Positions 1 to 64,000 of a DNA stretch of 64,000 nucleotides are shown here, one piece after another. Numbering within the stretch: the first letter of the stretch is position 1; every line of letters begins with the position of its first letter. This DNA is from Dehalococcoidia bacterium (GTDB taxonomy: Bacteria; Chloroflexota; Dehalococcoidia; SZUA-161; SpSt-899): assembly GCA_046545575.1 (NCBI GenBank), contig JBKGZM010000001.1, positions 2,729 to 66,728 on the forward strand, in the 5' to 3' direction. A program made the position numbers and the translations under genes. The notes beneath the pieces were generated by a model. That model saw only the letters and a list, made by a program, of their open reading frames with translations, was not told the DNA's origin and ran no database searches.

Positions 1-1783
1 GTTTTCGAGTTATGAAACCACCAGAATAGGGGTCATCCTTGGCAAAGGTCAAGCTTAAGCCATGTGACTCCGTACCCTGTTTAAGCGAACTGCCGAATGC
101 GGAAACGATTCCCTCGCAGGCCGAAGTCCCGCCGAGTGTTCCCAGCACAAAATTATCCCGTTCCTGCCCCGTATCATGCACGCGCCCGAGCCCGGTAGAC
201 ATCATAGAGTGACCATCAATTATCAGGGCATACCCGCGCTCGCGCTTCATACGCTCAATAAGCGTGGACAACATCTCATGATAGAGATCATAGTATTTGA
301 TGACCTTTTCTTCCTCGGATGCCGAATATGGTTCCTGCAGAATCGGTTCATCCTGGACAGTGTAGTACTCGGTTGCGGGATTCTTGAGGTGCTTGGGGAT
401 TTGCTTCCCTTTCGATCCTTCCCGTTCCCTGTTCATATCCACGAAAAAAGGTGCCAACCTGGAGATAACCTGAGCACCTCCAAGGGCCTCGAAGATGACA
501 TCACTGAAGAGGTCGATCTCCACCAGAGAGCTTGTGTCAAGCTCGAAATGTTCAGCGAAGTCAGTGGGCACCAGAACACCGGCATGGGGAATGGACAGGA
601 TAAAGTCAAGATTCCCGGGGCGAAATTCGACTAGCTCTTTTGTGGAAAGGGTATACCCGTCATAACTGAAAACGTCCAGCGTCTCAACCGACTCTTCAAA
701 TCCTTCGTAAAGGGCATCAATATCATCCCACCGGGAGGTCGACTCGCTTACCAAAGACCTGGCAATAGAGGCTGGCGCCCTCGCCAAACCCAGCAGTTCG
801 TCCTCCAGACGGTCTATTATCATATTCCCGACCGAGATACCATAGAGGTCCAGCAGCCCTCTTCCTCCCGGAAAGGCATTGACCTCCATCACCTTGCCGG
901 AAAGAAGCATATCCACAGACATGAACCGGCAGTCGGAAAATGCCCGCTGGACAGTGCGCGCGATCTCCTCATGCTCAGGACTCAGCATATGCGGGTTCTG
1001 CGTTGCTCCCAAACTGTAGTTGGTCTTCCACTCGCCAAAACTAGCCTCCCGGCGCATAGGAGCAACAAGCTCCCCGTCAAAGAAAGTGACAACAATGTCC
1101 CCTTCAGCGATCTCGGGGCAGTATTCCCCCAGTATTATTTTGTCATATGCTTCGAGATACATATTGACTACTTCCAACAGTTCCGGGTCCGCGAATTCGA
1201 TCCTGTGCACTCCATGCCCGCATCCATATCCGAATCTATCCTTCAAGACGAAATAGCCTCCCCTGTTGGGTAGTTTACTGATAGCTTCCATCGCCTCATC
1301 CAAAGAACTCGCGGCAAAGGTAACCGGCTGTGGCACATCAGGAACACGTCTGGCGATCTCATACTTGTCACACGTAGAGAGGGTTACGTCGATATTCTCT
1401 ATGAGGGTACCATGCTCCTCAACGGTGCGAAGGATATCGAGGTTTGGTGTGTCAGCGTTCCTCACATCATCCGCACGGAAAAAACACAGGTCAACGTCTC
1501 GGAGAGGCAATGGCCTCTCATCTATCTTCTTAAGGAGCACGTGGGCTTCCAAGGGATCCGAGTACCACGAGTCAGGTAAAGAGAGAACGGACGCCCTGGC
1601 ATAAGGCACATCCTCGTGAACGTAAAGGTCTTCCATGCTGAAATGATATAGCAAATGGCCACGCACAGCAGCCACACTCAGAATCTGATTGATCCCTGAG
1701 TTGTAAAGGTCAACCTCCTGATTGCTGTAGCTGAGCCGCGAGCTTTCAAAAGCGATTGTTAGTGTGCTATCTTCCCTTCCCAT
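1..1783 (-). CDS. ATP-grasp ligase domain fused to an N-formylglutamate amidohydrolase (FGase) family domain; the 3' end runs off the window
   Basis: The frame is open from ATG 1783 (GGAGGA 13 nt upstream) to position 1. It is missing from the ORF track only because there is no stop in the window. Hand translation gives ATP-grasp-like segments (RGGYFVLKDRFGYGCGHGVHRIEF; SVDMLLSGKVMEVNAFPGG) followed by FGase-like segments (ALIIDGHSM; KDDPYSGGFITRK). Confidence 0.7.
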   Translation of the reverse strand, partial: MGREDSTLTIAFESSRLSYSNQEVDLYNSGINQILSVAAVRGHLLYHFSMEDLYVHEDVPYARASVLSLPDSWYSDPLEAHVLLKKIDERPLPLRDVDLCFFRADDVRNADTPNLDILRTVEEHGTLIENIDVTLSTCDKYEIARRVPDVPQPVTFAASSLDEAMEAISKLPNRGGYFVLKDRFGYGCGHGVHRIEFADPELLEVVNMYLEAYDKIILGEYCPEIAEGDIVVTFFDGELVAPMRREASFGEWKTNYSLGATQNPHMLSPEHEEIARTVQRAFSDCRFMSVDMLLSGKVMEVNAFPGGRGLLDLYGISVGNMIIDRLEDELLGLARAPASIARSLVSESTSRWDDIDALYEGFEESVETLDVFSYDGYTLSTKELVEFRPGNLDFILSIPHAGVLVPTDFAEHFELDTSSLVEIDLFSDVIFEALGGAQVISRLAPFFVDMNREREGSKGKQIPKHLKNPATEYYTVQDEPILQEPYSASEEEKVIKYYDLYHEMLSTLIERMKRERGYALIIDGHSMMSTGLGRVHDTGQERDNFVLGTLGGTSACEGIVSAFGSSLKQGTESHGLSLTFAKDDPYSGGFITRK

Positions 1784-1904
1784 AGAATGCTTTTGTATCC
1801 TCCATAAGATTTAACTCTTTCAATGTCAGTACAGCCGTGGGAATATATAATTAATACTACCACATTTGTATGTCGGGTTTATTTACCAGTATATCACGGA
1901 GTCC

Positions 1905-3329
1905 CTAATCCCTCTCAAACTCGACCTCCAGGACTCTTTTGGTTGATTCGGTAACCCTTGCACGGTGATCGATGCGCCACCCCACCACCCACACAATCCA
2001 CTCCCCACAACAGACAAGCGGGACCCGATCCCGACAAGATTGCGGTATCTTGGCATCGACCATAAAATCCTGAAGCTTCTTGGTATCGCTCATACCCAAA
2101 GGCTGAAACCGATCGCCGGGCCTCCGGGTCCTTACAAAAAGCTCCGAGCCCACACGGTCGAAGTCCAGGCAGACTTTGTAATCGGTATCTGCAGACTCAC
2201 TCCATTCCTCATGAATCTCTACCCTTACCTTCCAGCCCGAGAACACCGTCTCACCCGGGATGCTCAAAGCGTTCTTTCCCTCAATAGAAGGCAAGGGGCA
2301 GGGGACACTCTCCCCGGTCGTAATAATACTCTTCTCATAGCCACCGTAGAATGTCAGTCCGTGGGGAAGGGAAAGGCTTTTCCCCGCAGGCCTTTCCAAG
2401 ACCTCAATCAAGATTTCAATGTGGACCAGCTCAATATCGCGCGGTGTTCCCGAAAGCCAACCCAACGCAGCACGCAAAAGGTGCCTCTTAAGCGAGGCAG
2501 GAAGCGCAGAAAACGCTTCGTTGTCGAGAGCCATACCCCTAGGCATCTCTTCTACTACCGAACTCCAGATGCGCGAAACCTCGTCATCCAGATACGCGAC
2601 ATCATCTGCAACCGTGCGGGCGCAACGGGAAAGAGACTCACGAATACCAGGGTTATATTCCTCAAGCTTCGGCAGGAGCTCGTAACGAATGCGGTTCCGC
2701 AGATGTTGGAGGGAGACATTCGAGGAATCAACCCGGGGATAAAGCTCCCGGATAGCACAATAAGCCTGGGTATCCTCGCGATTCACCTCCAGGAGGGGGC
2801 GAATCAAGTTAAGCTGAGTACCGGACGGCAGCTGCCAATGTGAAACCGGTCGCATGCCCTCTAGCCCCGAGAGTCCCGTCCCTCGAATAAGATGCAAGAG
2901 GATTGTCTCGGCCTGGTCATCAGCGGTGTGCCCGAGCATCACAGCATCGGTACCAAGTGACTGGGCTACTTCGGCGAAAAACCTGTAGCGCACCTCCCGA
3001 GCCGCCTCCTCCAGCGAACATCGATTCTCAATCCTGTAACCCTCAACATCCCGGCTCTCGATGGTGGCAGGAAGACCGAGCCGTTGGGCCAGAGAGGCAA
3101 CATACTCGGCATCAGCATCAGCCTCCCCACCCCGCAGCCCGTGATTAAGATGCGCCACGTGCAGCTTCAGTCCGAGCTCGTCCTTAAGCGAAAAAAGAAC
3201 ATGTAAAAGACACACGGAATCCGCCCCACCCGACACCCCCACCACCAGCGGTCGGGAGCCCTCAGTGGGAGCGTTGTCAAGCAGGAAACGACGAACTACT
3301 TGAGGAATTCGCTTCTCGATGTCGGACAT
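1905..3329 (-). CDS. tilS: tRNA(Ile)-lysidine synthase
   Basis: PP-loop motif VGVSGGADSVCLL in a protein of about 470 aa. The track ORF begins at TTG 3368. ATG 3329 overlaps the upstream stop as TAATG and gives a normal N-terminus. Confidence 0.85.
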   Translation of the reverse strand: MSDIEKRIPQVVRRFLLDNAPTEGSRPLVVGVSGGADSVCLLHVLFSLKDELGLKLHVAHLNHGLRGGEADADAEYVASLAQRLGLPATIESRDVEGYRIENRCSLEEAAREVRYRFFAEVAQSLGTDAVMLGHTADDQAETILLHLIRGTGLSGLEGMRPVSHWQLPSGTQLNLIRPLLEVNREDTQAYCAIRELYPRVDSSNVSLQHLRNRIRYELLPKLEEYNPGIRESLSRCARTVADDVAYLDDEVSRIWSSVVEEMPRGMALDNEAFSALPASLKRHLLRAALGWLSGTPRDIELVHIEILIEVLERPAGKSLSLPHGLTFYGGYEKSIITTGESVPCPLPSIEGKNALSIPGETVFSGWKVRVEIHEEWSESADTDYKVCLDFDRVGSELFVRTRRPGDRFQPLGMSDTKKLQDFMVDAKIPQSCRDRVPLVCCGEWIVWVVGWRIDHRARVTESTKRVLEVEFERD

Positions 3330-4012
3330 TATTGCCCGTTGGTCCCCAAAATAATCCTGGTCCGGCAAATCGATGTCGGTGGCTCAGAGAAGCCAAGGGC
3401 CAGGGCCACTTGCTCCGGCCTGCCTGACCCTCTGGAATCGTTGCGGAGCTTCATTCCAAGCGTATATCTGGCCCCATCCTTGTCCGCTATCCAAATGTCC
3501 TCGATGAGGGCACGCAGATCGTAGTGGCGAACCTCCTTGCCCCTGGAATGCTGCCATGGCAGGTTCTCCTTTCCCAAAAGCGAGCGTACCGCTTCAGCCA
3601 CCTCGTTCGGCCCCCTCTCCGACTCGAGCTCGACTTTATACTCGGCGAAACGGACCTGCGATTGAAGGGATGGTAGCCCTGGCCAGATTTCCTTAACATC
3701 AAATATCTGAATACCGTCAGGCAACTGTTTGCCCATTGCCCTGGCGAAGAAATCACACGAGGCTCGCCTTTCCATGAAGATTTCCAGTAACTCACCCTCA
3801 CTCATGACACCGACAGCGAGCGGAGCCGCTATGGCAATCCTGGGACGTGGATTGAATCCCTCCGAGTATGAAAGCGGCATACCAGCCCGGCGAAGTGCCC
3901 TCACCCAGAGACGCATAATATCCAGATGGGAGATGTATTTTACCTCTTCACCACGGCCAAATGTTACACAGAGCCGCTGCGACTCATTCCTTGATAATGA
4001 GGACTTTTTCAA
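3329..4012 (-). CDS. DUF2344 / TIGR03936-type radical-SAM-associated protein
   Basis: The segment RLCVTFGRGEEVKYISHLDIMRLWVRALRRAGMPLSYSEGFNPRPRI is characteristic of this family. Confidence 0.7.
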   Translation of the reverse strand: MKKSSLSRNESQRLCVTFGRGEEVKYISHLDIMRLWVRALRRAGMPLSYSEGFNPRPRIAIAAPLAVGVMSEGELLEIFMERRASCDFFARAMGKQLPDGIQIFDVKEIWPGLPSLQSQVRFAEYKVELESERGPNEVAEAVRSLLGKENLPWQHSRGKEVRHYDLRALIEDIWIADKDGARYTLGMKLRNDSRGSGRPEQVALALGFSEPPTSICRTRIILGTNGQ

Positions 4013-5243
4013 TCTTAACCCCTTTCATCTCCGTAACAGTGAACGTTGTCTCTCCATATTTCAGCTGCTCGCCCTCAGCAGGTATACATCCCAGTTCGCT
4101 GAGGATAAAGCCCGCCACCGTCTCGTAGTCATCCTTGGGCAGGTCAAGCCCCAGCTCCTCATTCGCCTGGTCGATCTTCATCCCGCCGTCGACCTGGTAG
4201 GTGTTCAAGCCGATGGTCTCAACCCGTTTCTCTCCCGCTGCCAGTTCATCACCAAGCTCTCCCACAATCTCTTCCAGTAGCTGCTCCATTGTGACAAGCC
4301 CCGCTGTGCCACCGTATTCGTCGACGACCACCGCGATTTCCCTCATCTGGTCTTGCATCTCGCTAAAGAGCTGCCCCACAGTTTTGGATTCCGGCACAAA
4401 ATAAGCCTGCCTGGAGAGATCGGTTACAGAGGCATCCTCCACCAGCTCACCTTGCGCATGGGCGAGGAGAACGTCCTTTATCCAAATGATGCCACTCACG
4501 TTATCCACTGTCTCCTCATAAACCGGGAAGCGGGAATGCGGCGACTCCGCATAGACAGGCATGAACTCCTTTACCGTTGTGCCCTTTTCCACCCATATTA
4601 CGTCCGTGCGTGGGGTCATGATCTCACCCACGTGCCGGTCCCCAAACACGGAGACCCGCTTCATCATCTCAGCCTCATCTTCCTCCACGGCACCGTCCTC
4701 ATGCCCTATGGAGATCACATCCCGGATTTCCTGCTCCGTTATAACATTCTGGGCCACTGCATCCCCTCCCACTACTCTAGCGATGCCTGTGCCAATGCCT
4801 GAGAGAATATATGTAAAGGGAGAAAGAATCCAAACTATCGCCTTTATGGGACAGATGTACAGTAAAGCCATTCGCTCCCCCATTTTGGTGGCCATGGTCT
4901 TGGGCCCGATCTCACTGAAAATCAACAACAGAAACGTCACAACAACAGTTGCCACAATGACCCCGTACTCATCGCCCAGAAAGGTCACAATTATTATAGT
5001 ACCCAACGCTGAAGCAGCAGTATTGACGAAGTTATTGCCCACAAGCACGGTGGTCAGGAGTTTTTCCGGCCTCTCGGTCACCTTCGCTACTGCGTCAGCC
5101 CCTGAGACTCCGCTGCTCACCAGATGCTTGAGACGCACCTTCTGAAGGGAGGTGAAAGCCGTCTCCGAGCTGGAGAAGAACGCGGAAACCAGCAGACAGA
5201 TTATGAAAACAATCAGGTAGACCATGTTGATGCTTTCAATCAT
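3984..5243 (-). CDS. CNNM/DUF21 transmembrane protein with a CBS pair and a CorC_HlyC domain (hemolysin/TlyC family)
   Basis: N-terminal transmembrane helices, a CBS region and a C-terminal segment (GFILSELGCIPAEGEQL..FTVTEMKGVKIEKVLI) typical of CorC/HlyC. Confidence 0.8.
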   Translation of the reverse strand: MIESINMVYLIVFIICLLVSAFFSSSETAFTSLQKVRLKHLVSSGVSGADAVAKVTERPEKLLTTVLVGNNFVNTAASALGTIIIVTFLGDEYGVIVATVVVTFLLLIFSEIGPKTMATKMGERMALLYICPIKAIVWILSPFTYILSGIGTGIARVVGGDAVAQNVITEQEIRDVISIGHEDGAVEEDEAEMMKRVSVFGDRHVGEIMTPRTDVIWVEKGTTVKEFMPVYAESPHSRFPVYEETVDNVSGIIWIKDVLLAHAQGELVEDASVTDLSRQAYFVPESKTVGQLFSEMQDQMREIAVVVDEYGGTAGLVTMEQLLEEIVGELGDELAAGEKRVETIGLNTYQVDGGMKIDQANEELGLDLPKDDYETVAGFILSELGCIPAEGEQLKYGETTFTVTEMKGVKIEKVLIIKE

Positions 5244-6609
5244 CTTTGCTCACCCTCCTTTGGCCAAATGGCCAATTCTCGCTAATCACTGAAGGTTGAA
5301 GTTTGTATGCTAACCTGCCCCACAGACTATCCTGACAATCTTCGCCCAAAACTGTATCCGTTAGACAATTGCCCAGATAGCATTCGCTTCCAGTTTTTAC
5401 CTTTATGTAGTTATCGGTATAACCGATCCAGCAGCCATTACTATTCCGTTCCTCCCATAAAACGGGGCGCACAGTTCCTGAGAAACTTCGCCGGAAATCA
5501 CGCGCACTGCGTCCGGCCAGATCCAGCATCTGCTTAACCCGGCCCTTTTTTACTTTCTCGGAGACCTTGCCATCCATTCGCGCTGCTCTGGTACCAGGCC
5601 TGACAGAATATGGAAAAACATGCAATCTTGCAAACCCTATCTCATCGCAGAAACGATAGCTCTCCTCGAATTCCTCCTCGCTCTCGCCTGGAAAACCCAC
5701 AACCACATCCGTAGTAATAGCCATATCGGGGAAAGCGTCCCTGATCCAGTTCACGGTCTCCCTGTACTGAGGGATCGAGTATCCTCTACCCATGCGCTTG
5801 AGCACGGAATCACTGCCGCTCTGGAGGGCCAAATGCAGATGCCGACACAACCGATTATCTTCCCAGAGATCCAACAGGGAACTGGACAGCTCCTGAGGCT
5901 GAAGAGAGGAAAGCCTAATCCTCGGCATGCTGGTTTCCTCAAGAATACGCCTTATCAGTCCTTCCAGACCTCCATCCCCTTCGTAAGTACCGACTCTGGT
6001 CCCGGTGAGGATAACTTCGTTATATCCTTCGCTCACCCTGGCCTTCACCTCATCCACAACCCGTGACTCTGGCACACTGCGCTCTCTACCCCTCACCGAG
6101 GGCACAATGCAGTACGAGCATTGCTGGTTACACCCTTCCTGGATTCTAACTAGCGAGCGCGTTCGTGATGGAGCACGCTCCTCACCAAGTCCACAAGACC
6201 CATCGATTGAATCGTGAAAACGATTTGCGAGCATTTCCACCACGGAATGTTTACCATCATTTCCAATTCGCCAGAAGTGGCTATCGCCCGCTTCCACATG
6301 GTCCAACCGAGGGTCCCGGTCCACGTAGCATCCCAGCGCCACAATTAAAGCATCAGGGTTTAATCGGCGAAAGAAACGCAAACGCTGCCGACACTTTCGG
6401 TCAGCAACGTGGGTAACGGTACAGGTATTGAGGATATATACATCGGGGAGATCGTATGGAGAAACGACGTTGAATCCAGCCTGCACGAATCCTCGTGCCA
6501 GTGACTCACTCTCTGCCTGATTGAGCTTACACCCTATCGTCTCAATGGCAACAGAGGGCCTGCTCACCTTAGAGTGTTCCGTGTCTTCTTCGTCTTCAGG
6601 TGTATTCAT
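5236..6609 (-). CDS. mtaB: MiaB-like radical SAM methylthiotransferase (MtaB-type)
   Basis: UPF0004 N-terminal domain (IETIGCKLNQAESE), radical SAM motif CNQQCSYCIVP and a TRAM-like C-terminus. The track start at 6687 is a TTG; ATG 6609 is preferred. Confidence 0.8.
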   Translation of the reverse strand: MNTPEDEEDTEHSKVSRPSVAIETIGCKLNQAESESLARGFVQAGFNVVSPYDLPDVYILNTCTVTHVADRKCRQRLRFFRRLNPDALIVALGCYVDRDPRLDHVEAGDSHFWRIGNDGKHSVVEMLANRFHDSIDGSCGLGEERAPSRTRSLVRIQEGCNQQCSYCIVPSVRGRERSVPESRVVDEVKARVSEGYNEVILTGTRVGTYEGDGGLEGLIRRILEETSMPRIRLSSLQPQELSSSLLDLWEDNRLCRHLHLALQSGSDSVLKRMGRGYSIPQYRETVNWIRDAFPDMAITTDVVVGFPGESEEEFEESYRFCDEIGFARLHVFPYSVRPGTRAARMDGKVSEKVKKGRVKQMLDLAGRSARDFRRSFSGTVRPVLWEERNSNGCWIGYTDNYIKVKTGSECYLGNCLTDTVLGEDCQDSLWGRLAYKLQPSVISENWPFGQRRVSKDD

Positions 6610-6895
6610 TCTTTGCAACGCAGCTCCGTTTGTTTCCTGGAAGCCACGATTACAATAACTTTGCTTATTAAAAGAGGGGCCTTTCAACGCTTATGCTCAG
6701 CGGGAGATTAGATGTAAAAAGTGGTATCACATGCCTTTACTTCACAGAAGTAGATTTAACATGTTCTTCCCGGGCAGGTTCCCTCACCTGCCATTTTCCT
6801 GTTGTGTTGTAGGAGTTATGCCCAGACAAAGCAAAATCCACCCTAGTAATCCTAATTATATCATACCGTTCAAGGGCTCACCAAAACGGATCCCC

Positions 6896-7255
6896 TTAGT
6901 AGCCACGCTTCTTTGCACGAACGTTACGGCGGCTGCCCTTTGGCTTGCCGGATTTCTTTGAACCTTTGAGCTTTCCCGATCCAGAAGAAAACTTTGAGGG
7001 GCTGGGCTGCTTGTCCTCCGCTTCGCTGACACGAAGAGCCCGTCCATTCAGCTCATGGCCGTCAAATTTCTCAATGGCCTTCGCTACAGCCTCCTCATCA
7101 CCAAACTCAACAAAGGCAAACCCTCTCGGACGCCCGGTAGCACGATCCACTGGTAAGAACACCTCAACTATCTGCCCCACCTCAGAAAAAAGGTCCTCAA
7201 TCTCGCCTTCCATCGCGTCGTAGCTCACGTTTCCGACATACACTTTAGAGCTCAT
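6896..7255 (-). CDS. RRM-type RNA-binding protein
   Basis: RNP motifs KVYVGNVSY and RGFAFVEF with a basic C-terminal tail. ATG 7255 is preceded by GAGAGGAGG. Confidence 0.85.
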   Translation of the reverse strand: MSSKVYVGNVSYDAMEGEIEDLFSEVGQIVEVFLPVDRATGRPRGFAFVEFGDEEAVAKAIEKFDGHELNGRALRVSEAEDKQPSPSKFSSGSGKLKGSKKSGKPKGSRRNVRAKKRGY

Positions 7256-7433
7256 GGATAGCCTCCTCTCAACTATATTGCGGACAGACTGCGCTCTTCG
7301 CGGCCTCACAAGGGAGTCTGCATTTGCCCGCTACGGGCCCCCCGAGATTATCATCAAAATAGTTAATATACAAGAGGGAGGCCGGACATTTCTTTCCCGG
7401 GCCTCCCTCTTGATTTCCTTCGCGTTGGAAAAG

Positions 7434-7736
7434 CTATCTCCTGCTTCCAGCGCCCATGCTCTGATAGCACTGGCTGCAATAGACGGGTCTGCCCTGGCGG
7501 GGCTCGAACGGCACTTCAGTCTCAACGCCACAGTTTGCGCATACAGCCGGATACATCTGCCTGCGAGAACCAAAGCTATCACCACGACGCTCCCTCTTCT
7601 TGGCAGCCCTGCAGTCCGGACAGCGCTTGGGGTCGTTCTCAAAACCCTTGCCAGCAAAGAACTCTTGTTCATTGGCGCTGAAGGTAAAGGTTGCCCCACA
7701 GTCTATACACTGCAATTCCCTGTCAACGAAACTCAT
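7434..7736 (-). CDS. Zinc-ribbon domain protein (two CxxC pairs in each half)
   Basis: LQCIDCGATFTF..CPDCR and VCANCGVETEVPF..CSQCY. ATG 7736 is preceded by AAGGAGG. The longer track ORF adds an implausible N-terminus. Confidence 0.7.
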   Translation of the reverse strand: MSFVDRELQCIDCGATFTFSANEQEFFAGKGFENDPKRCPDCRAAKKRERRGDSFGSRRQMYPAVCANCGVETEVPFEPRQGRPVYCSQCYQSMGAGSRR

Positions 7737-7944
7737 TGGATGACCTCCTTTCTTGGAAATTGTGAACTGAACTCCGGTCATCCAATACCTCGAGCACCTT
7801 GCCCTGAAGAAACCTTTACCGGGGAAATCCAAAGGAGGTTTGCCATTGGAAGTGATAACCTTGTTCAAATCACTACCTATAGTATACAGGAGAAAAATAA
7901 TACCCGCAAACAAATACCGCTCTCACGCCTATCCCTTATCCTAA

Positions 7945-9231
7945 TTAGTCCCAAGTTCGTTCATCAACTATCGTCTTATGTTCCTCGGGAATTGCCCCTC
8001 TCTCCACAAAGTCGATTCTATCCGCCTTGACTCGACATCCTTCCTGGAACCTTCGACTCAGGCGTTCCGCCAGATTATCTCTGTCTATGCCTTCATCCTT
8101 AAGCTCGACCTTCAAGCACGTCGTATCCCTTTGCCCCTCACGCCCAACCGATATTTGACATTTGGATATCTCATTGAAGCTGTTGAATACTCCTTCTGCC
8201 TGTTTTGCCACGACAAACATGCCTCGCACCTTCACGGCATCCCCAATCCTGCCGGCGATACCGGTTAAGCGACTTGAAGTCCGTCCACATGGACAAGGAT
8301 CGGTAATATAGGAGGACATGTCCCCTGTACCAAAGCGAATTAGCCCCCAACTCTTGTTATGAATCGGTGTTATGACAATTTCCCCTACCTCACCCGGGAC
8401 GAGCTGTTTACCTGTCTCATGGTCAACTATCTCTATTATGTGCTCATCCATCAAATGCATACCCGATTTCTGGCTGCATTCATAAGCATTAACACCGCCC
8501 GTCTCAGTAACCGAATAACACTGAAAAGTATCAATCCCATAGTCACCCTCCAGGCTTTCCCTCAAAGAGGGAGGAAGCATCTCGCCGGTGAACCATGCAC
8601 GCTCAAGGGAGAAATCTCGACGGAAATCATGACCCATCTCCTCAGCCCTCTGGATAATCGTCATCAGGAAGCTGGGCATGCCGACATATCCATTAACCTT
8701 CAGGTCGAGCATGGTCTTGATCTGTGCATCGGTACTACCCACACCCGCAGGTATAGCCGTTGCCCCGCAGGCCCTTATCCCCTCATGGAAGAGGATGCCA
8801 GCCGGAGACATGTGATACGTAGCCGTGTTTATCACCATATCTCCCTCTCTGAATCCGGCCGCATAGATCGTCTTACCAAACCAACTGATCTCCTCAGTAT
8901 GGTGAGGACCGTAAACAGGACCCGGAGTGACAAACACCCGTTCAACTTCCTCAGGCGGCACGGTAAGAAAGCCTCCATAGGGCGGTCTTGACCTTTGCCA
9001 TTCTATCAGGTCAGTCTTCCTCACAATTGGCACCTTTTCCAGGTCCTCAACGCTTGTGATATCGGCAGGATTAACGCCGACCTGGTCGAAGAGCTCCTTT
9101 ACCGTCGGAGCATTCTGGTAGGCATTCCCTACGACTTCCTTCACCTTCTGGTTTTGGTATTTTTCTCTCTGCTCGGGAGACATTGTCTCCAGTCCATCGA
9201 AAAACTCGTTTACCATTTCTTCTGACATCAT
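7945..9231 (-). CDS. Phenylacetate-CoA ligase family (PaaK / F390-synthetase-like) adenylate-forming enzyme
   Basis: About 430 aa with PaaK-like segments (PPYGGFLTVPPEEVERVF; YSVTETGG). The start overlaps the livF stop as ATGA. Confidence 0.7.
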   Translation of the reverse strand: MMSEEMVNEFFDGLETMSPEQREKYQNQKVKEVVGNAYQNAPTVKELFDQVGVNPADITSVEDLEKVPIVRKTDLIEWQRSRPPYGGFLTVPPEEVERVFVTPGPVYGPHHTEEISWFGKTIYAAGFREGDMVINTATYHMSPAGILFHEGIRACGATAIPAGVGSTDAQIKTMLDLKVNGYVGMPSFLMTIIQRAEEMGHDFRRDFSLERAWFTGEMLPPSLRESLEGDYGIDTFQCYSVTETGGVNAYECSQKSGMHLMDEHIIEIVDHETGKQLVPGEVGEIVITPIHNKSWGLIRFGTGDMSSYITDPCPCGRTSSRLTGIAGRIGDAVKVRGMFVVAKQAEGVFNSFNEISKCQISVGREGQRDTTCLKVELKDEGIDRDNLAERLSRRFQEGCRVKADRIDFVERGAIPEEHKTIVDERTWD

Positions 9232-10016
9232 AGCCACCTCTTCCGTCTCTTGTAGTGCTTTACCTCCCTGTAGCTCTTTTTCTGCCCCACTGCCGATAGG
9301 CCCATGAAGAACTCTTTTACATCCTCGTTGTTTTTTAGGAATTCGGCACTTCCATCAAGAACTACCCGCCCATTTTCCATGACATAGCCGTAGTCCGCCA
9401 CCTCCAGAGCTACCCTCACATTCTGCTCAACAAGCAAGATCGAGGTCTTCATCTCCTTATTGAATTGATTTATGATGTTGTAGATCTCCTCCACCAGGAG
9501 CGGCGCAAGCCCCAGCGATGGCTCATCCAGTAGCATCAGCTTAGGGAAAGCCATCATCGCCCGGCCAATGACAAGCATCTGCTGCTCGCCGCCGGAGAGG
9601 TAGCCGGCGGTGTTGTGGCGAAGGTCTTTAAGACGGGGGAAATAATGATAGACCATCTCAAGGCCCCGTTTAGCGGTACCACGGTCCTGATTGTGGGCGC
9701 CGACGAGGAGATTCTCCTCCGTACTTTCATGCTCAAAAACCCTTCTTCCCTCCAAAGCCTGGACAATCCCCAGTTTGGATATGGCCTGAGCACTTCTCGT
9801 GTCTATCCTATGGCCATTCCACTCGATGCTGCCATCGGTTACCTTGCCCTCCTCAACATGAAGCAGCCCCGATATGGCTTTAAGGGTAGTGGTCTTACCG
9901 GCGCCATTCGCCCCGAGGAGGGCAAACACCTGACCATCCGCTACCTCAAGCGAAACGCCGTGAAGCACCCGGATCACGTTCAGATAGGTAACCTCTATGT
10001 TATTTAGCCGAAGCAT
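9228..10016 (-). CDS. livF: Branched-chain amino acid (LIV) type ABC transporter ATP-binding protein, LivF-like
   Basis: Walker A GANGAGKTT, signature LSGGEQQ and Walker B LLDEPS. ATG 10016 has GGAGG 9 nt upstream. Confidence 0.85.
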   Translation of the reverse strand: MLRLNNIEVTYLNVIRVLHGVSLEVADGQVFALLGANGAGKTTTLKAISGLLHVEEGKVTDGSIEWNGHRIDTRSAQAISKLGIVQALEGRRVFEHESTEENLLVGAHNQDRGTAKRGLEMVYHYFPRLKDLRHNTAGYLSGGEQQMLVIGRAMMAFPKLMLLDEPSLGLAPLLVEEIYNIINQFNKEMKTSILLVEQNVRVALEVADYGYVMENGRVVLDGSAEFLKNNEDVKEFFMGLSAVGQKKSYREVKHYKRRKRWL

Positions 10017-10114
10017 ACCCCATCCCTCCCCCGACCCCGCTATTAGCGGGGTCGGGGAAATCATTGATTTATCAAACCTCCAGAGCAGACCTTATCGCGG
10101 TCTGGAGACCGCTC

Positions 10115-11425
10115 CTACTCGAACCACTCGTATTCCTCGTAAGGCACTAGCGGAGCCTCCGGTTCAGCAAGCAAAACCTTCTCGCCCTCCTGTATCTGAT
10201 AAAGTTTTACTGCCTTTATGAGCCGGTGGTCCTTCTCAGTGGGAGCGGTCAAGGGGCCCGTCAGACCCTCCATATCGTAGGTTTCCAGTTTCTTGATCCC
10301 TTCTTCCTCGATGGTCTTCCACCTCTGTTCTTTGGGCCCTTCCATTATCTCCTCGTAGCTTGCATTCTCCATAGCTGTCTCAAATATCTTGTAGACCACA
10401 AGCCCATGTGCCCAGTGGCAGAGATAGTCAAGGCTCTCCGACTCGTAGTACTCCTTGCTATACTCGGAGCTATATTCCTTGACCTTTGCTATTCCCGGGG
10501 CATCTGACTCCGGGGTGTCAAAAGCAGCCGTCGGATAGACTCCGTATATACCTTCGAGAACGTCGGCACCAGCCATCTCCATCAGAACATCGGGGACAAA
10601 ACTAGCATGGGCCATGCCGATAGGAATATCAATTCCCTGGTCCTTAGCATTCTTGAGTATCACCGAGGTTGGTGCTGGCGTACTGGAAATGAAGAGCACA
10701 TCAGGATTTTCCTCTTCAATCCGGGTCAGGGTTTCCATCTCCGACATCGTTTCGGCCTTGTGCTCCTCAACGGCCACAACCTCATAGCCCATCTCCTCGG
10801 CCTTGGCACGGCATGCCATCTGTGCCCCATATCCCGTCGGGTTATTCAGTATATGAAGAGCCAGCTTTATCGTCCCGTCACCATCCCAAATGTTATTCTT
10901 AAAGTGCTCGAGGAAGGCCAAAGTCTCGTCACCATAGCCCGGGGATTGGGCGTAGACGTGCTTCGGCGGATGGACACACTTGGTAGAGCAGAAGTCGCAA
11001 ATCCCCGGCATGCCTGCACGGTTGCTAATCGCCATGGCCGATTCCATCATCTTGGATGAGCAGGTGGTGAAGAGCGGCATACCTTCATCTATCCATCCCC
11101 TGGCGATAGTAGCCATCTTGGATGTATCATAGCCACTGTCACGGTCCACGACCTCTATCGGGTGGCCCTGAACGCCCCCCTTCTCCTCATTGATATACTT
11201 AATACTGTCCAACAATCCATCGCCCATGGGCTGACATTTCTCCGCTGCTACACCTGTCCAGCAGATTTCAGCCCCGAACTTCAGCGGCTGGTCCTCAGGA
11301 GCCGCGGTCTCCGTCCCCGTTGGCTCACCGGGTGGAGCCGTACATGCCATACTGAGCAACAGACCCAATACCACGAGAGCCGTCCCAATAATCCCTACAA
11401 GTCTCAATAATCCCCTAGTCCTCAT
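10115..11425 (-). CDS. ABC transporter substrate-binding protein (type I periplasmic binding fold, LivK-like), probable lipoprotein
   Basis: Signal peptide with LLLSMAC followed by a PBP1-like body. The start among M17/M22/M23 is uncertain; an AAGGAGG lies just upstream. Confidence 0.75.
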   Translation of the reverse strand: MRTRGLLRLVGIIGTALVVLGLLLSMACTAPPGEPTGTETAAPEDQPLKFGAEICWTGVAAEKCQPMGDGLLDSIKYINEEKGGVQGHPIEVVDRDSGYDTSKMATIARGWIDEGMPLFTTCSSKMMESAMAISNRAGMPGICDFCSTKCVHPPKHVYAQSPGYGDETLAFLEHFKNNIWDGDGTIKLALHILNNPTGYGAQMACRAKAEEMGYEVVAVEEHKAETMSEMETLTRIEEENPDVLFISSTPAPTSVILKNAKDQGIDIPIGMAHASFVPDVLMEMAGADVLEGIYGVYPTAAFDTPESDAPGIAKVKEYSSEYSKEYYESESLDYLCHWAHGLVVYKIFETAMENASYEEIMEGPKEQRWKTIEEEGIKKLETYDMEGLTGPLTAPTEKDHRLIKAVKLYQIQEGEKVLLAEPEAPLVPYEEYEWFE

Positions 11426-11519
11426 CATTACCTCCTTTTCCATAATTTTTCCTTCGCATGACTTGCTTGTTCTCTTATTCGAGATTCCCACCCCCTTTCG
11501 TTTGAATCTATAAAAGCGC

Positions 11520-12569
11520 CTAGTAAGAGAAAGGCCAGAGCCTGTACGAGGCCTTCAGCAAGCCCCATCTATGTGCCATACCTCGGGGCTCAAATATCAA
11601 AAACAATACAATTATGAGCCCAAATAGCATAGGAGCTACGCCAGTGGTAAACCCTCGTGGTAGCTCCGGGAACGCACCTTCCAACGCCGGATACACATAT
11701 ATCATTCCTTGATCCAGGAGCCGGATAAAAGCCGCGCCAAGTACCGGACCGAGAGCAGTGCCGAGCCCCCCGATGATGACTATCCCTACAAACAGTATAG
11801 ATTCCAGGAATCCATATTGTTCCGGATTGATAAATCCCATCCAATGAGCATACAAGGAACCGGCTATTCCCGCAAAAAAGCATCCGATAAAGAAAGCGAG
11901 AAGTTTGTAGAAGAACAGATTAACTCCCATGACCTCCGCCGCAAGGTCATTGTCGCGTACAGCTACAAACGCTCTCCCTACCCTCGTCCTCTTCAGGTTC
12001 AACGCAAAGAACACGGAGATAGCCACTATGCCCATAACGAGATAGTAAAAGCTAAAGTCACTCCCGAAGACAAAACCACCGATCGAGGCAAATGGCACTT
12101 CTTTGCCGGTGAATCCTCCCGTTACCGAGGTCCAGTGCCCGATAACCCAAATTATGATAAACTGAGCAGCCAGAGTCGCAATTGCCAGATAGAAACCTTT
12201 CACTCTGAGGGAAGGCACGCCGAAAATGAGCCCCACTATTCCGGCCATAATCCCAGAGCAGATAAGCGCCCCTATGAATGGAATCCCAAATGTCCCGGTC
12301 AGTATAGCACTCGTATAGGCCCCAACAGCCATAAAGCCGACATGTCCGATAGAGAGCTGCCCACAATACCCGGTGAGGATATTCAAGCCCGTAGCAGCGA
12401 TAATCGTAATGCCGATGTAGTTTATAACCCCCACCCACTTGCCGCTCATGTACAGCGGGAGTGTGCCGGCGACGACAAAAAGCAAGATCAACCAGAACCA
12501 GTGGGTTTTGGTCCGGCAAACGGCCATGTCCTGTTCATAAGAGTAATTATGCGTTCCACACGGTAACAT
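11520..12569 (-). CDS. livM: LIV-type ABC transporter permease, LivM-like
   Basis: Polytopic membrane protein placed between livH-like and substrate-binding protein genes. Confidence 0.8.
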   Translation of the reverse strand: MLPCGTHNYSYEQDMAVCRTKTHWFWLILLFVVAGTLPLYMSGKWVGVINYIGITIIAATGLNILTGYCGQLSIGHVGFMAVGAYTSAILTGTFGIPFIGALICSGIMAGIVGLIFGVPSLRVKGFYLAIATLAAQFIIIWVIGHWTSVTGGFTGKEVPFASIGGFVFGSDFSFYYLVMGIVAISVFFALNLKRTRVGRAFVAVRDNDLAAEVMGVNLFFYKLLAFFIGCFFAGIAGSLYAHWMGFINPEQYGFLESILFVGIVIIGGLGTALGPVLGAAFIRLLDQGMIYVYPALEGAFPELPRGFTTGVAPMLFGLIIVLFLIFEPRGMAHRWGLLKASYRLWPFSY

Positions 12570-12573
12570 TGGA

Positions 12574-13458
12574 CTAAATCCTCTCTATCCTTTCTTCACC
12601 GAATAGCCCATAAGGCTTAATGAACAACACGATAAGGATTATGACAAACGGGATGATGTCGCTGACACCTTTCCATATATATGCGGAAAGATACCCACCG
12701 CCTACGTTCTGGGCCAGGCCTATGATCGGGCCGGCTATGATAGCACCCAGGAACGAATCCAATCCGCCAAGTATGACCACGGAGAACGTCCCCAGACCAC
12801 TGTGAATCAGCCCGTAGCTAATGCCCCCAATTTGGGCCATAAGTATACCACCAATAGCAGCAACAATACATGCGACCATCCAGGAGCTGGAGAAAACGCT
12901 GGTGACTGGGACACCACATGCCTGAACCGCAAGCTGATCGTCGGAAGTGGCACGCATGGCGATGCCCATCTTGTGGTAACGATAGAAAGCAGCCAGGGCT
13001 ATGAATAGAAGTAAAGCGATGCCCCCGGCCCAGATATATTCCTGGCCAAGTGCCGCTCCGCCAACTCTGACTGCCTCACCAGGGAAGAGGGGTGGTAGAG
13101 CACCAACGCTCACAGGCCACAAGAACCACATCACCCCGCGCAGAAAATACGCTAAACCGAGGGTCACAGCGATTAAGGATAGGATAGGCTGGGCAATCAA
13201 TGGGCGAAGGGCAAACCTCTCAATTAGCCACCCTACAGCCACGGCACAAACAATTGTGAGAATAATGCCAAGCGCATAATGGAGTTCTAGCTGGACTACA
13301 AACGCATAGGTTATCCACGCGAAGAGACATACCAGCTCACCAAGGGCTAGATTAGCTACATCACTGGACTTCCATATTATGACAAAGGACAGGGCAATCA
13401 GGGCATATATCAGCCCAACACTGAGACCGCTGATGGAGAATTGAATAAGCTCGCTCAT
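12574..13458 (-). CDS. livH: LIV-type ABC transporter permease, LivH-like
   Basis: Polytopic membrane protein of 294 aa in a conserved operon position. Confidence 0.8.
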   Translation of the reverse strand: MSELIQFSISGLSVGLIYALIALSFVIIWKSSDVANLALGELVCLFAWITYAFVVQLELHYALGIILTIVCAVAVGWLIERFALRPLIAQPILSLIAVTLGLAYFLRGVMWFLWPVSVGALPPLFPGEAVRVGGAALGQEYIWAGGIALLLFIALAAFYRYHKMGIAMRATSDDQLAVQACGVPVTSVFSSSWMVACIVAAIGGILMAQIGGISYGLIHSGLGTFSVVILGGLDSFLGAIIAGPIIGLAQNVGGGYLSAYIWKGVSDIIPFVIILIVLFIKPYGLFGEERIERI

Positions 13459-15404
13459 GAGTCGTCTCCTCCGACATCTCTCACCTTAAGGGCAGTGGTA
13501 ACCACCCCCGTCCGCCCATCCCTATAGGTTACCGGCGTCTCCATTCTCACCTCCTCTTTGTCTCCGTACATTGCATCGATCAAATCCCTGTAGCGATCCT
13601 CCACAAAATCACGCCTTAACTTCCTTGTCCGGGTAAGCTCCGCCTCGTCAGGGTCGAATTCCTTGTGCAGCAATACAAATTTCCTGAGCCTCGATGCCTC
13701 CGGGAGGAGTTTGTTCACCCTGATCAAGTCCTTTCGTACCAGATCCGCAACCTCTTTTTTCTGGGACAAATCAACGAATGTCGTATAGGCAACATGATTG
13801 TCCTCGGCCCACTTACTTACCATGCTGAAATCGATGTTTATAATCGCCGAGACATAGTTCTTGTCTTTGCCGCCGATGACTATAGCGTCCTGTATATACG
13901 GACTAAACCTGACTCTGCCCTCGATATACTGAGGAGCATACCGTGCACCACTGGCTAATTCTCCCATATCCTGAAGCCGGTCAAGGAATATGATATGCCC
14001 ATCCTCGTCGATATGGACAGCGTCCCCGGTATGAAGCCAGCCATTCTCCATAACCTCACGGGTCTTCTCAGGGTCTTTGTGATATTCGTTGAATGTCGTA
14101 TCGCTCCTGATAAGCAATTCGCCTTCGTTAGTCAACCTGAGCTCGGTTCCAGCAACAGGACATCCGACACTCTCAAACTTAATCTCGCCTTTCGTATGGG
14201 AGGAGATATATCCGGCCTCCGTGCTCGCATAGACCTGTCTCAGTTCGATGCCTATGGCGTGAAGAAGCCGGAAGGCATCCAAACTCAAGACCGAGCTGCC
14301 GGTAGCCGCAAACTTGACCTTCTCCAGGCCCAGCTTGTCCTTGAGCGGCCGGAACAGAGCAAGGTCAGCTACAGCATACAAAGCCTTCCAAAACAGATTG
14401 GGCTCCTTTTTCTGGAACTTCATATCAGCGAGCTTATACCCAACTGGCATGAACAACTTGTAACAGGCTCTCTTTATGGGATTGGCATCAATCATTTTCA
14501 CTTGAACTTCACTAACAACGCCTTCCCACTGTCTGGGACCATAGCAAACGAAGGTGGGGCCAGCCTCTCTCGTGTCCTCAGCGATCGTCTCCGGTTCCTC
14601 CGGGGCATACAACCTTGCCCCTGTCAATAAATGTGGTATGGTGGAGAAGAAACTATCACCAACCCATGGTGCCGGGAAATTGGAGATCAATGCGTCATCT
14701 TCGTTGAGCGGATACTGGCTGACAAATCCCTTAGCGGTGGTTAGTAAAGACTTGTGTGTAACGATAGCCCCTTTTGGCAAGCCGGTGGTCCCCGAGGTAT
14801 AGTAAATGAAGGCAACATCCTCCCCTTTCCCATCCCCCACCTTCTGCTCAAACAACCCCGGATGCTCCTTTTCATACTCTTTACCCAATTCCAGAACCTT
14901 GTTAAAACTCATAATGATGGGGTCGTCGTAATTCTTCAGACCTTTGGGATCCCAATAGATGATTTTCTTCAGCAAGGGCAATTCATCCTTGATCTCCAAA
15001 AACTTGTCCGTTTGCTCCTGATCGTTGGCTATAGCGAACTTGGCATCGGCGTGCTCAGCGATATACTTCACCTCTGAAGGTATGGAGTCAACGAATATTC
15101 CGCTGGGGATCCCCCCTGCCGCCTGCACAGCGAACTCGGCCCAGAACCACTGCGGCTCATTATCCCCAATAATACAAGCATGGTCACCCGGCTCCAGGCC
15201 AAGACTCATTAAGCCCAAGGAAAAATACTTTACCTTTTCATAATATTCCTTCCATGTATACGTCTGCCATATCCCAAAATCCTTTTTCACCATCCCCACG
15301 CGGTTGCCCCATTTCTCATAGTTATGTTTTATCAACTTAGGCAGCGTATCTACACCATCCATCCTGTCATCCCTCTGAATGGAACTAACTGTCGACAACA
15401 TCAC
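13455..15404 (-). CDS. AMP-dependent acyl-CoA synthetase (long-chain fatty acid-CoA ligase family)
   Basis: AMP-binding motif YTSGTTGLPKGA and TGD motif (WLHTGD) in a 649-aa protein embedded within the transporter operon. Confidence 0.85.
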   Translation of the reverse strand: MMLSTVSSIQRDDRMDGVDTLPKLIKHNYEKWGNRVGMVKKDFGIWQTYTWKEYYEKVKYFSLGLMSLGLEPGDHACIIGDNEPQWFWAEFAVQAAGGIPSGIFVDSIPSEVKYIAEHADAKFAIANDQEQTDKFLEIKDELPLLKKIIYWDPKGLKNYDDPIIMSFNKVLELGKEYEKEHPGLFEQKVGDGKGEDVAFIYYTSGTTGLPKGAIVTHKSLLTTAKGFVSQYPLNEDDALISNFPAPWVGDSFFSTIPHLLTGARLYAPEEPETIAEDTREAGPTFVCYGPRQWEGVVSEVQVKMIDANPIKRACYKLFMPVGYKLADMKFQKKEPNLFWKALYAVADLALFRPLKDKLGLEKVKFAATGSSVLSLDAFRLLHAIGIELRQVYASTEAGYISSHTKGEIKFESVGCPVAGTELRLTNEGELLIRSDTTFNEYHKDPEKTREVMENGWLHTGDAVHIDEDGHIIFLDRLQDMGELASGARYAPQYIEGRVRFSPYIQDAIVIGGKDKNYVSAIINIDFSMVSKWAEDNHVAYTTFVDLSQKKEVADLVRKDLIRVNKLLPEASRLRKFVLLHKEFDPDEAELTRTRKLRRDFVEDRYRDLIDAMYGDKEEVRMETPVTYRDGRTGVVTTALKVRDVGGDDS

Positions 15405-16219
15405 CGCTGCTCCCCCAAATATGCTTTTATGACCTCGGGATTGTCCCTGACCTCTTCTGGAGTACCTTCGGCGATCTTTCGCCCAAAGTCAAGGACAACT
15501 ATTCTATCAGCTATATCCATCACTGCTCCCATGTCATGCTCGATAAAAACTATGCAACTCACCCCATCCCGCAAGACAGGAGTATCTGGATACGTTTCTC
15601 CCTGTCCCTCAAAGACATCGATAATGAATCTGGAAATGTCCTCCTTCTCTTCCAGGTTCATGCCCGCCATAGGCTCATCAAGAAGCAAAACATCTGGCTC
15701 CAGGGCCAGTGCCCTTCCCAGCTCAATACGCTTCCGCATCCCATAGGGTAAGAAGCCCACCACCTTCTTCCTGACTGACTCCACCTCTAAGAAATCAATA
15801 ATATCCTCGATCATCCTACGGTGCCTGACTTCCTCCCTGTGAGCCCTTCCAAAATAGAGACCGCCATCGAGGAAATTCTGTTTCATAAGCAGGTGTCGGC
15901 CAGCCATGATGTTATCCTGAGAGCTAAGTCCCGTATACAGCTCTATATTCTGGAAGGTTCGGGCCAGGCCGAGTTTGGCCACTTTATCAGGTCGCAGCTT
16001 GGTAATCTCCTGGCCATCAAAATAAATATGCCCGCTCTGTGGCTTATAGAACCCATTTATGCAGTTAAGCAGGGCACTCTTTCCAGCGCCATTTGGTCCG
16101 ATGATGGCCAGAATCTCTTTATCCTTCACGTCGAGGCTTAAATTAATTAGTGCATTGACCCCGCCAAAACTCAGTGATACATCGTCAATGCGCAACCGTA
16201 CTTGTCCATCAGTTTGCAT
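15401..16219 (-). CDS. livG: LIV-type ABC transporter ATP-binding protein, LivG-like
   Basis: Walker A GPNGAGKS, Walker B LLLDEP and the LivG C-terminal extension. Confidence 0.85.
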   Translation of the reverse strand: MQTDGQVRLRIDDVSLSFGGVNALINLSLDVKDKEILAIIGPNGAGKSALLNCINGFYKPQSGHIYFDGQEITKLRPDKVAKLGLARTFQNIELYTGLSSQDNIMAGRHLLMKQNFLDGGLYFGRAHREEVRHRRMIEDIIDFLEVESVRKKVVGFLPYGMRKRIELGRALALEPDVLLLDEPMAGMNLEEKEDISRFIIDVFEGQGETYPDTPVLRDGVSCIVFIEHDMGAVMDIADRIVVLDFGRKIAEGTPEEVRDNPEVIKAYLGEQR

Positions 16220-16557
16220 CCACTTTCCTCCAGCATCCGGCCTATTGTATATCAGCCAACCTCAAGCCCCAGTCACACCCAAGGATTCAGATATTTAAAA
16301 ATCATTTAACCTAAATTGGACTTGGTTGACCTGAAACATACCACACATTATGCAAATAGTCAATAGCATAGGCTGTCTTCTGTCTTTGTAAAACATACCG
16401 TCTTTGAGCACACACAGATTTAAACATACACAGAGGCCAAATACAACACGTGCGCCGGGTTTTCATCACCGATATCCACGAACTACCACTGGACAGCTAG
16501 AGTATTTTATGTTATAAGTATCATACCGTTATATGCCGTAAGAAAGGAGGGTAAAAG

Positions 16558-17208
16558 ATGCTGGTAAAAGACGCCATGACGACGAACGTGGTGACCATAC
16601 CAAGCAGCACACCGGTACTTGAGGCAAAGAAGCTCATGGATGTGCATAAGGTCGAGCGCTTGCCGGTGGTAGACAAAGGGAAACTGGTTGGTATTGTAAC
16701 CAAGGGAGGAATCGAAAGGGCCTCCCCTTCCGCAGCCACCTCCCTCAGTATATGGGAAATAAATTACCTCGTAGCCAAGATGACGGTGAAAGAGGTGATG
16801 AGGAAAGATCTGGTAACGGTTGCCCCAGACACTACCGTGGAGTCCGCGGTGGCCAGCGCGCAAAAACATGCTGTGGGCGCATTGCCTGTAATGGAAGAGG
16901 ATAAACTGGTGGGGATACTGACCACCAATGATTTCTTCTACAAGATATTAAATCCCCTTCTTGGCATAGGCGAATCCGGGAAGCGTTTCATCGTTTACGG
17001 AGCAGATACCCCGGAGCAGATATGCAAGGTTATGGAAACGGTAAAGGCCCAAAAGCTAAAGATAAAAGCAACACACACCATAGCCGTACCAGAGGCAGCG
17101 AGCAAGGACCTCATCATCCACCTGGACACCGAGGATACAAGCAAGCTCGAGGAGGAGCTGAAGAAACTAGGTTTCCACGTGGAGAGCCGGGAGCATACTC
17201 CTCTCTGA
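16558..17208 (+). CDS. CBS domain-containing protein
   Basis: Two CBS repeats (VKDAMTTNVVTI..; VKEVMRKDLVTV..) and AGGAGGG upstream of the ATG. Confidence 0.8.
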   Translation: MLVKDAMTTNVVTIPSSTPVLEAKKLMDVHKVERLPVVDKGKLVGIVTKGGIERASPSAATSLSIWEINYLVAKMTVKEVMRKDLVTVAPDTTVESAVASAQKHAVGALPVMEEDKLVGILTTNDFFYKILNPLLGIGESGKRFIVYGADTPEQICKVMETVKAQKLKIKATHTIAVPEAASKDLIIHLDTEDTSKLEEELKKLGFHVESREHTPL

Positions 17209-17290
17209 CATTTGGAGAGTGCTTATAAAACAGAGTGCTTTTACACCCGGAGAGGTTCCGCCTGTCCGGGAGAGGTGGGAGTTGTTAACC

Positions 17291-17324
17291 AAACCGCGGT
17301 GCCGCATGGCACCGCGGTTTTTTC
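17291..17324 (+). terminator. Rho-independent terminator after the CBS gene
   Basis: AAACCGCGGTGCC-GCAT-GGCACCGCGGTTT forms a perfect 13-bp stem and is followed by TTTT. Confidence 0.8.
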
Positions 17325-17351
17325 GTGAAGCCCCAGCCCCATGACCTTTCG

Positions 17352-17381
17352 TTGACATACCTCCTCCGCTTGGCCTAAAAT
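17352..17381 (+). promoter_or_regulatory. Sigma-70-like promoter of alaS
   Basis: TTGACA, an 18-nt spacer and TAAAAT, lying 33 nt upstream of the alaS ATG (RBS GGAAGGAG). Confidence 0.5.
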
Positions 17382-17413
17382 CAAACGGAAGGAGTCAAGA
17401 AATCGGTGAGACT

Positions 17414-20053
17414 ATGAACAGCGACCAGGTCAAAGAAACATATCTGACCTTTTTCAAAGAAAAGGGACATACAGTCCTCCCGAGCTCGTCCCTCATCCCA
17501 CAGGGAGATCCAACCCTGCTCCTGACAAGCGCGGGTATGGTGCAGATTAAACCGTACTTCATGGGCGAGGCCACGCCACCAAACGTGCGCCTTGCTTCAT
17601 GCCAGAAGTGCTTCCGCACCACCGATATCGACGAGGTAGGAGATGCAACCCACCTGACTTTCTTCGAGATGCTGGGGAACTTCAGCGTTGGCGATTACTT
17701 CAAGAAAGAGGCGATTGCCTGGGCGTGGGAATTCGTCAAGGAGCGCCTGCAACTGCCGCAGGACCGCCTGTGGATAACCATCTTTCTCGACGATGACGAG
17801 GCATTCGAGCACTGGATCCAAACGGGAGTCCCCAGGGAACGCATCGTGCGCTGCGGCGAGGAGGACAACTTCTGGGGACCCGCCGGAGACACCGGGCCCT
17901 GCGGCCCGTCCAGCGAGATCCTCTATGACCTGGGGGAGGAGTTTGGATGCGGCAGACCCGACTGCGGTCCGGCATGCAACTGTGGCCGTTTCTCGGAACT
18001 CTGGAACCTCGTCTTTACTCAATACTACCAGGATGAGCACGGCAACCGAACGCCGCTCACCAGCAAGAATATCGATACAGGCATGGGACTGGAGCGCACC
18101 GCCGCCATAATGCAGGGCAAGGATTCAGTCTACGAGACCGACCGGTTTAGTCCAATCATAGACTGCATATCCCGGCTAACGGGCAAGAACTACGGCGAAG
18201 ATAAGTCCTCGGACAAAGCGATAAGGGTCGTGGCCGAGCACGGGCGATCCGCGACCTTCCTCATCGCCGACGGCGTGATTCCCTCCAATGAGGGCCGGGG
18301 ATATGTACTGCGACGGGTACTTCGCCGAGCCGCCCTCTTCGGCTATCTTCTGGGTTTGAAGGAGCCCTTCCTTACACAAATAGCGGAGGTGGTCATCGAC
18401 CAGATGGGGAATTCCTACCCCGAGCTCCTCACTCGGAAAGACCACATAATCCGGGCGATTGACCTGGAGGAAAGCAGGTTCGACCAGACTTTGAACACCG
18501 GCATGAATCTCCTGGACCAGATGATAGAACAGGACAAAGAGAGCGGGGTTTCTTCCATCTCCGGCGAACAGGCATTCACCCTCTACGACACGTATGGATT
18601 TCCCGTGGAGATGACCAAAGAAATCGCCGCCGATCACGGCCTTTCGGTCGACCTGGAGGGCTTTGAGCAGGAGATGGAGAAGCAGAGGGAGAGGGCACGG
18701 GCAGCTCAGAAGTTCGGGGCAGGAGACAAAGCGGCCCAGAGGGTCTATGAACAACTGGATGTAGCACCCACCGGGTTCGCCGGCTATGATAGTTTCTCAT
18801 GCGAAACCCGGGTGGTCGCACTGCTCGTGGAAGGGGAGCCGGTGGGCACAGCCTCCGCAGGGCAGGAGGCGGAGGTGATCCTGGCCAAAACACCGTTCTA
18901 CGGCGAGATGGGCGGACAGGTGGGCGACACGGGAGAGATTAAAGGATACAACGGAAAAGTTGCAGTGAGCAATACAACGAGGCCTCTGGATGATCTGGTG
19001 ACACATTCAGGTAAGGTGGAGGAAGGGTCAATCTCCGTGGGCGACTCAGCGGAGGCGGAAATAGACCGCGAACGCCGGCTGGACATCGCACGCAACCACA
19101 CAGCCACACACCTCCTTCAGGCAGCCCTGAGGCAGGTAATCGGCGATGACGTCAGCCAGGCGGGGTCTCTCGTTGCACCTGACCGCTTCAGGTTCGACTT
19201 CACCTATCTTATAGCGTTGAGCAAGGAGGAACTGGCCAAGGTCCAGCGCATCGTAAATGAGAACATACGGCGGAATCTTCGCGTCTCCAGCCGCGTCGTG
19301 CCCTACAGTCAGGCGCTCGCGGAGGGGGCACTGGCCTTCTTCGGCGAGAAGTACGGGGATGAGGTCAGGGTAGTGAGGATAGAGGACTCTAATTCCTCCG
19401 AGGTCGTAAGCACCGAGCTTTGCGGTGGCACGCACGTGCAGAGTACTGGGGAAATCGGCTTTTTCCACATCACGAGCGAGAGGAGCATAGGATCTGGGAT
19501 GAGGCGCATCGAGGCGGTGACGGGGAGGGGGGCGGAGGCCCTTGTGAACGAAAGGTTCTCCGTCCTGGAAAACGCAGCCGAACAGCTTGAAACAAGCCCC
19601 TCAGATGTCCGGCAGAAGCTCTCCGAGGTTTTATCGGAGCTCGATACCGAACGAAAGAGGGCCAAAGATTTGGAGGCACAGCTTCTCAGGACAAGGGCAG
19701 AATCCCTGCTCTCCGAGGTGAGCGAGGTAAATGGAATAAACGTTCTGACAGCCGAGGTCGCCACATCGAACATGGACCTTTTGCGCCAGATGGGGGATTT
19801 CCTCAAGGACAAACTGGGCAGTGCAGTTATCGTACTGGGAACCACTCTCGATGGCAACCCCAGGTTCCTGGCCATGGTGACCTCCGACCTGGTAAGCCAA
19901 GGCATCAATGCCGGCGACATCGTCAAGCGGGTAGCGGAGGTGACGGGGGGTGGTGGGGGTGGAAAGCCGGGAATGGCCCAGGCCGGCGGCAAGGACAGGA
20001 GCAAGATGGATGAAGCCCTGAGACTCGTACCTCAATTGCTCAAAAAAGGTTAA
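17414..20053 (+). CDS. alaS: Alanine--tRNA ligase
   Basis: 879 aa with editing-domain motifs HTATHLL and CGGTHV and a C-terminal DHHA1-like GGGGGGKPGMAQAGG. Confidence 0.95.
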   Translation: MNSDQVKETYLTFFKEKGHTVLPSSSLIPQGDPTLLLTSAGMVQIKPYFMGEATPPNVRLASCQKCFRTTDIDEVGDATHLTFFEMLGNFSVGDYFKKEAIAWAWEFVKERLQLPQDRLWITIFLDDDEAFEHWIQTGVPRERIVRCGEEDNFWGPAGDTGPCGPSSEILYDLGEEFGCGRPDCGPACNCGRFSELWNLVFTQYYQDEHGNRTPLTSKNIDTGMGLERTAAIMQGKDSVYETDRFSPIIDCISRLTGKNYGEDKSSDKAIRVVAEHGRSATFLIADGVIPSNEGRGYVLRRVLRRAALFGYLLGLKEPFLTQIAEVVIDQMGNSYPELLTRKDHIIRAIDLEESRFDQTLNTGMNLLDQMIEQDKESGVSSISGEQAFTLYDTYGFPVEMTKEIAADHGLSVDLEGFEQEMEKQRERARAAQKFGAGDKAAQRVYEQLDVAPTGFAGYDSFSCETRVVALLVEGEPVGTASAGQEAEVILAKTPFYGEMGGQVGDTGEIKGYNGKVAVSNTTRPLDDLVTHSGKVEEGSISVGDSAEAEIDRERRLDIARNHTATHLLQAALRQVIGDDVSQAGSLVAPDRFRFDFTYLIALSKEELAKVQRIVNENIRRNLRVSSRVVPYSQALAEGALAFFGEKYGDEVRVVRIEDSNSSEVVSTELCGGTHVQSTGEIGFFHITSERSIGSGMRRIEAVTGRGAEALVNERFSVLENAAEQLETSPSDVRQKLSEVLSELDTERKRAKDLEAQLLRTRAESLLSEVSEVNGINVLTAEVATSNMDLLRQMGDFLKDKLGSAVIVLGTTLDGNPRFLAMVTSDLVSQGINAGDIVKRVAEVTGGGGGGKPGMAQAGGKDRSKMDEALRLVPQLLKKG

Positions 20054-20054
20054 A

Positions 20055-20471
20055 ATGCGCATAATGGGACTCGACGTCGGCGATAGGCGAATCGGGGTGG
20101 CACTGAGCGACCCAACGGGTATACTGGCCACCGCACTAACGGTGATCCTACGGACGGAAGATAGCTCCGATCTGGAAGAGATATTGAGGCTAATAGAGGA
20201 GAACAGCGTAGAGTGTATAGTGGTCGGGTTACCTCTCTCAATGGATGGCAGTATGAGCGAACAGGCGGAAAAGGCGAGCTCCTTCGCCGAGGAGCTTTCC
20301 GCACACACCGGGGTCCCTGTTAAGATGTGGGACGAGCGGCTTTCGACCTCCATTGCCAGCAAGCTGATGCGCGACAGCGGTAGCAACAGCCGGCAGATAA
20401 AGGAAAGGCGGGATTCGGCCGCCGCGGCACTTATTCTGCAGGGTTATCTCGATCACAGAGACTTCGAGTGA
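20055..20471 (+). CDS. ruvX: Holliday junction resolvase-like pre-16S rRNA nuclease RuvX/YqgF
   Basis: MRIMGLDVGDRRIGVALSD in a 138-aa protein immediately after alaS, which is a conserved arrangement. Confidence 0.9.
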   Translation: MRIMGLDVGDRRIGVALSDPTGILATALTVILRTEDSSDLEEILRLIEENSVECIVVGLPLSMDGSMSEQAEKASSFAEELSAHTGVPVKMWDERLSTSIASKLMRDSGSNSRQIKERRDSAAAALILQGYLDHRDFE

Positions 20472-20562
20472 ATAACCCCCGACCAGTTATTAGTCGTCAG
20501 TCAATAGTCCACAGTTAATCCATAGAGCTCTTTTGTAGAAGAGATCAAAAGCCTATCACAAC

Positions 20563-20591
20563 TTGTTTGCCGGAAAGCTAAATGCTATAAT
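20563..20591 (+). promoter_or_regulatory. Sigma-70-like promoter of the MscS gene
   Basis: TTGTTT, a 17-nt spacer and TATAAT with an upstream TG (extended -10). Confidence 0.45.
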
Positions 20592-20635
20592 AATCCTCAC
20601 ATTTTGACAAGCTAGGCGCTTGGCGGAGAGTATCT

Positions 20636-21850
20636 ATGACCTGGTTTATGGAGAGTGGTATATGGATCATAGTAGCCGTGGTCGTTGCCACGCTGGTGTG
20701 GTGGGCCTGTAGAAAATGGGCACCCCGGTGGATTGCACTCCTGGTCAAAAAGATCACCCCCACCAAGGAGGATTGGAGTCGAGGAGCGCGGGTCACAGGC
20801 CACATCTTAGTCTATATATGGACAATTATAATAGCAGCCGCGCTCGTGCTGGCAATATTACCCCGTGTTGGAATAGATGTAGCCATCGCTACGAATGCCC
20901 TGAAAGACGCAGGGATTGCTGTACTGGAATGGTTGCGCGACAGTGGTATTAAAGTAGCGATAATCCTGGTAGTGGCATTTATCATCCAGCAAATATCCAA
21001 AAGTCTTATACCCAGATTTGTAAGTAGACATGTAACCAGGCAAAAAAAGCAACGACTTAAGGAGGAGGCCGAGCAGAGGGCAGAGACCCTTATCCATTTC
21101 CTCACAAGTACTATTACAGTGGTCATTTGGGCAATAGCTATCTTTACCATCCTCTCCGAGTTTAATATTAACATCGCTCCGCTTATGGCTGGTGCTGGTA
21201 TACTCGGCATTGCCATAGGTTTTGGGGCACAGAACCTCATTCGAGACCTGCTGGGTGGTATATTCATTATCATAGAAGATCAATACTCGGTGGGCGATTG
21301 GGTGGAAATAGCGGGCAAGAGTGGTGGTGTTGAATATCTGGGATTGAGAAGGACAATATTAAGAGACCTGAACGGTACACGCCACGTCGTCCCCAACGGG
21401 GAGATCAAAACCGCCAGCAACCTCAGTCAGGACTGGGGATGTGTAAATCTCAACATCCGTGTCGCATATGGTGAGGACCTGGACCAAGTAGCGGATATCC
21501 TGAATCGGGTAGGTAAAGAAATCAAGGAGGAAGAACCCTGGAGAGATATTATAATGGAGACGCCCACGGTTCTGCGCGTGGATAATTTCGACGATTCAGG
21601 AATCGAGTTAAAGATATGGGGAAAGACCAAACCTCTGCTGCAGTGGCGGGTCATGGGAGAGATGCGCAGAAGGATCAAGAGGACCTTTGACCAGGAAGGA
21701 ATAGCGATGCCATGGCCTTATATCAAGCTCTACCTGGGCGATAGGGTTGCCCTCAATACACTGTCAAAGTATGGGGAAGAGACGTCCTCGCGTCCTGAAC
21801 AAGGCCAAAATGAAAAGGGAGGAATGGGAGGTTCATCCTCGAAACAATAG
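20636..21850 (+). CDS. Mechanosensitive ion channel family protein (MscS-like)
   Basis: N-terminal transmembrane helices followed by an MscS beta-domain segment (IIEDQYSVGDWVEIAG..GGVEYLGLRRTILRDLNGTRHVVPNGEI). Confidence 0.85.
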   Translation: MTWFMESGIWIIVAVVVATLVWWACRKWAPRWIALLVKKITPTKEDWSRGARVTGHILVYIWTIIIAAALVLAILPRVGIDVAIATNALKDAGIAVLEWLRDSGIKVAIILVVAFIIQQISKSLIPRFVSRHVTRQKKQRLKEEAEQRAETLIHFLTSTITVVIWAIAIFTILSEFNINIAPLMAGAGILGIAIGFGAQNLIRDLLGGIFIIIEDQYSVGDWVEIAGKSGGVEYLGLRRTILRDLNGTRHVVPNGEIKTASNLSQDWGCVNLNIRVAYGEDLDQVADILNRVGKEIKEEEPWRDIIMETPTVLRVDNFDDSGIELKIWGKTKPLLQWRVMGEMRRRIKRTFDQEGIAMPWPYIKLYLGDRVALNTLSKYGEETSSRPEQGQNEKGGMGGSSSKQ

Positions 21851-22164
21851 AGCCGATAACCAAGAACTTCCCCCACAGATAATACCCAGACAAACGAATT
21901 AAATAGCTTGAGGCTTAAGCTTATGATACATCTGGAATGCCATTGTATACTTTTTTGACACCGTGCTTTACGCTAAACATCTGGTGGTTGCAACATGGTA
22001 TACAGTTATGATATAAATTAATTTAACAAATCCCAGCAGCCAAGGGTTGTAAAGAGAGAAGCTGATGGACCCGCCTGATGTGAACATGACCAGCGATAGA
22101 GGTTTTTACCAAAGCTTCCCTCAGAAGCTAATTGAGGGCTTAGTCAAAGGAGACAGGTGAGTTC

Positions 22165-22189
22165 GACCTCCTCCCGTATGGGGGAGGTC
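22165..22189 (+). terminator. Hairpin with a T-rich tail in the hdr leader region
   Basis: GACCTCC(T)CCC-GTAT-GGGGGAGGTC followed by TTTGTGT. It lies directly after a 31-codon sORF (22065-22160). Confidence 0.3.
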
Positions 22190-22266
22190 TTTGTGTACCA
22201 AGGTTTGCATTTTAGGGGACTTATTGATACCATATTACTAACATCTTGCACCTTGTTAGAGATAAA

Positions 22267-22290
22267 GAAAAAGCTTGTGATAAGCTTTTT
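22267..22290. promoter_or_regulatory. Inverted repeat immediately upstream of the hdrC RBS
   Basis: AAAAAGCTT-GTGAT-AAGCTTTTT (9-bp arms), ending 2 nt before AAGGAGG. Confidence 0.3.
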
Positions 22291-22305
22291 GCAAGGAGGC
22301 GATAA

Positions 22306-22875
22306 ATGACAGCAATTACAGAAACGCCACCAACTCGCGAGAAAACATTCTTGGAGGAAGTTGCGTCAAGACCCGGGGGAGAGGATATCAACTCCTGCAT
22401 CCAATGCGGAACATGCACGGCATCCTGCCCCAATGCCAAGATAATGGATTACACTCCTCGGGAAATGATTGCTTTAACACGCGCGGGAGAGCGCAAGAAG
22501 GTCCTGTCCAGCAACTCAATGTGGGTATGTGCCTCCTGCTACATGTGTACTGTGCGGTGCCCCCGAGACATCAAGCCGACAGACCTGATGCATGCTTTCG
22601 AGGCACTGGCCATCCAGCATGGGATGGCTACAAGGCGAGTAGGTACTCCTATTGCTTATCAAGCGTTTGTTGACTCAATTAAGAGTAATGGCCGGGTCCA
22701 TGAGTTCGGCATGATGTTCAAATACTACTTAAAGACCAATCCCTTCGCCGCCCTTAAAATGTCCGGCTTAGCGCTAAAATTACTAACTCACAGGCGAATG
22801 TCCCTTACAGCCGACAAGATAAAGGGCGTTGATCAAGTCAAGAAAATCGCTGAAAAGGCGAAAACTCTGGAATGA
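22306..22875 (+). CDS. hdrC: Heterodisulfide reductase subunit C-like (2x[4Fe-4S])
   Basis: CIQCGTCTASCPNA and CASCYMCTVRCPRDI in a 189-aa protein upstream of hdrB. Confidence 0.85.
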   Translation: MTAITETPPTREKTFLEEVASRPGGEDINSCIQCGTCTASCPNAKIMDYTPREMIALTRAGERKKVLSSNSMWVCASCYMCTVRCPRDIKPTDLMHAFEALAIQHGMATRRVGTPIAYQAFVDSIKSNGRVHEFGMMFKYYLKTNPFAALKMSGLALKLLTHRRMSLTADKIKGVDQVKKIAEKAKTLE

Positions 22876-22913
22876 CCCTTTACCCGCCAATAGTTACAGT
22901 TAGGAGGTAGCCG

Positions 22914-23786
22914 ATGAGATACTATTCATATTTTCCAGGTTGCTCGGCCAAGGGCACAGCGGTAGGATATGAAATCTCCATCCAGGCCATTAAGAGTTCG
23001 CTGGAGATGGATCTGGCTGAGCTGGACGATTGGAACTGCTGTGGGACTACGCCTTACGCTTCTACAGACGAGCTGGGGGCAATATGCATCGCCGCTCGCA
23101 ACCTGGCATTGGCGGAGAAAACTGGTCTCGATCTGGTGACCGCTTGCAGCGCGTGTTATGTCACACTTGCGAGAGCAAATTCCTTTATCAAGCTCTATCC
23201 TGACATCAAGGAAAAGGTAAATCAGGCCCTGTCAGAGGTCGGACTGGAGTATAAAGGGACCGTTAAGGTGCGGCACTTGCTGGAGGTCATAATCAACGAT
23301 ATCACCCTGGAATCCGTTTCTTCCAAGGTGATAAACCCACTCGATGGACTTAGGGTGGCTCCATACTATGGATGCCAATTGGTCCGCCCCGATCTGGGAT
23401 TTGATGACCCCGAGAATCCCCAAACACTGGATCGTTTGATCACGAGCCTGGGAGCAGAGGCCACACCTTTCCAAAATAAGAACCGGTGCTGCGGAAGCTC
23501 TCTAGTGATAGCGGAGCCAAAGGTAGCATTCAGACTCATTCGTGATGTGCTTGCCAGCGCACAAGAGGGCAACGCGCAATGCATAATTACCGCATGTCCA
23601 TTGTGTCAGACCAATCTGGATGCTTATCAAGGTATGGTAAACAGCGAGTTCAAAACCAAGTTCGATCTCCCTGTTTTATTCTTCACCCAGCTTATCGGCC
23701 TTGCTCTGGGTATCGACGCCAAGACATTGGGCATAGACACAGCAATAGTATCGCCCAAGAAGGTAATGGCAGCGATAACGAAATAA
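22914..23786 (+). CDS. hdrB: Heterodisulfide reductase subunit B-like (two CCG domains)
   Basis: NCCGTTPY...CSACY and RCCGSS...CPLCQ. Confidence 0.85.
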   Translation: MRYYSYFPGCSAKGTAVGYEISIQAIKSSLEMDLAELDDWNCCGTTPYASTDELGAICIAARNLALAEKTGLDLVTACSACYVTLARANSFIKLYPDIKEKVNQALSEVGLEYKGTVKVRHLLEVIINDITLESVSSKVINPLDGLRVAPYYGCQLVRPDLGFDDPENPQTLDRLITSLGAEATPFQNKNRCCGSSLVIAEPKVAFRLIRDVLASAQEGNAQCIITACPLCQTNLDAYQGMVNSEFKTKFDLPVLFFTQLIGLALGIDAKTLGIDTAIVSPKKVMAAITK

Positions 23787-23863
23787 CTGTGGCAACCGAG
23801 GTCGGTTAATCAACCTTAACTGACCTTTAATCAATGAAATCAATATACAAAAGGGGTGTGCAA

Positions 23864-26800
23864 ATGGAAGAGCCAAGAATCGGTGTTTACATTTGTCACT
23901 GTGGAAGTAACATCGCGGGAACGGTGAACTGTGAGGACGTATCCGCTTTCGCGCAGGATCTGCCTGGAGTGACCATAGCTCGCGACTACAAGTACATGTG
24001 TTCGGACCCCGGGCAGAACCTCATCAAAGAGGACATCAAAAACCTCAATGTCAACCGTGTTGTTGTAGCTTCCTGCTCGCCGCGGATGCACGAACCCACA
24101 TACCGACGCTGTATTCAGGAAGCAGGATTAAATCCATACCTGTTTGAGATGGCCAATATCAGGGAACATTGCTCCTGGGTTCACCCAAACGAACCTGAGA
24201 AAGCTACGGAAAAGGCTAAAGCGCTGGTTCGCGGCGCAGTACAGAAAGTCTACTATCACGAGCCACTGGAGACAAGGGAGGTTCCGGTAAATCCCAGTGT
24301 CTTGATTATGGGTGGAGGAATTGCAGGTATCCAGGCCGCTCTCGAAATCGCCAGTTCTGAAAACAAGGTATACTTGGTAGAACGTGAGCCTTCTATTGGC
24401 GGTCACATGGCTCAACTCGACAAGACCTTCCCTACCCTTGACTGTTCAGCCTGTATCCTCACCCCCAAGATGAGTCTTGTAGGAGCTCATCCAAATATCG
24501 AGCTCCTGACTTACAGTGAGGTAGAAGAGGTAGCAGGCTATGTTGGCAATTTCGAGGTTAAGGTAAGGGAAAAGGCTCGATTTGTCGATGAAGAAAAATG
24601 CACCGGATGCGGTGAATGTACCAGGGCATGTCCTGTAGAAATCCCTTCCAAGTTCGAGTTGGGAATGACCAACACAAAGGCCATAGCAACGTCCTTCGCC
24701 CAGGCCGTTCCCAATGTCGCTTCCATCTATAAACGTGAGGGAGGTGCCTGGCCCCCCTGTCGCTTTACATGCCCCGCCGGAGTAAATGCTCAGGGGTACA
24801 TCGCCCTCATCTCTCAGGGCAATTTCAAGGAAGCGGCCGAGGTCGTGAGAAAAACCATGCCGTTCCCAGGCATTCTGGGGAGGGTATGTACACATCCATG
24901 CGAATCGGAGTGTGAGCGAGCAAAGCTCGATGAACCAATGGCCATCAGGGCTCTTAAGCGTTCAGCTGCTGACTATGAGAGGAAAGTGGGCAGGGAAAAA
25001 GCAAGCCCTGTAGAGATAACCAAGAAAGGGAAGATCGCGGTCGTGGGTTCAGGCCCAGCCGGCCTCGCATGTGCCTATGACCTCATACGCGAAGGATACC
25101 CTGTGACGGTATTTGAGGCAATGCCCGAAGCCGGGGGAATGCTTCGGTACGGCATTCCCGAATATCGCTTGCCAAAGGACGTGCTGGACAGCGAGATCAG
25201 CTACATAGAGGAACTTGGAGTAGAGATCAAGACAAACAATCCGATCAACGATATCGGTCAGCTTTTCAACGAGGGGTATAAAGCCATATTCATGAGTAAC
25301 GGCGCCTGGACAAGCCAGAAGATGAGAATAGAAGGGGAGGATGCAAACGGGGTGCTCCATGCGCTGGACTTCCTGAAGCGCGTCAATTCCGGAGATCAAA
25401 CCCAAATAGGCAAAAAGGTAGCCGTTGTCGGCGGTGGCAATGCTGCCATCGATGCTGCCAGGGTAGCATGGCGATTAGGCGCTGAGGAGGTAAGCATCGT
25501 CTACCGGCGCTCACGGGAAGAGATGCCCGCGGAAAAGAGTGAAATCGAGGAAACTGAAAGGGAAGGTATCAACATACAGTTCCTGGCAGCACCAAACAAA
25601 GTTCTAAGTGAAGGCAATAAGGTCAGTGGCATAGAGTGCACGCGAATGGAACTAGGTGAGCCTGATGCCAGTGGCCGACGTCGGCCCGTGCCCGTAAAAG
25701 GGTCTGAGTTCACTCTGGATGTAGACAACGTCATCATTGCCATCGGACAGGGCGTCGACAAGGAAGCACTGCCTGAGGAGCTTGAATACACTCAATGGAA
25801 TACCCTCTCAGTTGATGAGATTACTTTGGAGACGAACATCGACGGCGTATTCGCCGGTGGTGACGTAGTTTCCGGCCCAGCCTCGGTAATCGACGCTGTT
25901 GCTGCAGGCAAGGAAGCCGCTACATCAATTGACCGCTACATCAGGGATGTGGACATGAAAGAGGGCAGACCAGAGGAGAGGAGAAAGGTGTCCGATGTGC
26001 CCAAAGAGGGTGTTGCCAGTGCTTCGAGAAGTTCCATGTCCACCATTGAAGTTGATAAGCGGGTCCGTTCCTTCGCTGAAGTCGAGCAGGGCTTTGATGA
26101 AAATACAGCAATAGAGGAAGCCAAGCGCTGCTTGAATTGTGCCGGGTGTGCGGATTGTCGAGAGTGCGAGAAGGTCTGTGAGGCCGGGGCCATCAATCAC
26201 AGCATGCAGGACGAGATCCTGAACCTGGAAGTAGGAAACATAATCGTAACCACTGGCTTCCAAGCCTTCGACCCAACACCGATTTACCAATACGGGTATC
26301 ATCGCCTGGATAATGTTGTTACCGGCCTGGAGTTCGAACGTCTGATAAGCGCATCAGGTCCAACCGAAGGGCATATAGCACTTAAGAATGGAGAAGAGCC
26401 GGATAGTGTGGCTATTATCCATTGTGTAGGAAGCCGGGATGCCAAATACCACGAGTACTGTTCGCGGGTCTGCTGCATGTATTCCATGAAGTATGCCCAT
26501 TTACTCAGGGAACACGTCCCGAACGCCAGGATATATGAATTCTACATTGACCTGAGATGCTTCGGCAAAGGCTATGAAGAATTCTACAACCGGATGCTGA
26601 AGGAGGATATCACCTTCATTCGCGGCCGGCCCGGCGAGATCACACAGGAGGACGGCAAACTGGTAGTCCATGCCGAAGATACGCTGGCTTCCATCATGCG
26701 TGATATACCGGTCGACATGGCAATCCTGAGCATAGGCCTGGAGCCACAGGAAGATGCCGATGAGGTCTCCAAACTACTCAAGATGAGCAGAAGCGCGGAT

Positions 26801-27205
26801 GGCTTCTTTATGGAGAGTCATCCCAAGCTAGAGCCAGTATCCACACCCACAAAGGGAGTATTCATCGCCGGCTGCTGCCAGGGGCCCAAGGATATCCCTG
26901 ACACGGTAGCTCAGGCTTCAGGGGCAGCGGCGGAGGCTCTGGCCATGATCAGCAGAGGAAAGGTTGAAGTGGAAGCAGCTACCTCCGTGGTGGACGAAGA
27001 CCTTTGCTCCGGCTGCAAAACATGTGTATCACTATGCCCCTATGGCGCGATTTCGTTCGATGAAGAGAAAAAGGTGGCTGTCATAAACGAGGTGCTGTGC
27101 GAAGGGTGTGGTCTATGTGCCGCTACCTGCCCTTCAGGCGCTATCAAGGCCAGGCACTTCACGACACAGGAGATCATGGCGCAGATCGAGGGCATTCTGG
27201 TTTGA
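23864..27205 (+). CDS. hdrL: HdrA-like flavoprotein with an inserted NfnB/GltD-like NAD(P)H:FAD module (HdrL-type)
   Basis: HdrA N-terminus (RIGVYICHCGSNIAG; IMGGGIAGIQAA). A GltD-like insert spans about 24750-25950 (PPCRFTCPAG; VVGSGPAGLACAYDL; VVGGGNAAIDAAR). It is followed by an HdrA C-terminus (HCVGSRD..YCSRVCCMY) and a terminal 2x[4Fe-4S] region (CSGCKTCVSLCP; CEGCGLCAATCP). ATG 23864 follows AAAGGGG. Confidence 0.8.
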   Translation: MEEPRIGVYICHCGSNIAGTVNCEDVSAFAQDLPGVTIARDYKYMCSDPGQNLIKEDIKNLNVNRVVVASCSPRMHEPTYRRCIQEAGLNPYLFEMANIREHCSWVHPNEPEKATEKAKALVRGAVQKVYYHEPLETREVPVNPSVLIMGGGIAGIQAALEIASSENKVYLVEREPSIGGHMAQLDKTFPTLDCSACILTPKMSLVGAHPNIELLTYSEVEEVAGYVGNFEVKVREKARFVDEEKCTGCGECTRACPVEIPSKFELGMTNTKAIATSFAQAVPNVASIYKREGGAWPPCRFTCPAGVNAQGYIALISQGNFKEAAEVVRKTMPFPGILGRVCTHPCESECERAKLDEPMAIRALKRSAADYERKVGREKASPVEITKKGKIAVVGSGPAGLACAYDLIREGYPVTVFEAMPEAGGMLRYGIPEYRLPKDVLDSEISYIEELGVEIKTNNPINDIGQLFNEGYKAIFMSNGAWTSQKMRIEGEDANGVLHALDFLKRVNSGDQTQIGKKVAVVGGGNAAIDAARVAWRLGAEEVSIVYRRSREEMPAEKSEIEETEREGINIQFLAAPNKVLSEGNKVSGIECTRMELGEPDASGRRRPVPVKGSEFTLDVDNVIIAIGQGVDKEALPEELEYTQWNTLSVDEITLETNIDGVFAGGDVVSGPASVIDAVAAGKEAATSIDRYIRDVDMKEGRPEERRKVSDVPKEGVASASRSSMSTIEVDKRVRSFAEVEQGFDENTAIEEAKRCLNCAGCADCRECEKVCEAGAINHSMQDEILNLEVGNIIVTTGFQAFDPTPIYQYGYHRLDNVVTGLEFERLISASGPTEGHIALKNGEEPDSVAIIHCVGSRDAKYHEYCSRVCCMYSMKYAHLLREHVPNARIYEFYIDLRCFGKGYEEFYNRMLKEDITFIRGRPGEITQEDGKLVVHAEDTLASIMRDIPVDMAILSIGLEPQEDADEVSKLLKMSRSADGFFMESHPKLEPVSTPTKGVFIAGCCQGPKDIPDTVAQASGAAAEALAMISRGKVEVEAATSVVDEDLCSGCKTCVSLCPYGAISFDEEKKVAVINEVLCEGCGLCAATCPSGAIKARHFTTQEIMAQIEGILV

Positions 27206-27223
27206 GCTTTGTCATGTGTGGAT

Positions 27224-28312
27224 ATGGAACAGATTCAGTCTCCGCGGATGCAGCAAGAGCAGCGGCATGTTCTTCGCATAGAGCAAGCCAACCTCCTGCA
27301 GATGTCTGAGGAGGAATTTCAGAGCTTAGTTGCTCAAATAGAAAAGAGCTCTCTCTTTAAGAAGCTCTACAAATCAGAAAACATAATCCATTACCAGCGA
27401 TTCCCCAAGACTGATATCTCCGCTCGCTGCTACGAGCTCAAGGAAAACATCCTCGCTGACGAGGGCTCTCTCGATGTGGAGCCCCTTCTGCAGCAGAGAG
27501 GGGAAGTGGTGGAGCTTATACAAAAGATAGGGCTGGAGAAGTTCAAGGAGTTCTTCCTCTTTCCCGACCCCGAGATTACCGCAGAGCATATCGCACAGGA
27601 GTGTAATATAAGTCTCTCCCAGGTGCACAGGATAAACGAATTCATCACCGACTTTTCCGCCATGAGCGAGTTCTATCATCCTTCAGCGATCAGCCCGGAG
27701 GAGAGAGTCCATTACTCCAAGGTCGCTTCAATAGAACGAGCACATGACGGCTTTGTTATCGGCTATTACCCCCCATCACTTGCCAGGGGAAGATATTCGA
27801 TTAACTACGAAAAATTTGAGAAAATAATAAATGAGAGGTTAACTGAGGCAGAGGGTAAGGAAGCAAGGAAGCTGTTCAGGAAACTGGAGTTGATAAATGT
27901 GCGCAAAGATACGCTGACGCAGATATTGCAAAATGTGGTGGAGAAGCAGAAACTATATTTGGACACCGGGGATGCGATGTCTCTCCTTCCGTTAAGTCAG
28001 AAGGAAATGGCCAACCAAATAGGACTGGATTCAAGCACGGTCAGCCGTACTATTCACGGGAAAAGCGTGGAGACGCCATGGGGAGAGGAGAAACCGATTA
28101 AAGATTTCTTCGCACATCCCAAGGACTTCAAGAAAGAGGCGCTTAAGAGAGTCTTTGAATCCGAAAGACGACCTCTCAGCGACCAGGCGATCAAAGAGAA
28201 ACTGGAGGAGTCAGGTATATTACTTTCCCGGCGCTCGATAGTGAACTTGAGGCAGGAGCTGAGAATGCCTTCATCACGAAAACGGTTTAAGAAACAGGAA
28301 AGCACAAAATGA
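27224..28312 (+). CDS. rpoN: Compact sigma-54 (RpoN) family sigma factor homolog
   Basis: Gln/Leu-rich region I (MQQEQRHVLRIEQANLLQMSEEEF). HTH segment LPLSQKEMANQIGLDSSTVSRTIHGKSVETPWGEEKPIKDFF. RpoN-box-like C-terminus PLSDQAIKEKLEESGILLSRRSIVNLRQELRMPSSRKR, compared with the canonical ARRTVAKYR. About 362 aa. Confidence 0.75.
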   Translation: MEQIQSPRMQQEQRHVLRIEQANLLQMSEEEFQSLVAQIEKSSLFKKLYKSENIIHYQRFPKTDISARCYELKENILADEGSLDVEPLLQQRGEVVELIQKIGLEKFKEFFLFPDPEITAEHIAQECNISLSQVHRINEFITDFSAMSEFYHPSAISPEERVHYSKVASIERAHDGFVIGYYPPSLARGRYSINYEKFEKIINERLTEAEGKEARKLFRKLELINVRKDTLTQILQNVVEKQKLYLDTGDAMSLLPLSQKEMANQIGLDSSTVSRTIHGKSVETPWGEEKPIKDFFAHPKDFKKEALKRVFESERRPLSDQAIKEKLEESGILLSRRSIVNLRQELRMPSSRKRFKKQESTK

Positions 28313-30234
28313 GTGTTGTGTACACCATAAAGGATAAATGCAAGGAATGCTACGCATGTGTCCGTAGCTGCCCTGTAAAAGCTATTAGGGTTAGAGAGCG
28401 GAAAGCCGAGGTCTTGAGGGATCGGTGTGTGGCCTGCGGCACGTGTATTAATGTCTGCCACGCAGGCGCAAAGAAATACGAAAGCGATATCGGGCTTGCT
28501 TGGCAATTACTGCGTGAAAATGCACCTGTCATAGCCGTTTTGTCGACCTCGTTCCCAGCAGGCTTTCCTGAAGTCCGCCCGAGGCAGCTCGTCACTGCCC
28601 TTAAGAAACTCGGATTCAACGAGGTTATGGAGGCTGCTTTTGGCGCTGAACTGGTTGCGCGCGAATACCGCAGGCTCTTCGATGAGAACAAAAAGGCTCC
28701 AATGCTCTCTTCTACCTGCCCGGCGTTTGTATCCATGATAGAGAAATTCTATCCTCAATTGATAAACAACTTAGCGCCCACTGTCTCACCAATGATAGCC
28801 ATGGGCCGAGTTATCAAGTGGAAATACAATCCAAATGCTAAAGTTGTCTTTGTGGGCCCATGTATTTCTAAGAAACTCGAGAAGATAGATGAAAAACTCT
28901 CTGGCGTAATCGATGCCGTCCTTACCTTTCCCGAGTTAAAGGAGATGTTTGCAGCCAAAGAGATTGATCCTGCCTCTGAAGAGGAATCACAATTCTCCGG
29001 GCCAAAGTCCAACCTCGGGCATCTATTTCCCATCTCCGGAGGATTGCTAAAGGTGACCGGAATTCCCGGCGACATTTCCACTACTGACGTCGTCTGGGCC
29101 GAAGGAAGGAGACGAGCTCGATGGTGTGTTGATGATCTCGCCCAGAACCGGATCGCCACCCGATTCCTAGATGCCTACTTCTGTGAAGGATGTATCAACG
29201 GCCCAGCAATCGGTAATGAGTTACGTACAACGGAAAAAAGAAGGATCGTTACCGAACACTTTGTGAATGAGTCTAATCCTGCGCAGGCTGAGAAAGACAT
29301 CCAAGAGTACAGCGGAATCGATCTGAGTCGCAAGTTTACAAATAGATTCAGCTCTCTGGAGCAACCCCGTGAGGAAGATGTAGAGGAAGTCCTTAATCAG
29401 ATCGGTAAGGCATCTCCAGAAGATCAACTTGACTGTGGCGCCTGTGGCTATGCTACCTGTAGGGAGCTGGCCGTAGCAGTGTCTCAGGGGCTGGCCGAGG
29501 TAGAGATGTGCTGGCCATATCTGTTTCGCAAGCTCAAGGATGCTCAGGAACAACTTATTCAAGCGGAGAAATTAACATCACTGGGGCAAATGGCGGCGGC
29601 TATCGCCCATGAAATCAATAATCCACTGGCGGGAGTTCTGACCTACACCAAACTTCTGATGAAAAAGGCCGAAAACGATTCTCTGACCAAGGAGATGTCC
29701 AGGGAGTATCTCCCGAAGATGGAGTCAGAGGTGACCCGCAGCTCCCGAATAATTCGCAATCTGCTGGATTTTGCCAGACAAACGGAGCCGATGTTACGTG
29801 AAACAGACATAAATCAAACCATAGAAAAAGCTCTATCTCTCGTAGGACACCAGGCGCAGATACAGAATGTCGAGGTCAAAAAAGAGCTGAGCCCTGACTT
29901 GCCCAAAATCACAGCTGATTTCGACAAATTACAGCAGGTGTTTACCAACCTTATTCTGAACGGGGTTCAGGCGATGCCGGATGGTGGAACGCTCACGTTA
30001 CGGAGCCAGCCCACGGGCAATGGCCATGTCAGGATTGACATTCAGGACACCGGATATGGCATACCCAAAGAGAACTTTCGCAATCTGTTTACGCCTTTCT
30101 TCACCACCAAAGAAAAGGGGAAGGGGGTAGGCCTGGGACTGGCTGTAGTGCATGGCATTATAGAGCAGCATAAAGGAAAGATCAATGTCCAGAGCGAGGA
30201 AGGGAAGGGAACGAGGTTCAGTATCTATTTGTAA
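28309..30234 (+). CDS. Sensor histidine kinase with an N-terminal 2x[4Fe-4S] ferredoxin, an [FeFe]-hydrogenase H-domain-like module and an RnfB-type Fe-S motif
   Basis: CKECYACVRSCP and CVACGTCINVC. H-cluster-like motifs SSTCPAFV, VGPCISKKLE and FCEGCINGP. CGACGYATCRELA...C. HisKA H-box AAIAHEINNPL. HATPase N and G boxes (NLILNGVQAM; DTGYGI; GKGVGLGL). The start overlaps the rpoN-like stop as ATGA. Confidence 0.8.
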   Translation: MSVVYTIKDKCKECYACVRSCPVKAIRVRERKAEVLRDRCVACGTCINVCHAGAKKYESDIGLAWQLLRENAPVIAVLSTSFPAGFPEVRPRQLVTALKKLGFNEVMEAAFGAELVAREYRRLFDENKKAPMLSSTCPAFVSMIEKFYPQLINNLAPTVSPMIAMGRVIKWKYNPNAKVVFVGPCISKKLEKIDEKLSGVIDAVLTFPELKEMFAAKEIDPASEEESQFSGPKSNLGHLFPISGGLLKVTGIPGDISTTDVVWAEGRRRARWCVDDLAQNRIATRFLDAYFCEGCINGPAIGNELRTTEKRRIVTEHFVNESNPAQAEKDIQEYSGIDLSRKFTNRFSSLEQPREEDVEEVLNQIGKASPEDQLDCGACGYATCRELAVAVSQGLAEVEMCWPYLFRKLKDAQEQLIQAEKLTSLGQMAAAIAHEINNPLAGVLTYTKLLMKKAENDSLTKEMSREYLPKMESEVTRSSRIIRNLLDFARQTEPMLRETDINQTIEKALSLVGHQAQIQNVEVKKELSPDLPKITADFDKLQQVFTNLILNGVQAMPDGGTLTLRSQPTGNGHVRIDIQDTGYGIPKENFRNLFTPFFTTKEKGKGVGLGLAVVHGIIEQHKGKINVQSEEGKGTRFSIYL

Positions 30235-30273
30235 CCGATCCTCCTTTGAATTCTTGGTTCAAGGTGAAAACTG

Positions 30274-31674
30274 ATGCAGGATGCTGACACCACACGACAA
30301 TCCCCGGATATGAAAAGCCAGATCAAAATCCTCGCTGTCGATGATGAAGAGACAGTCCGCGAATCACTAAAGGACTGGCTCACCGACTCAGGGTATCAGG
30401 TGCTGGTCGCTGAAGACGGATACAAAGCACTCGACATTATTAAACGTGAGAAGATAGGCATACTCATAGCCGATTTAGTAATGCCGGGCATAGACGGCAT
30501 TGAACTCATGAGAAGAACCAAGGAAATCTCCCCTGACACGGGTGTAATCATCATAACTGCGTACGGAAGCGTACCCAGTGCTGTGTCCGCGATGCATGAA
30601 GGGGCCTATGACTATATCGAGAAGCCATTCTGCCCCGAACGGGTGGAGTCGCTCCTTGAGAAGTTGATGGAACACCAGAGATTGGTAGAGGAAAACCGAG
30701 TTCTCCGCGAACAATTAGAAGACCATTACCGTTTTGAGAACATCATCGCTAAGAGCCACAAAATGCACAAGATTTTCGATGTGGTCAAAACCGTGGCCAA
30801 GAGCAATGCCAGTGTCCTCATCACCGGCGAAAGCGGGACCGGCAAGGAGCTTATTGCACGGGCCATCCATAATCTAAGTCCCCGCCGGGACAAGCCTTTC
30901 GTGGATGTGAGTTGCGCTGCATTACCTGAGAGCCTCCTCGAGAGCGAGCTATTCGGGCATGAGAGAGGGGCTTTTACCAGCGCTGTAAATCAAAGAAAGG
31001 GAAGATTTGAACTCGCTCACCGCGGGACCCTTTTCCTCGATGAAATAGGAGAGATAAGCACCAACATGCAGGTACACCTGCTCAGAGTCCTGGAGGAACG
31101 GGAGTTCACTCGCGTCGGGGGCACTGAGCCCATAAAGACCGATGTACGCCTCATTTCAGCCAGCAACAAAAACCTGAAGGAGGCGATAAACGAGGGAGAA
31201 TTCAGGGGAGACCTCTACTATCGCCTGAACGTAGTCAGCATTGAACTCCCGCCCCTCAAGGAAAGAAGCGAAGATATCCCCCTGCTGGCTCAACATTTTC
31301 TGAACAAGTTCGCCCGGGAGAACCAGAAAGGTGAGATTAAGCTTTCTTCCGAGGCCATGGACTTCCTTATGAAGTACGACTGGCCCGGGAATGTAAGGGA
31401 GCTAGAGAACACTATTGAGAGGGCGGTCGTGCTCACACAGGATAGCACGATCAACGTAGATGATCTGGCAACACAAAACCTACCTTCTGCTCAGCAATCT
31501 TCAAGTGAAGGAAGCCTTGAAGATATGGAAAAGCAACACATTGTAAATGTCCTCAAGGAGACCAGCGGGAACCACACCGAAGCAGCGAAACGGCTCGGGA
31601 TCACCCGGATGACCCTTTACAAGAAAGTCAAGAAATACGGAGTGGATGTAAACAAATTAAGCAGTGCTGTATAA
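30274..31674 (+). CDS. Sigma-54-dependent response regulator (NtrC family: REC, AAA+ and Fis-type HTH)
   Basis: REC domain (ILAVDDEE..IADLVMPGIDG), Walker A GESGTGKE, GAFTGA-loop variant ERGAFTSA, an ESELFGHE box and a C-terminal HTH (NHTEAAKRLGITRMTLYKK). Confidence 0.9.
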   Translation: MQDADTTRQSPDMKSQIKILAVDDEETVRESLKDWLTDSGYQVLVAEDGYKALDIIKREKIGILIADLVMPGIDGIELMRRTKEISPDTGVIIITAYGSVPSAVSAMHEGAYDYIEKPFCPERVESLLEKLMEHQRLVEENRVLREQLEDHYRFENIIAKSHKMHKIFDVVKTVAKSNASVLITGESGTGKELIARAIHNLSPRRDKPFVDVSCAALPESLLESELFGHERGAFTSAVNQRKGRFELAHRGTLFLDEIGEISTNMQVHLLRVLEEREFTRVGGTEPIKTDVRLISASNKNLKEAINEGEFRGDLYYRLNVVSIELPPLKERSEDIPLLAQHFLNKFARENQKGEIKLSSEAMDFLMKYDWPGNVRELENTIERAVVLTQDSTINVDDLATQNLPSAQQSSSEGSLEDMEKQHIVNVLKETSGNHTEAAKRLGITRMTLYKKVKKYGVDVNKLSSAV

Positions 31675-31700
31675 TTTGTTTACAGTCCAGGGGCAGCCCC

Positions 31701-31734
31701 GGGTAGGCCAGGCCGACGTCGGCCTGGCCTACCC
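31701..31734. repeat. Perfect 34-nt GC-rich palindrome
   Basis: GGGTAGGCCAGGCCGACGTCGGCCTGGCCTACCC with no T-run after it. Its centre is about 105 bp upstream of the -24 element at 31822. Confidence 0.9.
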
Positions 31735-31768
31735 GTATTAGACACGCAGAACACCCGTAGCAACCCAG

Positions 31769-31817
31769 GGGAGGAGGGCGGTCCGCCGACGGCGGACCGC
31801 CCTCCTCCCTTTTCTTT
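31769..31817 (+). terminator. Strong rho-independent terminator after the kinase/activator genes
   Basis: A 20-bp perfect stem (GGGAGGAGGGCGGTCCGCCG-A-CGGCGGACCGCCCTCCTCCC) followed by TTTTCTTT. Confidence 0.8.
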
Positions 31818-31820
31818 AAT

Positions 31821-31837
31821 TGGCAACAAAATTGCAT
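31821..31837 (+). promoter_or_regulatory. Sigma-54 (-24/-12) promoter
   Basis: TGGCAACAAAATTGCAT matches the consensus TGGCACG-N4-TTGCW with exact GG-to-GC spacing. It lies 26 nt upstream of ATG 31863 and an RBS GGAGGTG follows it. Confidence 0.65.
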
Positions 31838-31862
31838 ATACATTAGGGTGGAGGTGATAGAG

Positions 31863-32936
31863 ATGATGAAGGGAGAAGAGAACAAAAGAAATGAAATCCA
31901 ACCTAAGGAGGTGGACAATATGAAACGGCAACCTGTACTGATAGTTGAGGATGAAAACATCATGCGAGAGTCCCTCAGGGACTGGCTGGCAGACAGCGGT
32001 TACGAGGTAACCACAGCCGAAGATGGTGAACAAGCGCTGCAAATGCTCGGAGAGCAAGAATTCGGCGTGGCGGTTCTTGACCTCAAACTACCGGGTAAGG
32101 ACGGCGTTGAGGTCCTGAAAGAAGCCACAAACCGGCAACCGAACCTGAAGGGCATCATTATCACCGCCTATCCGTCTGTGGAGACGGCGGTAGAGGCGAT
32201 GAAGTACGGCGCAACCGACTACCTGGTCAAGCCGGTCTCCCCGGATGAACTCGAGGACCTGATACAAAAGACCCTGGGTCCCGTACAGGCCGAGATCAGG
32301 CCACAGCCCGCTGCCGAGGAAGCTGTAGAGACCGAAACAGAAGCGGCCGAAGTCGAGCAACCGGCAGTTGAAGAGGAAGTCCCCAGCATAAGCGAAGCCG
32401 AAGCCCCTGCACACATGCAGGAGGGGAAGAACCTCTTGAAGGCTGGGCGCTTCGATCAAGCGAAAAGGGAATTCCAGGCCGTGATAAGCGTACAGCCTGG
32501 CAACCTGGAAGCACGGCAGTACCTCCGCCAAGCGAAGGAAGAGGTAGCAAAATCAGCAAAAGCTGCTGAAGCCCGTCCAGAAGTGGGCAAGCCATGCGTG
32601 TGGATGAAGCTGGGACTCGTCTCCTACCGCATGTGCAATCGGGACTACGATTGCTTCGCCTGCGAGTTCGACCAGATGATGCAGGAGAGATTAGCAACCG
32701 AGGAAGCGGAAGTAGACAAGGCAGTGGAGCGACTCAAGGAATTGCCAGGCAACCAGCGGGTTTGCCGCTACGCCCTTAAGGGAGAGGTCGCTCACCGGAC
32801 ATGTAGCCACCTTTTCAACTGTGCACAGTGTGAGTTCAATCAAATGATGGAAGATGCATTCCTGCAAAAGCTGACTGCGGAGCAGGAAGCGCTGCGCAAG
32901 AAGAAAGACAGTTGGTGGTGGAGTTACTGGAGTTAA
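31863..32936 (+). CDS. Response-regulator receiver protein with an acidic linker, a TPR-like segment and a duplicated C-x12-C-x5-C-x2-C module
   Basis: REC domain (VLIVEDEN..VLDLKLPGKDG..ITAY). Two copies of C..x12..C.x5.C.x2.CEF[DN]QMM. A Trp-rich tail SWWWSYWS. ATG 31863 lies 6 nt after GGAGGTG, whereas the track start is a GTG at 31848. Confidence 0.75.
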   Translation: MMKGEENKRNEIQPKEVDNMKRQPVLIVEDENIMRESLRDWLADSGYEVTTAEDGEQALQMLGEQEFGVAVLDLKLPGKDGVEVLKEATNRQPNLKGIIITAYPSVETAVEAMKYGATDYLVKPVSPDELEDLIQKTLGPVQAEIRPQPAAEEAVETETEAAEVEQPAVEEEVPSISEAEAPAHMQEGKNLLKAGRFDQAKREFQAVISVQPGNLEARQYLRQAKEEVAKSAKAAEARPEVGKPCVWMKLGLVSYRMCNRDYDCFACEFDQMMQERLATEEAEVDKAVERLKELPGNQRVCRYALKGEVAHRTCSHLFNCAQCEFNQMMEDAFLQKLTAEQEALRKKKDSWWWSYWS

Positions 32937-32952
32937 ACAAAGAACGGTAGAT

Positions 32953-32986
32953 TATAGCCCGCCCGGGTATACCCGGGCGGGCTATA
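32953..32986. repeat. Perfect 34-nt palindrome
   Basis: TATAGCCCGCCCGGGTATACCCGGGCGGGCTATA, immediately followed by TGTATAAT (a -10-like sequence). Confidence 0.9.
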
Positions 32987-33062
32987 CGTGTATAATAGTA
33001 TAACAAAACCAGATAAACGCATCCCTGAAGAACGATTTCTAAAACCATAAGGAGGTAACCAT

Positions 33063-33530
33063 ATGGCTTATGAGGCGGTTGAAACGAGTACAGTAGAGGG
33101 GATCATAAATAGATACTCAGGAGACAGTTCAGCCCTTATTCAAGTCCTTCTGGACATCCAGCGTGAAAATCGGTGGTTGCCAAAAGACACCCTGAAACTG
33201 GTCAGTCAAAGTCTCGGTGTTCCATTAACTCAAGTCTACCATATAGCTAGCTTCTACAAGGCCTTCAGTCTTATACCCAAAGGGCGAAATCAGGTTACGG
33301 TTTGCCTGGGTACTGCGTGCCATACCAGGGGTGCGCCTCGTCTTCTGGACAGGGTTTCCACAAGCCTGAAGCTGAACCCGGGCGAGACCTCGGAAGACAT
33401 GCGCTTTAGCCTGGACACGGTCAACTGCCTCGGCTGCTGTGCTCTGGGACCAGTGATGATGGTCGGGGAGCAGTACTACAGCAACCCTTCCACGGAAGAG
33501 TTGGAGAATATCTTCTCCGCATGCGAATGA
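33063..33530 (+). CDS. nuoE: NuoE/HoxE-like [2Fe-2S] thioredoxin-fold subunit
   Basis: VCLGTACHTRGA ... VNCLGCCALGP in a 155-aa protein with RBS AAGGAGG. Confidence 0.85.
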   Translation: MAYEAVETSTVEGIINRYSGDSSALIQVLLDIQRENRWLPKDTLKLVSQSLGVPLTQVYHIASFYKAFSLIPKGRNQVTVCLGTACHTRGAPRLLDRVSTSLKLNPGETSEDMRFSLDTVNCLGCCALGPVMMVGEQYYSNPSTEELENIFSACE

Positions 33531-33560
33531 TCCCGCAATCAATATATTAAGGAGGGAGCT

Positions 33561-35489
33561 ATGCCAAAATTGAACTCAGCCTCTGACCTGGAGAATTTGA
33601 GACAAGAAGTGGTAAGCAAAAGAGACCCAAACAAGCTCTGTGTTACCATATGCTCGGGCACAGGATGCCGCGCATATGGTAGCGAACAGGTCGCTGAAAC
33701 CTTTGCCGAAGAGCTCTCAAAAAACGGGCTTAAAGATAAGGTCGACATACGTCGGACGGGGTGCCACGGGTTCTGCGAGAGAGGCACCCTCGTCGTCATT
33801 TTCCCAGAGGAAATATGTTACCTGAAGGTCAAACCAGATGATGTTCCCGAAATCGTCTCCACCACCTTACAGGAAGGGAAGGTAGTGGATCGGTTACTGT
33901 ACGAAAAAAGCGACGGCGAAAAAGTAGTTCACGAAAGCGAGATTCCCTTTTATAGCAACCAGAATAGAACAGTGTTCGGGAACAATAGATTTATTGACCC
34001 CAAGAAAATAGACGATTATCTGGCCCTGGGCGGCTACAAGGCCATTTCCAAGGCGCTTTTCGACCTCTCCCCCGAGCAAGTAATGGACGAAGTTAAGGCC
34101 GCCAACCTGAGGGGAAGAGGAGGCGGGGGATTCCCCGCAGGAATAAAGTGGGAGACCACTCGTGATGCTCCGGATGAACCAAAGTATGTCATCGTCAACG
34201 CCGATGAGGGCGACCCGGGCGCTTACATGGACAGGAGCTTGCTCGAGGGCAACCCCCACAGCGTGCTGGAGGGCTTGACTATCGGGGCCTACGCCATTGG
34301 CTCACACCAGGGCTTTATTTATGTGCGTCAGGAATATCCCCTAGCTGTGGAGAATCTGAACATCGCAATAGAGCAGGCACGGGAACACGGACTTCTCGGG
34401 GAAAATATCCTCGGCTCGGGTTTCAATTTCGATGTCACGGTACATCGTGGTGCTGGGGCTTTTGTTTCGGGAGAGTCCAGCGCTCTCATGACCGCAATAG
34501 AGGGCAAGGTAGGCGAACCCAGGCCAAAATACATTCGCACCGCCACAAGCGGCATCTGGGACAAACCCAGCGACCTGAACAACGTTGAGACCTGGGCCAC
34601 TGTTCCCTTGATAATCAACAAAGGCGCTGACTGGTTTACTGGTATCGGGACCGACAGAAGCAAAGGAACAAAAATATTCTCACTCGTGGGCAAAGTAAAT
34701 AATACAGGGCTTGTAGAGGTGCCCATGGGGACCACCATTCGTGAGATAATCTACAATATCGGCGGAGGCATTCCTGGAGGGAAGAAATTTAAGGCCGTTC
34801 AGACCGGTGGTCCCTCTGGAGGGGTTATTCCCGAAAGCCTCATCGACCTCCCCGTCGACTACGATGAGCTGGCCAGGGCGGGCTCGATGATGGGCTCTGG
34901 CGGCATGATCGTGATGGACGAAGATACCTGCATGGTAGATATCGCCAGGTATTACCTCAACTTCCTGGCAGGAGAATCCTGTGGCAAGTGCGTCCCATGT
35001 CGGGAGGGAATCTACCAGATGCTCAAGATACTGAACAGGATCTGCGATGGGGAAGGGCAAGATGGAGACATCGAACTCCTGGAGGAAATCGGGGAGGTGG
35101 TCAGGGACTTCTCGCTCTGCGCACTTGGTGCCACAGCCCCTAACCCTGTGCTCAGCACAATCTCGTATTTCCGCGACGAGTACGAGGCCCACATAAAGGA
35201 GAAGCGTTGCCCAGCTGGCGTTTGCAAGTCGCTTATCAGCTACTACATCGATCCGGATAAGTGTCAGGCCTGTATGATCTGCCTCAGGAACTGTCCTGTT
35301 GGAGCCATAAGCGGCGATAAGAACGTGATCCATGTCATAGATCAAGATAAGTGTACCAAATGCGGAACCTGCTTTGAGGTTTGCCCCTCACGCTTTGGTG
35401 CCGTTAAAAAGATCTCTGGAGAGGAACTGCCAGAAGCAGTCCCGGCAGGAACGCCGGTAAAGCGAGAAAAAGGAGGCAAGAATGGCTGA
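33561..35489 (+). CDS. nuoF: NuoF/HoxF-like NAD(P)H-binding FMN/Fe-S subunit with an N-terminal [2Fe-2S] domain and a C-terminal 2x[4Fe-4S] region
   Basis: GRGGGGFPAGIKWE, ESCGKCVPCREG, and C-terminal CQACMICLRNCP and CTKCGTCFEVCP. Confidence 0.9.
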   Translation: MPKLNSASDLENLRQEVVSKRDPNKLCVTICSGTGCRAYGSEQVAETFAEELSKNGLKDKVDIRRTGCHGFCERGTLVVIFPEEICYLKVKPDDVPEIVSTTLQEGKVVDRLLYEKSDGEKVVHESEIPFYSNQNRTVFGNNRFIDPKKIDDYLALGGYKAISKALFDLSPEQVMDEVKAANLRGRGGGGFPAGIKWETTRDAPDEPKYVIVNADEGDPGAYMDRSLLEGNPHSVLEGLTIGAYAIGSHQGFIYVRQEYPLAVENLNIAIEQAREHGLLGENILGSGFNFDVTVHRGAGAFVSGESSALMTAIEGKVGEPRPKYIRTATSGIWDKPSDLNNVETWATVPLIINKGADWFTGIGTDRSKGTKIFSLVGKVNNTGLVEVPMGTTIREIIYNIGGGIPGGKKFKAVQTGGPSGGVIPESLIDLPVDYDELARAGSMMGSGGMIVMDEDTCMVDIARYYLNFLAGESCGKCVPCREGIYQMLKILNRICDGEGQDGDIELLEEIGEVVRDFSLCALGATAPNPVLSTISYFRDEYEAHIKEKRCPAGVCKSLISYYIDPDKCQACMICLRNCPVGAISGDKNVIHVIDQDKCTKCGTCFEVCPSRFGAVKKISGEELPEAVPAGTPVKREKGGKNG

Positions 35490-36117
35490 AGTTACCTTAA
35501 CCATAGATGGAAGAGAGGTCAAAGCAGAGGAAGGAACGACCATTCTGGAAGCGGCACAGAGCGCAGGTTTTGATATCCCCAATCTCTGTTACCACCCCAT
35601 GCTAGCCCCCTACGGCGCTTGCCGGCTGTGCATGGTGGAGATAGAGCGGGGCAAGCGAACACGGTTGGTGTCCTCCTGTGTATATCCTGTAGAGGACGGG
35701 CTCACCGTATATACAGAGTCTGACCGAGTGGTCAAGGGACGCAAGATGTTGCTGGAGTTCCTGTGGGCACGTGCACCCGGCTGTAAGGCGATAAGGGACT
35801 ACGGCACCAGATATGGCATAAGCGGTATGGAATCCATACGAGAATTCGGCGAAGCCTATGGGGCAGCTGCAAGCAAGACCAAGTTCGAGATAGAGCCAAC
35901 CTTCTGCGTTCTTTGCGGCCTGTGCGTTCGGTATTGTGCAGAGATCAAGAAGAAGAACGCCATCGGATTCATTGGCAGGGGCACGGAACGGGAGGTAATG
36001 TTCTTCCCTGAGATAGCGCGCGAGGAATGCCCACAATGCGAGGAGTGCTTCTCCGTGTGCCCAACAGGTCTGGTCCGGCTCATGTTTGACCTAGTGAAAG
36101 AGCCGCAGTCCCCGTAA
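35482..36117 (+). CDS. hoxU: NuoG N-terminal / HoxU-like [2Fe-2S]+[4Fe-4S] subunit
   Basis: VTLTIDGREVKAEEGTTILEAA..CYHPMLAPYGACRLCMVEI, followed by CVLCGLCVRYC and CPQCEECFSVCP. Confidence 0.8.
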   Translation: MAEVTLTIDGREVKAEEGTTILEAAQSAGFDIPNLCYHPMLAPYGACRLCMVEIERGKRTRLVSSCVYPVEDGLTVYTESDRVVKGRKMLLEFLWARAPGCKAIRDYGTRYGISGMESIREFGEAYGAAASKTKFEIEPTFCVLCGLCVRYCAEIKKKNAIGFIGRGTEREVMFFPEIAREECPQCEECFSVCPTGLVRLMFDLVKEPQSP

Positions 36118-36149
36118 TCGACCCCCTGGACTGACAAAGATTCCTGCCG

Positions 36150-36176
36150 GGCGCACCCGCCGAAGGCGGGTGCGCC
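36150..36176 (+). terminator. GC-rich hairpin after the diaphorase genes
   Basis: GGCGCACCCGCC-GAA-GGCGGGTGCGCC. It shares the apical core CCGCCGAAGGCGG with the hairpin at 56708. Confidence 0.5.
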
Positions 36177-36192
36177 GCTATGATCGCTCGCA

Positions 36193-36218
36193 GCAGGAGG
36201 TAAGCACTTACCTCCTGC
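36193..36218 (+). terminator. Second hairpin (tandem with 36150)
   Basis: GCAGGAGGTAAG-CA-CTTACCTCCTGC, with a T-run (GTTTTTG) about 12 nt downstream. Confidence 0.45.
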
Positions 36219-36322
36219 TCCAACAACACGTTTTTGAGTTTCTCAAGTTCTCCTGGCTCTTGGGGCCAGGCTCTAGCTGCAAAACATATTGCTATAGCTA
36301 CACCTTGTGGGCACCTTTAGAT

Positions 36323-36363
36323 TTGACAAGAAAGACTCGCATACGGTATACTGTATGCATACA
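36323..36363 (+). promoter_or_regulatory. Sigma-70-like promoter with overlapping palindromic operator candidates upstream of the ArsR-family gene
   Basis: TTGACA, an 18-nt spacer and TATACT. GCATAC-N8-GTATGC (36339-36358) and the 12-nt palindrome TGTATGCATACA (36352-36363) overlap the -10 and +1 positions. Confidence 0.5.
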
Positions 36364-36388
36364 TGCGCATATAGGAAATTAGTTTGTC

Positions 36389-36790
36389 ATGCAGGAAAGA
36401 TTGAGAGTATTCAAAGCCCTCTCCGAGGAAACAAGGATGAGGATTATGGGGGTGCTCCTCCAGCGAGAATGTTCAGTTTGTGAAGTGGCCCAGTCACTGA
36501 GTATTTCCCAAACCAGGGCTTCCCGCGGGTTAACTGCTCTCCATAACGCAGGGCTATCCAAGACAAGACGGGATGGACTATGGGTCCTTCATTCCATAGA
36601 TAAAGATACCGTTGAGAAATCTTGCCCCGGACTTCTGAACCTCCTTGATGAATGCCTGAATGATGAAGAAATATGCGTCATTGATCGGGAGAGACTGCGC
36701 CACGCAGTGCGGGAAAGCCCCTGCAACTATATCCTCGAATTGTCAGAAAAGGAAGAAGCATACTCTTGCGAAAGCGATAGTGTTGGCTAA
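36389..36790 (+). CDS. ArsR/SmtB family transcriptional regulator
   Basis: FKALSEETRMRIMGVLLQRECSVCEVAQSLSISQTRASRGLTAL (a winged HTH with CxxC in place of the ArsR CVC) and a Cys-containing C-terminal extension. Confidence 0.8.
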   Translation: MQERLRVFKALSEETRMRIMGVLLQRECSVCEVAQSLSISQTRASRGLTALHNAGLSKTRRDGLWVLHSIDKDTVEKSCPGLLNLLDECLNDEEICVIDRERLRHAVRESPCNYILELSEKEEAYSCESDSVG

Positions 36791-36823
36791 TAAATAATAA
36801 TTCGAAACTCGAAAGGGGGGAAG

Positions 36824-37237
36824 ATGGACCAGTTTGAACCGAAGATATTGGGATTTTGCTGTAACTGGTGCTCTTATGCTGGCGCCGACCTCGCTGGCAC
36901 TTCCCGAATGCAGCAAGCGACCAATGTGCGGATAATCAGGGTCATGTGTAGTGGCAGAGTTGACCCGACATTCATACTCAAAGCCTTTGAAGCAGGGGCT
37001 GACGGCGTGCTCATCGCCGGTTGCCATCCCGGAGATTGCCACTACATCGCAGGCAACTACAAAACTGCCCGGCGAATCTCTCTCCTCCAGAATATGTTAG
37101 AGCAACTCGGAATAGAGAAGGAGCGAGTCCGTATGGAGTGGGTTTCCGCCGCCGAGGGAGCGAAATTCACACAGGTAGTCAACGATTTTACAAAAACCCT
37201 CAAAGAATTGGGCGCAAGCCCAGTTAAAGCCCAATAA
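36824..37237 (+). CDS. mvhD: Methyl-viologen-reducing hydrogenase delta subunit (MvhD/FlpD family)
   Basis: ILGFCCNWCSYAGADLAG...VMCSGRVDPTFILKAFEAGADGVLIAGCHPGDCHY. Confidence 0.9.
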   Translation: MDQFEPKILGFCCNWCSYAGADLAGTSRMQQATNVRIIRVMCSGRVDPTFILKAFEAGADGVLIAGCHPGDCHYIAGNYKTARRISLLQNMLEQLGIEKERVRMEWVSAAEGAKFTQVVNDFTKTLKELGASPVKAQ

Positions 37238-37258
37238 ATTAAAAGGAAAGGAGCGAAC

Positions 37259-38236
37259 ATGGCTAAGCCGAAGGTTGCTTTTTACTGGAACGCATCGTGT
37301 GGCGGATGTGAGGAGACGGTCGTTGATCTGAATGAAGATATACTGAAGGTCGCAGACGCCGTCGACATAGTGCTATGGCCTGTCGCGCTGGATTTCAAGA
37401 GGAAGGATGTCGAAGCCCTGGCCGACGGGGAGATAGCAGTCAGCTTCATCAACGGGTCCATAAGACTGGAAGAACAGGAGGACATGGTAAAACTCCTCAG
37501 GCAGAAATCCGGACTGGTAGTGGCGTTTGGGGCATGTGCTCACATCGGCGGAATACCCGGACTGGGGAATTTCTGGAACAGGGAAACGATATTCGATCGG
37601 GCATATAAGGAAGTCCCAAGCGTTGAGAATCCGGAGGGAACACTGCCTCAGGAGAAAACAACAGTTGACGGCTGTGAACTAACCCTCCCGGAATTCTACG
37701 ACACAGTCAAGACATTGGACCAGACAATTGACGTGGATTACTACCTCCCGGGATGCCCCCCACCACCCGACCTCGTCATGAATGCCATAAACGCGATTTT
37801 GCAAGGCGATTTGCCCGAAAAGGGATCAGTACTCGCCCCTGCCAAAGCCCTGTGCGATACATGCCCTAGAAGGGACTCAAAGCCGGAGAAAATATCGATC
37901 TCCGAGGTGAAGAGGCCGTGGGAAATCAAGATGGACCCTGAGACATGCTTCCTGGCACAGGGCGTGATCTGTCTCGGTCCCGCTACTCGCTCAGGATGCG
38001 GTGAGACCTGTATCAGAGCCAACATGCCCTGCCGTGGATGCTTCGGCCCGGTGGACGGAGTTGCGGATCAGGGCGCAAGGGCCCTCTCGGCAATCGCCTC
38101 CATACTGGGACTCGAGGGCGAGGAAAATATGCCCGAGCAGGACGTCCAGAAGCTGGTCGATCAAATCGTAGACCCCGCTGGGACATTCTACAGGTTCGGT
38201 CTCCCAGCTTCTCTACTTCGAAGAAAGAAGATGTAG
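37259..38236 (+). CDS. mvhG: [NiFe] hydrogenase small subunit, group 3c (MvhG-like)
   Basis: KVAFYWNASCGGCEETVVDL. At 325 aa it is much larger than HoxY. It has C-terminal Cys clusters (CDTCPR; CLGPATRSGCGETCIRANMPCRGCFGP). Confidence 0.85.
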   Translation: MAKPKVAFYWNASCGGCEETVVDLNEDILKVADAVDIVLWPVALDFKRKDVEALADGEIAVSFINGSIRLEEQEDMVKLLRQKSGLVVAFGACAHIGGIPGLGNFWNRETIFDRAYKEVPSVENPEGTLPQEKTTVDGCELTLPEFYDTVKTLDQTIDVDYYLPGCPPPPDLVMNAINAILQGDLPEKGSVLAPAKALCDTCPRRDSKPEKISISEVKRPWEIKMDPETCFLAQGVICLGPATRSGCGETCIRANMPCRGCFGPVDGVADQGARALSAIASILGLEGEENMPEQDVQKLVDQIVDPAGTFYRFGLPASLLRRKKM

Positions 38237-38268
38237 TAACTCGGAACTGACAGCACAAGGAGGAGATA

Positions 38269-39735
38269 ATGAAACAGATAACCATAGATCCGATTACCAG
38301 ACTTGAGGGACATGGCAAGATCGAGATCTTCCTCAATGATGAGGGAGAGGTCCATCAAGCTTATCTCCAGGTACCCGAACTTCGGGGTTTTGAGAAGTTC
38401 TCTGAGGGAAGGCCGGCAGAGGAGATGCCCAGGATCACCACCATGATCTGCGGGGTCTGTCCCACTGCTCACCACATGGCCGCCACCAAAACGCTCGATG
38501 ACCTGTGGAAGGTGGAGCCAACCTCAACGGCGAAGAAAATAAGACGTTTGATGTACAATGCCTTCCAGGCGGAAGACCATCTGCTCCACTTCTTCTTCCT
38601 CGGCGGCCCCGATTTCATCGTCGGCCCGACGGCACCGGCTGCGGAAAGGAATATACTGGGCGTTGTCGGCAAAGTCGGGACGGAGGCCGGTGGCAAAGTA
38701 ATAGAGGCCAGAAAGAGGCTCAGAAACGTGCTGAGGATAATCGGGGGCAAACCGGTTATGCCCACCTGTGGGCTTCCCGGTGGCGTGTCGAAGGCGATTA
38801 CCGAGGAGGAAAGACAAAGTTGTATAGAGGCAGGGGAATATGCAGTTGACCTTTGCCAGTTTGCCTTAAAGGCCTTCGATGATATAGTGCTGAACAACAA
38901 GGAATATGTCGACCTTATAACTGGTGACGCCTTTACCCACAGGACCTACTACATGGGGCTCGTGGATGAAAACAACAAGGTAGACTTCTACGATGGCATG
39001 ATCAGAGTGGTTGACCCCAATGGTAAGGAATTCGCCAAATTCAGGCCACAGGAATACCTCGACCACGTCAGGGAGCATGTCGAACCGTGGAGCTACATCA
39101 AGTTCTGTTATCTTAAGAACGTGGGATGGAATGGTTTCACCGATGGGGAAGACAGCGGGGTTTACAGAGTGGCACCACTCGCCCGACTCAACGCAGCGGA
39201 TGGGATGCCCACCCCGCTTGCTCAGGAAGCTTACAACAAGATGTACGAGACCCTGGGAGGCAAGCCGGTCCACCATACTCTGGCTTACCACTGGGCCCGG
39301 CTGATTGAGGCGCTTTCCGCTTCGGAGCAGGTGCTGGACCTTGCCAAAGATCCTGAGCTTACCTCCGATGACATCGTAAACCTGCCAACTGCAACTCCGA
39401 AGGAGGGCGTCGGTGTGGTTGAAGCTCCCAGAGGGACCCTGTTCCATCACTATGAGACAGATGAGAAAGGTATCCTGACAAAGGTTAATTTGATCGTGGC
39501 CACAACCAATAACGCTGCTCCCATCAATATGTCGATCGAGAAAGCCGCCAGAGCACTCATACACAACGGAGAGGTTAACGACGGGCTTCTCAACATGGTT
39601 GAGATGGGATTCAGGGCTTACGATCCTTGCCACGCCTGTGCAACCCATAGCTTGCCAAGTGAAACGCCGCTGGAGGTCACAGTCCGCGATTCCCAGGGCA
39701 ATGAGCTTAGAAAATTGACCAGAAACCTCGGTTAA
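38269..39735 (+). CDS. mvhA: [NiFe] hydrogenase large subunit, group 3c (MvhA-like)
   Basis: RLEGHGKIEI, N-terminal Ni-binding motif MICGVCPTAHH, C-terminal DPCHACATH and a cleavable extension. Confidence 0.9.
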   Translation: MKQITIDPITRLEGHGKIEIFLNDEGEVHQAYLQVPELRGFEKFSEGRPAEEMPRITTMICGVCPTAHHMAATKTLDDLWKVEPTSTAKKIRRLMYNAFQAEDHLLHFFFLGGPDFIVGPTAPAAERNILGVVGKVGTEAGGKVIEARKRLRNVLRIIGGKPVMPTCGLPGGVSKAITEEERQSCIEAGEYAVDLCQFALKAFDDIVLNNKEYVDLITGDAFTHRTYYMGLVDENNKVDFYDGMIRVVDPNGKEFAKFRPQEYLDHVREHVEPWSYIKFCYLKNVGWNGFTDGEDSGVYRVAPLARLNAADGMPTPLAQEAYNKMYETLGGKPVHHTLAYHWARLIEALSASEQVLDLAKDPELTSDDIVNLPTATPKEGVGVVEAPRGTLFHHYETDEKGILTKVNLIVATTNNAAPINMSIEKAARALIHNGEVNDGLLNMVEMGFRAYDPCHACATHSLPSETPLEVTVRDSQGNELRKLTRNLG

Positions 39736-39756
39736 AACCGGGGTGCCTGTTCACCG

Positions 39757-39815
39757 CGTCATCGCGAGTTCGCCCCTGGCGGACTCCGAGGGCCCACCAT
39801 AGGTGGGCAATGACG
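39757..39815. repeat. REP-like palindromic element
   Basis: Termini CGTCATCGC and GCAATGACG are inverted, and there is an internal hairpin GCCCACC-ATA-GGTGGGC. Confidence 0.6.
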
Positions 39816-39978
39816 TTCCCTGAGGTTATCATTCCGTGCTCTTGACACGGATTCCAGCAGGCTGGGTGCTTAGTCCAGTTCAGTAAATAATTCAGCATGG
39901 TATGGTTTTGCCATTCCATGTTGCGAGAAATCGTAGGGAACGAAACAGTAAAACGAAGAGTTTAGTTAGGAGTCAAGG

Positions 39979-41796
39979 ATGAGTTCTCAAGCTGAAGCAC
40001 AGATCAAAGAGGTGATTGATCAGTCTACCGGAAAAGTATACCTGCCCCCTTGCCAAATAGCCTGCCCCGTCGGGGAGGATATCCAGCGTACAAACACCCT
40101 GATATCAATGCTCCCCCCGGATCCCGAGAAGGCCAAAGGCCTGATACAAGAGATAGGGGATGAGATTTACGAGAAGAACCCCCTTTTCACAGTTTGTGGT
40201 TACATTTGTGGCCTTTGTGAGAATGAGTGTAACTACAGAGATCACACAGGCTCTATAAGACGAACAAGGCTCAAGCGCTTCCTTACCGAGTACTATCTCC
40301 CGTATCTGGACCAAAAGCCAGCATTCGCTCCGCCTACCAAAGAAAAGGTAGCTGTCATCGGAGGCGGTCCGGGAGGTTTAATGTGTGCGTACATGCTGAG
40401 CAAGCAAGGCTACGCCGTGACCATCCTCGAGAGGGGAGATCGGCTCGGAGGAGCTCTTAGATATATTCCTCTTTACCGTCTTACTGAAAATATTACGGAC
40501 AGGACGATAAATAATTTGGTTCGAATCGCCAATATAGATGTTCAGTTCGGCGTAACAATGGGCAATGGAGGAAAAACGCTCGCCGACCTCAAGAGTGAAG
40601 GTTACCAGGCAGTATTCGTTGCCACGGGCACCCATCTCCCCCGCCCCCTCACATTCGGCAGGGAAAAAGTCGAAGGAACAGACCTGGAAGGCGTCATGTT
40701 CGGGTTGAGTCTCCTTCAAGAAGTGAATCAGGGGCTCGTCTCACCTGACCGCTTCCAGGGTAAGAGGGTAATCGTCATCGGCGGCGGCAACGTGGCTTTT
40801 GATGCAGCCAGGACAGCACGGAGGCTCGGTGGAGATGTCCGGCTCGTGTGTTTGGAATCCAAAGATAAATCGTCAAAAGACGGCATTCCTGCCGATACGG
40901 AAGAGATAGAAGGCGCTACTGAGGAGGGAATCAGCATAACATACTCGCGTGGGGTCAGGGAGATAGTCAGTGAGAACGGGAAATTCAAAGCGATCAAGTC
41001 GCCACGATGCACATCGGTGTTCGATGAGAACGGATTCAATCCTCAGTTCGACGAAAGCGACGAAATGTACATGGAAGGAGACGTCCTCCTGGTCACAATC
41101 GGGCAGGCTCCGGAGCGCGATTTTTTCCAGCAGGAAGAATTGCTCAACGAGCGCGGAAGGCTGGATGTTGATCAGACCACCCTTATGAGCAACCGCAAAG
41201 AAGGGGTCTTCATCGGGGGCGACGTCAGGCGTGTTGGTTTTGCCGCCGATGCAATGCAGGAGGGAGCGACCGCAGCCGAGTCGATAGACCGGTATATCAG
41301 AGGAGTAGCCCTCAACTCGGATAGGGAGAAGGAATACGAAAAGGCGGACATCCCTCAATGTTTGCAGTACAAACCCCAGCCTGAACTGACATTAGCGCCG
41401 GCGGAAGAAAGGATGAACTTCCAGCCCTTTGAGGAGCTGCTCACTCTGGAAGAAGCCATCAAGGAAGCCCGCAGGTGTCTTGATTGCGGACCCTGTGAAA
41501 GTTGTAAAGCATGTGTTAAACTAGAGCTACAATCAGAGTTGCCACAGGTCACAGTTAATGAGGATCTGTGCAGCGGATGTGGCGTCTGTGTTGCCGTCTG
41601 TCGATATGATGCTCCCAGGCTCGAGCATTCTGGAGAGGCTCTTAAGGCCATTATAGATGACATCAAGTGCAAGCGATGCGGGCTATGTGTAAGTGCGTGC
41701 CCCTCCGGAGCTATAAACACAACAGACGGACTTACGGAGTTTATAGATACGTTGACCAGCAGCGAGGCAGCGCTAATAGCCCAGAGCACAGCGTGA
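39979..41796 (+). CDS. NfnB/GltD-like FAD-dependent NAD(P)H oxidoreductase with a C-terminal 2x[4Fe-4S] ferredoxin domain
   Basis: N-terminal Fe-S motifs (PPCQIACPVGEDI; CGYICGLCENEC), VAVIGGGPGGLMCAYML, VIGGGNVAFDAAR, and C-terminal CSGCGVCVAVC and CKRCGLCVSACP. Confidence 0.8.
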   Translation: MSSQAEAQIKEVIDQSTGKVYLPPCQIACPVGEDIQRTNTLISMLPPDPEKAKGLIQEIGDEIYEKNPLFTVCGYICGLCENECNYRDHTGSIRRTRLKRFLTEYYLPYLDQKPAFAPPTKEKVAVIGGGPGGLMCAYMLSKQGYAVTILERGDRLGGALRYIPLYRLTENITDRTINNLVRIANIDVQFGVTMGNGGKTLADLKSEGYQAVFVATGTHLPRPLTFGREKVEGTDLEGVMFGLSLLQEVNQGLVSPDRFQGKRVIVIGGGNVAFDAARTARRLGGDVRLVCLESKDKSSKDGIPADTEEIEGATEEGISITYSRGVREIVSENGKFKAIKSPRCTSVFDENGFNPQFDESDEMYMEGDVLLVTIGQAPERDFFQQEELLNERGRLDVDQTTLMSNRKEGVFIGGDVRRVGFAADAMQEGATAAESIDRYIRGVALNSDREKEYEKADIPQCLQYKPQPELTLAPAEERMNFQPFEELLTLEEAIKEARRCLDCGPCESCKACVKLELQSELPQVTVNEDLCSGCGVCVAVCRYDAPRLEHSGEALKAIIDDIKCKRCGLCVSACPSGAINTTDGLTEFIDTLTSSEAALIAQSTA

Positions 41797-41841
41797 GTAT
41801 TTAGCCTCGCTTGTAAATAGCGGCACAAAGGGGTTAAGATA

Positions 41842-42060
41842 ATGCCCATATATGAGTATGTGTGCCCGAATTGCAAGTTGAAATTCGAGATGCTCCGTAC
41901 AATGAGCCAGGCAGATGCAGTGGCTACATGCCCCGAGTGCAGCACCGGGTCTCGAAGGGTTCCCTCAACATTCTGCGGGAACTCCGAAGATGGGCCCATA
42001 GGGGGTAGCTCGTGCGGCACCTGCTCTTCCGCTAGCTGCAGCACCTGCTCTTTAGGATAG
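41842..42060 (+). CDS. FmdB-family zinc-ribbon protein (CxxC_CxxC_SSSS)
   Basis: MPIYEYVCPNCKLKFE...CPECS with a Cys/Ser-rich tail. Confidence 0.8.
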   Translation: MPIYEYVCPNCKLKFEMLRTMSQADAVATCPECSTGSRRVPSTFCGNSEDGPIGGSSCGTCSSASCSTCSLG

Positions 42061-42063
42061 AAA

Positions 42064-42300
42064 ATGGAAGCCGAAGAGATGCGCTTCATTTGCCAGTCAT
42101 GCGGGAAAGAGGTAGAGGATTCCTCTGGAGAACCCCCATGTGAGGTTCTCAAGGGCTGGGTTACGGTTTCCCATTGGTACGGACGAGGCGATGTTGATCA
42201 CTATACATTCTGTTCATTTGCGTGCCTTAGATCCTGGGTGGATGCCCAGGTTCCGCAGATACCTAACATATTCCTAAAATCCTTTGACGAAGGAGACTAA
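42064..42300 (+). CDS. Small Cys-containing hypothetical protein (78 aa)
   Basis: An ORF packed tightly between neighbours (4 nt after the FmdB stop and abutting the next ATG), with CQSC...C...CSFAC. No family recognised. Confidence 0.5.
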   Translation: MEAEEMRFICQSCGKEVEDSSGEPPCEVLKGWVTVSHWYGRGDVDHYTFCSFACLRSWVDAQVPQIPNIFLKSFDEGD

Positions 42301-43467
42301 ATGGATATGGTTAACGAGGCTCAGAAACAGGTTGGCGTCCACATAAACGACGAGTACTGCAGTCGGTGTTTCATCTGTTCCTCTCTTTGTCCCTTCGACG
42401 CGATAAGGAAAGACCCGGAAACTGACAAGATGGTTCTGGACATCGAGAAATGCCAGACATGCGGGCTGTGTTACTCCTCATGTCCCGCCCAGGCTATCGA
42501 CATCATCTACTACGACATGAATTCCCTAACCAGGTACCTGGAAAGGGCAAAGCAGGAATACGCCAGCGACACCTTGATGATCATGTGTAAGGGATGCGCC
42601 CCTGAGACCGAGGTTGTCGAGAAGATATTCGGGATATCCAAATTTGTGCCTTTGTCCGTACCATGCGTAGGACGAGTGCCGGAGAATGTCTTCTTGAAAG
42701 CCATATCCGCTCTGGGAATGAAGAAGATATATGTCCTTGCCTGTGAAGAGGACTATTGCCGTTTCGAGCGTGGAAGCTCAGTGGCAACCCGGAAGATATT
42801 AGCGCTTAATCTCCTTCTGGAGCAGCTTGGCTATGGCAAGCCCATTACCCTGAGACAAAATAGCCTTAAGGTAACGGTGAACAAGGATAAATGTATCGCC
42901 TGTGGCAACTGTGCATATCACTGCCCCTACGGTGCGGCTACTCTGATAAGCGGAACAGCAGATATAGATGAGGCATCCTGTCATGGCTGTGGACTTTGCG
43001 TGAGCTTGTGCCCGGCCTTCGCGCTGGAACTGGATTACTGGGAAGGTGACCGCATATCTGCCCAGGTCTCGAGCCTGATGTCGGGGAAGGCAAAGCCAAA
43101 ATTTCTTGTCTTTCGCTGCCAATGGTCTGTTTTCCCCTCTCTTAACGGGACCACTGACCCGGATGTAGGAATCATAGAGTTGCCGTGTGCCGGCAGAGTC
43201 GATGCCCTGCATGTGCTGGAAGCACTCGACAAAGGAGCAGAGGGCGTTATGATAGCCGCCTGTCCCGAAGAGGACTGCAAATCGGAGACAGGAAGCAAGG
43301 AAGCCGAGAGATCAATAACAGCGTTAAAGAAAACGCTCAGCCAGATCGGCTTGGACGAAAAGCTCCACTTCTACTCAGTATCACCACGCTATCCCGGAGC
43401 GTTTGATGACGCTCTGAAAGATTTCAAGGAGAAATTAGCAAATCCCTCAAAGGAGACTGCGGAATGA
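42301..43467 (+). CDS. Tandem (2x[4Fe-4S] ferredoxin + MvhD-like) iron-sulfur protein
   Basis: CSRCFICSSLCP and CQTCGLCYSSCP, then a degenerate MvhD-like unit (VPCVGRVPENVFLKAISALGMKKIYVLACEEDYC). This is followed by CIACGNCAYHCP and CHGCGLCVSLCP and a canonical MvhD unit (FRCQWS..LPCAGRVDALHVLEALDKGAEGVMIAACPEEDC). Confidence 0.75.
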   Translation: MDMVNEAQKQVGVHINDEYCSRCFICSSLCPFDAIRKDPETDKMVLDIEKCQTCGLCYSSCPAQAIDIIYYDMNSLTRYLERAKQEYASDTLMIMCKGCAPETEVVEKIFGISKFVPLSVPCVGRVPENVFLKAISALGMKKIYVLACEEDYCRFERGSSVATRKILALNLLLEQLGYGKPITLRQNSLKVTVNKDKCIACGNCAYHCPYGAATLISGTADIDEASCHGCGLCVSLCPAFALELDYWEGDRISAQVSSLMSGKAKPKFLVFRCQWSVFPSLNGTTDPDVGIIELPCAGRVDALHVLEALDKGAEGVMIAACPEEDCKSETGSKEAERSITALKKTLSQIGLDEKLHFYSVSPRYPGAFDDALKDFKEKLANPSKETAE

Positions 43468-44114
43468 TTATAACAACACAGAAACCGCTCGACGAGATCC
43501 TTGACTTCTTATCGCCCTACACGAATGTTTTGATCGCCGGTTGCGACGGCTGCACTCAGCCCCCAAGGGGGCTAAGAGAGGCTCAAACCCTTGCTCAGAT
43601 CATTGAGCTAGCGGGGCAGTTGAGAGGCAAGAAATTCAATCTCAAAACAATGACCGTACCCAAGCAATGTGACTCCTACATCACCCTGACCGCCATGGAG
43701 CCTCATGTGAAGGACGTGGAAGCTATTCTGTCACTGGCCTGCGGACTCGGGCCGCAGACCATAAGCCAGGTTCTGCCTGATCTATCCGCATTCCCGGCTC
43801 AAAACACCGTGTTCATGGGAACGGAGACCCGGGAAGAAGATGTCATCGAGGAAAGGTGCGCCGCCTGCGGCGACTGCGTTCTGGGACTGACCGGCGGGAT
43901 CTGCCCTATTTCCCGGTGTGCTAAAAGCCTGCTTAACGGCCCATGTGGTGGCACTAGACCAGATGGCAAATGCGAAATAGACCCGGAAAAGGACTGTGCT
44001 TGGTACCTCATCATCAAACGACTGGAGAAACTGGGCCAACTCTCCGCGTTGGAAGAAATCCAGCCACCTAAGAATTACGGGCAGCTAGTGAGCGGGAAGG
44101 TCAGCAAGCACTGA
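43464..44114 (+). CDS. metV: MetV-like protein (methylenetetrahydrofolate reductase C-terminal-domain-like zinc/Fe-S protein)
   Basis: LIAGCDGCTQ ... CAACGDCVLGLTGGICPISRCAKSLLNGPCGGTRPDGKCEIDPEKDCAWY. Confidence 0.7.
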   Translation: MIITTQKPLDEILDFLSPYTNVLIAGCDGCTQPPRGLREAQTLAQIIELAGQLRGKKFNLKTMTVPKQCDSYITLTAMEPHVKDVEAILSLACGLGPQTISQVLPDLSAFPAQNTVFMGTETREEDVIEERCAACGDCVLGLTGGICPISRCAKSLLNGPCGGTRPDGKCEIDPEKDCAWYLIIKRLEKLGQLSALEEIQPPKNYGQLVSGKVSKH

Positions 44115-44141
44115 TTTGACCGTTTTCAGTCTCTGACACAG

Positions 44142-44158
44142 GAACAGCTCGGCTGTTC
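44142..44158 (+). terminator. Weak hairpin after the metV-like gene
   Basis: GAACAGC-TCG-GCTGTTC followed by a T-rich tract. Confidence 0.3.
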
Positions 44159-44184
44159 TCCTTGGCCCTTTCCTTTTGGCCGTT

Positions 44185-44241
44185 TTGACATCCATTTACT
44201 TTTCGTGCTATCATTTACTTGTTGACCATTTTAGTCAACAA
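44185..44241 (+). promoter_or_regulatory. Sigma-70-like promoter plus an inverted-repeat operator candidate upstream of the Rrf2 gene
   Basis: TTGACA, an 18-nt spacer and TATCAT (44185-44214), followed by TTGTTGAC-N7-GTCAACAA (44219-44241) at about +1. Confidence 0.5.
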
Positions 44242-44257
44242 AAATGTGGGTTAATTA

Positions 44258-44686
44258 ATGAAACTCTCAACAAGAGCAAGATACGGGACCAGAGCACTTG
44301 TAGAGCTTGCGCTCCATTGGGGAGAGGGAGCGGTTCTGTTGAGGGATATAGCTAGCAGGCAGAACATCCCCTTACCTTACCTGGAGCACTTGATCAGTCC
44401 TCTCGTACAAGCCGGGATAGTCAAAAGCACCAGAGGTGCACGGGGCGGGTTATCCCTTGCCAAGTCACCTGAGGAGATTACACTTAGTGAAGTCATCCCG
44501 CTCCTTGAGGGCTCAATCGACCTCCTGGATTGTGTGAACAATCCGGAGAGTTGCCCTTATTCGGATACATGCGTAACGCGACGGATATGGGTCGAGTTGA
44601 AGGAGTCCATGGACAAGACGCTACAATCAGTAACCTTACAGGATTTAGTAACGCAAGAAAACGGGAACCAGTCTACAAGGAGGTAG
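44258..44686 (+). CDS. Rrf2 family transcriptional regulator (IscR-like)
   Basis: [19 protein letters not shown]... with a Cys cluster (C..x6..C..x5..C) in a 142-aa protein. Confidence 0.85.
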
Positions 44687-44688
44687 CA

Positions 44689-44907
44689 ATGAAGGAGAAG
44701 GTAGAGGAAGCCCTGCAGAAAATAAGACCTGCCTTACAGGCGGATGGCGGTGATGTTCAGCTTGTAGACGTCACTGACGGAGTGGTCAAGGTACAGTTGA
44801 CGGGTGCATGCGGCGGTTGCCCAATGGCTACTATGACCCTGAAAAATGGCATCGAGAAGGTGCTCAAGGAGCAGGTGCCAGAGGTCAAAGAAGTAGTTGC
44901 CGTCTAA
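44689..44907 (+). CDS. NifU C-terminal domain-like Fe-S assembly protein
   Basis: [48 protein letters not shown] 44689 follows AAGGAGG. The track ORF from 44530 overlaps the Rrf2 gene. Confidence 0.85.
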
Positions 44908-45296
44908 AATCGATGCTCAAGCCTGAATTAGAGCATCCACCTTCGGCGTGTTAAGGAAAGGCAGAGTGAGGATACAAGCTGACACAAAAGCCTTGACAGG
45001 GCCGTGGGTGAATGTTTAGAGAGATATTGCCACAGCCAGCCTCTTAGCCCAGCGGAAGGATTTATCCTGAGATACTGCGTAAAATAGCCCAAAAGGAGAT
45101 CCCTGCGGTAACTTCCGCTTCTAATCCCACAGCGTGAGGATAGACTACCCGGTGACTGCGGCATAACTGCGCTTGGGTTCATCGGGAAGGGTTAGAACCA
45201 ACAACTGCTCCCACGTGTACAAATAGGAGAAAGGGATTGGTAGCTGAAACCCCAGGGATTGCCGAATACGTCGACAGATAGAGTAAAGAGTAAGAC

Positions 45297-46292
45297 ATGT
45301 TACTCCAGTTCTTCATAGTTCTAAAGGATTACCTGATCGAGGTACTGCCGTACCTGGTCGCGGGTTTGCTCCTCAGTGGATTCATCAATGAGTTCGTCCC
45401 ATCCCGCTGGGTAGAGGCCCACCTGGGGAAGAAAGGGATAAAGCCACTTGCCTATTCCGCCATGGCAGGGACAGTCCTCCCGATCTGCTGCATAGGTTCT
45501 CTGCCCGTGGCTGTAAGCCTTCACCAAAAGGGAGCGAGGCTGGGAGCGGTGTTGGCCTTCCTGGTGGCAACCCCAGCCACATCCCTGACTGCCCTTTTGG
45601 TCACTTACGGACTCCTGGGTTTGAAGTTCACTATTTTCATCTTCTTCTCCGTAATAGCCATCGGGCTGGTGATGGGTTTGGTGGGAAACTTGATCAAAAT
45701 CCAGCCCAGGACCTGCGCTCAGGACCAGCAGGCTACAGATCCTGTCTGCGGGATGACGGTTCAGAAAGGGACCTCGCCTTCGACGGAATATGGCGGGGAG
45801 ATGTACTACTTTTGTTGTCCCCATTGCCAGCAAGAGTTCGAATCCAACCCGCAGGGGTTTTCATCAAGCCATTCACGCAGTATTGCCCATCGCGCGAAAC
45901 ACGCGTTACGGTACGGTTTCGTCGATATGGTGAGGGATATCGGCCCCCACATGCTCCTGGGACTTGTGCTCGCTGCGCTGGTCGCCGCGATAACCCCAGT
46001 CGGAAACTTCGTCGGCGCTCACCTGGGTGGCGGGCTGGGGTACCTCTTTAGCCTTGTGTTCGGCATCCTCATGTACATTTGCTCGACTGCCAGTGTTCCC
46101 CTGGTCCATGCATTCGTGGCACAGGGATTAAATATCGGAGCTGGCATGGTGCTTCTCCTGGTTGGGCCAGTCACCAGCTGGTCGACTATCCTGGTGTTGA
46201 GGAAAGAGTTCGGGAACGTGACGCTGCTTGTCTATTTAGCGGTCATCAGCGTAATGTCCCTGGCTTTGGGGTTCTGCTTTTCCCTGATATGA
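45297..46292 (+). CDS. Permease (DUF318 / SO_0444-like metal transporter) with an embedded YHS/TRASH metal-binding domain
   Basis: Polytopic membrane protein. The central soluble segment DPVCGMTVQKGTSPSTEYGGEMYYFCCPHCQQEF is a YHS/TRASH-type motif. Confidence 0.7.
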   Translation: MLLQFFIVLKDYLIEVLPYLVAGLLLSGFINEFVPSRWVEAHLGKKGIKPLAYSAMAGTVLPICCIGSLPVAVSLHQKGARLGAVLAFLVATPATSLTALLVTYGLLGLKFTIFIFFSVIAIGLVMGLVGNLIKIQPRTCAQDQQATDPVCGMTVQKGTSPSTEYGGEMYYFCCPHCQQEFESNPQGFSSSHSRSIAHRAKHALRYGFVDMVRDIGPHMLLGLVLAALVAAITPVGNFVGAHLGGGLGYLFSLVFGILMYICSTASVPLVHAFVAQGLNIGAGMVLLLVGPVTSWSTILVLRKEFGNVTLLVYLAVISVMSLALGFCFSLI

Positions 46293-46356
46293 TAAACCCT
46301 GAATGGCTTGAAGAAGTCGACAAGTTTATGCTAAATATAGCATCGGAGGAAATTAC

Positions 46357-47073
46357 ATGCTAGAAGTGAGCCAGCTCCACTACAGATCAAACGGACACGT
46401 CATTGTCGACGAGCTTACCCTTTCCATCGGGAAACAGGAGATACACGCCATTATAGGCGCAAACGGCACCGGTAAAACCACGCTTGCCTATCTGGTAATG
46501 GGCATCTATTCCCCTTTCGCGGGCAGCATCTTGTTTGAGGGCGAGGATATCACGGCATACTCCATTTCTGAAAGGGCTCAAAAGGGAATAACCCTAGCCT
46601 GGCAGGACCCCGCAAGGTTCGAGGGACTGAAAGTAGAGGAATACCTGAAGCTTTCCGACAAGAAGGGCTCACGGGGCATCGAGGATTACCTCTCAATGGT
46701 GGGGCTGTTACCTTCCCAGTTCATGAATCGCACGGTCGACGAAAACCTCAGTGGAGGAGAGAGAAGGAGAGTGGAACTCGCCGCTGTACTGGCCATGCAG
46801 CCCAAGCTCGCCATTCTGGACGAGGTGGACTCTGGAATAGATGTGGCCTCGCTGCCTTACATAATGGATGGCGTATCCGCAATGAGGAGCCAGGGGTCCT
46901 CGGTACTCTTGATTACTCACAGCAAGGATGCGCTTGATATAGCGGACAAGGCATCTCTCCTGTGTGCGGGGAGGGTGTTGCAGACCAGTTCCCCGGAGGA
47001 AATGTCACAATGGTTCGGCGACCATTGCGTGATCTGCAACCATGTCAACGTGCCCGAGGAAGGAAGTGCATAA
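46357..47073 (+). CDS. sufC: Fe-S cluster assembly ATPase SufC
   Basis: GANGTGKTT, LSGGERRRVE and ILDEVDSGIDV. Confidence 0.85.
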   Translation: MLEVSQLHYRSNGHVIVDELTLSIGKQEIHAIIGANGTGKTTLAYLVMGIYSPFAGSILFEGEDITAYSISERAQKGITLAWQDPARFEGLKVEEYLKLSDKKGSRGIEDYLSMVGLLPSQFMNRTVDENLSGGERRRVELAAVLAMQPKLAILDEVDSGIDVASLPYIMDGVSAMRSQGSSVLLITHSKDALDIADKASLLCAGRVLQTSSPEEMSQWFGDHCVICNHVNVPEEGSA

Positions 47074-47074
47074 T

Positions 47075-48028
47075 ATGGTTCTCACCAGGGAGGAAGAATA
47101 CCGGAAGATCGTCGAGGCCTACGGAGATGCCGGCGGAAATACCGGCCTGCTGGGAGATAAGCAGGTCGCAAATATGGTAGTTCATGAAAACCGGGTCCTG
47201 AACGCCAATGAGGTAGAGGGGATAAGCCTGAAATCGGAATCGACGGAACGGGGAGTGGCTCTCAAACTCACGGTCGAGGAGGGCAGAAAGATAGAACATC
47301 CCGTCCATCTTTGCTTCGGCATGTTGCCACAGGAAGGGTTGCAGGAAATAGATTTGAAGATGAACGTTCAGGACGGCTCCGAGGTAAACATAATCGCCCA
47401 TTGTGTCTTCCCCAACGCAATCGACATCACCCACAAGATGGATGCCGACATAAAAATCGGTAACAATGCCGTATTTTCCTACAGTGAAACCCACTACCAC
47501 GGAGACCATGGCGGCATCAATGTAATTCCAAAGGCGCGAGTCGAAGTGGGTGAGAACAGCGTGTACCGGAATACCTTTGCCCTGATAAAGGGCCAGGTTG
47601 GGAAGCTGGACTTCGACTACGAGACGCTGTGTGGGCGGAAAAGCAACACTGAACTGGTCGCTAAAGTATACGGGAAGGCCCGGGACAGCATAAGGATAGC
47701 GGAGAAGGTTCACCTGAACGGGGAGGAAGCGAAAAGCCTGATAAAGAGCCGACTTGTCCTGAGGGATAAAGCATGGGCGGAAGTCGTCGGGGAGACCTAT
47801 GGCAATGCGCCGCTGGCCCGCGGGCATGTGGACTGCAACGAAATCGTCGATGGTGACGAGGCCGTCGCCAGGGCCATCCCCATTGTGTCCGTGAGCAACA
47901 GGCAGGCCAAGGTTACCCACGAGGCGGCGATAGGCAGCATTGACAAGAAACAGATGCAGACACTCATGGCCCGCGGATTGAGCGAGGAAGAGGCCATTAA
48001 CGTGATCGTGCGAGGGATGCTGGCTTGA
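47075..48028 (+). CDS. sufB: SufB/SufD family Fe-S assembly protein
   Basis: C-terminal beta-helix segment GHVDCNEIV..AIPIVSVSNRQAKVTHEAAIGSIDKKQMQTLMARGLSEEEA. ATG 47075 lies directly after the sufC stop. Confidence 0.8.
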   Translation: MVLTREEEYRKIVEAYGDAGGNTGLLGDKQVANMVVHENRVLNANEVEGISLKSESTERGVALKLTVEEGRKIEHPVHLCFGMLPQEGLQEIDLKMNVQDGSEVNIIAHCVFPNAIDITHKMDADIKIGNNAVFSYSETHYHGDHGGINVIPKARVEVGENSVYRNTFALIKGQVGKLDFDYETLCGRKSNTELVAKVYGKARDSIRIAEKVHLNGEEAKSLIKSRLVLRDKAWAEVVGETYGNAPLARGHVDCNEIVDGDEAVARAIPIVSVSNRQAKVTHEAAIGSIDKKQMQTLMARGLSEEEAINVIVRGMLA

Positions 48029-48495
48029 AAACGTTGATCCTGGGGCTGGGGAATTCGATTCGTTGCGATGATGGCGTGGGCAACCGGGTTGCACAGGCAC
48101 TGGAGGAGGAGTTCCATGGCTCATCGGTGAAGGTTATGGAAGCCAATGCCGACGGGCTTGCGCTGCTTGATCTGCTACCAGGTTATGACCGGGCTATCAT
48201 CATCGACGCTATTGAAACGCCGCAGGGGACGCCGGGGCAGATATACAGACTGGACAAGCAGGAGCTTATTTCATATGACTACGCTCCCACGACCCATAAC
48301 ATCGGCATAGGCACTGCTTTACAGTTGGGGACCAAACTCGGAATCCCGCTGCCTGAGGAAGTCATCATCTTCGCCGTGGAGGTAGGGGATATAATTTCCT
48401 TCAGTCAGGAATTGACCCCACAGGTCGAGGAGGCAGTCCCGCGGGTTATTGAGCTAATACTGCAAGAGGTAGCGCAAAAGTCACCGGAGCACTAG
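48025..48495 (+). CDS. [NiFe] hydrogenase maturation endopeptidase (HycI/HoxW/FrhD family)
   Basis: LILGLGNSIRCDDGVG..IIIDA. The TTG start overlaps the sufB/D stop. Confidence 0.85.
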   Translation: MKTLILGLGNSIRCDDGVGNRVAQALEEEFHGSSVKVMEANADGLALLDLLPGYDRAIIIDAIETPQGTPGQIYRLDKQELISYDYAPTTHNIGIGTALQLGTKLGIPLPEEVIIFAVEVGDIISFSQELTPQVEEAVPRVIELILQEVAQKSPEH

Positions 48496-48523
48496 TACTA
48501 TGGTGCCCTAATTGAGGAAGACC

Positions 48524-48865
48524 ATGCACGAACTTCCGATTACCGAAAGCATCGTCAAAATCGCGCTGGACAAGGCTAACGAAGAACAGGCCAGCAAGAT
48601 CTACGAGATAAAACTGGTTCTTGGAGAGCTGTCGGGATTTGTTCCCGATTGTATCCGGTTCTATTTCGATTTCCTGAGTAAAGACACAATCGCCGAAAAC
48701 GCAACTCTCGACTTCGAATCGGTCCCAGCCGAACTCCGCTGCAGGGATTGTTCCACTGTCTCTCATCCCGAGGACAACGAGTGGATCTGTCCAAATTGCC
48801 ATGGCTGGAACGTCGAGATACTCAAAGGTCGAGAGCTATATATACAAAGCATGGAGGTAGAATGA
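48524..48865 (+). CDS. hypA: Hydrogenase nickel incorporation protein HypA
   Basis: MHELPITESIV... with CRDC...CPNC zinc motifs. Confidence 0.9.
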   Translation: MHELPITESIVKIALDKANEEQASKIYEIKLVLGELSGFVPDCIRFYFDFLSKDTIAENATLDFESVPAELRCRDCSTVSHPEDNEWICPNCHGWNVEILKGRELYIQSMEVE

Positions 48866-49536
48866 GAAAGATAGATGTAGTGCAGAATGTTATGGAGGCT
48901 AACGACACTATAGCCGGGAGAAACCAGGAACTGCTGAACAAACACGGGGTTTTTGCAGTTAACATAATGTCATCCCCGGGTGGCGGAAAGACAAGTCTTA
49001 TCCTCCAGACTATGGCAAAGCTGAAGGACGAGGCCAGGATAGCTGTCATCGAGGGAGACGTCGCCTCCACAGTGGATGCCGAAAAGGTAAGGAATGATGC
49101 AGTTGAAGTGGTCCAGCTAAACACGAGGAACATGCCGGAGAGCTGCTCCCTTATGGCAGTCATGCTTGATGAAGCGATCAAGGACATGCCACTGGATGAT
49201 ATAGACCTGCTGCTCGTGGAAAACGTGGGGAATCTTATCTGCCCCTCGGAATTCATCCTGGGAGAGCATAAGCGAGTGGTGATCTCCAGCTTGCCGGAGG
49301 GAGATGACAAACCGGCCAAGTACCCTGTTATGTTCACCGACGCCGACGCGGTTATCATAAACAAGATCGATTTCGTGCCTTACGTTGAGTTCGACTTGCC
49401 CGGCTTCCGCAGCGCGGTTGAAGGCCTCAATCCCGATATTACTTTCTTCGAGGTCTCATGTAAGACCGGCGAGGGAATCGACGACTGGTGCTCCTGGCTG
49501 CTTGACGAGTCGAAGCGTGTCACCGGGCAAGTCTAA
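48862..49536 (+). CDS. hypB: Hydrogenase nickel incorporation GTPase HypB
   Basis: P-loop SPGGGKTS and ENVGNLICP. The ATG overlaps the hypA stop as ATGA. Confidence 0.9.
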   Translation: MRKIDVVQNVMEANDTIAGRNQELLNKHGVFAVNIMSSPGGGKTSLILQTMAKLKDEARIAVIEGDVASTVDAEKVRNDAVEVVQLNTRNMPESCSLMAVMLDEAIKDMPLDDIDLLLVENVGNLICPSEFILGEHKRVVISSLPEGDDKPAKYPVMFTDADAVIINKIDFVPYVEFDLPGFRSAVEGLNPDITFFEVSCKTGEGIDDWCSWLLDESKRVTGQV

Positions 49537-49581
49537 TCTCCTGCCGAAAAGCATTTAACTTTTGCCGTAAGTGAATCCCAT

Positions 49582-49619
49582 GGGGGTAGAGGAGACCGAT
49601 GTCGGCCTCCTCTACCCCC
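49582..49619. repeat. REP-like GC-rich palindrome, related to 31701-31734
   Basis: GGGGGTAGAGGAGACCGATGTCGGCCTCCTCTACCCCC. It shares GGGTAG..CCGAyGTCGGCC..CTACCC with the 31701 palindrome. Confidence 0.7.
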
Positions 49620-49662
49620 GTTACAATATTCCTTTGTCCTGATCCCCTCTCCGTGTCGAGGT

Positions 49663-49714
49663 GGGTAGGGGAGGCTTTAGCCTCCCCCGAGGGCGAATAA
49701 ATTCGCCCCTACCC
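49663..49714. repeat. Composite REP-like element (two hairpins bracketed by GGGTA / TACCC)
   Basis: GGGGAGGC-TTTA-GCCTCCCC and GGGCGAA-TAAA-TTCGCCC, flanked by GGGTAGG...CCTACCC. Confidence 0.6.
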
Positions 49715-49840
49715 TTTGGGTCGAATGGGATGTGAGGTGGAGATGATTAAGGAGACTAATGCTGCTACAATAACTATAGATACCTAACAACATAGTGCGA
49801 GGCCCTTACGCAGCTATCAGGAAGAAGTGGGTAGTGAATA

Positions 49841-52180
49841 ATGAAAACACTTGAATCAGTTCAAATCACCGTCAGAGGCATTGTCCAGGGCGTTGGCTTC
49901 AGGCCCTTCGTGTACGGACTGGCCACACAGCACGGGCTTAACGGGTGGGTTTACAATACCTCGGAGGACGTCAGGATAGAGGTTGAGGGTGAACCACAGA
50001 GGATCGAACAATTCTGCTTCAACCTGAAGGCCAAGGCTCCTCCTCTGGCCCGTATCGAAGAACTGACCGTTACCCATACCCAGCCATCTGGCTATACAGC
50101 ATTTGAAATTAGGCACAGCGTCGCCGAAGAAGGCAAATACCAGCTCATCTCACCCGACATAGCCATGTGTAAAGACTGCCTGAGCGAACTCCTGAACCCA
50201 TCCGACAGACGCTATCGCTACCCCTTTACCAACTGTACAAATTGCGGTCCGCGCTTTACCATAATCGAAGATATGCCGTACGACCGGCCCAAGACAACCA
50301 TGCGCTCCTTTATCATGTGCCCGGAGTGTCAGGAGGAATACGACAACCCGCTGGACCGCCGCTTTCATGCCCAGCCAAATGCCTGTCCCACGTGTGGTCC
50401 TCAGGTTCAACTCCTCGACAGCCAGGGTAGTCCTGTCCCCGCGAGCGAATCCTACCCGGATGTCCCGGCTCGCGCTGCTCAACTCTTCAGAAAAGGAAAT
50501 ATCCTTGCGATAAAAGGGCTGGGAGGATTCCTTTTAGCCTGTGATGCCACCAACGAGTCAACGGTAAAGACCTTAAGAGAAAGGAAACGGCGGCCATCCA
50601 AGCCCTTCGCCATAATGGTTGCGGATATCGACGAAGCCAGGCAACACTGCGTGGTCGGCCCGAAAGAGGAAGAGGTGCTCAGGTCGCCTCAGAGCCCCAT
50701 TGTGCTTTTGAAGTGGAGGGAATCCCTCCTAAATCCCCCTTTCATAAAGGGGGAAACAGAGGGGTTATCCGGTATCTCCCCGGCAGTAGCTCCAAACCTG
50801 AAGTATCTGGGAGTGATGCTGCCGTATACTCCTCTCCATCACCTCCTGATTCGGGACACAGGTTTGCCGCTTGTAATGACGAGCGGAAATCTCAGCGAAG
50901 AGCCCATTGCCAAAGATAACGACGAGGCTCTGGAGAGGCTTGCGGGGATTGCTGATTACTTCCTGGTTCACAACAGGGATATCTACTCCCGATACGACGA
51001 CAGTGTGGCCATGGTGGAAAGGGAGCAGATTCAGCTTGTCCGGCGAGCCCGGAGCTACGCTCCGTTTCCAATAACACTACCTTTCGAGGCCAGACAGGCA
51101 CTCGGCTGCGGAGCCGAGATGAAGAATACCTTCTGCCTGACCAGGGATAATTATGCCTTCCTTTCCCAGCACATCGGCGATCTGGAAAACATAGAAGCCC
51201 TGGACCACTTCGACAATACTATCTCGCTGTATAAGAGGCTTTTCCGCGTCGAACCCGAGATCATCGGCTACGACCTTCATCCGGAATACCTTGCCACAAA
51301 GTACGCTCAGGACCTCAGGGAGTCGGGGGTGAAGCTTGTGCCCGTGCAGCACCACCACGCTCATATCGTGAGTTGCATGGTCGATAACGGGATTGATACC
51401 CCTGTTATTGGTGTGGCTCTGGACGGTACCGGTATGGGGACTGATAAGCACATCTGGGGAGGAGAGTTTCTGGTGGCTGACTTCCGGAACTTCACGAGAG
51501 CAGGGCACCTGCAGTACCTGCCGCTCCCGGGCGGGGATGCAGCCATAAAGAGGCCCTGTCGCATAGCTGTGGGTTATGTCGCCAGGCTGCTCGGGGAGAA
51601 AGCCCTGGAAGGGTTGTCCTTCATGCAGCAGGTGAGCGAAACGGAGGCGGAGATCGTTAAACGCCAGGTAGAGAAGGGTTTGAACTCCCCCCTTACCTCC
51701 AGCATGGGTCGACTTTTTGACGCAGTATCGGCCCTCATCGGAATAAGGGCGGAGATAGGCTACGAAGGGCAGGCAGCGGTGGAGCTGGAAATGGCCACTT
51801 ACGGGAACCACGTTGAGGAAATACAGAGCTACCCGTTTTACATAATCCACGAGGATGGTACGAGAACAGTACAGGTGGAGCCTTTGCTGGCATCGGTTAT
51901 CGAGGACCTGAAGCGAGGGGTCTCACAGGGGGAAATTTCCCTTAAATTCCACGAGACCATAGCGGAAATGGTGAATGAGATGTGCTGTTTGATAGCCAGT
52001 GAAACAGGCGTTGGCAGGGTTGCCCTGAGCGGGGGCGTATTCCAGAATCGACTGCTACTGAGAAGGTCGGTGGAGATGCTGGAGGAGAACGGATTTCAGG
52101 TCTTTACCCACAGCCAGGTGCCGTGCAATGACGGCGGCATCTCACTCGGACAGGCCGTCATCGCCAATTTCGGTGGGTGA
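49841..52180 (+). CDS. hypF: [NiFe] hydrogenase maturation carbamoyltransferase HypF
   Basis: Acylphosphatase domain (GIVQGVGFRPFVY), two zinc-finger pairs (CKDC..CTNCGPRFT; CPEC..CPTCGP), a YrdC-like domain and a Kae1-like domain (GVALDGTGMGTD). Confidence 0.95.
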   Translation: MKTLESVQITVRGIVQGVGFRPFVYGLATQHGLNGWVYNTSEDVRIEVEGEPQRIEQFCFNLKAKAPPLARIEELTVTHTQPSGYTAFEIRHSVAEEGKYQLISPDIAMCKDCLSELLNPSDRRYRYPFTNCTNCGPRFTIIEDMPYDRPKTTMRSFIMCPECQEEYDNPLDRRFHAQPNACPTCGPQVQLLDSQGSPVPASESYPDVPARAAQLFRKGNILAIKGLGGFLLACDATNESTVKTLRERKRRPSKPFAIMVADIDEARQHCVVGPKEEEVLRSPQSPIVLLKWRESLLNPPFIKGETEGLSGISPAVAPNLKYLGVMLPYTPLHHLLIRDTGLPLVMTSGNLSEEPIAKDNDEALERLAGIADYFLVHNRDIYSRYDDSVAMVEREQIQLVRRARSYAPFPITLPFEARQALGCGAEMKNTFCLTRDNYAFLSQHIGDLENIEALDHFDNTISLYKRLFRVEPEIIGYDLHPEYLATKYAQDLRESGVKLVPVQHHHAHIVSCMVDNGIDTPVIGVALDGTGMGTDKHIWGGEFLVADFRNFTRAGHLQYLPLPGGDAAIKRPCRIAVGYVARLLGEKALEGLSFMQQVSETEAEIVKRQVEKGLNSPLTSSMGRLFDAVSALIGIRAEIGYEGQAAVELEMATYGNHVEEIQSYPFYIIHEDGTRTVQVEPLLASVIEDLKRGVSQGEISLKFHETIAEMVNEMCCLIASETGVGRVALSGGVFQNRLLLRRSVEMLEENGFQVFTHSQVPCNDGGISLGQAVIANFGG
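50717..50772. repeat. Imperfect palindromic element lying in frame inside hypF
   Basis: Core TCCCCCTTT-CAT-AAAGGGGGA (50734-50754) with imperfect flanks GGAATCCCTC / GAGGGGTTATCC. It encodes ESLLNPPFIKGETEGLSG in the linker between PIVLL and VAPN. Confidence 0.35.
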
Positions 52181-52228
52181 ACAGACGGGTAGGCGGGCTG
52201 CCTTTGGTCGGAGTGACGTTTTTGATGG

Positions 52229-52723
52229 TTATTCCAACACCTTTGCATATAGATAGCAGTCGAAGTATGTGCCGTTTATCACCATGCGCTTCCGGAGTAA
52301 ACCCTCTTTTTCGTATCCGCAATTTATCGCTACCTGTTCACTGGCCTTATTCTCAGTGGCAATAACCAGTTCTAACCTGATCAGCTCCAATTTCCTGAAA
52401 GCGTAATCCTCTATCTGTCGCAGTGCCGCCGTGGCTATTCCCATTCCCCAGTATGCCTCGTCAACAAAGTAGCCTGCCTCGCCTATATGCGGGAAGTGAA
52501 AATTGATTCTCACACCCACGCCGCCGACGAGTTCCCCATCACAGAGTATCGCGAAATTGAACTCCGACCCTTCTTTTCTTCTCTGCTCACTCTGCCGGAG
52601 GAATTGTTCTTCCTCCTCCAGGCTTCTCACATTTATCGGGAAGTAGGCGAATCTGGGATTGGAGAGTATCTCCCAAAACCATTTGGCATCTGAACCCTTT
52701 GATGGGCGAATCTCCACTTTCAT
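52229..52723 (-). CDS. GNAT family N-acetyltransferase (RimJ/RimL-like)
   Basis: FAILCDGELVGGVGV..GYFVDEAYWGMGIATAAL. ATG 52723 has AGGAG 10 nt upstream. Confidence 0.8.
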   Translation of the reverse strand: MKVEIRPSKGSDAKWFWEILSNPRFAYFPINVRSLEEEEQFLRQSEQRRKEGSEFNFAILCDGELVGGVGVRINFHFPHIGEAGYFVDEAYWGMGIATAALRQIEDYAFRKLELIRLELVIATENKASEQVAINCGYEKEGLLRKRMVINGTYFDCYLYAKVLE

Positions 52724-52810
52724 AAGCGATGCTCCTGCTCCGTTTTTCCTTCCAAGCTTGCAGAATATAGCACAAGCGTTACTGCAAATCAAATGATCAA
52801 CTTACAAACC

Positions 52811-52840
52811 TTGACGAAGTCCGTATGTTTCATGTATAAG
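52811..52840 (+). promoter_or_regulatory. Sigma-70-like promoter of the molybdoenzyme operon
   Basis: TTGACG, an 18-nt spacer and TATAAG, about 58 nt upstream of ATG 52898. Confidence 0.4.
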
Positions 52841-52897
52841 ACAAATGGCGTGTAATACTCGTCGCCACCGAAACGGATACCAAGGAGGAGCACACGC

Positions 52898-55345
52898 ATG
52901 GGGAAACGTGACCATCGAATTGTTCGCACGACCACATGGTCGGCCGGGCCCGGCTGCCACGGCGGCTGCGGGGTGCTGGCACACATAGAAGACGGAAAGC
53001 TGACGAAGATAGAGGGAGACCCCGACCACCCCTGGAACCAGGGCAGGCTTTGCGCCAGGTGCCTGGCCATGAGGCAATATATCTATCACCCCAACAGATT
53101 GAAGCGCCCGCTCAAGCGGGTGGGGGAGCGGGGGGAGGGGAAATGGCAGGAGATCTCCTGGGATGAGGCCTTCGACCTCATAGAACAGAGGATGAAGCGA
53201 ATCCGTGAGGACTATGGACCGGAAAGCGTTATCTTCTCCATGGGCACAGGACGCGACATAGGCCCGTGGATTTGCATGCTTGCCTACGCATACGGCAGCC
53301 CCAACGTAATGTTCAGTCTGAGCGGCATCGCCTGCTACAGTCCGCGAATTGCCGCAGTGGAGACAGTCCAGGGCGACTACTGTATACTCGATGCAGCTCA
53401 GTGGCTGGAAAAGCGCTATGACGATCCGAAGTACAAAGTCCCTGAGTGTATCATTATCTGGGGCTACAATATTCCGGCAACATGCCCCGACAACGTTTTC
53501 GGGCACTGGATCATCGACCTGATGAAAAGGGGCACCAAACTCATCACCATAGACCCGAGGCTTTCCTGGTTCGCCTCCAGGTCCAAGCACTGGCTCCAGC
53601 TCAGGCCCGGCACCGACGGCGCACTCGCCATGGGCTTTCTGAACGTGATCATAAACGAGGACTTGTACGACAGGGACTTCGTGGAGAAATGGACAAACGC
53701 CCCCTTTCTGGTCAGGAACGACACTGGTAAACTCCTGCGCGGAAGCGACCTCGTGGAGGGTGGCGACTTCGACAACTTCGTCGCCTGGGATACGGTCAAG
53801 GCAGAACCAGCTGTCTGGGATTCGGGGAACGTGGGATATAAATCGCAGAATGTAACCCCGGCCCTGGAGGGCATCTATGAAGTACCTCTAGCGGATGGGG
53901 AAAGGGTCACATGCAGCACAGTCTGGGATTGCCTTCGCAATGAGGTAAACAAGTACCCTCCGCAGGCGGTTTCCGAGATCACCTGGGTGCCAGAGGAGAG
54001 CATCGTGGAGGCGGCCCGCTTCTACGCCAGGAGCAAGCCCGCTTCCATACACTGGGGGGTTCCTATCGATATGACTCCTGCCATCACTCCTACAGCCCAG
54101 GCCATCACCAACCTGTGGTGCATCACCGGCAATCTGGATATTCCCGGGGGAAATGTGATCTCCCGTTTTGCCTTCGATGCGGTAGCATATGCCCTGCCCG
54201 GGGCCAAGGGCGTGATCAGTTGCGACCCCGAAGCCGATAAAAAGCGGATCGGGCGCGACCAGTACGGTCCGTTGCGGCAATTCATCTGGCGGGCCCAGAC
54301 GGACCTGACCCTCGACCAGATATTCACAGAGGATCCTTATCCCGTTAAGGGAATGTGGATACAGACATGCAATCCCGTGGCCAACACAGGCCTTGATCCC
54401 GATAAATGGGTGGAGGCGTTGAAGAAGCTCGACTTCGTGGTTGCCGTCGACCTGTTCATGACCCCCACCGCGGAGCTGGCCGACGTGGTTCTCCCCTCGG
54501 CTACCTTCCTTGAAAAGGACGGCGTTCGCACGTGGTGGGTGCCTCTCCAGAGCATGAACAAAGCCGTCACGGTCGATGAGTGCAAACCGGATGTCGAGAT
54601 CAACTTCGAGCTGGCAAGGAGATTCGATTCGAACTTCAGATGGAAAGACACCCATGAACTCTTCGATGAGATCATCGAGCCTTCAGGCATGAGCTATTCC
54701 GAGTTACAGGAAAAGGTCTGGACGCTCCCCCCCGAAGGCCATCCCAGTGCGCCGTACCACCGCTTTGAGAGAGGACTGTTGCGTGCCGACAGGAAACCCG
54801 GCTTCCAGACCAAATCGGGGAAGGTCGAACTCTTTGCATCTCTGCGTGAGGAATGGGGGCTGGAGCCCCTGCCCCACTACGAGGAGCCGCCGTTCACCCC
54901 TGTAACGCGGCCAGACCTCCACAAAGAGTATCCGTTGATCCTGTCAACGGGAAGGAGATCGCCTGTTTACTTCCATTCAGAGCATCGTATGATTCCCTGG
55001 CTGCGCCAGCATGACCCCGACCCCGTGGCGGAGATTCACCCAAAGACGGCCAAAGCACATGATATCAGCGGCGGCGAATGGGTGTGGCTGGAGAACTGGC
55101 TGGGCAAGGCCAGGTTCAAGGCCAAGGTCACCCCGATAGTGCCAAGGTGGATGGTGATGGCCGCGCACGGTTGGTGGTTCCCCGAAAAGGAAGGGAAAGA
55201 GCCCTCGCTACATGGAACGTGGGAATCCAATGTCAACCGGCTTATTCCCATGGGCTCTCAGGGTAAAGACGGCCTCGGAGCACCCATAAAGCACATGCTC
55301 TGCAAGATGTACAAAGCAACAGGGAGGCACCAGAACGATGAGTAA
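52898..55345 (+). CDS. Molybdopterin (Mo/W-bisPGD) oxidoreductase catalytic subunit, cytoplasmic, substrate unknown
   Basis: 815 aa with no Tat signal. N-terminal Fe-S region GPGCHGGCGV...GRLCARC, then MopB-like blocks and a C-terminal molydop_binding-like region. Confidence 0.8.
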   Translation: MGKRDHRIVRTTTWSAGPGCHGGCGVLAHIEDGKLTKIEGDPDHPWNQGRLCARCLAMRQYIYHPNRLKRPLKRVGERGEGKWQEISWDEAFDLIEQRMKRIREDYGPESVIFSMGTGRDIGPWICMLAYAYGSPNVMFSLSGIACYSPRIAAVETVQGDYCILDAAQWLEKRYDDPKYKVPECIIIWGYNIPATCPDNVFGHWIIDLMKRGTKLITIDPRLSWFASRSKHWLQLRPGTDGALAMGFLNVIINEDLYDRDFVEKWTNAPFLVRNDTGKLLRGSDLVEGGDFDNFVAWDTVKAEPAVWDSGNVGYKSQNVTPALEGIYEVPLADGERVTCSTVWDCLRNEVNKYPPQAVSEITWVPEESIVEAARFYARSKPASIHWGVPIDMTPAITPTAQAITNLWCITGNLDIPGGNVISRFAFDAVAYALPGAKGVISCDPEADKKRIGRDQYGPLRQFIWRAQTDLTLDQIFTEDPYPVKGMWIQTCNPVANTGLDPDKWVEALKKLDFVVAVDLFMTPTAELADVVLPSATFLEKDGVRTWWVPLQSMNKAVTVDECKPDVEINFELARRFDSNFRWKDTHELFDEIIEPSGMSYSELQEKVWTLPPEGHPSAPYHRFERGLLRADRKPGFQTKSGKVELFASLREEWGLEPLPHYEEPPFTPVTRPDLHKEYPLILSTGRRSPVYFHSEHRMIPWLRQHDPDPVAEIHPKTAKAHDISGGEWVWLENWLGKARFKAKVTPIVPRWMVMAAHGWWFPEKEGKEPSLHGTWESNVNRLIPMGSQGKDGLGAPIKHMLCKMYKATGRHQNDE

Positions 55346-55682
55346 CGATAAGAAACAGTACGGACTCCTGATCGATTACGAGTACTGCACCGGTTGTCAT
55401 ACCTGTGAGGTTGCCTGTTCCCAGGAGTATGACTGGCCGGAGGGAATGTGCGGCATCAAGGTGATGGAAGTGGTGGAAAACTTGCCCAATGATAAGGCCT
55501 ACCTGGCTTATTTACCCTTCCCTACCGAGCTCTGCCGGCTGTGTGCTGGCCGCACCAGAAAGGGCCTCCAGCCGGCCTGTGTCCAGCATTGCATGGCCGC
55601 ATGCATGAAATATGGTCCTGTGGAAGAGCTTGCAAAGGAGATGAGCAAGAAACCGAGGATGGTGCTGTGGAGGCCGTACTGA
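55338..55682 (+). CDS. Small 4Fe-4S ferredoxin-type subunit of the molybdoenzyme
   Basis: CTGCHTCEVACSQE and CRLC...CVQHCMAACMKYG. It overlaps the upstream gene by 8 nt. Confidence 0.7.
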   Translation: MSNDKKQYGLLIDYEYCTGCHTCEVACSQEYDWPEGMCGIKVMEVVENLPNDKAYLAYLPFPTELCRLCAGRTRKGLQPACVQHCMAACMKYGPVEELAKEMSKKPRMVLWRPY

Positions 55683-55704
55683 GCAGGATTAGGAGGTTGC
55701 ATCT

Positions 55705-56637
55705 ATGCGCATCGTGTTTATGGGGACACCTGAGTTCAGCGTTCCGGCGCTCAAGAAGCTCATTGCAAGCGAGCATGATATAATCGCCGTTTACACGCAG
55801 ATGGACAAGCCCGCTGGCAGGGGCAAAGCCCCGACACCTCCGCCTGTGAAGAAAGTAGCGGAGGAGAACGGACTGACGGTGTTCCAGCCAAAATCCCTGC
55901 GGGATGAAGCTGGCCGGCTGCGCAGCCTGGCCCCTGACATTATAGTCGTTGCGGCCTTCGGGCAGATACTCCCTCAGTCCGTACTGGACATTCCCGGACT
56001 GGGAGGCCTGAACATCCATCCCTCGTTGCTCCCCAAATATCGAGGCGCTTCTCCGATTGCTTCTGCTATTTTATCGGGTAATGAGGAAACGGGTGTTACC
56101 ATCATGTTGATGGATACTGGAATGGACACCGGCCCCATTCTTGCACAGAGGCGCATACCTATCGATTCCGAAGATACCGCTGAGTCGTTGGAGGGAAAGC
56201 TGGCCGAGGCAGGGGCGGAGCTTCTGATGAAGGCCCTGCCGGAGTGGGCTGAGGGGCGCATTACTCCACAACCTCAGAGGGACGAGGAGGCCAACTATAC
56301 CAGTCCGCTCTCCAAAGCTGATGGAAAGATGGACTGGAATCTTTCGGCTGGTGAATTGTGGCGCAGGGTTCGGGCCCTGTATCCATGGCCGGGGTGCTAC
56401 ACCCGCTGGCAGGGGAAGATGCTCAAGGTACTGGACGCGGTTCCGGTTCCCTCTACTGAGGGAGCGTCACCGGGGGTGGTTGTTTCTTTACCAGATGGTG
56501 CTCCTGCACCGGTGGGGGTGGGGACGGGGGAGGGGATACTGGGACTCCGCCGGATTCAGCTCGAGGGAAAGAAAGCAATGTCGGCCAATGATTTTCTGCG
56601 CGGACAGAGGGGGTTTATCGGGGCGAAGTTGGGGTAA
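55705..56637 (+). CDS. fmt: Methionyl-tRNA formyltransferase
   Basis: MRIVFMGTPEFSVPAL and HPSLLPKYRGASPI. Confidence 0.95.
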   Translation: MRIVFMGTPEFSVPALKKLIASEHDIIAVYTQMDKPAGRGKAPTPPPVKKVAEENGLTVFQPKSLRDEAGRLRSLAPDIIVVAAFGQILPQSVLDIPGLGGLNIHPSLLPKYRGASPIASAILSGNEETGVTIMLMDTGMDTGPILAQRRIPIDSEDTAESLEGKLAEAGAELLMKALPEWAEGRITPQPQRDEEANYTSPLSKADGKMDWNLSAGELWRRVRALYPWPGCYTRWQGKMLKVLDAVPVPSTEGASPGVVVSLPDGAPAPVGVGTGEGILGLRRIQLEGKKAMSANDFLRGQRGFIGAKLG

Positions 56638-56638
56638 A

Positions 56639-56729
56639 GGTGTCTTTCGACCGAAGGGAGAAATCTTCAGGGTTTGAACGTGACACAACACAAGATTTCT
56701 CGTCCGCCGAAGGCGGACTCGAAATGACC
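56639..56729. repeat. Inverted pair of REP-like units between convergent genes
   Basis: GTCTTTCGA-CCGAAGG-GAGAAATCTT faces AAGATTTCTC-GTCCGCCGAAGGCGGAC-TCGAAATGAC. There is a 10-bp perfect inner match and the apical core is CCGCCGAAGGCGG. Confidence 0.65.
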
Positions 56730-56747
56730 TAAGGTAGAGCCTTTCCC

Positions 56748-58145
56748 TTATTTCAAATACTCATTTATCGAGGCAGCGGAACGCTTGCCCGCACCCATGG
56801 CGCTTATCACGGTCGCTGCTCCAGTCACTATATCCCCACCTGCCCATACACCTTCCTTGGTGGTCTTACCATCATCGTCAGCCTTGACAGTGCCTCTTTT
56901 AGTTGTCTCCAGCCCGGGGGTGGTCCTGGGGATGAGAGGATTGGGCTGTGTGCCCAGGGCCGGGATCACCGTGTCAAATTCCATAGTAAACTCAGACCCC
57001 TTGATGGGAACGGGCCGCCGCCGGCCGCTCTCATCCGGCTCGCCGAGTTCCATCCTGACACACTCCATCCCCTGAACCCATCCCTGCTCATCGGGTAGTA
57101 TCTGAGAGGGGTTGGTCAGGATATCGAATATTACCCCCTCTTCTTCCGCATTCTCCCTTTCTTCAGCCCTTGCCGGCATCTCAGCTTTGGTACGGCGGTA
57201 GACAACATGCACCTCCTCTGCTCCCATCCGCAATGCCCACCTGGCCGAGTCCATTGTAACATTGCCAGCTCCTAACACAGCTACTCGCTTGCCGGTCTTT
57301 ATTGGCGTATCATACTGAGGAAAAAGGTATGCCTTCATCAGATTCAGCCGGACTAGAAACTCATTTGCGGAATAGACTCCCTTTGAGCTCTCTCCGGGGA
57401 TGTTCATAAACATCGGCGCTCCGGCACCAACGCCGATAAAAACGGCATCATGACCATCTTTTAGCAATTCGTCGACGTTGGCTATTCTTCCCATAACGTG
57501 ATTTAGTTGGAAATCCACCCCCAACGTATCCTGAAGATAGTTGGCCTCGGCTTGCACGATGCTCTTGGGCAAACGGAATTCGGGTATGCCGTACACACAA
57601 ACGCCACCGGCGAGATGAAGAGCCTCAAAAACAGTGACCTGATGTCCTGATTTAGCCAGGTCAGCGGCACAGGTGAGACCCGCAGGCCCTGAGCCCAGTA
57701 TCGCTACCTTCTTGCCTGTTGATTTCGGAAGTTCCGGTTTGAAAACCCCGGACTCTTCCGGATTTGCCCGCGCCCAGTCGGCCACAAATCTCTCAAGCCG
57801 TCCGATGGCCACCGGCGCACCCTTGTTGGCCAGACTACACTGGCTCTCACACTGTGTCTCCTGCGGACAAACCCGGCCGCAGATCGCCGGGAGACTGTTG
57901 TGTTTCCACAGAACCTGGGCTGCCTGAGGAAGGTTCCCCTGCGCGAGAGCACCGACAAAGCCAGGAATGTCCACATTCACAGGGCAACCATTGATACAGC
58001 CCGGTTTCTTACACTGGATACAGCGATTTGCCTCCTCAACAGCCTGCTCATAGGAATAGCCCAGAGCCACCTCATACGGATTCCATCTCCGTATCTCCGG
58101 CTCCTGCTTGTTCATCGGCACGCGATTTAGGTTTAGCTTGGCCAT
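56748..58145 (-). CDS. nfnB: NADH-dependent reduced ferredoxin:NADP+ oxidoreductase subunit B / GltD/SudA-like
   Basis: CIQCKKPGCINGCPVNVDIPGF, VAILGSGPAGLTCA and VLGAGNVTMDSAR in a 465-aa protein downstream of an NfnA-like gene. Confidence 0.85.
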   Translation of the reverse strand: MAKLNLNRVPMNKQEPEIRRWNPYEVALGYSYEQAVEEANRCIQCKKPGCINGCPVNVDIPGFVGALAQGNLPQAAQVLWKHNSLPAICGRVCPQETQCESQCSLANKGAPVAIGRLERFVADWARANPEESGVFKPELPKSTGKKVAILGSGPAGLTCAADLAKSGHQVTVFEALHLAGGVCVYGIPEFRLPKSIVQAEANYLQDTLGVDFQLNHVMGRIANVDELLKDGHDAVFIGVGAGAPMFMNIPGESSKGVYSANEFLVRLNLMKAYLFPQYDTPIKTGKRVAVLGAGNVTMDSARWALRMGAEEVHVVYRRTKAEMPARAEERENAEEEGVIFDILTNPSQILPDEQGWVQGMECVRMELGEPDESGRRRPVPIKGSEFTMEFDTVIPALGTQPNPLIPRTTPGLETTKRGTVKADDDGKTTKEGVWAGGDIVTGAATVISAMGAGKRSAASINEYLK

Positions 58146-58156
58146 ACCTCTCCTTT

Positions 58157-58999
58157 CTATTTCTCTGCCGAGGCAAATTCTTCACCCATCTCGTAGCAGA
58201 GAGAAGATGTTCGCTCTTCCGCCGCATATGTTCGCTTTCTCGATTCCAGAAGGTCCCAATCGACGAGATGTCCATCGAACTCTGGCCCATCCACGCAGGC
58301 GAATTTCGTCTCTCCGCCTACCTGAACGCGGCAGACGCCGCACATTCCTGTTCCATCGAGCATTATCGGAGTAAGGGACGTAATGGTTTTTATTCCAAAG
58401 GGCCGTGTTATCTCACAAATCGCCTTCTGCGTAGCGGTGGCTACGCTCATAGCGATTGCGTGATCAACCTTTTCTTCTTTTAATACATCGTTCAGGAAGT
58501 CCACTCCTTCATATCCCTCGGAGCCATCGTCGGTACATACATAGAACTTGTCGGCTATTGCCTGCAGTTCTTCTTTGAAAATGAGAAGTTCACTCGTTCT
58601 CGCCCCGATAGCGACAATGAGTTTGTTACCGGCCTGACGGAAGGCCTCGGCGATGTACAGAAGAGGCCCGCTCATGACCCCTCCGCCGAAGCAAAGCACC
58701 GTACCGAATTTCTCTATCTCAGTTGGAATTCCCAATGGCCCTGCCAACCCCATGAGCTCCTGTCCGACACTTAAAGAGCCCAATTCCTTACTGCTTTTTC
58801 CCACTTCATTGAAAATCAGCCGTATCGTCCCTTTGGAAGGGTCCGCACCGGCAACGGTGAGAGGGAATCTTTCCCCTCTTTCTCCTATAATCACTACCAC
58901 AAACTGCCCCGGACTGACCTTAGCAGCTATCTCCGGGTTCTCTATCTCGAATTGCTTTATCTTTGGAGCGAGTTCCTTTTTTTCGACGATCTTATTCAT
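58157..58999 (-). CDS. nfnA: NfnA / SudB-like FAD/NAD-binding [2Fe-2S] subunit (PyrK family)
   Basis: FEIENPEIAAKVSPGQFVVV and C-terminal DGTGMCGVCRVQVGGETKFACVDGPEF. Confidence 0.85.
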   Translation of the reverse strand: MNKIVEKKELAPKIKQFEIENPEIAAKVSPGQFVVVIIGERGERFPLTVAGADPSKGTIRLIFNEVGKSSKELGSLSVGQELMGLAGPLGIPTEIEKFGTVLCFGGGVMSGPLLYIAEAFRQAGNKLIVAIGARTSELLIFKEELQAIADKFYVCTDDGSEGYEGVDFLNDVLKEEKVDHAIAMSVATATQKAICEITRPFGIKTITSLTPIMLDGTGMCGVCRVQVGGETKFACVDGPEFDGHLVDWDLLESRKRTYAAEERTSSLCYEMGEEFASAEK

Positions 59000-59009
59000 T
59001 CAATACCCC

Positions 59010-60197
59010 CTACTTTTTTGGAAAAGAAGAAACCTTGGCAACGAAGGAATCAAGCGCGGCCTCGAAATCCCCCACATTCCTGGGATAGGTCTTGAACACC
59101 TCGAAATTGTCCTCAAGTCCCATTCTCCTCAAAGTGGTATCCAGCACAGCCATGTTATCCTCAGCGGTATTCCTGCCTTCCTTGGACTTGCAATCATCGT
59201 CCTGGCAGGCGACAGCCAACACGCCATCGAAACCGGAGCGGAACGCTTGGAGGACGTTGATCGGATCCAGCTTGTTGAAGCAGGGAATCTCGACCAGCGC
59301 AACGTTATCCCTTATGAATCCATCTCGCACCGAGTCCAGAGCAGAGAATTCCGCCCACTGACAGCAGAAGACGAGAATCGCGGGCGATATGCCCCGTGAT
59401 TTTATCTCGCTGAGCTTTTCGCGGTAATTCTGAATCTGACCAGCCAGACGCTCGTGCTCGAATCCCTTGACCTCTATCGCGAGGTGAGGACACACGAGAG
59501 CGCATGCACCACAGCCAGTGCATTTATCGTAGTTTATTTTGGGAGTGGACAGCGGCTGAGCCTCGATTGCGCCATAGGGACAAATGTAAACGCACTTATC
59601 ACAGCCGACACACTTGGAGGTGTCATATGTGGCCTGCTGAGGGTTCTCAATTACCGTCAAGGCGTCATCACTGTAGCCGAGTCCGCTGAGAAGCATGTTC
59701 AGGGCAGTGACGCGGCGCGTGTTCAATTGGCTTCCCTGATTGAAGTGGCAGAATTCCTCAGTGCATTGAACTGCCACAATTCGTTTCAATCCCAATGAGA
59801 AAGCCTTCAAGTAAAACTCCGCGGGTATTCGCCCTACACAGGGCACGCGGAGAAACACGGATTTCTCCAAACTGTAATCCTGCAAAATGTCCAGTATATC
59901 ACATCCTGGCGGGCTGCTGCCCCTGCACATTACCACCAGGTTCTCAGTATCCTCTGTCTTCTTCGACTCCACATGCTTGATCATTGAATCATAGCCATAA
60001 TAGTAGGGCTCTATCACTCCCGAGGGGCATGCGCTTGCACACATACCACAGACCATGCACTTGTCCAGGTCGATTGATGGGGCCTGGCCATCTTCACGGG
60101 ATATCGCTTCAAAGGGGCAGATCGACTGACAAATGAGACACTGACTACACCGGTCCTGGTCCAGCACAATCGGGGGCGTTTCCACTTTATTTACCAA
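59010..60197 (-). CDS. Tandem (ferredoxin + MvhD-like) iron-sulfur protein, paralog of 42301-43467
   Basis: It has the same four-module order as 42301-43467: CSQCLICQSICP / CMVCGMCASACP; VPCVGRIPAEFYLKAFSLGLKRIVAVQCTEEFC; CVGCDKCVYICP / CTGCGACALVCP; FCCQWAEF..IPCFNKLDPINVLQAFRSGFDGVLAVACQDDDC. Confidence 0.75.
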   Translation of the reverse strand: MVNKVETPPIVLDQDRCSQCLICQSICPFEAISREDGQAPSIDLDKCMVCGMCASACPSGVIEPYYYGYDSMIKHVESKKTEDTENLVVMCRGSSPPGCDILDILQDYSLEKSVFLRVPCVGRIPAEFYLKAFSLGLKRIVAVQCTEEFCHFNQGSQLNTRRVTALNMLLSGLGYSDDALTVIENPQQATYDTSKCVGCDKCVYICPYGAIEAQPLSTPKINYDKCTGCGACALVCPHLAIEVKGFEHERLAGQIQNYREKLSEIKSRGISPAILVFCCQWAEFSALDSVRDGFIRDNVALVEIPCFNKLDPINVLQAFRSGFDGVLAVACQDDDCKSKEGRNTAEDNMAVLDTTLRRMGLEDNFEVFKTYPRNVGDFEAALDSFVAKVSSFPKK

Positions 60198-60395
60198 TTT
60201 TGCCTCCTACTGATAAAGTCCTTGAGAAACCATATGCCAAGTGCTCCGGGGCTTTAAGAACGGCATATCCATACTCAGATCTTGCCTGTGTCTACCATAC
60301 AAAGCCCTTCCATCAGCCCACAAAAACTACGGCTTTACCATAGCCATTTTGCTTGATTTCTCAGAAAATTTCAATAGCCTGGTGCCTACAGCCTC

Positions 60396-60424
60396 TTGAC
60401 AAGCAACGATCACTGAGGTAATCT
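60396..60424 (+). promoter_or_regulatory. Sigma-70-like promoter in a 530-bp gene-free region
   Basis: TTGACA, a 17-nt spacer and TAATCT, followed by a purine-rich GGA-dense tract. Confidence 0.35.
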
Positions 60425-60731
60425 AGGGCAAAACAACCCACTTTAACTGCGGAGGGAGCAAAAGAGGCGGCTGGAATCAGAGGGGCATAGGATAATCAGG
60501 AAGGGGAAGAAATACGTTGTGGAGGGGTATGAGAGGAATTTAGCGCCCGTTGAGTGAACGGTTTGAGGGATTTTTATATTGCATATGTACGGTCGTTCGA
60601 ATGGAAGTGATATAATGACACGTAGAAAAGATTTGTTTCCAAGAAAGCGCAATGTAAGTGAGCATAGCGCTGTTCTGGGCACCGAAACACGAATTCATAA
60701 GCAGCTTGGAAATTAATGTCAAGGGGTTCAT

Positions 60732-60965
60732 ATGAAAGAACTAACCAGAATAACCTTCAACCCGGATGTAATGGGGGGCAAACCCTGCATACGTGGTATG
60801 CGCGTAACCGTGGGCATGATTGTAGGGCTTATAGCTTCCGGGCATACCAAGGAAGATGTTCTAAAGCTGTATCCTTATCTGGAACCACAAGATATCGATG
60901 AAGCACTCGCCTATGCTGCGTGGCGGGCGGAGGAAATTGAAGTTCCTTTTGCTTCGACATCATGA
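60732..60965 (+). CDS. DUF433 domain protein (antitoxin-like)
   Basis: ITFNPDVMGGKPCIRGMRVTV..YPYLEPQDIDEALAY. Confidence 0.8.
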   Translation: MKELTRITFNPDVMGGKPCIRGMRVTVGMIVGLIASGHTKEDVLKLYPYLEPQDIDEALAYAAWRAEEIEVPFASTS

Positions 60966-61330
60966 AACTTCTCATCGACATGAATCTTTCACCAACGTGG
61001 ACGAACGTGCTGGAGGCTGCAGGGTGGAAAGCAGTCCATTGGTCTACTATTGGTGACCCGCGAGCCCCAGACAGGGATATCCTGAAATGGGCAAGAACAA
61101 ATGAATATATTATCCTTACCCATGATTTGGAGTTTGGTGCCATCCTCGCTGCCACGAGAGCAGATTGTCCAAGCGTTCTCCAGATACGAACTCAGAATGT
61201 TAGTCCATACCATTTGCAAACCCTCGTAATTTCAGTGCTCGAACGATTCAAGGAGCATTTGGAGAAAGGCGCCCTTATCACCGTTGACGAGAAGAAATCC
61301 AGAGCACACATTCTCCCTCTCAACGATTGA
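60962..61330 (+). CDS. DUF5615 PIN-like protein (toxin-like partner of DUF433)
   Basis: MKLLIDMNLSP..ILTHDLEFG. It overlaps the DUF433 gene by 4 nt. Confidence 0.75.
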   Translation: MKLLIDMNLSPTWTNVLEAAGWKAVHWSTIGDPRAPDRDILKWARTNEYIILTHDLEFGAILAATRADCPSVLQIRTQNVSPYHLQTLVISVLERFKEHLEKGALITVDEKKSRAHILPLND

Positions 61331-61365
61331 CTGCCTTAGAATAGTAGCATAAAGGTGATATCACA

Positions 61366-62391
61366 ATGAAAGCGATGGTGCTGAACCTTTGCAGCATGGA
61401 GGAAGACAGCACGCCGCTGGAATTCATGGACCTGCCAGAACCCGAACCCGGTGAGGGAGAGATTCTCGTAAAGGTTTCGGCCTGCGGCGTCTGCCACACC
61501 GAACTCGATGAAATCGAAGGGAGGACGCCCCCGCCGAATCTGCCGGTTGTGCTGGGGCATGAGGTAGTTGGGAGAGTGGAAAGAAATGGTCCCAATACCA
61601 GTGCCTTCAACACCGGGGACAGGGTTGGCGTTGCCTGGATCCACTCAGCATGCGGGGAATGCAAGCTATGTAAGGAGGGCTATGAGAACCTGTGCCCTGA
61701 CTTCAAGGCTACGGGCAGGGATGCCAATGGCGGATATGCGCAGTACATGACGGTTCCTGAAGGCTTCGCCTACAGCATCCCCGATGTCTTCTCCGATTCG
61801 CAGGCTGCTCCGCTCATGTGCGCCGGCGCCGTCGGCTACCGGGCACTCAGATTGACCGGTCTCAGAGACGGACAGAACCTGGGGCTCACAGGGTTCGGGG
61901 CTTCCGCACACCTCGTTCTCCAAATGGCGAACCATCGTTATCCCAATGCCAGGGTCTTTGTGTTTGCCCGAAATCCAAAGGAACAGGAGTTCGCAAGGGA
62001 ACTCGGTGCTGTCTGGGCAGGTGATACTGCCGAGGAATCCCCGGAGAAGCTGGATGCTATCATCGACACAACCCCTGTATGGAAACCGATCGTCGAAGCC
62101 CTGAAGAACCTGGAAGGGGGCGGCAGACTGGTGATAAACGCCATCCGCAAAGAAGATGTGGACAAGGAATATCTACTGAACCTCGAATACTCGACCCATC
62201 TCTGGATGGAAAAGGAGATAAAGAGCGTGGCCAATGTAGCGAGGCGAGACGTCAGCGAGTGTCTGCAACTGGCAGCGGAAATACCCATCAACCCCGAGGT
62301 TCAGGAGTTCCCGCTGGAAGAGGCAAACAGGGCCCTGGTCGAGCTTAAGACAAGCAAAATACGGGGGGCGAAGGTCCTCAAAATTACCTGA
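61366..62391 (+). CDS. Zinc-dependent alcohol dehydrogenase family protein
   Basis: CGVCHTELDEIEG, GHEVVGRV, structural-zinc Cys residues (CGECKLCKEGYENLC) and GFGASAHL. Confidence 0.85.
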   Translation: MKAMVLNLCSMEEDSTPLEFMDLPEPEPGEGEILVKVSACGVCHTELDEIEGRTPPPNLPVVLGHEVVGRVERNGPNTSAFNTGDRVGVAWIHSACGECKLCKEGYENLCPDFKATGRDANGGYAQYMTVPEGFAYSIPDVFSDSQAAPLMCAGAVGYRALRLTGLRDGQNLGLTGFGASAHLVLQMANHRYPNARVFVFARNPKEQEFARELGAVWAGDTAEESPEKLDAIIDTTPVWKPIVEALKNLEGGGRLVINAIRKEDVDKEYLLNLEYSTHLWMEKEIKSVANVARRDVSECLQLAAEIPINPEVQEFPLEEANRALVELKTSKIRGAKVLKIT

Positions 62392-62414
62392 GGAGATATA
62401 TCAAGGTCGTCTGT

Positions 62415-63218
62415 ATGAATCTTCTGAGCATCCTGGTTTTCATCGCGCTGGTGATGATGACAGCCCCCCTGTCTTGCCTGAAAGAAGCTGCCCCCACTCC
62501 TACCCCCCCCCCCCAATCTCCCAAGCTTCACACCTACAGAGTCGCCAATACTTTCCCACATGACAGCAACGCCTACACACAGGGACTGGTCTTTGAAGAT
62601 GGATTTCTCTATGAAGGGACGGGGCGTTACGGGCAATCCAGCTTGCGCAAGGTGGATCTTGAGACCGGGGAGGTCCTAAAAATGCACGATTTGCCGGAGC
62701 AATTCTTCGGCGAGGGCATCACGATATTTGAGGACAGGATAATCCAGTTGACCCTGCAGTCTGGTACCGGGTTCGTGTATGAGAAGGAGCGTTTCGAACT
62801 GCTGGGCGAGTTCGGGTATCGGGGGGAGGGGTGGGGTCTCACTCACGATGGCGAACAGCTCATCATGAGCGACGGCACCTCAACCCTGCGCTTTCTGAAC
62901 CCTGAAACCTTTGAGAAGACCGGCGAGATCGATGTGCATTATAAGGGCGAACCTGTTACGAAACTCAACGAACTTGAGCACATCAGCGGGGAGGTCTTCG
63001 CGAACGTCTTTTTAACAGACCGCATAGCGAGGATTAACCCAAGGACAGGCGAAGTGGTGGGCTGGATAGAACTAAAAGGCCTTCTGAATGAGGAGAATTT
63101 GAGTAAACCTGTTGATGTTCTGAACGGAATAGCGTATAATGCCCAGCAAGAGCAGTTGCTCGTGACTGGAAAGCTTTGGCCCGAGGTGTTTGAGATCGAG
63201 TTGATTACCGTGGAGTAA
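62415..63218 (+). CDS. Glutaminyl-peptide cyclotransferase (bacterial/plant beta-propeller type), probable lipoprotein
   Basis: Signal peptide ending in PLSC, followed by YRVANTFPHDSNAYTQGLVFEDGFLYEGTGRYGQSSLRKVDLETGEV. Confidence 0.8.
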   Translation: MNLLSILVFIALVMMTAPLSCLKEAAPTPTPPPQSPKLHTYRVANTFPHDSNAYTQGLVFEDGFLYEGTGRYGQSSLRKVDLETGEVLKMHDLPEQFFGEGITIFEDRIIQLTLQSGTGFVYEKERFELLGEFGYRGEGWGLTHDGEQLIMSDGTSTLRFLNPETFEKTGEIDVHYKGEPVTKLNELEHISGEVFANVFLTDRIARINPRTGEVVGWIELKGLLNEENLSKPVDVLNGIAYNAQQEQLLVTGKLWPEVFEIELITVE

Positions 63219-63228
63219 GCATAATTCT

Positions 63229-63256
63229 TTGACAAACGCAAGGGTGAAGCTATACT
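63229..63256 (+). promoter_or_regulatory. Sigma-70-like promoter
   Basis: TTGACA, a 16-nt spacer and TATACT, 19 nt upstream of ATG 63275 (RBS AGGAGG). Confidence 0.45.
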
Positions 63257-63274
63257 ATTGAGTCAGGAGGTGTA

Positions 63275-64000
63275 ATGGAAGAAAAAAGTCAGGGCAATCT
63301 CCCTGGAGATGTTCTGGTATTGCGACAGATCGGAGAGAATGAATGGAGCTTTGAATTCCCAAGGCTCACCCCCGAGGTACATGAGGAGTTCCATAAAGCT
63401 GTAGACCTGTGGCAAGAAGAGTACCTTTCCCAAGCTGAGGAGCAGTACCACCAACTCCTCAGCAGCTACCCTGAGTTTATAGACGCCTACCACCAGCTTG
63501 CCATCTTGCTCGAAGAGACAAACAGGACTCGCCAAGCCTTACAGACGTGGAATGAGGCAGTAGGGCTCGGATTCAGTTGCTTCCCCAAGGACTTTTCCAT
63601 AGGTGAAGATCTTCTGCCCTGGGGGTTCCTGGATAACCGTCCTTTTCTGCGCGCTTACGAGGGGCTGGGGCTGACACTTATGGAAAATGGGGAGACCGAA
63701 AGTGCTTTCACCTCCTTCATGAACCTGTTAGCACTGAACCCCAACGACAATCAGGGGGTACGCGCGATTGCCATCGACTGTTGTTTCCGTTTAGGCAGGC
63801 CCTGGGAGGTGCTGGGTATCGCAGAGAGGTTCCCCCTGGATATCACGCCAGAGGTACTGTATGGCCGGGTCCTGGCTTTGTATCAAATGGGGCTCGAAGA
63901 AGAAGCTGAGACCGCGCTCAAGGGAGCCATGCACTGCTTGCCGCTCGTGGGTAGGGAGCTGGCCAAGAAACGGCACAACCAACCGGATAATCTTTATTCC
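63275..64000 (+). CDS. TPR-like repeat protein; the 3' end runs off the window
   Basis: Hand translation is open from ATG 63275 to the window end (242 codons). It shows helical-repeat character (EAEEQYHQLLSSYPEFIDAYHQLAILLEE; AFTSFMNLLALNPNDNQG). It is absent from the track because there is no stop. Confidence 0.6.
   Translation, partial: MEEKSQGNLPGDVLVLRQIGENEWSFEFPRLTPEVHEEFHKAVDLWQEEYLSQAEEQYHQLLSSYPEFIDAYHQLAILLEETNRTRQALQTWNEAVGLGFSCFPKDFSIGEDLLPWGFLDNRPFLRAYEGLGLTLMENGETESAFTSFMNLLALNPNDNQGVRAIAIDCCFRLGRPWEVLGIAERFPLDITPEVLYGRVLALYQMGLEEEAETALKGAMHCLPLVGRELAKKRHNQPDNLYS

What the first reader, a model, noticed from the sequence alone, without database searches (positions are those of the whole stretch)
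22306..44114. One-strand 22-kb supercluster stacking four flavin/Fe-S electron-transfer systems with three embedded regulators
All 20 genes are co-oriented. The clustered modules are HdrC-HdrB-HdrL, a HoxEFU-like NAD(P)H diaphorase, MvhD-MvhG-MvhA, an extra NfnB-like flavoprotein, a tandem ferredoxin-MvhD protein and MetV. The diaphorase normally partners group 3d hydrogenases, yet here it sits next to a group 3c-type (Mvh) enzyme, separated only by an ArsR regulator. The combination suggests a modular complex linking H2, NAD(P)H, ferredoxin and a heterodisulfide-type acceptor, or alternative assemblies chosen by regulation. The physiological acceptor is not evident from the window.
Basis: inference. 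Interest (0 to 1): 0.6.

Follow-up and report, generated by a model that had tools for sequence, protein, structure and literature searches.

The report
Regulated hydrogenase–Hdr–NADH redox gene island
An ordinary bacterial hydrogenase/heterodisulfide-reductase operon has been pulled apart here by a putative hydrogen-sensing regulatory cassette and an NADH/ferredoxin electron-bifurcating module, which gives a new arrangement of known parts and a testable case of how an anaerobe may switch between H2, NAD(P)H and ferredoxin.

Summary
The cluster is real, with corrections. There are 19 supported co-oriented genes at 22306-44114 and five regulatory genes, not three.

The 'HoxEFU diaphorase' is not a group-3d Hox module. 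It is a Bfu-type (HydCBA-like) NADH/ferredoxin bifurcating core. All B2-cluster ligands are conserved, and its BfuA lacks the A3 cluster (Type 2).

MvhA is a group-3c (Mvh) enzyme. It sits deep inside a bacterial clade whose genes lie in hdrCBA-mvhDGA operons.

In 53 of 62 related loci mvhD directly follows hdrA. Here 9.6 kb lies between hdrL and mvhD: a sigma54-like gene, an [FeFe]-hydrogenase-like histidine kinase, NtrC, REC, bfuCBA and arsR.

A strong terminator, one sigma-54 promoter (conserved in a rearranged homologous locus) and a sigma-70-like promoter with a palindrome predict at least three or four transcription units, not one operon.

Elsewhere the same modules recur shuffled. In several contigs HdrA is split and its halves are fused to BfuC and BfuA next to mvhDGA. 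So coupling of Hdr, Mvh and Bfu-type modules is plausible, but it is not shown for this genome.

No metF is in the window, and the acceptor stays unknown. This is a new variant of known kinds, of moderate interest.

The parts
22306..23786 (+). hdrC (22306-22875) and hdrB (22914-23786)
   Evidence: Pfam Fer4_8 and CCG x2. NCBIfam HdrC/HdrB are the best families but score below cut-off. HdrC has 8 Cys in two CxxCxxCxxxCP motifs. HdrB has two C...CCG...CxxC motifs.
23834..27205 (+). hdrL: HdrA with an NfnB/GltD-like NAD(P)H module inserted (about residues 300-771)
   Evidence: Pfam and NCBIfam HdrA2 at 887 bits plus PRK12771 at 543 bits. Residues 11-299 match 5ODC_A 1-289. Residues 772-1122 match 8RVV_A 290-642. 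The insert is closest to the GltD-like domains of 9BOV_A, 9N5U_A and 8OH5_C and to NfnB 4YLF_B. Full-length homologues at 63-69% identity are L086-L095.
27209..28312 (+). sigma-54-like protein (C-terminal/DNA-binding half only)
   Evidence: Pfam Sigma54_DBD only. TIGR02395 matches model positions 190-433 at 106 bits against a cut-off of 277. A 55% identical homologue sits in the L086 cassette.
28309..30234 (+). [FeFe]-hydrogenase-like sensor fused to a histidine kinase (putative H2/redox sensor)
   Evidence: Fer4, Fe_hyd_lg_C, FeS, HisKA and HATPase_c. Motifs SSTCPAFV, GPCISKK and FCEGCINGP are present; Thr stands at the position I take, from my own knowledge of catalytic [FeFe] hydrogenases, to be the proton-relay Cys.
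30274..31674 (+). NtrC-type sigma-54-dependent response regulator
   Evidence: Response_reg, Sigma54_activat, AAA_lid_14 and HTH_8.
31768..31835 (+). intrinsic terminator (31768-31810, 20-bp stem plus T run) followed by the -24/-12 promoter TGGCAACAAAATTGC (31821-31835)
   Evidence: It is the only such site in the cluster. A near-identical site, TGGCAAGAAAATTGC, stands at the same place before the REC gene in L086.
31848..32936 (+). REC-domain protein with a duplicated 4-Cys module (ATG at 31863, behind GGAGGTGA, is the likely start)
   Evidence: Response_reg; sequence. Homologues are in L086 and L091. A REC::BfuC fusion is in L003.
33063..36117 (+). bfuC (33063-33530), bfuB (33561-35489), bfuA (35482-36117): Type 2 Bfu NADH/ferredoxin core
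   Evidence: Pfam. The best PDB match of BfuB is 7T2R_B at 823 bits. A. mobile positions C438, C476, H525, C531, C536, A202 and M204 are all conserved. BfuA's best match is 9MQX_A, and it has no His-ligated A3 motif. Tree.
36323..36790 (+). sigma-70-like promoter (TTGACA-18-TATACT, 36323-36352) overlapped by a 20-bp palindrome (36339-36358), then arsR (36389-36790)
   Evidence: HTH_5; a CSVC motif in ArsR. arsR-mvhDGA is conserved in L081/L082.
36824..39735 (+). mvhD, mvhG, mvhA: group 3c [NiFe]-hydrogenase
   Evidence: FlpD at 199 bits, Oxidored_q6 and NiFeSe_Hases. VhuA/VhuG are the best NCBIfam families. PDB matches. Motifs RxCGxC and DPCxxCxxH plus a 28-aa C-terminal extension. Tree. Metatranscriptome contigs of relatives span the D-G and G-A junctions.
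39979..41796 (+). NfnB/GltD-like flavoprotein with a C-terminal 2x[4Fe-4S] domain
   Evidence: A 69% homologue follows mvhA in L085. A 68% homologue follows the REC genes in L086.
41842..42300 (+). two small Cys-rich proteins (Zn_ribbon_8, 72 aa; and a 78-aa protein)
   Evidence: A 55% homologue of the 78-aa protein is in L081.
42301..44114 (+). tandem ferredoxin-MvhD protein (42301-43467) and MetV-like protein (43464-44114)
   Evidence: FlpD x2 with Fer4, and PF12225. The pair is conserved next to mvh in L081/L082 and L085.
48025..52180 (+). hydrogenase maturation genes hycI, hypB and hypF downstream on the same strand
56748..60197 (-). second Fd-MvhD tandem protein heading nfnA-nfnB
   Evidence: The same pairing (Fd-MvhD with an NfnA-like gene) is in L081.

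Best explanation
The locus is the canonical bacterial hdrC-hdrB-hdrA-mvhD-mvhG-mvhA operon, an H2-driven flavin-based bifurcating Mvh-Hdr system, rebuilt in three ways.
1. HdrA carries an in-frame NfnB/GltD-like NAD(P)H module, which makes it HdrL.
2. About 9.6 kb lies between hdrL and mvhD: sigma54-like gene, [FeFe]-hydrogenase-like histidine kinase, NtrC, a sigma-54 promoter, a REC gene, bfuCBA and arsR.
3. An NfnB-like gene, an Fd-MvhD gene and a MetV-like gene follow mvhA.

I read it as a regulated toolkit, not one fixed complex. A single group-3c hydrogenase hands electrons through MvhD-type [2Fe-2S] adaptors (MvhD and the Fd-MvhD proteins) to alternative flavin modules:
- HdrL-HdrBC, with a disulfide-type acceptor plus Fd/NAD(P);
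- the Bfu core, with NAD+ plus Fd;
- NfnB-like/Fd-MvhD/MetV.

The kinase senses H2 or redox state. Through NtrC and the -24/-12 promoter it switches on REC-bfuCBA. ArsR gates mvhDGA separately.

Shown by sequence: gene content, intact cofactor motifs, Bfu and 3c membership, and the promoter/terminator motifs.
Inferred: who binds whom, the direction of electron flow, and the signal sensed.
For: Canonical operon:
- mvhD directly follows hdrA in 53 of 62 related loci with enough downstream sequence.
- mvhD-mvhG follows in 38 of 51, and 27 loci show the full hdrCB-hdrA...mvhDGA set.
- HdrL homologues L087/L088 have hdrC-hdrB-hdrL-mvhD-mvhG contiguous.

Hydrogenase and HdrL:
- MvhA lies inside a 100/100-supported clade of 40 bacterial sequences, most from such loci. 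That clade stands with the archaeal Mvh/Vhu enzymes, across a 100/99 split from HoxH and A. mobile HydL.
- The HdrL insert sits between HdrA residues 289 and 290.

Transcription units:
- Terminator 31768-31810, then the only -24/-12 site of the cluster.
- The same promoter stands in the same position in L086, where the cassette is divergent from hdrL-hdrC-hdrB and drives REC-REC-nfnB-like.
- A sigma-70-like promoter with a palindrome stands before arsR.
- arsR-mvhDGA-FdMvhD-metV is conserved in L081/L082.

Coupling of Bfu with HdrA/MvhD elsewhere:
- HdrA_N::BfuC and BfuA::HdrA_C fusions next to mvhD and mvhG (mvhA as well where the contig reaches it) in L117, L139, L069 and, with HdrA_N as a separate gene, L110. 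L105 and L107 carry the fusions followed by mvhD, and L107 has a divergent mvhDGA.
- The Bam complex is a published precedent (PMC9304861).
- A REC::BfuC fusion behind an NtrC gene is in L003.

Each module is found separately next to Mvh in relatives.
Against: - No transcript data for this organism. The RNA runs held only short contigs from relatives, so the operon boundaries are predictions.
- The window's BfuB is not orthologous to the Hdr-fused Bfu enzymes. It groups with four Chloroflexota trios that have no partner gene nearby, beside the Bam clade. Its partner here is therefore open.
- In MvhA relatives at 80-83% identity the Bfu trio is absent from the mvh neighbourhood. L083/L084 carry a different NuoE/NuoF::NfnB/FdhA set.
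- The sigma54-like protein lacks recognisable activator-interacting and core-binding regions, so its role in the circuit is unclear.
- The final acceptor is unknown.
Confidence: 0.55

Rival explanations
1. One obligate mega-complex: HdrCB-HdrL, BfuCBA, MvhDGA, NfnB-like, Fd-MvhD and MetV assemble together. Three bifurcating flavin sites would then work in series between H2, NAD(P)H, ferredoxin and a disulfide-type acceptor.
For: All genes are adjacent and co-oriented. Split-HdrA/Bfu fusions next to mvh genes elsewhere show that Hdr, Bfu and Mvh can be parts of one enzyme. The one-megadalton Bam complex joins HdrA-like, MvhD-like and Bfu subunits (PMC9304861).
Against: A strong terminator and separate sigma-54 and sigma-70-type promoters divide the cluster. 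The modules occur separately in close relatives. The window's Bfu is not of the Hdr-fused clade. Five regulatory genes argue for differential expression.
Confidence: 0.1
2. A redox island without physical coupling between Bfu and Mvh/Hdr. The enzymes are independent: HdrL-HdrBC with Mvh as a classical pair, Bfu with a partner encoded elsewhere or acting alone on NADH and ferredoxin, and NfnB-like/MetV as a separate reductase. They are neighbours only because they share cofactor supply, hydrogenase maturation genes and regulation.
For: The nearest BfuB relatives (75-77% identity) have no Hdr or Mvh genes within the contig. MvhA relatives lack this trio nearby. The whole 16.5-56.6 kb stretch is co-oriented, housekeeping genes included.
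Against: Sensor/NtrC, Bfu and Hdr-Mvh genes recur together in several unrelated arrangements (L107, L109-L112, L148, L110). In this window the sensor cassette is cotranscribed-by-spacing with hdrCBL and points at bfuCBA. Within the 28-row clade holding the window's BfuB, the identifiable partners are HdrA-like plus MvhD-like proteins.
Confidence: 0.25
3. A Moorella-type methylene-tetrahydrofolate reductase system fed by H2. HdrCB-HdrL, MvhD/Fd-MvhD and MetV serve a MetF encoded elsewhere, so methylene-THF is the missing high-potential acceptor. This names an acceptor and could be true together with the best explanation.
For: hdrCBA, mvhD and metV are the gene set of the Moorella MetFV-HdrABC-MvhD complex, and hdrABC-mvhD-metVF clusters occur in marine Chloroflexi (PMC5736913, PMC5861303). 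The mvhA...Fd-MvhD-MetV-like linkage is conserved in L081/L082 and L085. In L083 the mvh genes lie next to folD and fhs.
Against: No MTHFR (PF02219) domain turned up in any ORF I scanned across the 64 kb; that covers all ORFs I judged to be genes. None appears among the called genes of L081, L083 or L085. metV was found in 0 of 80 HdrA/HdrL loci.
Confidence: 0.15

Closest known systems
MvhADG-HdrABC, the H2-dependent electron-bifurcating heterodisulfide reductase (structures 5ODC, 9SW2), and its bacterial hdrCBA-mvhDGA operons
   Same: All six subunit types are present with intact cofactor motifs. MvhA and MvhG match 5ODC_F and 5ODC_E over their full length (376 and 246 bits). The HdrA halves match 5ODC_A and 8RVV_A. 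MvhA sits inside the clade whose genes mostly lie in such operons.
   Different: HdrA carries an insert of about 470 residues (NfnB/GltD-like). mvhD lies 9.6 kb from hdrL instead of next to it. The organism is probably a Chloroflexota bacterium, not a methanogen, so CoM-S-S-CoB is unlikely to be the substrate.
HdrL of Desulfobacterium autotrophicum and Syntrophobacter fumaroxidans (PMC2702500, PMC5947623)
   Same: A large HdrA-glutamate-synthase/NfnB-like fusion with an NAD(P)H site, encoded near mvhD and hdrBC genes. It is biochemically uncharacterised.
   Different: Here a complete Mvh hydrogenase and a Bfu core lie in the same locus, and no selenocysteine is needed to read the gene. In S. 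fumaroxidans MvhA is absent from the HdrABC/HdrL cluster (PMC5947623).
Bfu family of bifurcating enzymes (Schut et al. 2022, PMC9304861): NiFe-HydABCSL of Acetomicrobium mobile (7T2R) and Bam-Bfu (BamBCDEFGHI)
   Same: The BfuB/BfuC core has all conserved cluster ligands. BfuB's best PDB match is 7T2R_B. As in Bam-Bfu, BfuA is Type 2, and HdrA-like plus MvhD-like proteins are the likeliest neighbours.
   Different: The hydrogenase beside it is not of the A. mobile type. The small subunit has 325 residues and three clusters, against 179 residues in 7T2R_E (85 bits). The large subunit falls on the other side of a 100/99 split. No tungsten, OFOR or FDH catalytic subunit is adjacent. No 'Hdr/Mvh-Bfu' type is listed in that paper.
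HoxEFUYH, the group 3d NAD-reducing hydrogenase (5XF9)
   Same: NuoE-, NuoF- and NuoG-N-terminal-like genes stand near a cytosolic group 3 [NiFe]-hydrogenase.
   Different: MvhA scores 320 bits to 5XF9_D against 373-378 bits to Mvh/Vhu and HydL, and it separates from 5XF9_D in the tree. MvhG aligns to the 189-aa HoxY only over its first ~186 residues, at 48 bits. The 5XF9 HoxF chain is absent from the 60 best BfuB matches shown. An mvhD gene is present.
MetFV-HdrABC-MvhD methylene-THF reductase of Moorella thermoacetica and marine Chloroflexi (PMC5736913)
   Same: hdrC, hdrB, an hdrA-type gene, mvhD and a metV-like gene lie in one locus.
   Different: No metF is in the window or in three related loci. 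A hydrogenase and a Bfu core are present. The MetV-like gene is paired with a tandem Fd-MvhD protein.
Sensory (group C) [FeFe]-hydrogenases such as HydS, encoded beside bifurcating hydrogenases
   Same: An H-domain-like sensor that lacks the proton-relay Cys sits next to a Bfu core. Comparable cassettes are in L110 and in L109, L111, L112 and L148.
   Different: Here the sensor is fused directly to HisKA/HATPase. It works with an NtrC activator and a sigma54-like gene. The enzyme it points at has no [FeFe] catalytic subunit.

Membership tests
Group 3c [NiFe]-hydrogenase (Mvh/Vhu) | Large subunit with N-terminal RxCGxC and C-terminal DPCxxCxxH Ni-Fe ligands and a cleavable C-terminal extension | tested here: met
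   RITTMICGVCPTAHH and DPCHACATH followed by 28 residues. hycI, hypB and hypF lie downstream.
Group 3c [NiFe]-hydrogenase (Mvh/Vhu) | Large subunit groups with Mvh/Vhu, not with HoxH (3d) | tested here: met
   A 100/99 split puts the window with 5ODC_F, 9SW2_F and 9SFI_g, away from 5XF9_D and 7T2R_D. The tree is unrooted and has no 3a/3b rows, but 3a/3b/group 1 chains score at most 119 bits against 373-378.
Group 3c [NiFe]-hydrogenase (Mvh/Vhu) | Long small subunit (about 300 aa, three Fe-S clusters) plus an MvhD [2Fe-2S] subunit | tested here: met
   MvhG has 325 aa and 13 Cys and aligns full-length to 5ODC_E at 246 bits. MvhD scores 199 bits to FlpD.
Group 3c [NiFe]-hydrogenase (Mvh/Vhu) | H2-dependent coupled reduction of ferredoxin and a disulfide through HdrABC | not testable with these tools
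   Needs enzyme assays.
Group 3d NAD-reducing hydrogenase (HoxEFUYH) | HoxH-type large subunit and short HoxY small subunit (about 180-200 aa, one cluster) | tested here: not met
   Tree. MvhG has 325 aa and scores only 48 bits to 5XF9_C, over residues 5-186.
Group 3d NAD-reducing hydrogenase (HoxEFUYH) | HoxF/HoxU-type diaphorase as nearest relatives of the NuoF/NuoG-like genes | tested here: not met
   The top BfuB matches are bifurcating HydB/BfuB chains at 646-823 bits, and the 5XF9 HoxF chain is not among the 60 shown. BfuA scores 122 bits to 9MQX_A against 90 bits to 5XF9_B.
Bfu family (BfuABC; PMC9304861) | BfuB with FMN/NADH domain, N-terminal [2Fe-2S] domain and C-terminal 2x[4Fe-4S] domain; BfuC of NuoE type | tested here: met
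   Complex1_51K, NADH_4Fe-4S, 2Fe-2S_thioredx at 21-101 and Fer4 at 561-613. BfuC scores 161 bits to 2Fe-2S_thioredx.
Bfu family (BfuABC; PMC9304861) | B2 [2Fe-2S] ligands C438, C476, H525, C531, C536 and residues A202/M204 (A. mobile numbering) | tested here: met
   All are conserved in the alignment to 7T2R_B. I could not place F182 by my count.
Bfu family (BfuABC; PMC9304861) | BfuA cluster content decides the type (Type 2 lacks A3 and A5) | tested here: met
   BfuA has 211 aa: Fer2_4 plus one dicluster domain. There is no HxxxCxxCxxxxxC stretch, and only one Cys lies between residues 95 and 141. Best match is the 247-aa 9MQX_A. Cluster content is inferred from sequence.
Bfu family (BfuABC; PMC9304861) | A third-substrate module that feeds BfuA | tested here: inconclusive
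   Candidates nearby are MvhD-MvhGA, Fd-MvhD and HdrL. The closest relatives have none nearby, or have BamBCDEF.
HdrABC / HdrL | HdrB with two CCG domains (ten Cys for two non-cubane clusters) and HdrC with two [4Fe-4S] motifs | tested here: met
   CCG x2 at 90 bits; motifs read.
HdrABC / HdrL | HdrA-type FAD/Fe-S protein; for HdrL, fused to a glutamate-synthase/NfnB-like NAD(P)H domain | tested here: met
   The scores are below NCBIfam equivalog cut-offs, as expected for a chimera.
HdrABC / HdrL | Identity of the disulfide (or other) substrate | not testable with these tools
   No candidate carrier gene (for example a DsrC-type one) was recognised in the window.
MetFV-HdrABC-MvhD methylene-THF reductase | metF (MTHFR TIM barrel) encoded with metV | tested here: not met
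   No PF02219 match in any window ORF scanned or in the called genes of L081, L083 and L085. The rest of the genome was not searchable.
MetFV-HdrABC-MvhD methylene-THF reductase | MetV-type small subunit | tested here: met
   PF12225 at 122 bits; 12 Cys.
Sigma-54-dependent two-component circuit | Kinase, NtrC-type activator with AAA+ domain, and a GG-N10-GC promoter | tested here: met
   The promoter is conserved in L086. The full-length RpoN that such a circuit needs was not found in the window. The local sigma54-like gene is truncated relative to the family model.

The most novel reading that the evidence does not exclude
Mvh, HdrL-HdrBC and the Bfu core form a previously undescribed 'Hdr/Mvh-Bfu' class of [NiFe]-hydrogenase complex. 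Two or three bifurcating flavin sites (HdrA-FAD, NfnB-like FAD, Bfu FMN/Fe-S) would work in series, and assembly would be switched by an H2-sensing kinase. The split-HdrA::Bfu fusions seen in other contigs would be the fused form of the same enzyme.
Probability: 0.15. Interest if true: 0.8.

Novelty: new variant of a known kind. Interest (0 to 1): 0.55.

Why it matters
Three of the four known families of bifurcating flavoproteins (HdrA, NuoF-like/Bfu, NfnB-like) are packed around one hydrogenase, with a putative H2 sensor wired to one of them. If the modules really swap on a shared Mvh through MvhD-type adaptors, this shows how uncultured anaerobes from hypersaline mats balance H2, NAD(P)H and ferredoxin.

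It also gives a defined set of genes for testing two open questions: what HdrL does, and what partners 'orphan' Type 2 Bfu cores. The HdrA::Bfu fusions found in passing suggest a Bfu type that is not in the current classification.

Tried and rejected
I could not look for metF, rpoN, dsrC or paralogues in the rest of the genome.
- RNA evidence: the only RNA runs (X9, X10) held short contigs, mostly 90-95% identical, from relatives. They show mvhD-mvhG and mvhG-mvhA co-transcription in a relative and nothing about the other junctions.
- Rfam and tRNA scans of the window found nothing.
- A second sigma-54 promoter: one mismatch to TGGCACN5TTGC gave only 31821 inside the cluster. Reading the hdrC, arsR and nfnB-like upstream regions by eye found none.
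- The 70-aa ORF at 36170-36382 I rejected as a gene: no family match and it overlies two perfect hairpins.
- The ArsR palindrome is not conserved upstream of arsR in L081.
- I had expected A. mobile-type NiFe subunits in L074 and L077. None passed my MvhA filter, so I dropped the idea.
- 'The supercluster as a whole is conserved': rejected. No fetched locus repeats the full order.
- A joint in run X7 (26919->36857, 38-nt side, at least 85% likeness) looks like the canonical hdrA-mvhD junction of some other organism. It is too weak to use.
- Literature searches for an Hdr-Bfu type, and for a sensory hydrogenase kinase with sigma-54, found nothing. The library lacks most subscription journals, including Appel et al. 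2021.

Full report
OBSERVATION

In order on the + strand:
- hdrC, hdrB and a 1123-aa HdrA that carries an NfnB/GltD-like insert (HdrL);
- a sigma54-like protein that matches only the DNA-binding half of the family;
- a histidine kinase whose N-terminal 400 residues are an [FeFe]-hydrogenase H-domain-like module;
- an NtrC-type activator, then a REC protein with a duplicated 4-Cys module;
- NuoE-, NuoF- and HoxU-like genes;
- arsR, then mvhD, mvhG and mvhA;
- a 605-aa NfnB-like flavoprotein and two small Cys-rich proteins;
- a tandem ferredoxin-MvhD protein and a MetV-like protein.

That makes 19 supported genes and five regulatory genes, not 20 and three. Co-orientation is not a property of the cluster. 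Everything I called from 16558 (CBS, alaS, ruvX, mscS) to 56637 is on the + strand, and GC skew is positive there.

The redox island is longer than the finding. After metV come Rrf2, a permease, SufCD-like genes, hycI, hypB, hypF and a molybdopterin oxidoreductase. On the minus strand there is a second Fd-MvhD gene heading nfnA-nfnB.

Independent assemblies from another study carry the same junctions, so the arrangement is not a chimera. Best hits point to a Chloroflexota (Dehalococcoidia-like) organism from hypersaline mat and lake metagenomes.

THE 'HoxEFU DIAPHORASE' IS A Bfu CORE

The 642-aa NuoF-like protein has the N-terminal [2Fe-2S] and C-terminal 2x[4Fe-4S] domains of bifurcating HydB. 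Its best solved relatives are NiFe-HydABCSL subunit B of A. mobile (823 bits) and [FeFe] HydB chains. The group-3d HoxF chain of 5XF9 is not among the 60 best matches shown.

In the alignment to 7T2R_B, the five ligands of the unusual B2 cluster (C438, C476, H525, C531, C536) and A202/M204 are all conserved. Schut et al. give these as hallmarks of bifurcating BfuB (PMC9304861).

The 211-aa HoxU-like protein lacks the His-ligated A3 motif and resembles a 247-aa BfuA (9MQX_A). In that paper's terms it is Type 2.

Around 80 genomic homologues the E-F-U trio is always intact, but its neighbours vary:
- BamBCDEF (class II benzoyl-CoA reductase);
- 2-oxoacid:ferredoxin oxidoreductase genes;
- GltB-like genes;
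- HdrA/MvhD genes;
- or nothing recognisable.

In a BfuB tree the window groups with four Chloroflexota trios that have no partner gene nearby. This group sits beside the Bam clade, inside a 97%-supported set of 28.

THE HYDROGENASE IS GROUP 3c

MvhA has intact Ni-Fe ligand motifs and a C-terminal extension. MvhG is a full-length three-cluster small subunit: 246 bits to 5ODC_E, against 85 bits to the 179-aa A. mobile HydS and 48 bits to HoxY.

The large subunit alone scores almost equally to A. mobile HydL and to Mvh/Vhu (373-378 bits), and lower to HoxH (320 bits). I built a tree from 41 sequences taken from fetched loci plus five PDB sequences recovered from the printed alignments. It places MvhA inside a 100/100 clade of 40 bacterial sequences, most from hdrCBA-mvhDGA loci. 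That clade stands with the archaeal Mvh/Vhu enzymes, and a 100/99 split separates them from HoxH, A. mobile HydL and one Hox-like sequence.

Caveats: the tree is unrooted, the reference branches are long, and there are no 3a/3b rows. Those groups score at most 119 bits.

WHAT THE LOCUS IS

A metagenome scan with HdrL returned 80 loci:
- mvhD follows hdrA directly in 53 of the 62 loci with enough downstream sequence;
- mvhD-mvhG follows in 38 of 51;
- 27 loci show the whole hdrC-hdrB-hdrA...mvhD-mvhG-mvhA set, often followed by hycI.

True HdrL homologues (63-69% identity) keep this order: L087 and L088 read hdrC-hdrB-hdrL-mvhD-mvhG. The window is therefore that canonical operon with 9.6 kb inserted between hdrL and mvhD, plus a tail.

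The tail is itself conserved with Mvh in relatives at 80-83% identity:
- arsR-mvhD-mvhG-mvhA-FdMvhD-MetV in L081/L082;
- mvhG-mvhA-NfnB-like-...-mvhD-FdMvhD-MetV in L085.

The regulatory cassette is conserved with HdrL in a different geometry. In L086 the order is sigma54-like, kinase, NtrC, a -24/-12 site, REC, REC, NfnB-like. The cassette runs divergently from hdrL-hdrC-hdrB.

PREDICTED TRANSCRIPTION UNITS
- hdrC to ntrC are spaced by 47 nt or less, or overlap. They end at a 20-bp-stem terminator (31768-31810).
- Eleven bases later stands TGGCAACAAAATTGC, the only such site in the cluster. L086 has TGGCAAGAAAATTGC at the equivalent place.
- After bfuA come two perfect hairpins, then TTGACA-18-TATACT overlapped by a 20-bp palindrome, then arsR.
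- A 243-nt gap precedes the NfnB-like gene.

I therefore expect at least three or four units. This remains a prediction, because the RNA runs held only fragments from relatives.

EVIDENCE THAT SUCH MODULES WORK TOGETHER

In L117 and L139 the order is hdrC, hdrB, an HdrA N-half fused to BfuC, BfuB, BfuA fused to the HdrA C-half, mvhD, mvhG, and mvhA where the contig reaches it. L110 has the BfuA::HdrA_C fusion with a HydS-like sensor gene, a PHP-domain gene and an ATPase-domain gene (HATPase_c) inside the split. L105, L107 and L069 have shorter or longer versions, with BfuB::NfnB fusions and HK/NtrC genes nearby.

The split point in HdrA is the place where HdrL carries its insert, between residues 289 and 290 of the solved HdrA. 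From my memory of the Mvh-Hdr structure paper, this lies in or at the end of the inserted ferredoxin domain.

L003 has an NtrC gene followed by a REC::BfuC fusion, BfuB and BfuA. This ties the REC gene of the window to the Bfu core.

These are fusion-type arguments for Hdr-Bfu-Mvh coupling in other lineages. They do not transfer cleanly, because the window's BfuB is not in the clade of the Hdr-fused enzymes.

MECHANISM I COMMIT TO (confidence 0.55)

This is a regulated toolkit built on Mvh-Hdr. Mvh oxidises or evolves H2. MvhD-type [2Fe-2S] adaptors, of which the island has one single and two tandem forms, connect it to three alternative modules:
- HdrL-HdrBC, to the Bfu core, or to NfnB-like/Fd-MvhD/MetV.

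The kinase, NtrC and the -24/-12 promoter raise REC-bfuCBA in response to H2 or redox state. ArsR gates the hydrogenase genes.

The cofactor motifs and family memberships are shown by sequence. The contacts, the direction of electron flow and the sensed signal are inferred.

The acceptor is unknown. No MTHFR domain is in the window or in three related loci.

NOVELTY

Each family is known:
- HdrL: PMC2702500 and PMC5947623.
- Bfu: PMC9304861 and PMC8880783.
- Bacterial and Chloroflexi Hdr-MvhD-MetVF clusters: PMC5736913.
- Mvh-Hdr: PMC5861303.

What is new is the arrangement. A 3c hydrogenase, HdrL and a Type 2 Bfu core stand in one locus, with a kinase-fused H-domain sensor and a sigma-54 switch inserted into the canonical operon. 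I found no description of an Hdr/Mvh-linked Bfu type, but the searchable library is incomplete.

Noticed in passing
L139:2822-11065; L117:1826-7350; L110:1975-11062; L105 and L107:7266-14999; L069:8778-17995: HdrA is split. Its N-half is fused to BfuC (a separate gene in L110) and its C-half to BfuA, with BfuB between them. mvhD and mvhG, and mvhA where the contig reaches it, follow directly in L139, L117, L110 and L069. L105 and L107 carry the fusions followed by mvhD only, and L107 has a divergent mvhDGA. The split lies at the position where HdrL carries its NfnB-like insert. No such 'Hdr-Bfu' type is listed in PMC9304861.
   Followed up: partly
L003:69-5261: In a Pirellulales MAG (BfuB 75% identical to the window's), an NtrC-type activator is followed by a REC::BfuC fusion (Response_reg plus 2Fe-2S_thioredx, 386 aa), then BfuB and BfuA. 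This suggests the REC domain acts on the enzyme itself.
   Followed up: partly
L086:873-13954: The closest HdrL locus has the same cassette: sigma54-like, H-domain kinase, NtrC, the site TGGCAAGAAAATTGC, REC-Cys, REC and a 745-aa NfnB-like gene. It runs divergently from hdrL-hdrC-hdrB. The promoter is conserved across about 60% protein identity.
   Followed up: yes
window 27209-28312: The sigma54-like protein matches only model positions 190-433 of RpoN. It has no recognisable activator-interacting or core-binding domain. It starts 3 nt after the hdrL stop codon.
   Followed up: partly
window 36150-36219 and 36339-36358: Two perfect GC-rich hairpins (12 and 13 bp) without T runs follow bfuA. 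A 20-bp palindrome, GCATACGGTA|TACTGTATGC, overlaps the -10 of the arsR promoter. The palindrome is not conserved in L081.
   Followed up: partly
window 56748-60197 (minus strand): A second tandem Fd-MvhD protein (395 aa) heads nfnA-nfnB. The same pairing of Fd-MvhD with an NfnA-like gene stands next to hyp genes in L081. MvhD-type adaptors therefore also accompany Nfn.
   Followed up: partly
window 45297-46292: A permease of the ArsP_1 family with an inserted YHS/TRASH metal-binding domain sits between Rrf2 and SufCD-like genes, upstream of hycI and hypB. It may be a metal supply route for the hydrogenase.
   Followed up: no
L083:8359-21464: In a relative (MvhA 80% identical), mvhGA-hycI-mvhD is followed by NuoE, a 1047-aa NuoF::NfnB fusion, an FdhA-type BfuA, two folD genes and fhs. 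That is a hydrogenase beside an Fdh/Nfn-type Bfu and Wood-Ljungdahl genes.
   Followed up: no
window 26919 -> 36857 in run X7: One freshwater-sediment contig joins the end of hdrL-like sequence to the start of mvhD-like sequence and skips 9937 nt. This is what the canonical hdrA-mvhD order in another organism would give. The shorter side is only 38 nt at 85% or more likeness.
   Followed up: no
window 31706-31737: A further perfect palindrome (ggtaggccaggccgacgtcggcctggcctacc) lies between the ntrC stop codon and the main terminator.
   Followed up: no

Follow-up and report, generated by a model that had tools for sequence, protein, structure and literature searches.

The 64,000-nt stretch of Dehalococcoidia DNA analysed here (the window) contains a locus that, on balance, we read as a self-contained sigma-54-type switch, probably for hydrogen or redox metabolism. 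It comprises genes for a compact sigma-54-family protein, a sensor histidine kinase and an NtrC/AtoC-type activator, then a palindrome, an intrinsic terminator and a -24/-12 promoter (table 1). The domain content, gene order, terminator, promoter motif and palindrome are accompanied by conservation across about 55 uncultured Dehalococcoidia species, in which the arrangement recurs. Because the package is conserved in more than 50 species, it looks like a self-contained genetic switch. A first-pass annotation of this DNA had proposed that a sigma factor is encoded next to a cognate promoter and together with a kinase and an activator of its own, and the recurrence of the arrangement supports this.

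Table 1. Features of the locus and its neighbours. Positions are those of the window; residues are those of the compact sigma-54-family protein.
Feature	Position	Strand	Description
hdrC	22306-22875	+	Pfam/NCBIfam
hdrB	22914-23786	+	Pfam/NCBIfam
hdrL	23834-27205	+	HdrA with inserted GltD/NfnB-like module; Pfam/NCBIfam
Compact sigma-54-family gene	27224..28312	+	362 aa; ORF 27209/27224-28312; Sigma54_DBD match
Compact protein, N-terminus	residues 1-51		region I resemblance
Compact protein, segment	residues 52-117		short segment specific to lineage
Compact protein, remainder	residues 118 onward		aligns with canonical C-terminal CBD subdomain, ELH-HTH (-12 reader) and RpoN box (SRRSIVNLR)
Soluble sensor histidine kinase	28309..30234	+	putative HydS-type [FeFe]-hydrogenase module fused to HisKA-HATPase_c
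NtrC/AtoC-type enhancer-binding response regulator	30274..31674	+	REC, AAA+ sigma-54 interaction, Fis-type HTH
Inverted repeat TGTAAACAAATT...AATTTGTTTACA	31647..31684	.	spans activator stop codon; repeat search
Intrinsic terminator	31768..31820	+	20-bp stem, 16 GC pairs, hairpin 31768-31810, then T-run TTTCTTTAAT
-24/-12 promoter TGGCAACAAAATTGCAT	31821..31837	+	GG 31822-31823, GC 31834-31835
Response-regulator gene, first behind promoter	31863..32936	+	REC, acidic linker, TPR, two CX12CX5CX2C; Response_reg + TPR_2
NuoE-like gene	33063-33530	+	Pfam
NuoF-like gene	33561-35489	+	Pfam
2Fe-2S/4Fe-4S ferredoxin-like gene	35482-36117	+	Pfam
Sigma-70-like promoter TTGACA-18-TATACT	36323-36352	+	heads separate arsR/mvh unit, 36323..39735
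arsR-family gene	36389-36790	+	separate unit
mvhD	36824-37237	+	separate unit
mvhG	37259-38236	+	separate unit
mvhA	38269-39735	+	separate unit

The compact gene has the length (about 362 codons) and the start first assigned to it, with its ATG 19 nt past the hdrL stop and an intergenic gap of 18 nt. The earlier description of its product as a recognizable RpoN homologue holds from residue 118 onward, while region I is matched at motif level only and the N-terminal CBD subdomain was not detected. The Pfam check suggested for this gene gave a similarly divided result: Sigma54_DBD matched residues 211-354 (E 1e-25), but Sigma54_AID (PF00309) and Sigma54_CBD (PF04963) had no match in any of 32 compact members, even at E up to 10. 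The score against TIGR02395 was 106 bits, with a cut-off of 277. Comparison of compact and canonical profiles with hhalign (probability 99.85%, E 8e-31) aligned residues 118-359 with canonical residues 207-456, of which window residues 118-195 correspond to the C-terminal CBD subdomain (canonical 207-290). The stretch matching the minimal core-binding fragment (E. coli 120-215) was not alignable, and about 90 residues that belong to region II and the N-terminal part of the core-binding domain in canonical proteins are absent. The -12 HTH segment corresponds to E. coli residues 314-392 and keeps the SxxSR of the recognition helix, S271 and R275 being invariant even across a diverse alignment. 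The RpoN box, part of the domain that reads the -24 GG, matches canonical ARRTVAKYR, and its arginines R336, R337 and R343 do not vary within the compact family. Foldseek returned sigma-54 chains as the best 28 matches and likewise as all significant ones. The compact proteins form a discrete clade of about 360 aa apart from canonical sigma-54, scoring 291-475 bits where the latter reach no more than 87 bits, and 175 clusters (50% identity) fall below E 1e-30. Their NCBI annotation is hypothetical protein.

The compact protein is proposed to bind core RNA polymerase and may respond to the activator. It is improbable, in our estimation, that it is instead a non-sigma DNA-binding regulator that lost core binding and represses or competes at -24/-12 sites, leaving the activator to use a canonical sigma-54 elsewhere. 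Such a regulator would explain why AID and the canonical core-binding fragment are undetectable, and inactive truncated RpoN proteins do occur in Neisseria. However, the N-terminal half is strongly conserved among Dehalococcoidia members (mean column identity 70%, with many invariant residues in 1-200), the C-terminal CBD subdomain is retained, and even the diverse family keeps an N-terminal pattern, L..A..LL.(L/M).E..F...I..IE..PLF, that resembles canonical region I (LLQLS..EL......E.NPLLE). HMMER puts family residues 12-51 onto E. coli residues 12-47 with a negative score, and a model of the N-terminal half alone had low confidence (pLDDT 57) and no significant fold match. The canonical sigma-54 that such a regulator would leave to the activator was not seen in any flank examined; a phmmer search of the flanks with the compact protein found one further ORF only (in locus L027), matching the DBD alone.

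The kinase gene follows with its ATG overlapping the TGA of the sigma gene as ATGA at 28309, in agreement with the translational coupling noted previously. Pfam detected two Fer4 domains, Fe_hyd_lg_C, FeS (PF04060), HisKA (PF00512, E 5e-16) and HATPase_c (PF02518, E 2e-26), the last two identifying a histidine kinase, and the sensor module aligns to [FeFe]-hydrogenase structures (E 2e-28). This module has two N-terminal [4Fe-4S] motifs, an H-domain and a C-terminal Cx2Cx4Cx16C; together with the loss of Cys299, these are the features of the described HydS architecture (PMC8163306). The H-domain carries the motifs P1 SSTCPA, P2 GPCISKKLE and P3 FCEGC and additionally CGACGYATCRELAVAVSQGLAEVEMC, and its substitutions C299T, which removes the proton-relay cysteine, and M353G are those of known putative sensory hydrogenases. 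The kinase is thus a fusion of the HydS-like [FeFe]-hydrogenase/kinase kind in particular, and it therefore probably reports H2 or cellular redox state. Sensing of H2 itself is uncertain for several reasons. The H-cluster ligands P1 Cys300 and P2 Cys355 are present, but P3 reads FC(E/Q/H)GC in every orthologue with an identified P3 motif, giving CxxC and not CxxxC (Cys499-x3-Cys503). The hydEFG maturation genes were not found within the 64-kb window, and H-cluster motifs are doubtful in other kinase-linked group C1 proteins too. Finally, a membrane kinase replaces or accompanies the HydS-type kinase in 15 related loci, so H2 is not a universal input.

As first annotated, an NtrC-type AAA+ activator lies behind the kinase, with REC (PF00072), Sigma54_activat (PF00158, E 6e-73), AAA_lid_14 (PF25601) and HTH_8 (PF02954) domains. 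Its best NCBIfam match is AtoC at 494 bits, under the equivalog cut-off of 714 bits, which indicates family membership and not AtoC itself. The L1 loop reads GAFTSA in the window, and a GAFTGA-type loop is present in 47/47 orthologues (GSFTGA in 35, GAFTGA in 11, GAFTSA in one), implying a sigma-54 partner. The midpoint of the inverted repeat over the activator stop codon lies about 180 nt before the predicted transcription start. A strict pattern for its consensus, TGTAAAGAAA-N17-19-TTTCTTTACA, finds it at the same position in 29 of 48 loci; the palindrome can be seen by eye in further, uncounted loci that this pattern rejects for extra mismatches. It lies about 175 nt from the promoter in the window, farther than the roughly 90 nt of most loci, which weighs against the proposed scheme. 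We infer that the repeat is a candidate upstream activating sequence bound by the activator.

The strong terminator and the near-consensus -24/-12 promoter reported behind the activator gene were both found, as a hairpin with 16 GC pairs and as TGGCAACAAAATTGC at 31821-31835 with canonical GG/GC spacing. A hairpin and T-run occupy the matching place in nearly all related loci, and the terminator is predicted to insulate the sigma/kinase/activator transcript from the downstream promoter, whose transcription start is expected near 31847. A search for other TGGCA-N6-TTGC promoters had been recommended for the rest of the genome; the 64-kb window contains this single exact match, a number not above chance (0.72 expected; at least one in 59 of 100 shuffles). 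The significance of the promoter comes from position and conservation and not from the window match alone. Within 330 nt past the activator gene, the exact motif occurs 44 times, in 40 of the 45 related loci, a 258-fold higher density than elsewhere, where 17 occurrences fall in 1.48 Mb of strand positions. With a matrix built from the other loci, the window promoter scored 23.4 bits and was the only site above noise, the next best in the 64 kb reaching 8.8 bits. A promoter lies within this distance of the activator gene in 43/45 loci and elsewhere in the locus in the other two.

Across loci the promoter consensus is TGGCAAGAAAATTGCA, in which GG, C, AA and TTGC are invariant. The AGAAAA spacer varies less than the spacers of typical sigma-54 promoters, which might point to a protein operator. 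We nevertheless find it very unlikely that the element serves another regulator as operator or acts at the RNA level, with the response-regulator gene transcribed by sigma-70 holoenzyme or read-through. The sigma-54 determinants (GG-10 nt-GC within TGGCA-N6-TTGC) coincide exactly with the invariant positions, and the element, which sits behind a strong terminator, keeps a constant spacing to a conserved G-rich start region and Shine-Dalgarno sequence. No Rfam family matches the region, nor was a good sigma-70-like promoter found in it.

The first gene behind the promoter encodes a response regulator, with an alternative in-frame start at 31920. Its Cys motifs (32595-32663 and 32763-32831) are both present in 37/47 orthologues, and across related loci the promoter always precedes such a response-regulator gene with TPR and a Cys-rich tail. 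No terminator-like site was found on the + strand between 32936 and 36117, and the NuoE-, NuoF- and ferredoxin-like genes are probably co-transcribed with the regulator gene; the same trio follows it in loci L046, L051, L053, L055 and L060. Hdr or NuoEF-like genes are often next after the regulator gene, and HdrC(B)/HdrA/MvhD make up the output in relatives. The arsR/mvhD/mvhG/mvhA unit has a sigma-70-like promoter of its own, and its direct control by the -24/-12 promoter is improbable. The cassette lies within an Hdr/Mvh cluster, as first described, but the conserved direct target of the -24/-12 promoter is the response-regulator gene and not the Hdr/Mvh genes as such. The position of the sigma gene 19 nt behind hdrL is peculiar to this genome. 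Here, a terminator-like hairpin lies upstream of hdrC (22165-22189) and none was found between hdrL and the sigma gene, and hdrC/hdrB/hdrL are probably co-transcribed with the sigma/kinase/activator genes. Most relatives have a conserved sigma-70-type promoter of their own before the sigma gene.

Sigma-54 is usually viewed as a single, global, full-length factor for many activators. The compact gene could be this lineage's only general-purpose sigma-54, diverged and shortened, with a genome-wide regulon and an activator that is adjacent incidentally or belongs to a small repertoire. We consider this unlikely, though it is the strongest of the alternatives. Chlamydia, Borrelia and Lactobacillus plantarum have small sigma-54 systems served by just one activator (PMC3162934). 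In addition, some compact members (L067, L070) have no activator gene beside them and lie in flagellar clusters, whose control is a classic task of a global sigma-54. A general factor is, however, harder to reconcile with the linkage of sigma, kinase, activator and promoter, which withstands extensive rearrangement of the surroundings. Gene order is retained in 42/45 related loci with enough DNA. Members at only 30-42% identity also occur in sigma/(sensor)/activator cassettes with other sensors and cargo; the exact TGGCA-N6-TTGC lies just past the cassette in three such loci and a one-mismatch site in a fourth. Searches of the DNA flanking the module (up to 10 kb per side in the loci examined) and of the rest of the 64-kb window turned up no additional activator gene, and the scarcity of promoter matches off the canonical position also argues against a genome-wide role.

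For the self-contained switch that we favour, we propose the following mechanism. Bound to core RNA polymerase, the compact sigma-54 would keep it in a closed complex at the 31821-31837 promoter. The adjacent activator, once phosphorylated by the HydS-like kinase in response to H2 or redox state, would assemble on the palindrome that spans its stop codon. Its G(A/S)FT(G/S)A loop and ATP hydrolysis would remodel the sigma N-terminal region to give an open complex. The output would be the second-tier response regulator and, here, the NuoE/NuoF/ferredoxin-like electron-transfer genes. Presumptive parts of this scheme are core binding, the need for the activator, the site that it binds, the signal and the extent of the regulon.

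More tentatively, the compact proteins may constitute a class of cassette sigma-54 factors, each with its own sensor, AAA+ activator and local promoter. They would form portable, mutually insulated ATP-gated switches on lineage-specific cargo, binding core RNA polymerase via a novel short N-terminal module. Their relation to canonical sigma-54 would resemble that of ECF sigmas to sigma-70. The cargo includes H2/redox bifurcation complexes here and, elsewhere, lipid/radical-SAM genes, HEAT-repeat genes or flagella. The compact proteins appear to be tied to a single kinase, activator and promoter each. If they work as proposed, surveys with standard models overlook sigma-54 systems in Chloroflexota and in certain further uncultured lineages, and sigma-54 can do without the N-terminal core-binding region of canonical proteins or was rebuilt to lack it. 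Subsurface Dehalococcoidia that are uncultured would then control Hdr/Mvh/NuoEF electron bifurcation by a dedicated, possibly H2-sensing switch, and the cassettes would be candidate compact orthogonal transcription switches for synthetic biology.

Canonical RpoN systems with NtrC-family activators (NtrB-NtrC and AtoS-AtoC of E. coli) share with the cassette the RpoN box, -12 HTH, C-terminal CBD subdomain, REC/AAA+/Fis-HTH activator, GAFTGA-type loop and GG-N10-GC promoter. An upstream palindromic enhancer is probably common to both; the AtoC site is a 40-bp palindrome. Unlike canonical RpoN, the compact protein is about 90 aa shorter, lacks region II and is silent for Pfam AID and CBD. Canonical rpoN is usually found with lptB/hpf/ptsN, whereas the compact gene shares its cassette with kinase, activator and promoter.

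The Hk2-Rrp2-RpoN-RpoS pathway of Borrelia burgdorferi and CtcB-CtcC-sigma-54 of Chlamydia appear to have one kinase and one activator per sigma-54 and very few promoters, as does the cassette. To our knowledge, rpoN in these bacteria is canonical and full-length and is not in one operon with the kinase and activator. In Borrelia, the direct sigma-54 target is another regulator, similar to the response-regulator gene here (PMC3162934, PMC3037356). The sensors of both systems differ from the HydS-type sensor of the cassette.

In Cupriavidus necator (Ralstonia eutropha), HoxBC-HoxJ-HoxA connects a hydrogenase-type sensor through a histidine kinase and an NtrC-type activator to H2-metabolism genes (PMC5665086). 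The logic is the same as in the cassette, with a regulatory [NiFe]-hydrogenase as the Hox sensor. HoxA-controlled promoters are sigma-54-dependent. Unlike the Hox cascade, the cassette has a sensor of the [FeFe] HydS type fused to the kinase, includes the sigma factor and has a response regulator as its first target. The putative sensory [FeFe]-hydrogenases TmHydS, TamHydS and kinase-linked group C1 (groups C/D) share with our sensor the two [4Fe-4S] motifs, the replaced C299, the M353 to G substitution and Cx2Cx4Cx16C. They differ from it in that our sensor is fused directly to HisKA-HATPase_c without PAS and has CxxC spacing in P3; association of HydS with a sigma-54 cassette has not been described. 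HATPase-domain fusions of sensory [FeFe]-hydrogenases have been noted in Hydrogenedentota. Finally, rpoN1-4 of Rhodobacter sphaeroides and rpoN1/2 of Bradyrhizobium, unlike the compact gene, are full-length and canonical and are not co-transcribed with a kinase/activator pair, but these paralogues are specialized and lie inside the cluster that they serve, as the compact sigma-54 gene does here.

Re-reading of the sequence confirmed the coordinates and junctions of the first-pass annotation, which had described contiguous genes for a sigma-54-like protein, a sensor kinase and an NtrC-type activator, followed by a strong terminator and a -24/-12 promoter (table). The sigma ATG lies 19 nt past the hdrL stop, and the kinase start overlaps the sigma stop in an ATGA. 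The terminator is a hairpin with a 20-bp stem (16 GC pairs) and a T-run at 31768-31820, and the promoter, TGGCAACAAAATTGC at 31821-31835, has canonical GG-to-GC spacing. Further downstream, NuoE-like, NuoF-like and truncated HydA/NuoG-like ferredoxin genes adjoin mvhD, mvhG and mvhA (33063-39735), a set that resembles the subunits of the electron-bifurcating NiFe-HydABCSL hydrogenase. Elsewhere the window carries hypF (49841-52180), genes for a HypB/CobW-like GTPase (48748-49536) and a molybdopterin oxidoreductase (52898-55345), a MetV-like gene (43464-44114) and two MvhD-polyferredoxin fusions (42301-43467; 59010-60197, - strand).

Table. Layout of the sigma-54-like gene and its neighbours in the window.
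Feature	Position	Strand
hdrC	22306-22875	+
hdrB	22914-23786	+
hdrL (HdrA with inserted GltD/NfnB-like module)	23834-27205	+
sigma-54-like protein, ORF of 362 aa	27224-28312	+
histidine kinase, 641 aa	28309-30234	+
NtrC-type activator, 466 aa	30274-31674	+
non-coding stretch	31675-31862	
response-regulator gene	31863-32936	+
nuoE-like, nuoF-like and ferredoxin-like genes	33063-36117	+
arsR-family gene, mvhD, mvhG, mvhA	36389-39735	+

The 362-aa ORF had been read as a short but recognisable RpoN homologue. Pfam bore this out for the DNA-binding domain (Sigma54_DBD, E 1e-25, residues 211-354) but not for the activator-interacting and core-binding domains; Sigma54_AID and Sigma54_CBD matched neither the ORF nor any of 32 relatives at E up to 10. 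The NCBIfam rpoN model scored 106 bits against a cut-off of 277, and the database copy of the exact protein, from an NCBI MAG of a Dehalococcoidia bacterium, is annotated as hypothetical. A full-length AlphaFold model (pLDDT 75.5) gave 28 Foldseek matches at E < 0.01, 26 of them at 0.001 or below, and every one was a sigma-54 chain. Residues 1-211 modelled alone yielded a poor structure (pLDDT 57) and no significant Foldseek match, so that this model neither confirms nor rejects a core-binding fold. An hhalign run against an E. coli RpoN sequence, consistent with the fragments in an HMMER alignment, aligned the DNA-binding domain alone, and was superseded by comparison with a real canonical alignment. 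In this decisive test, a profile of 36 diverse compact proteins was compared with a profile of 12 canonical sigma-54 proteins carrying all three Pfam domains. Window residues 118-359 aligned to canonical residues 207-456 (probability 99.85%, E 8e-31), which indicates that the compact protein retains the C-terminal helical subdomain of the core-binding domain, the short beta segment, the extra-long helix with the -12 helix-turn-helix, and the RpoN box. Some 65 residues stand in place of canonical residues ~50-206, which comprise region II and the N-terminal core-binding subdomain. Conserved within the first 50 residues is a pattern, RLEQANLLEMPEEEF..L..EIE.SPLF (L.LA..L.L.E..F...I..IE.DPLF in the wider family), that resembles canonical region I (LLQLS..EL......E.NPLLE), a likeness without statistical support. 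Invariant in the family are the RpoN-box arginines and, in the -12 recognition helix, the Ser/Arg. Assignment of the protein to sigma-54 is supported partly by sequence and strongly by context; binding to core polymerase and dependence on an activator are its proposed functions.

Searching 1.84 billion representative proteins revealed 175 clusters (50% identity) below E 1e-30, nearly all of 330-400 aa and aligned over their full length. The profile search showed a sharp gap: compact proteins, with PF04552 as sole domain, scored 291-475 bits, and the next proteins below were canonical sigma-54 factors of 422-506 aa with all three Pfam domains, at 87 bits or less. Where named, the hosts were Chloroflexi, Dehalococcoidia, "bacterium" and Candidatus Aerophobetes. 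Generality was sampled in seven distant members (30-42% identity). In four of the seven, the first or second gene after the sigma gene encodes an activator, and the same four carry a TGGCA-N6-TTGC site just past the cassette, exact in three and with one mismatch in the locus L071. Each of the four has another type of sensor (REC-GAF kinase, bare HisKA-HATPase, HTH-cupin protein or HATPase fragment), and their cargo consists of HEAT-repeat genes, an unknown gene, a ketoacyl-synthase with B12/radical-SAM genes, and NifU/CBS genes. One contig ends too early to judge. The remaining two members (loci L067 and L070, ~30% identity) sit within clusters of flagellar genes (fliA, flhA, flhB, fliPQR; flgH, flgI, flgM, flgN, flgK, fliW, csrA), so the compact family is not confined to redox cassettes. 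We also noticed in the related locus L027 (1053-2402, - strand) a divergent neighbour of the compact sigma gene, a second ORF of 449 aa as called, with Sigma54_DBD as its sole match (E 6e-9), which may be a further sigma-54-like paralogue.

The sensor of the kinase has the architecture of putative sensory [FeFe]-hydrogenases (PMC8163306): two [4Fe-4S] motifs at the N-terminus are followed by an H-domain, and its best structural relatives are [FeFe]-hydrogenases (E 2e-28). The P1 motif, SSTCPA, has Thr in place of the proton-relay Cys299; P2, GPCISKKLE, has Gly for Met353, as in TmHydS; and P3, in every orthologue with an identified P3, is FCxGC, a residue short of the canonical CxxxC. The C-terminal end of the sensor matches Cx2Cx4Cx16C exactly, and HisKA-HATPase_c is joined straight to it without a PAS domain. 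No hydEFG genes occur in the 64-kb window, and a 2024 study hardly found H-cluster motifs in kinase-linked group C1 proteins. Candidate signals for the kinase are H2 and the redox state of its FeS clusters. The activator comprises REC, an AAA+ sigma-54 interaction domain, a lid and a Fis-type HTH, with AtoC as the closest NCBIfam model. Its sigma-54-contacting loop reads GAFTSA, and orthologous activators have GSFTGA (35 cases) or GAFTGA (11); conservation of this loop implies a sigma-54 partner.

A single scan of GTDB species genomes yielded 60 loci. L064 and L065 among them were false positives, aldehyde dehydrogenases sharing the peptide ELINARKDT; the others come almost entirely from Dehalococcoidia or Chloroflexota MAGs, and contig look-ups added four more. 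In 45 distinct loci the sequence extends 3.6 kb or more past the sigma gene; 42 of these keep sigma, kinase and activator in that order, and of the three that do not, one reflects an artefact of scoring. The surroundings of this unit are reshuffled throughout: hdrCBL lies upstream in the same orientation, as in the window, or is divergent, or is absent, and the downstream genes vary between hdrC(B)-hdrA-mvhD, nuoE-nuoF-fd and further receiver genes. The sensor is a hydrogenase-like kinase in 37 loci, a membrane kinase (~415 aa, about four transmembrane helices) in 15, and both in three. In the related locus L001, a decayed promoter, TGGCAGAAGAATTAC, lies downstream of the activator gene (14416-14620), fused to a fragment encoding ...RDYDCLTCEFDQLM and a stop. 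This fragment is left over from the C-terminus of the regulator; an intact regulator gene with an intact promoter now stands on the upstream side of the sigma gene, evidence that a rearrangement took place.

We counted promoter matches to TGGCA-N6-TTGC in the 330 nt after the activator gene, allowing at most one mismatch with GG and GC obligatory. Such a match was present in 43 of the 45 loci with at least 330 nt, and elsewhere in the locus in the remaining two. The consensus is TTaTT-TGGCAAGAAAATTGCA, in which GG, C, AA and TTGC are invariant; six bases past the promoter comes AAGGGTGRAGGAG, then the ATG of the regulator gene. The expected transcription start falls on a conserved G (about 31847 in the window) immediately ahead of the Shine-Dalgarno sequence. 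Relative to the remainder of the loci, the 330-nt stretch has a 258-fold higher density of exact matches. Taken alone, the single exact match in the 64-kb window is not above chance, but a matrix trained on the other loci gave the window site 23.4 bits versus 8.8 bits for the next best in 64 kb. Some loci carry tandem copies of the promoter, two about 60 nt apart. A hairpin with a T-run always precedes the -24/-12 element, which would insulate the target gene from the sigma/kinase/activator transcript.

An inverted repeat spans the activator stop codon (TGTAAACAAATT-N14-AATTTGTTTACA, 31647-31684). Its consensus, TGTAAAGAAA-N17-19-TTTCTTTACA, was found in 29 of 48 loci by a strict pattern, and several more have versions with extra mismatches. 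Only the left arm falls in coding sequence, so coding does not account for the symmetry. Measured from its centre, the repeat is either 82-105 nt or 151-179 nt upstream of the -24 element, distances typical for upstream activating sequences, and it is a candidate site at which the activator would bind. The terminator hairpin was also considered as activator site, as GCTAYCC...GGRTAGC recurs, and rejected because the window hairpin is unrelated in sequence. Between the candidate enhancer and the terminator, the window has a perfect 36-bp palindrome (halves CGGGTAGGCCAGGCCGAC and GTCGGCCTGGCCTACCCG, 31700-31735) without a T-run and with no equivalent in the other loci.

The gene always found behind the promoter encodes REC, an acidic linker, TPR and two CX12CX5CX2C-EFxQMM motifs. 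Both Cys motifs, in tandem at the C-terminus (window 32595-32663 and 32763-32831), are present in 37 of 47 orthologues; no Pfam model covers them, and metal or FeS-cluster binding is possible. The gene has two in-frame ATGs (31863 and 31920), each with a strong Shine-Dalgarno sequence (GGAGGTGA, AAGGAGGTG). Many orthologues share this double start, which could give two protein isoforms or a translated leader. In the window no terminator-like site separates the regulator gene from the nuoE-, nuoF- and ferredoxin-like genes, and arsR-mvhDGA has its own good sigma-70-like promoter (TTGACA-18-TATACT, 36323-36352); the direct regulon here is therefore most likely 31863-36117. Rfam detected no known RNA elements in 21800-36500. 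In the related locus L034 (3002-5242; also in L012, L020, L022 and L045), a gene directly behind a -24/-12 promoter copy encodes a 746-aa fusion of a receiver to a GltD/NfnB-like flavoprotein, with Fer4_20 and two [4Fe-4S] motifs. Direct control of a redox enzyme by phosphorylation, if this is what the fusion achieves, would be unusual.

Most relatives have a conserved sigma-70-type promoter (TTGACA, 17 nt, TGTAAAAT) ahead of the sigma gene. Located about 45 nt upstream of the gene, it ends about 7 nt before the ATG (loci L012, L015, L021, L025, L035 and others), suggesting that the transcript has almost no leader and is probably constitutive. This promoter is absent upstream of the window sigma gene; since that gene follows hdrL within 19 nt and without an intervening terminator, the switch components are probably co-produced with HdrCBL here. 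Sigma-54-type autoregulation, considered for loci with TGGCAwAGCCTTTGC upstream, was rejected: these motifs lie more than 400 nt upstream, and the sigma-70-type promoter is immediately upstream.

The proposed mechanism is a sigma-54/enhancer-binding-protein/two-component switch. Neither the surroundings of the module in any of the loci examined nor the window yielded a second activator gene, and further promoter-pattern matches are almost absent from the related loci and the window, which indirectly favours a small, local regulon. The earlier reading, a private switch for H2/redox metabolism, is largely right, and overreaches on "private" and on H2. In the open literature searched we did not find a compact sigma-54 clade without the canonical N-terminal core-binding region, such a clade in one cassette with kinase, activator, terminator, promoter and target, or a HydS-type sensor linked to sigma-54. 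Fusions of hydrogenase-like domains with kinase modules have been noted previously. The switch resembles the sigma-54 systems with a single activator in Chlamydia, Borrelia and L. plantarum (PMC3162934). Placement of a sigma-54-type gene in a functional cluster recalls Rhodobacter, where rpoN paralogues lie within such clusters. Finally, its hydrogenase-type sensor, kinase and NtrC-type activator parallel the cascades of [NiFe] regulatory hydrogenases, in which an H2-sensing hydrogenase acts through a kinase on an NtrC-type regulator (PMC5665086).

Follow-up and report, generated by a model that had tools for sequence, protein, structure and literature searches.

A histidine kinase fused to a sensory-type [FeFe]-hydrogenase module in Dehalococcoidia may sense redox rather than hydrogen

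We analysed a 64,000-nucleotide stretch of Dehalococcoidia DNA (the 64-kb window) that encodes a histidine kinase whose sensor, as read from its residues, is a non-catalytic copy of an iron-only hydrogenase. The Dehalococcoidia version is an altered variant of a catalogued sensor type. Because its active-site residues are altered and no hydrogenase-cofactor genes lie nearby, it may sense redox and not hydrogen. The overall best explanation, to which we give about an even chance, is a redox-sensing kinase that acts on an NtrC/sigma54 cassette.

RESULTS

Domain architecture of the sensor kinase

The features of the locus are collected in Table 1. The sensor kinase sequence is identical to that of a protein from a Dehalococcoidia MAG. 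Its peak hydropathy over 19 residues is 1.07 and it therefore carries no membrane helix; it is predicted to be a soluble, cytoplasmic signalling protein. All Pfam domains reported for the protein score above the curated cut-offs, in agreement with the first-pass annotation, which had read two [4Fe-4S] motifs, an H-domain, an RnfB-type motif, HisKA and HATPase from the letters. The F-domain cysteines (C11, C14, C17, C21 and C40, C43, C46, C50) are invariant in 46 homologs (8/8). The Fe_hyd_lg_C profile, a search proposed earlier, is matched over its full length with 180.9 bits (cut-off 22.1), and comparison of the H-domain with CpI by hhalign gave a probability of 99.4. The C-terminal Cx2Cx4Cx16C motif (FeS match at residues 373-402, E=2.5e-10) stands directly before a long signalling helix (402-455 in the AlphaFold2 model). 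Its spacing is exactly the one reported for group C/D sensory hydrogenases (PMC8163306).

The kinase half matches ZraS 9jfj with E=7e-44 and shows all hallmarks of the HisKA family (NtrB/ZraS/AtoS-like), namely the H-box His and the N, G1, F and G2 boxes (NLILNGVQAM, DTGYGI, FTPFFTTK and GVGLGLAV). As previously noted, there is no PAS domain: the Pfam scan of the protein found no PAS family even at E<=0.1, and the kinase follows directly after the C-terminal cluster. Every one of 46 family members has the full set of 16 cluster cysteines together with K188, E191 and H434.

A structure prediction, also suggested at the outset, gave the same picture. Solved [FeFe]-hydrogenases align with the AlphaFold2 model, whose mean pLDDT is 79, over ~410-460 columns (Foldseek E=1e-19 to 1e-17), with a TM-score normalised to the target of up to 0.67; the matches for the H-domain are CpI, DdH, TmHydA and HDCR HydA2, and the kinase half matches ZraS. 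On these comparisons, a complete sensory-type [FeFe]-hydrogenase module serves as the input and is joined without PAS to a DHp/CA kinase core.

Table 1. Features of the sensor kinase gene and its surroundings (positions in the 64-kb window)
Feature	Position	Strand	Basis or remark
HdrC-, HdrB- and fused HdrA-like (1123 aa) genes	22306..27205	+	Pfam
Short sigma54-like protein, 367 aa	27209..28312	+	Sigma54_DBD E=1e-25; aligns with Aquifex RpoN 5ui5, residues 160-359
Sensor histidine kinase ORF, 641 aa, ATG start	28309..30234	+	ORF list, Pfam
F-domain, two ferredoxin-type [4Fe-4S] motifs, residues 5-54	28321..28470	+	Fer4-type dicluster families
H-domain, residues 74-299	28528..29205	+	Pfam Fe_hyd_lg_C (PF02906), E=4.4e-53
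S79-T80-S81 = CpI A230-P231-S232	28543..28551	+	A, P replaced in Dehalococcoidia sub-clade only
Block 1, S-S-T136-C137-P-A = CpI TSC299C300P	28708..28725	+	Alignment to CpI
Block 2, G183-P-C185-I-S-K188-K-L-E191	28855..28881	+	= CpI M353-P-C355..K358..E361
Block 3, D-A-Y290-F-C292-E-G-C295-I-N-G-P	29170..29205	+	= CpI E..M497.C499...C503; alignment to 7qv7_D
Cx2Cx4Cx16C [4Fe-4S] motif, C376/C379/C384/C401	29434..29511	+	Pfam FeS PF04060
HisKA / DHp domain, residues 425-492	29581..29784	+	Pfam; phospho-acceptor H434 in AHEINNPL
HATPase_c catalytic domain, residues 537-641	29917..30231	+	Pfam; N, G1, F, G2 boxes intact
NtrC-type response regulator: REC, sigma54-interaction AAA+ with GAFTSA loop, HTH_8	30274..31674	+	Pfam; conserved partner
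Intrinsic terminator hairpin, 20-bp stem	31767..31811	+	Closes sigma54-like/HK/RR unit
Conserved sigma54-type -24/-12 promoter, TTGGCAACAAAATTGCA	31820..31836	+	GG/GC core invariant, 4-locus alignment
Orphan response regulator with TPR (RR-TPR)	31848..32936	+	Pfam
NuoE-like, NuoF-like, HoxU-like Fe-S/flavin module, three genes	33063..36117	+	Pfam
MvhD and [NiFe]-hydrogenase small and large subunits (group 3-like)	36824..39735	+	Pfam

H-cluster motifs and proton pathway

The three H-cluster blocks map in the claimed order onto CpI, whose reference sequence was checked and is identical to 1C4A/3C8Y. The position of the proton-relay cysteine C299 is taken by Thr136, a replacement that had been likened to sensory types; Cys occurs here in just 17% of sensory sequences (PMC10055695). 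In block 2, G, P, C, K and E are invariant in 46 homologs, and the M353 position is held by the invariant G183, a small residue as in sensory groups C/D. For block 3 the initial match was right about the C499 and C503 equivalents, but its alignment hid the spacing, which is Cx2C here and Cx3C in catalytic enzymes. This deletion of one residue is the rule across the whole kinase-fused clade. The equivalents of C300, C355, C499 and C503, on which the original reading depended, are C137, C185, C292 and C295; they are positionally conserved and invariant in sets of 46, 128 and 160 sequences.

Alignment to CpI shows that the proton pathway is gone (C299T, E279 deleted, S319A, R286L), and loss of this pathway is a literature criterion for sensory [FeFe]-hydrogenases (PMC8163306, PMC10055695). 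Together with the changes at C299 and M353, the C-terminal cluster and the kinase fusion place the protein where it had first been put, in the kinase-fused, putative sensory (group C-like) lineage. Among the positions that hold [2Fe], K358 is kept (K188), A230 is Ser and P231 is Thr.

Relatives of the sensor are named BfuT and have been depicted as a BfuABC subunit (PMC11406978), and the gene adjoins NuoEF. The protein might thus be a catalytically relevant hydrogenase 'T' subunit of a NuoEF/HydABC-type complex, with a secondary or inactive kinase. We consider this very improbable: the proton-transfer pathway is absent, H434 and all kinase catalytic boxes are invariant across the relatives compared, and in the Dehalococcoidia sub-clade the kinase always has a cognate response regulator next to it.

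The parent family and its hydrogenase genes

Kinase-linked sensory [FeFe]-hydrogenases are a catalogued and widespread class and not a new one. HydDB lists 'C1, histidine kinase-linked (putative)' (PMC5037454), and in 2024 kinase-domain 'BfuT/C3' proteins were described beside hydABC-type operons, with kinase-domain proteins under HydDB subgroup C3 and HATPase-containing ones under C1 (PMC11406978). The covalent fusion to HisKA and HATPase_c is a histidine kinase link as in C1/C3, and the sensor module is found in at least 578 GTDB species genomes. The first-pass annotation recognised the sensory type correctly; the class itself was already on record (PMC5037454, PMC11406978).

In the main (AP-type) family, catalytic hydA and/or the maturase genes hydG/E/F stand beside the sensor in 81 of the 96 loci with enough flank. 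In 54/83 loci, NuoE-like, NuoF-like and CpI-like HydA genes come first and the kinase fusion follows in fourth place, and a CpI-like gene is adjacent in 77/118 loci of other clades. The nearest sister clade has the gene order hydG-hydE-hydF-sensor; in L009 and L008, hydG/E/F, confirmed with NCBIfam equivalog models, immediately precede the sensor. Because sensors occur in hydC-hydB-hydA operons or directly after hydG-hydE-hydF, the signal of the parent family is, by this association, almost certainly H2. In sister loci L009, L010 and L109 the hydGEF-sensor unit lies within the same MvhD-[NiFe]-HdrA / NtrC / NuoEF neighbourhood as is found in the window, so that [FeFe]-type sensors next to [NiFe] genes have a precedent. 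Geomonas and a Bacillota MAG carry this sensor in direct fusion with a sigma54-activator domain. A Geobacteraceae clade is clearly degenerate, with K358, G353, P354 and P231 all replaced.

The Dehalococcoidia sub-clade

None of 18 sub-clade loci has hydA or hydGEF near the sensor, compared with the 81/96 AP-type loci; this contrast reflects one clade and possibly one ancestral rearrangement. The search for maturase and hydA genes covered 270 kb of flanks of 30 sub-clade loci, the 64-kb window and ~5 kb beyond, and in these ~330 kb around 31 members neither was found. As stated before, hydE, hydF and hydG are missing from the window: a scan of all large ORFs and tblastn with confirmed HydG/E/F gave no match. 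A CpI-like gene is found neither in the window nor in the 30 loci, and the 120 homologs closest to the HydG of the sister clade include none with a Dehalococcoidia name.

The pocket has changed as well. A230 is Ser in 31/31 sub-clade members, and P231 is S/A/G/T in 30/31 (Ser in most), whereas A and P are each found in 118/118 other kinase fusions. S232, Q325 and M497 are variable, the last being Tyr in 13, His in 10, Phe in 4, Leu in 2, and Cys and Gly in one each; in the other kinase fusions these five positions are fixed in 115-118/118. The C299 position is Thr or Asn. Still conserved are K358 (30/31), G353-P354, S323-P324, F417 and the four H-cluster cysteines, and E361 in 31 to 46 members; the sensor is therefore only halfway degenerate. 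An H-cluster that is retuned but intact fits these residues equally well.

Hydrogen sensing, as originally proposed, is well grounded for the AP-type family and less so for the sub-clade, where the linked genes are missing, A230 and P231 are replaced and S232, Q325 and M497 vary. We give H2 sensing by the sub-clade somewhat less than an even chance. A genuine H2 sensor would, at this tentative level, receive [2Fe] from HydEFG encoded elsewhere and use a second sphere that may have been retuned by A230S, P231S/T, Tyr/His/Phe at the M497 position and Thr/Asn at C299. The residues that remain, conserved in 31 to 46 members, argue for this, as do the tight link of the parent family to hydA and hydGEF, the setting shared with L009, L010 and L109, and the tolerance of unusual pocket residues by characterised HydS enzymes. 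Against it stand the empty ~330 kb, the five [2Fe]-lining positions, near-invariant in 118 relatives and changed or relaxed here, the absence of a Dehalococcoidia HydG among the 120 homologs, and the rarity of a nearby hydrogenase, found in only 2/31 sub-clade loci. Loss or profound alteration of the [2Fe] subsite in the sub-clade is, from its residues and gene content, slightly more likely than H2 sensing.

The regulatory cassette and its promoter

The sigma54-like stop codon overlaps the kinase start (ATGA), and this gene adjoins the sensor in 21/30 Dehalococcoidia-type loci. The Hdr genes lie immediately upstream with a 3-bp gap and possibly belong to the same transcription unit; an HdrA-like gene is upstream in 7/30 related loci. 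The sigma54 activator that had been named as partner is the NtrC-type regulator encoded downstream of the kinase. The predicted NtrC-type REC-AAA+-HTH regulator and a predicted -24 GG/-12 GC promoter at its target were both found. This promoter is the only perfect TGGCA-N6-TTGCA in the 64-kb window. It recurs in the corresponding position of 15 further Dehalococcoidia-type loci, so that TTGGCAA-N5-TTGCA is conserved in 16 loci, compared with 18 background matches in 3.8 Mb. RR-TPR, whose true start is likely ATG 31863 as judged from the sequence, comes after the promoter in 13 more loci, and the sigma54-like/HK/NtrC/RR-TPR cassette is conserved across related loci. In relatives, the same promoter fronts NuoE/NuoF/HoxU genes: in L005/L007 these start 7 bp after RR-TPR, and in L105/L106 the promoter stands directly before a REC-NuoE fusion. 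Sister loci carry REC-NuoE, REC-HoxU and REC-NfnB fusions. An Rrf2 regulator and suf genes also lie within the window.

The link of the kinase to the [NiFe] operon, noted at first, is not conserved. A [NiFe] large subunit is found near 2/31 Dehalococcoidia-type loci (1/30 besides the studied one), and the promoter would drive RR-TPR and NuoEF, not [NiFe] directly.

The target genes also bear on whether the sensor responds to O2, NO or a small molecule, with an exposed [4Fe-4S] cluster in an emptied H-pocket being destroyed or ligated as in FNR/NsrR. Four Fe-S clusters in a strict anaerobe, a pocket that may be vacant if [2Fe] is absent, and the Rrf2 and suf genes would suit such a sensor. However, nothing specific favours either ligand, and, judged by the promoter and the REC fusions, the genes under control form an NADH/ferredoxin module and not a stress response. 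We judge this reading unlikely by a wide margin.

DISCUSSION

Our data point, with roughly balanced confidence, to an Fe-S redox sensor rather than an H2 sensor for the kinase with the altered pocket. The [4Fe-4S] clusters alone would report cellular redox poise (ferredoxin/NAD(H)-linked), and the kinase would control the NuoEF/Hdr/[NiFe] electron-bifurcating module. The domain anatomy and the promoter are seen directly in the sequence. In the proposed sequence of events, the H-domain and F-domain would fix the redox state of the Fe-S chain; the C-terminal cluster, at the foot of the helix leading to H434, would read it and switch autophosphorylation on or off; and the phosphate would pass to the adjacent NtrC-type regulator. 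This regulator and the co-encoded sigma54-like factor would then fire the promoter before RR-TPR. Because sister loci carry REC fusions to NuoE, HoxU and NfnB-like subunits, receiver domains on these subunits may form a second, post-translational arm on the flavin/Fe-S complex. If H2 were the signal, which we hold to be a little less probable, its oxidation would reduce the Fe-S chain and switch the kinase, and NuoEF/[NiFe]/Hdr would be induced via NtrC and sigma54.

Several points speak against sensing of redox alone. HydEFG genes are frequently unlinked from their clients, and the [NiFe] hydrogenase, MvhD and NuoEF in the window still point to H2 metabolism. Moreover, TmHydS and TamHydS bind [2Fe] despite non-canonical residues at C299, M353 and M497 (PMC10055695, PMC8163306).

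Like the sensor, the putative sensory TmHydS of Thermotoga maritima (group C / M2f) has an N-terminal 2x[4Fe-4S] domain, four H-domain cysteines, no Cys at C299 (Ala in TmHydS, Thr here), Gly at M353 and a C-terminal Cx2Cx4Cx16C cluster (PMC8163306, PMC10055695). It differs in ending in a PAS domain without a kinase, whereas the DHp/CA kinase follows directly in the sensor and the PAS that defines group C / M2f after the C-terminal cluster is absent. Representatives of ~570 aa, presumed to be PAS-type HydS (TmHydS itself lies outside the alignment), have Cx3C in block 3 instead of Cx2C. For TmHydS, [2Fe] binding was shown experimentally. TamHydS of Thermoanaerobacter mathranii (group D / M2e) likewise has no PAS, an equal cluster set and no proton pathway, and a kinase-like ATPase gene adjoins it (PMC8163306; PMC13104023). 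However, M353 is Ser/Thr in group D and Gly here, and TamHydS stands alone instead of being fused; its gene precedes a bifurcating group A hydrogenase.

The fusion architecture is shared with 'BfuT' / HydDB C3 (e.g. Caldithrix abyssi WP_006928132.1) and C1 proteins, which combine an H-domain, the Fe-S motif and a histidine kinase; BfuT/C3-type proteins share 38-50% identity over the sensor and the Cx2C block 3 (PMC11406978; PMC5037454). Their genes lie directly beside hydA/bfuA and often hydGEF, whereas the sensor gene lies in a sigma54 cassette. The adjacent group A3 HydA typical of BfuT is absent here, and the NuoE/NuoF-like genes are accompanied by HoxU-like and [NiFe] genes. BfuT/C3/C1 proteins invariably keep A230, P231, S232 and Leu at M497, which the sub-clade sensor lacks.

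In Cupriavidus necator, HoxBC (HydDB [NiFe] group 2b), HoxJ and HoxA form a non-energy-conserving sensor, a kinase and an NtrC-family activator that acts on sigma54 promoters. The outline is alike, a hydrogenase-like sensor acting through a kinase on NtrC-family control of hydrogenase-related genes, but HoxBC has an unrelated metal site and fold, is separate from its kinase and joined to it via PAS, and lies outside the family of the sensor. Eukaryotic Nar1 / NARFL of the CIA pathway has an H-domain that retains the cluster cysteines, lacks a [2Fe] subsite and functions as an Fe-S protein. By analogy it may serve as a precedent for a sensor of redox alone, although it has no kinase and its role is in Fe-S protein assembly.

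Tentatively, the H-domain of the sub-clade may have shed its [2Fe] subsite and its need for HydEFG and been exapted as a [4Fe-4S]-only redox kinase in a self-contained cassette with transcriptional and receiver-domain control. If this is true, the sub-clade would be a bacterial parallel to eukaryotic Nar1. It would act in a cassette with its own sigma54 paralogue, NtrC-type activator and dedicated promoter, and an NADH/ferredoxin electron-bifurcating module (NuoEF-HoxU/Hdr/[NiFe]) would be steered both transcriptionally and via receiver domains on its subunits.

Architecture of the sensor kinase

The protein encoded by the sensor kinase gene is identical to that of a Dehalococcoidia MAG on an 80.6-kb contig. 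The domain order proposed in the first-pass annotation (ferredoxin, H-domain, FeS motif, HisKA, HATPase) was borne out by Pfam, including the expected match to Fe_hyd_lg_C, and no PAS domain was found even at E<=0.1. A membrane sensor was ruled out, as the protein lacks a hydrophobic segment (maximum 19-residue hydropathy 1.07). The cluster motifs hold 16 of its 17 cysteines. An AlphaFold2 model built with 46 homologs (mean pLDDT 79) superposes with its N-terminal two-thirds on T. kivui HydA, T. maritima HydA, CpI, DdH and HDCR HydA2 (410-460 columns, E=1e-19 to 1e-17) and with its C-terminal third on ZraS. A long helix connects the last cluster cysteine with the DHp domain in this model.

To compare residues, the family profile was aligned to the catalytic enzyme CpI (sequence identical to 1C4A/3C8Y). 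The H-cluster cysteines are positionally conserved, and a Thr does occupy the proton-relay position, as had been claimed. Sensory enzymes carry Cys at this position in only 17% of sequences and Gly at M353 in about 51% (PMC10055695). All three signature blocks are present in CpI register, but the earlier alignment had glossed over the Cx2C of block 3, which reads C-E-G-C, whereas the C-x-x-G-C of catalytic enzymes is one residue longer. The C-terminal motif has the spacing Cx2Cx4Cx16C, as reported for groups C and D (PMC8163306). Cluster ligands and kinase catalytic boxes are conserved. At the level of sequence, the original observation and its reading are fully confirmed.

Coordinates of features in the window, in the sensor kinase and in related loci
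Feature	Position	Remark
Strand switch, minus to plus	~16200-17400	cumulative GC skew minimum
HdrC-, HdrB-, fused HdrA/NfnB-like genes	22306-27205	flavoprotein 1123 aa
Sigma54-like gene	27209-28312	367 aa
Sensor kinase gene	28309-30234 (+)	641 residues
NtrC-type regulator gene	30274-31674	
Terminator	31767-31811	20-bp stem
Predicted -24/-12 element	31820-31836	TTGGCAACAAAATTGCA
Orphan regulator gene (RR-TPR)	31848-32936	receiver unfused
Hairpin	32958-32985	between orphan regulator gene and nuoE
NfnB/GltD-like, polyferredoxin-MvhD, MetV-like DUF5981	39979-44114	605, 388 and 216 aa
SufBD-like genes	46357-48028	upstream of [NiFe] maturation set
hycI, hypA, hypB-like, hypF	48025-52180	[NiFe] maturation
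Molybdopterin oxidoreductase and following genes	52898-55682	oxidoreductase 815 aa
DUF433/PIN-like (DUF5615) pair	60962-61330	also L084:6222-6820
hypE, hypD, hypC	L084:9626-11952	just past right window edge
Two ferredoxin-type [4Fe-4S] motifs	residues 5-54	Pfam, above curated cut-off
Fe_hyd_lg_C	residues 74-299	Pfam, above curated cut-off, E=4.4e-53
FeS motif PF04060	residues 373-402	Pfam, above curated cut-off
Long helix	residues 402-455	model
HisKA	residues 425-492	Pfam, above curated cut-off
HATPase_c	residues 537-641	Pfam, above curated cut-off
CpI C300, C355, C499, C503 (cluster ligands)	C137, C185, C292, C295	profile alignment
CpI K358, E361	K188, E191	profile alignment
CpI S323-P324	S160-P161	profile alignment
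CpI F417	F240	profile alignment
CpI C299 (proton relay)	T136	profile alignment
CpI E279	deletion	profile alignment
CpI S319	A156	profile alignment
CpI R286	L123	profile alignment
CpI M353	G183	profile alignment
CpI M497	Y290	profile alignment
CpI A230-P231-S232	S79-T80-S81	profile alignment
hydG-hydE-hydF-sensor kinase	L009:6174-12061	
REC-NuoE	L105:13433-14344, L106:4783-5694	304 aa
REC-HoxU-like	L007:17013-18014	333 aa
REC-NfnB/GltD-like	L003:6640-8877	745 aa
Enhancer-binding fusion/Geobacteraceae	L060:10001-12286, L050:9974-12232	L060 Geomonas silvestris Red330; also L026, L031, L033, L035, L036, L040
HydG and HypC-domain/radical-SAM fusion	L085:8700-11383	archaeal contig

Kinase-linked relatives and their [FeFe] genes

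Membership in a predicted kinase-linked class stood. This class is large and already catalogued: HydDB has an entry "[FeFe] group C1, histidine kinase-linked (putative)" (PMC5037454), and a 2024 Hydrogenedentota study gives the name BfuT to group C proteins that carry HATPase or histidine-kinase domains and are encoded beside bifurcating hydrogenase operons (PMC11406978). Residues 1-410 matched 970 representatives at E<=1e-30 among 1.84 billion representative proteins, and scanning a single genome for each GTDB species confirmed at least 578 relatives. The best 80 of these come from Dehalococcoidia, Clostridia, KSB1, Hydrogenedentota, Ignavibacteria, Bacteroidota, Planctomycetota, Ca. Kuenenia, Myxococcota, Thermoleophilia, Verrucomicrobiota and Geobacteraceae; together with three fetched earlier they form a set of 83 loci. 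A survey of 128 representatives used a custom HK HMM and motif tables. Full-length kinase fusions with a Cx2C block 3 occur in about 70 of the 83 loci; a separate set of ~570-aa proteins retains Cx3C and is probably the PAS-type HydS.

In 54 of the 83 loci the kinase-fusion gene begins 0-140 bp past a gene for a CpI-like HydA (~573 aa), itself preceded by NuoF- and NuoE-like genes, so that the sensor comes fourth in a hydC-hydB-hydA operon. Outside Dehalococcoidia, the closest relatives (loci L008, L009 and L010; 46-50% identity) carry hydG, hydE and hydF directly upstream of the sensor gene, their identity confirmed by NCBIfam equivalog models (309-557 bits). No catalytic hydA lies within 10 kb of the sensor in L009 and L010, so that the sensor is the obvious local client of the maturases. 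Their surroundings resemble the window (HdrA, MvhD, [NiFe] SSU/LSU, NtrC-type regulator, NuoE/F, HoxU-like). This linkage to hydCBA and hydGEF places the inference of H2 sensing for the family at large on strong genomic evidence.

The hydG-hydE-hydF-sensor layout beside MvhD-[NiFe]-HdrA and NuoEF, again with no catalytic hydA within 10 kb, is shared by L009, L010 and L109 (uncultured Clostridia-like MAGs), where the [FeFe] maturases appear to be retained for the sensor among [NiFe] hydrogenase genes. Additionally, an archaeal contig (TFIIB and deoxyhypusine synthase genes) carries HydG beside a HypC-domain/radical-SAM fusion in a HydE-like position. [FeFe]-hydrogenases have reportedly been found in archaea recently, and this contig is consistent with that.

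A Dehalococcoidia sub-clade with an altered pocket

Genome and metagenome scans were pooled into 160 loci. Sensors were classed by the residues at A230-P231 (CpI numbering), with AP-type fusions keeping both, and neighbours were counted at loci with at least 5 kb of flank.

Pocket residues and [FeFe] gene linkage by sensor class
Class	Loci	A230	P231	S232	Q325	M353-P354	K358	M497	hydA and/or hydG/E/F nearby
AP-type	118	A 118	P 118	S 115	M 116	G353 118	K 118	L 116	81/96
Dehalococcoidia-type	30 + window	S 31/31	S26/A2/G1/T1	S21/A5/P3/T2	M21/T10	G-P all	K 30/31	Y13/H10/F4/L2/C1/G1	0/18 (270 kb of flank)
Geobacteraceae-type	12	G	C	S		S-S	G/A	R	0/10

S323, P324 and the cysteines are also retained in all Dehalococcoidia-type sensors, while the Geobacteraceae-type [2Fe] pocket is much more degenerate. 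The linkage of AP-type and Dehalococcoidia-type differs strongly (Fisher p=2.6e-12), with loci that are phylogenetically non-independent, and the contrast may reflect one ancestral event. By pocket residues and linkage the sub-clade is intermediate: AP-type sensors are clearly H-cluster-competent, Geobacteraceae-type sensors clearly degenerate. In a neighbour-joining tree the Dehalococcoidia sensors form a monophyletic clade with a long stem; as this tree was rooted arbitrarily on the Geobacteraceae clade and carries no support values, it allows no conclusion on derivation from within the hydA-linked fusions.

We give an even chance to H2-independent Fe-S redox sensing as the input of the Dehalococcoidia-type. 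Autophosphorylation of H434 would be controlled by the redox state of the cluster chain, which the C-terminal cluster would read out at the foot of the signalling helix. On the other hand, a true H2 sensor with an intact, retuned H-cluster is a serious if tentative possibility: K358, G353-P354 and F417 are kept, odd pocket residues are tolerated by TmHydS and TamHydS, and sister-clade loci carry a hydGEF-sensor unit beside [NiFe] genes. Loss of the [2Fe] subsite is favoured by the replacement of two otherwise invariant positions, by relaxed constraint at three more subsite-lining positions, by the weak link to hydrogenase genes, and by the complete lack of maturase and hydA genes in the roughly 330 kb that surround 31 sub-clade members. 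An O2/NO-type sensor or a catalytic subunit takes up the small remaining probability.

The absence of hydE, hydF and hydG from the 64-kb window, noted in the first-pass annotation, was upheld by scanning every large ORF and by tblastn with confirmed maturases. Among the top 120 matches to the sister clade's HydG, none is named as Dehalococcoidia or Chloroflexota, a weak negative since this list ends at ~53% identity. The best unnamed matches were ruled out as Dehalococcoidia, L085 being an archaeon and L086 belonging to an unrelated lineage. A literature search for Dehalococcoidia with hydE/hydG/Hym maturation found nothing usable. The window does contain a full [NiFe] maturation set, and just past its right edge L084 adds only hypE, hypD and hypC; SufBD-like genes lie upstream of the set.

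A sigma54 cassette and its predicted promoter

All Dehalococcoidia-type loci with enough sequence show the same gene order: sigma54-like protein (352-372 aa), sensor kinase, NtrC-type regulator and an orphan receiver protein that in most cases carries TPR repeats. The window's sigma54-like gene is translationally coupled to the kinase by an ATGA overlap, 40 bp separate kinase stop and regulator start, and the terminator closes this unit. Adjacency of sigma54-like gene and sensor is found in 21 of 30 related loci. The sigma54-like protein is compact; its C-terminal DNA-binding domain and RpoN box are the only parts recognised, and Pfam detects no core-binding region. Possibly this is a dedicated sigma factor that travels together with its activator and promoter.

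Directly past the terminator lies the predicted -24/-12 element, the only perfect TGGCA-N6-TTGCA in 64 kb. Across four aligned loci its GG, its GC and the majority of the bases around them do not vary, in surroundings that are otherwise poorly conserved. In 13 further loci the element recurs no more than 100 bp ahead of the orphan regulator gene, and in L105 and L106 it directly precedes a REC-NuoE fusion gene, compared with a background of 18 matches per 3.8 Mb of other loci. It emerged only from cross-locus alignment; searching for canonical TGGCAC-N5-TTGCW with up to two mismatches was uninformative (33 matches vs 30 expected). L005 and L007 have nuoE, nuoF and a REC-HoxU fusion downstream of the orphan regulator gene, at a distance of 7 bp, and L003 encodes a REC-NfnB-like fusion. 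Promoter position and gene order thus point to the orphan regulator and the NuoEF-HoxU module as the conserved transcriptional target. The receiver fusions suggest phosphorylation-dependent control of a flavin/Fe-S electron-transfer complex, with phosphorylation acting directly on NuoEF-HoxU as well. The phosphate would pass from the kinase to the NtrC-type regulator and possibly also to receiver-bearing partners, and the sigma54-like protein would be the factor used at the conserved promoter.

Direct regulation of the [NiFe] operon was rejected as a general rule: only 2 of 31 sub-clade loci have a [NiFe] hydrogenase beside the sensor, and the window shows no -24/-12 site ahead of nuoE (33063) or mvhD (36824). 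Geomonas silvestris and a Bacillota MAG strengthen the link between sensor module and sigma54, as both carry the module in direct fusion with a sigma54-interaction AAA+ domain and HTH_8. Such a Fer4/H-domain/FeS fusion constitutes a one-component enhancer-binding protein.

Other genes of the window

The HdrC/HdrB/HdrA-like genes end 3 bp before the sigma54-like gene and are possibly cotranscribed with it; L002, L006 and several metagenome loci likewise have a large flavoprotein of this kind upstream of the cassette. The NfnB/GltD-like, polyferredoxin-MvhD and MetV-like set recalls the Hdr-MvhD-MetFV methylene-tetrahydrofolate reductase complexes of acetogens, although the window shows no MetF gene. 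The molybdopterin oxidoreductase is formate-dehydrogenase-like with an N-terminal Fe4S4 and is followed by genes for a small 4Fe-4S protein and methionyl-tRNA formyltransferase. The strand switch may be the site of a replication origin or terminus, or no more than the boundary between divergent operons. The DUF433/DUF5615 pair is a probable toxin-antitoxin module.

Significance

Two putative sensory [FeFe]-hydrogenases, TmHydS and TamHydS, have been studied spectroscopically. Signalling by such enzymes should be easiest to follow in direct kinase fusions, as autophosphorylation in the presence and absence of H2, and our census points to clean H2-sensing members, namely AP-type fusions in hydCBA operons or directly past hydGEF. 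While the kinase-fused class itself is known, new is a Dehalococcoidia-specific variant, defined by a predicted altered [2Fe] pocket, that has lost its linkage to [FeFe] genes. New as well, judging from gene content, are its self-contained putative sigma54 cassette with an identifiable promoter and the predicted receiver-tagged NuoEF, HoxU and NfnB-like subunits. The variant is a natural contrast: it shares the scaffold but differs in its [2Fe] pocket, has no maturases linked to it and possesses a defined sigma54 output, so that the pocket residues needed for a sensory H-cluster can be tested by swapping three or four. Post-translational control by receiver fusions of this kind is, to our knowledge, undescribed. 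Our data suggest how uncultured sediment Dehalococcoidia may regulate flavin-based electron-bifurcating complexes, including post-translationally through receiver domains fused to NuoE, HoxU and NfnB-like subunits.
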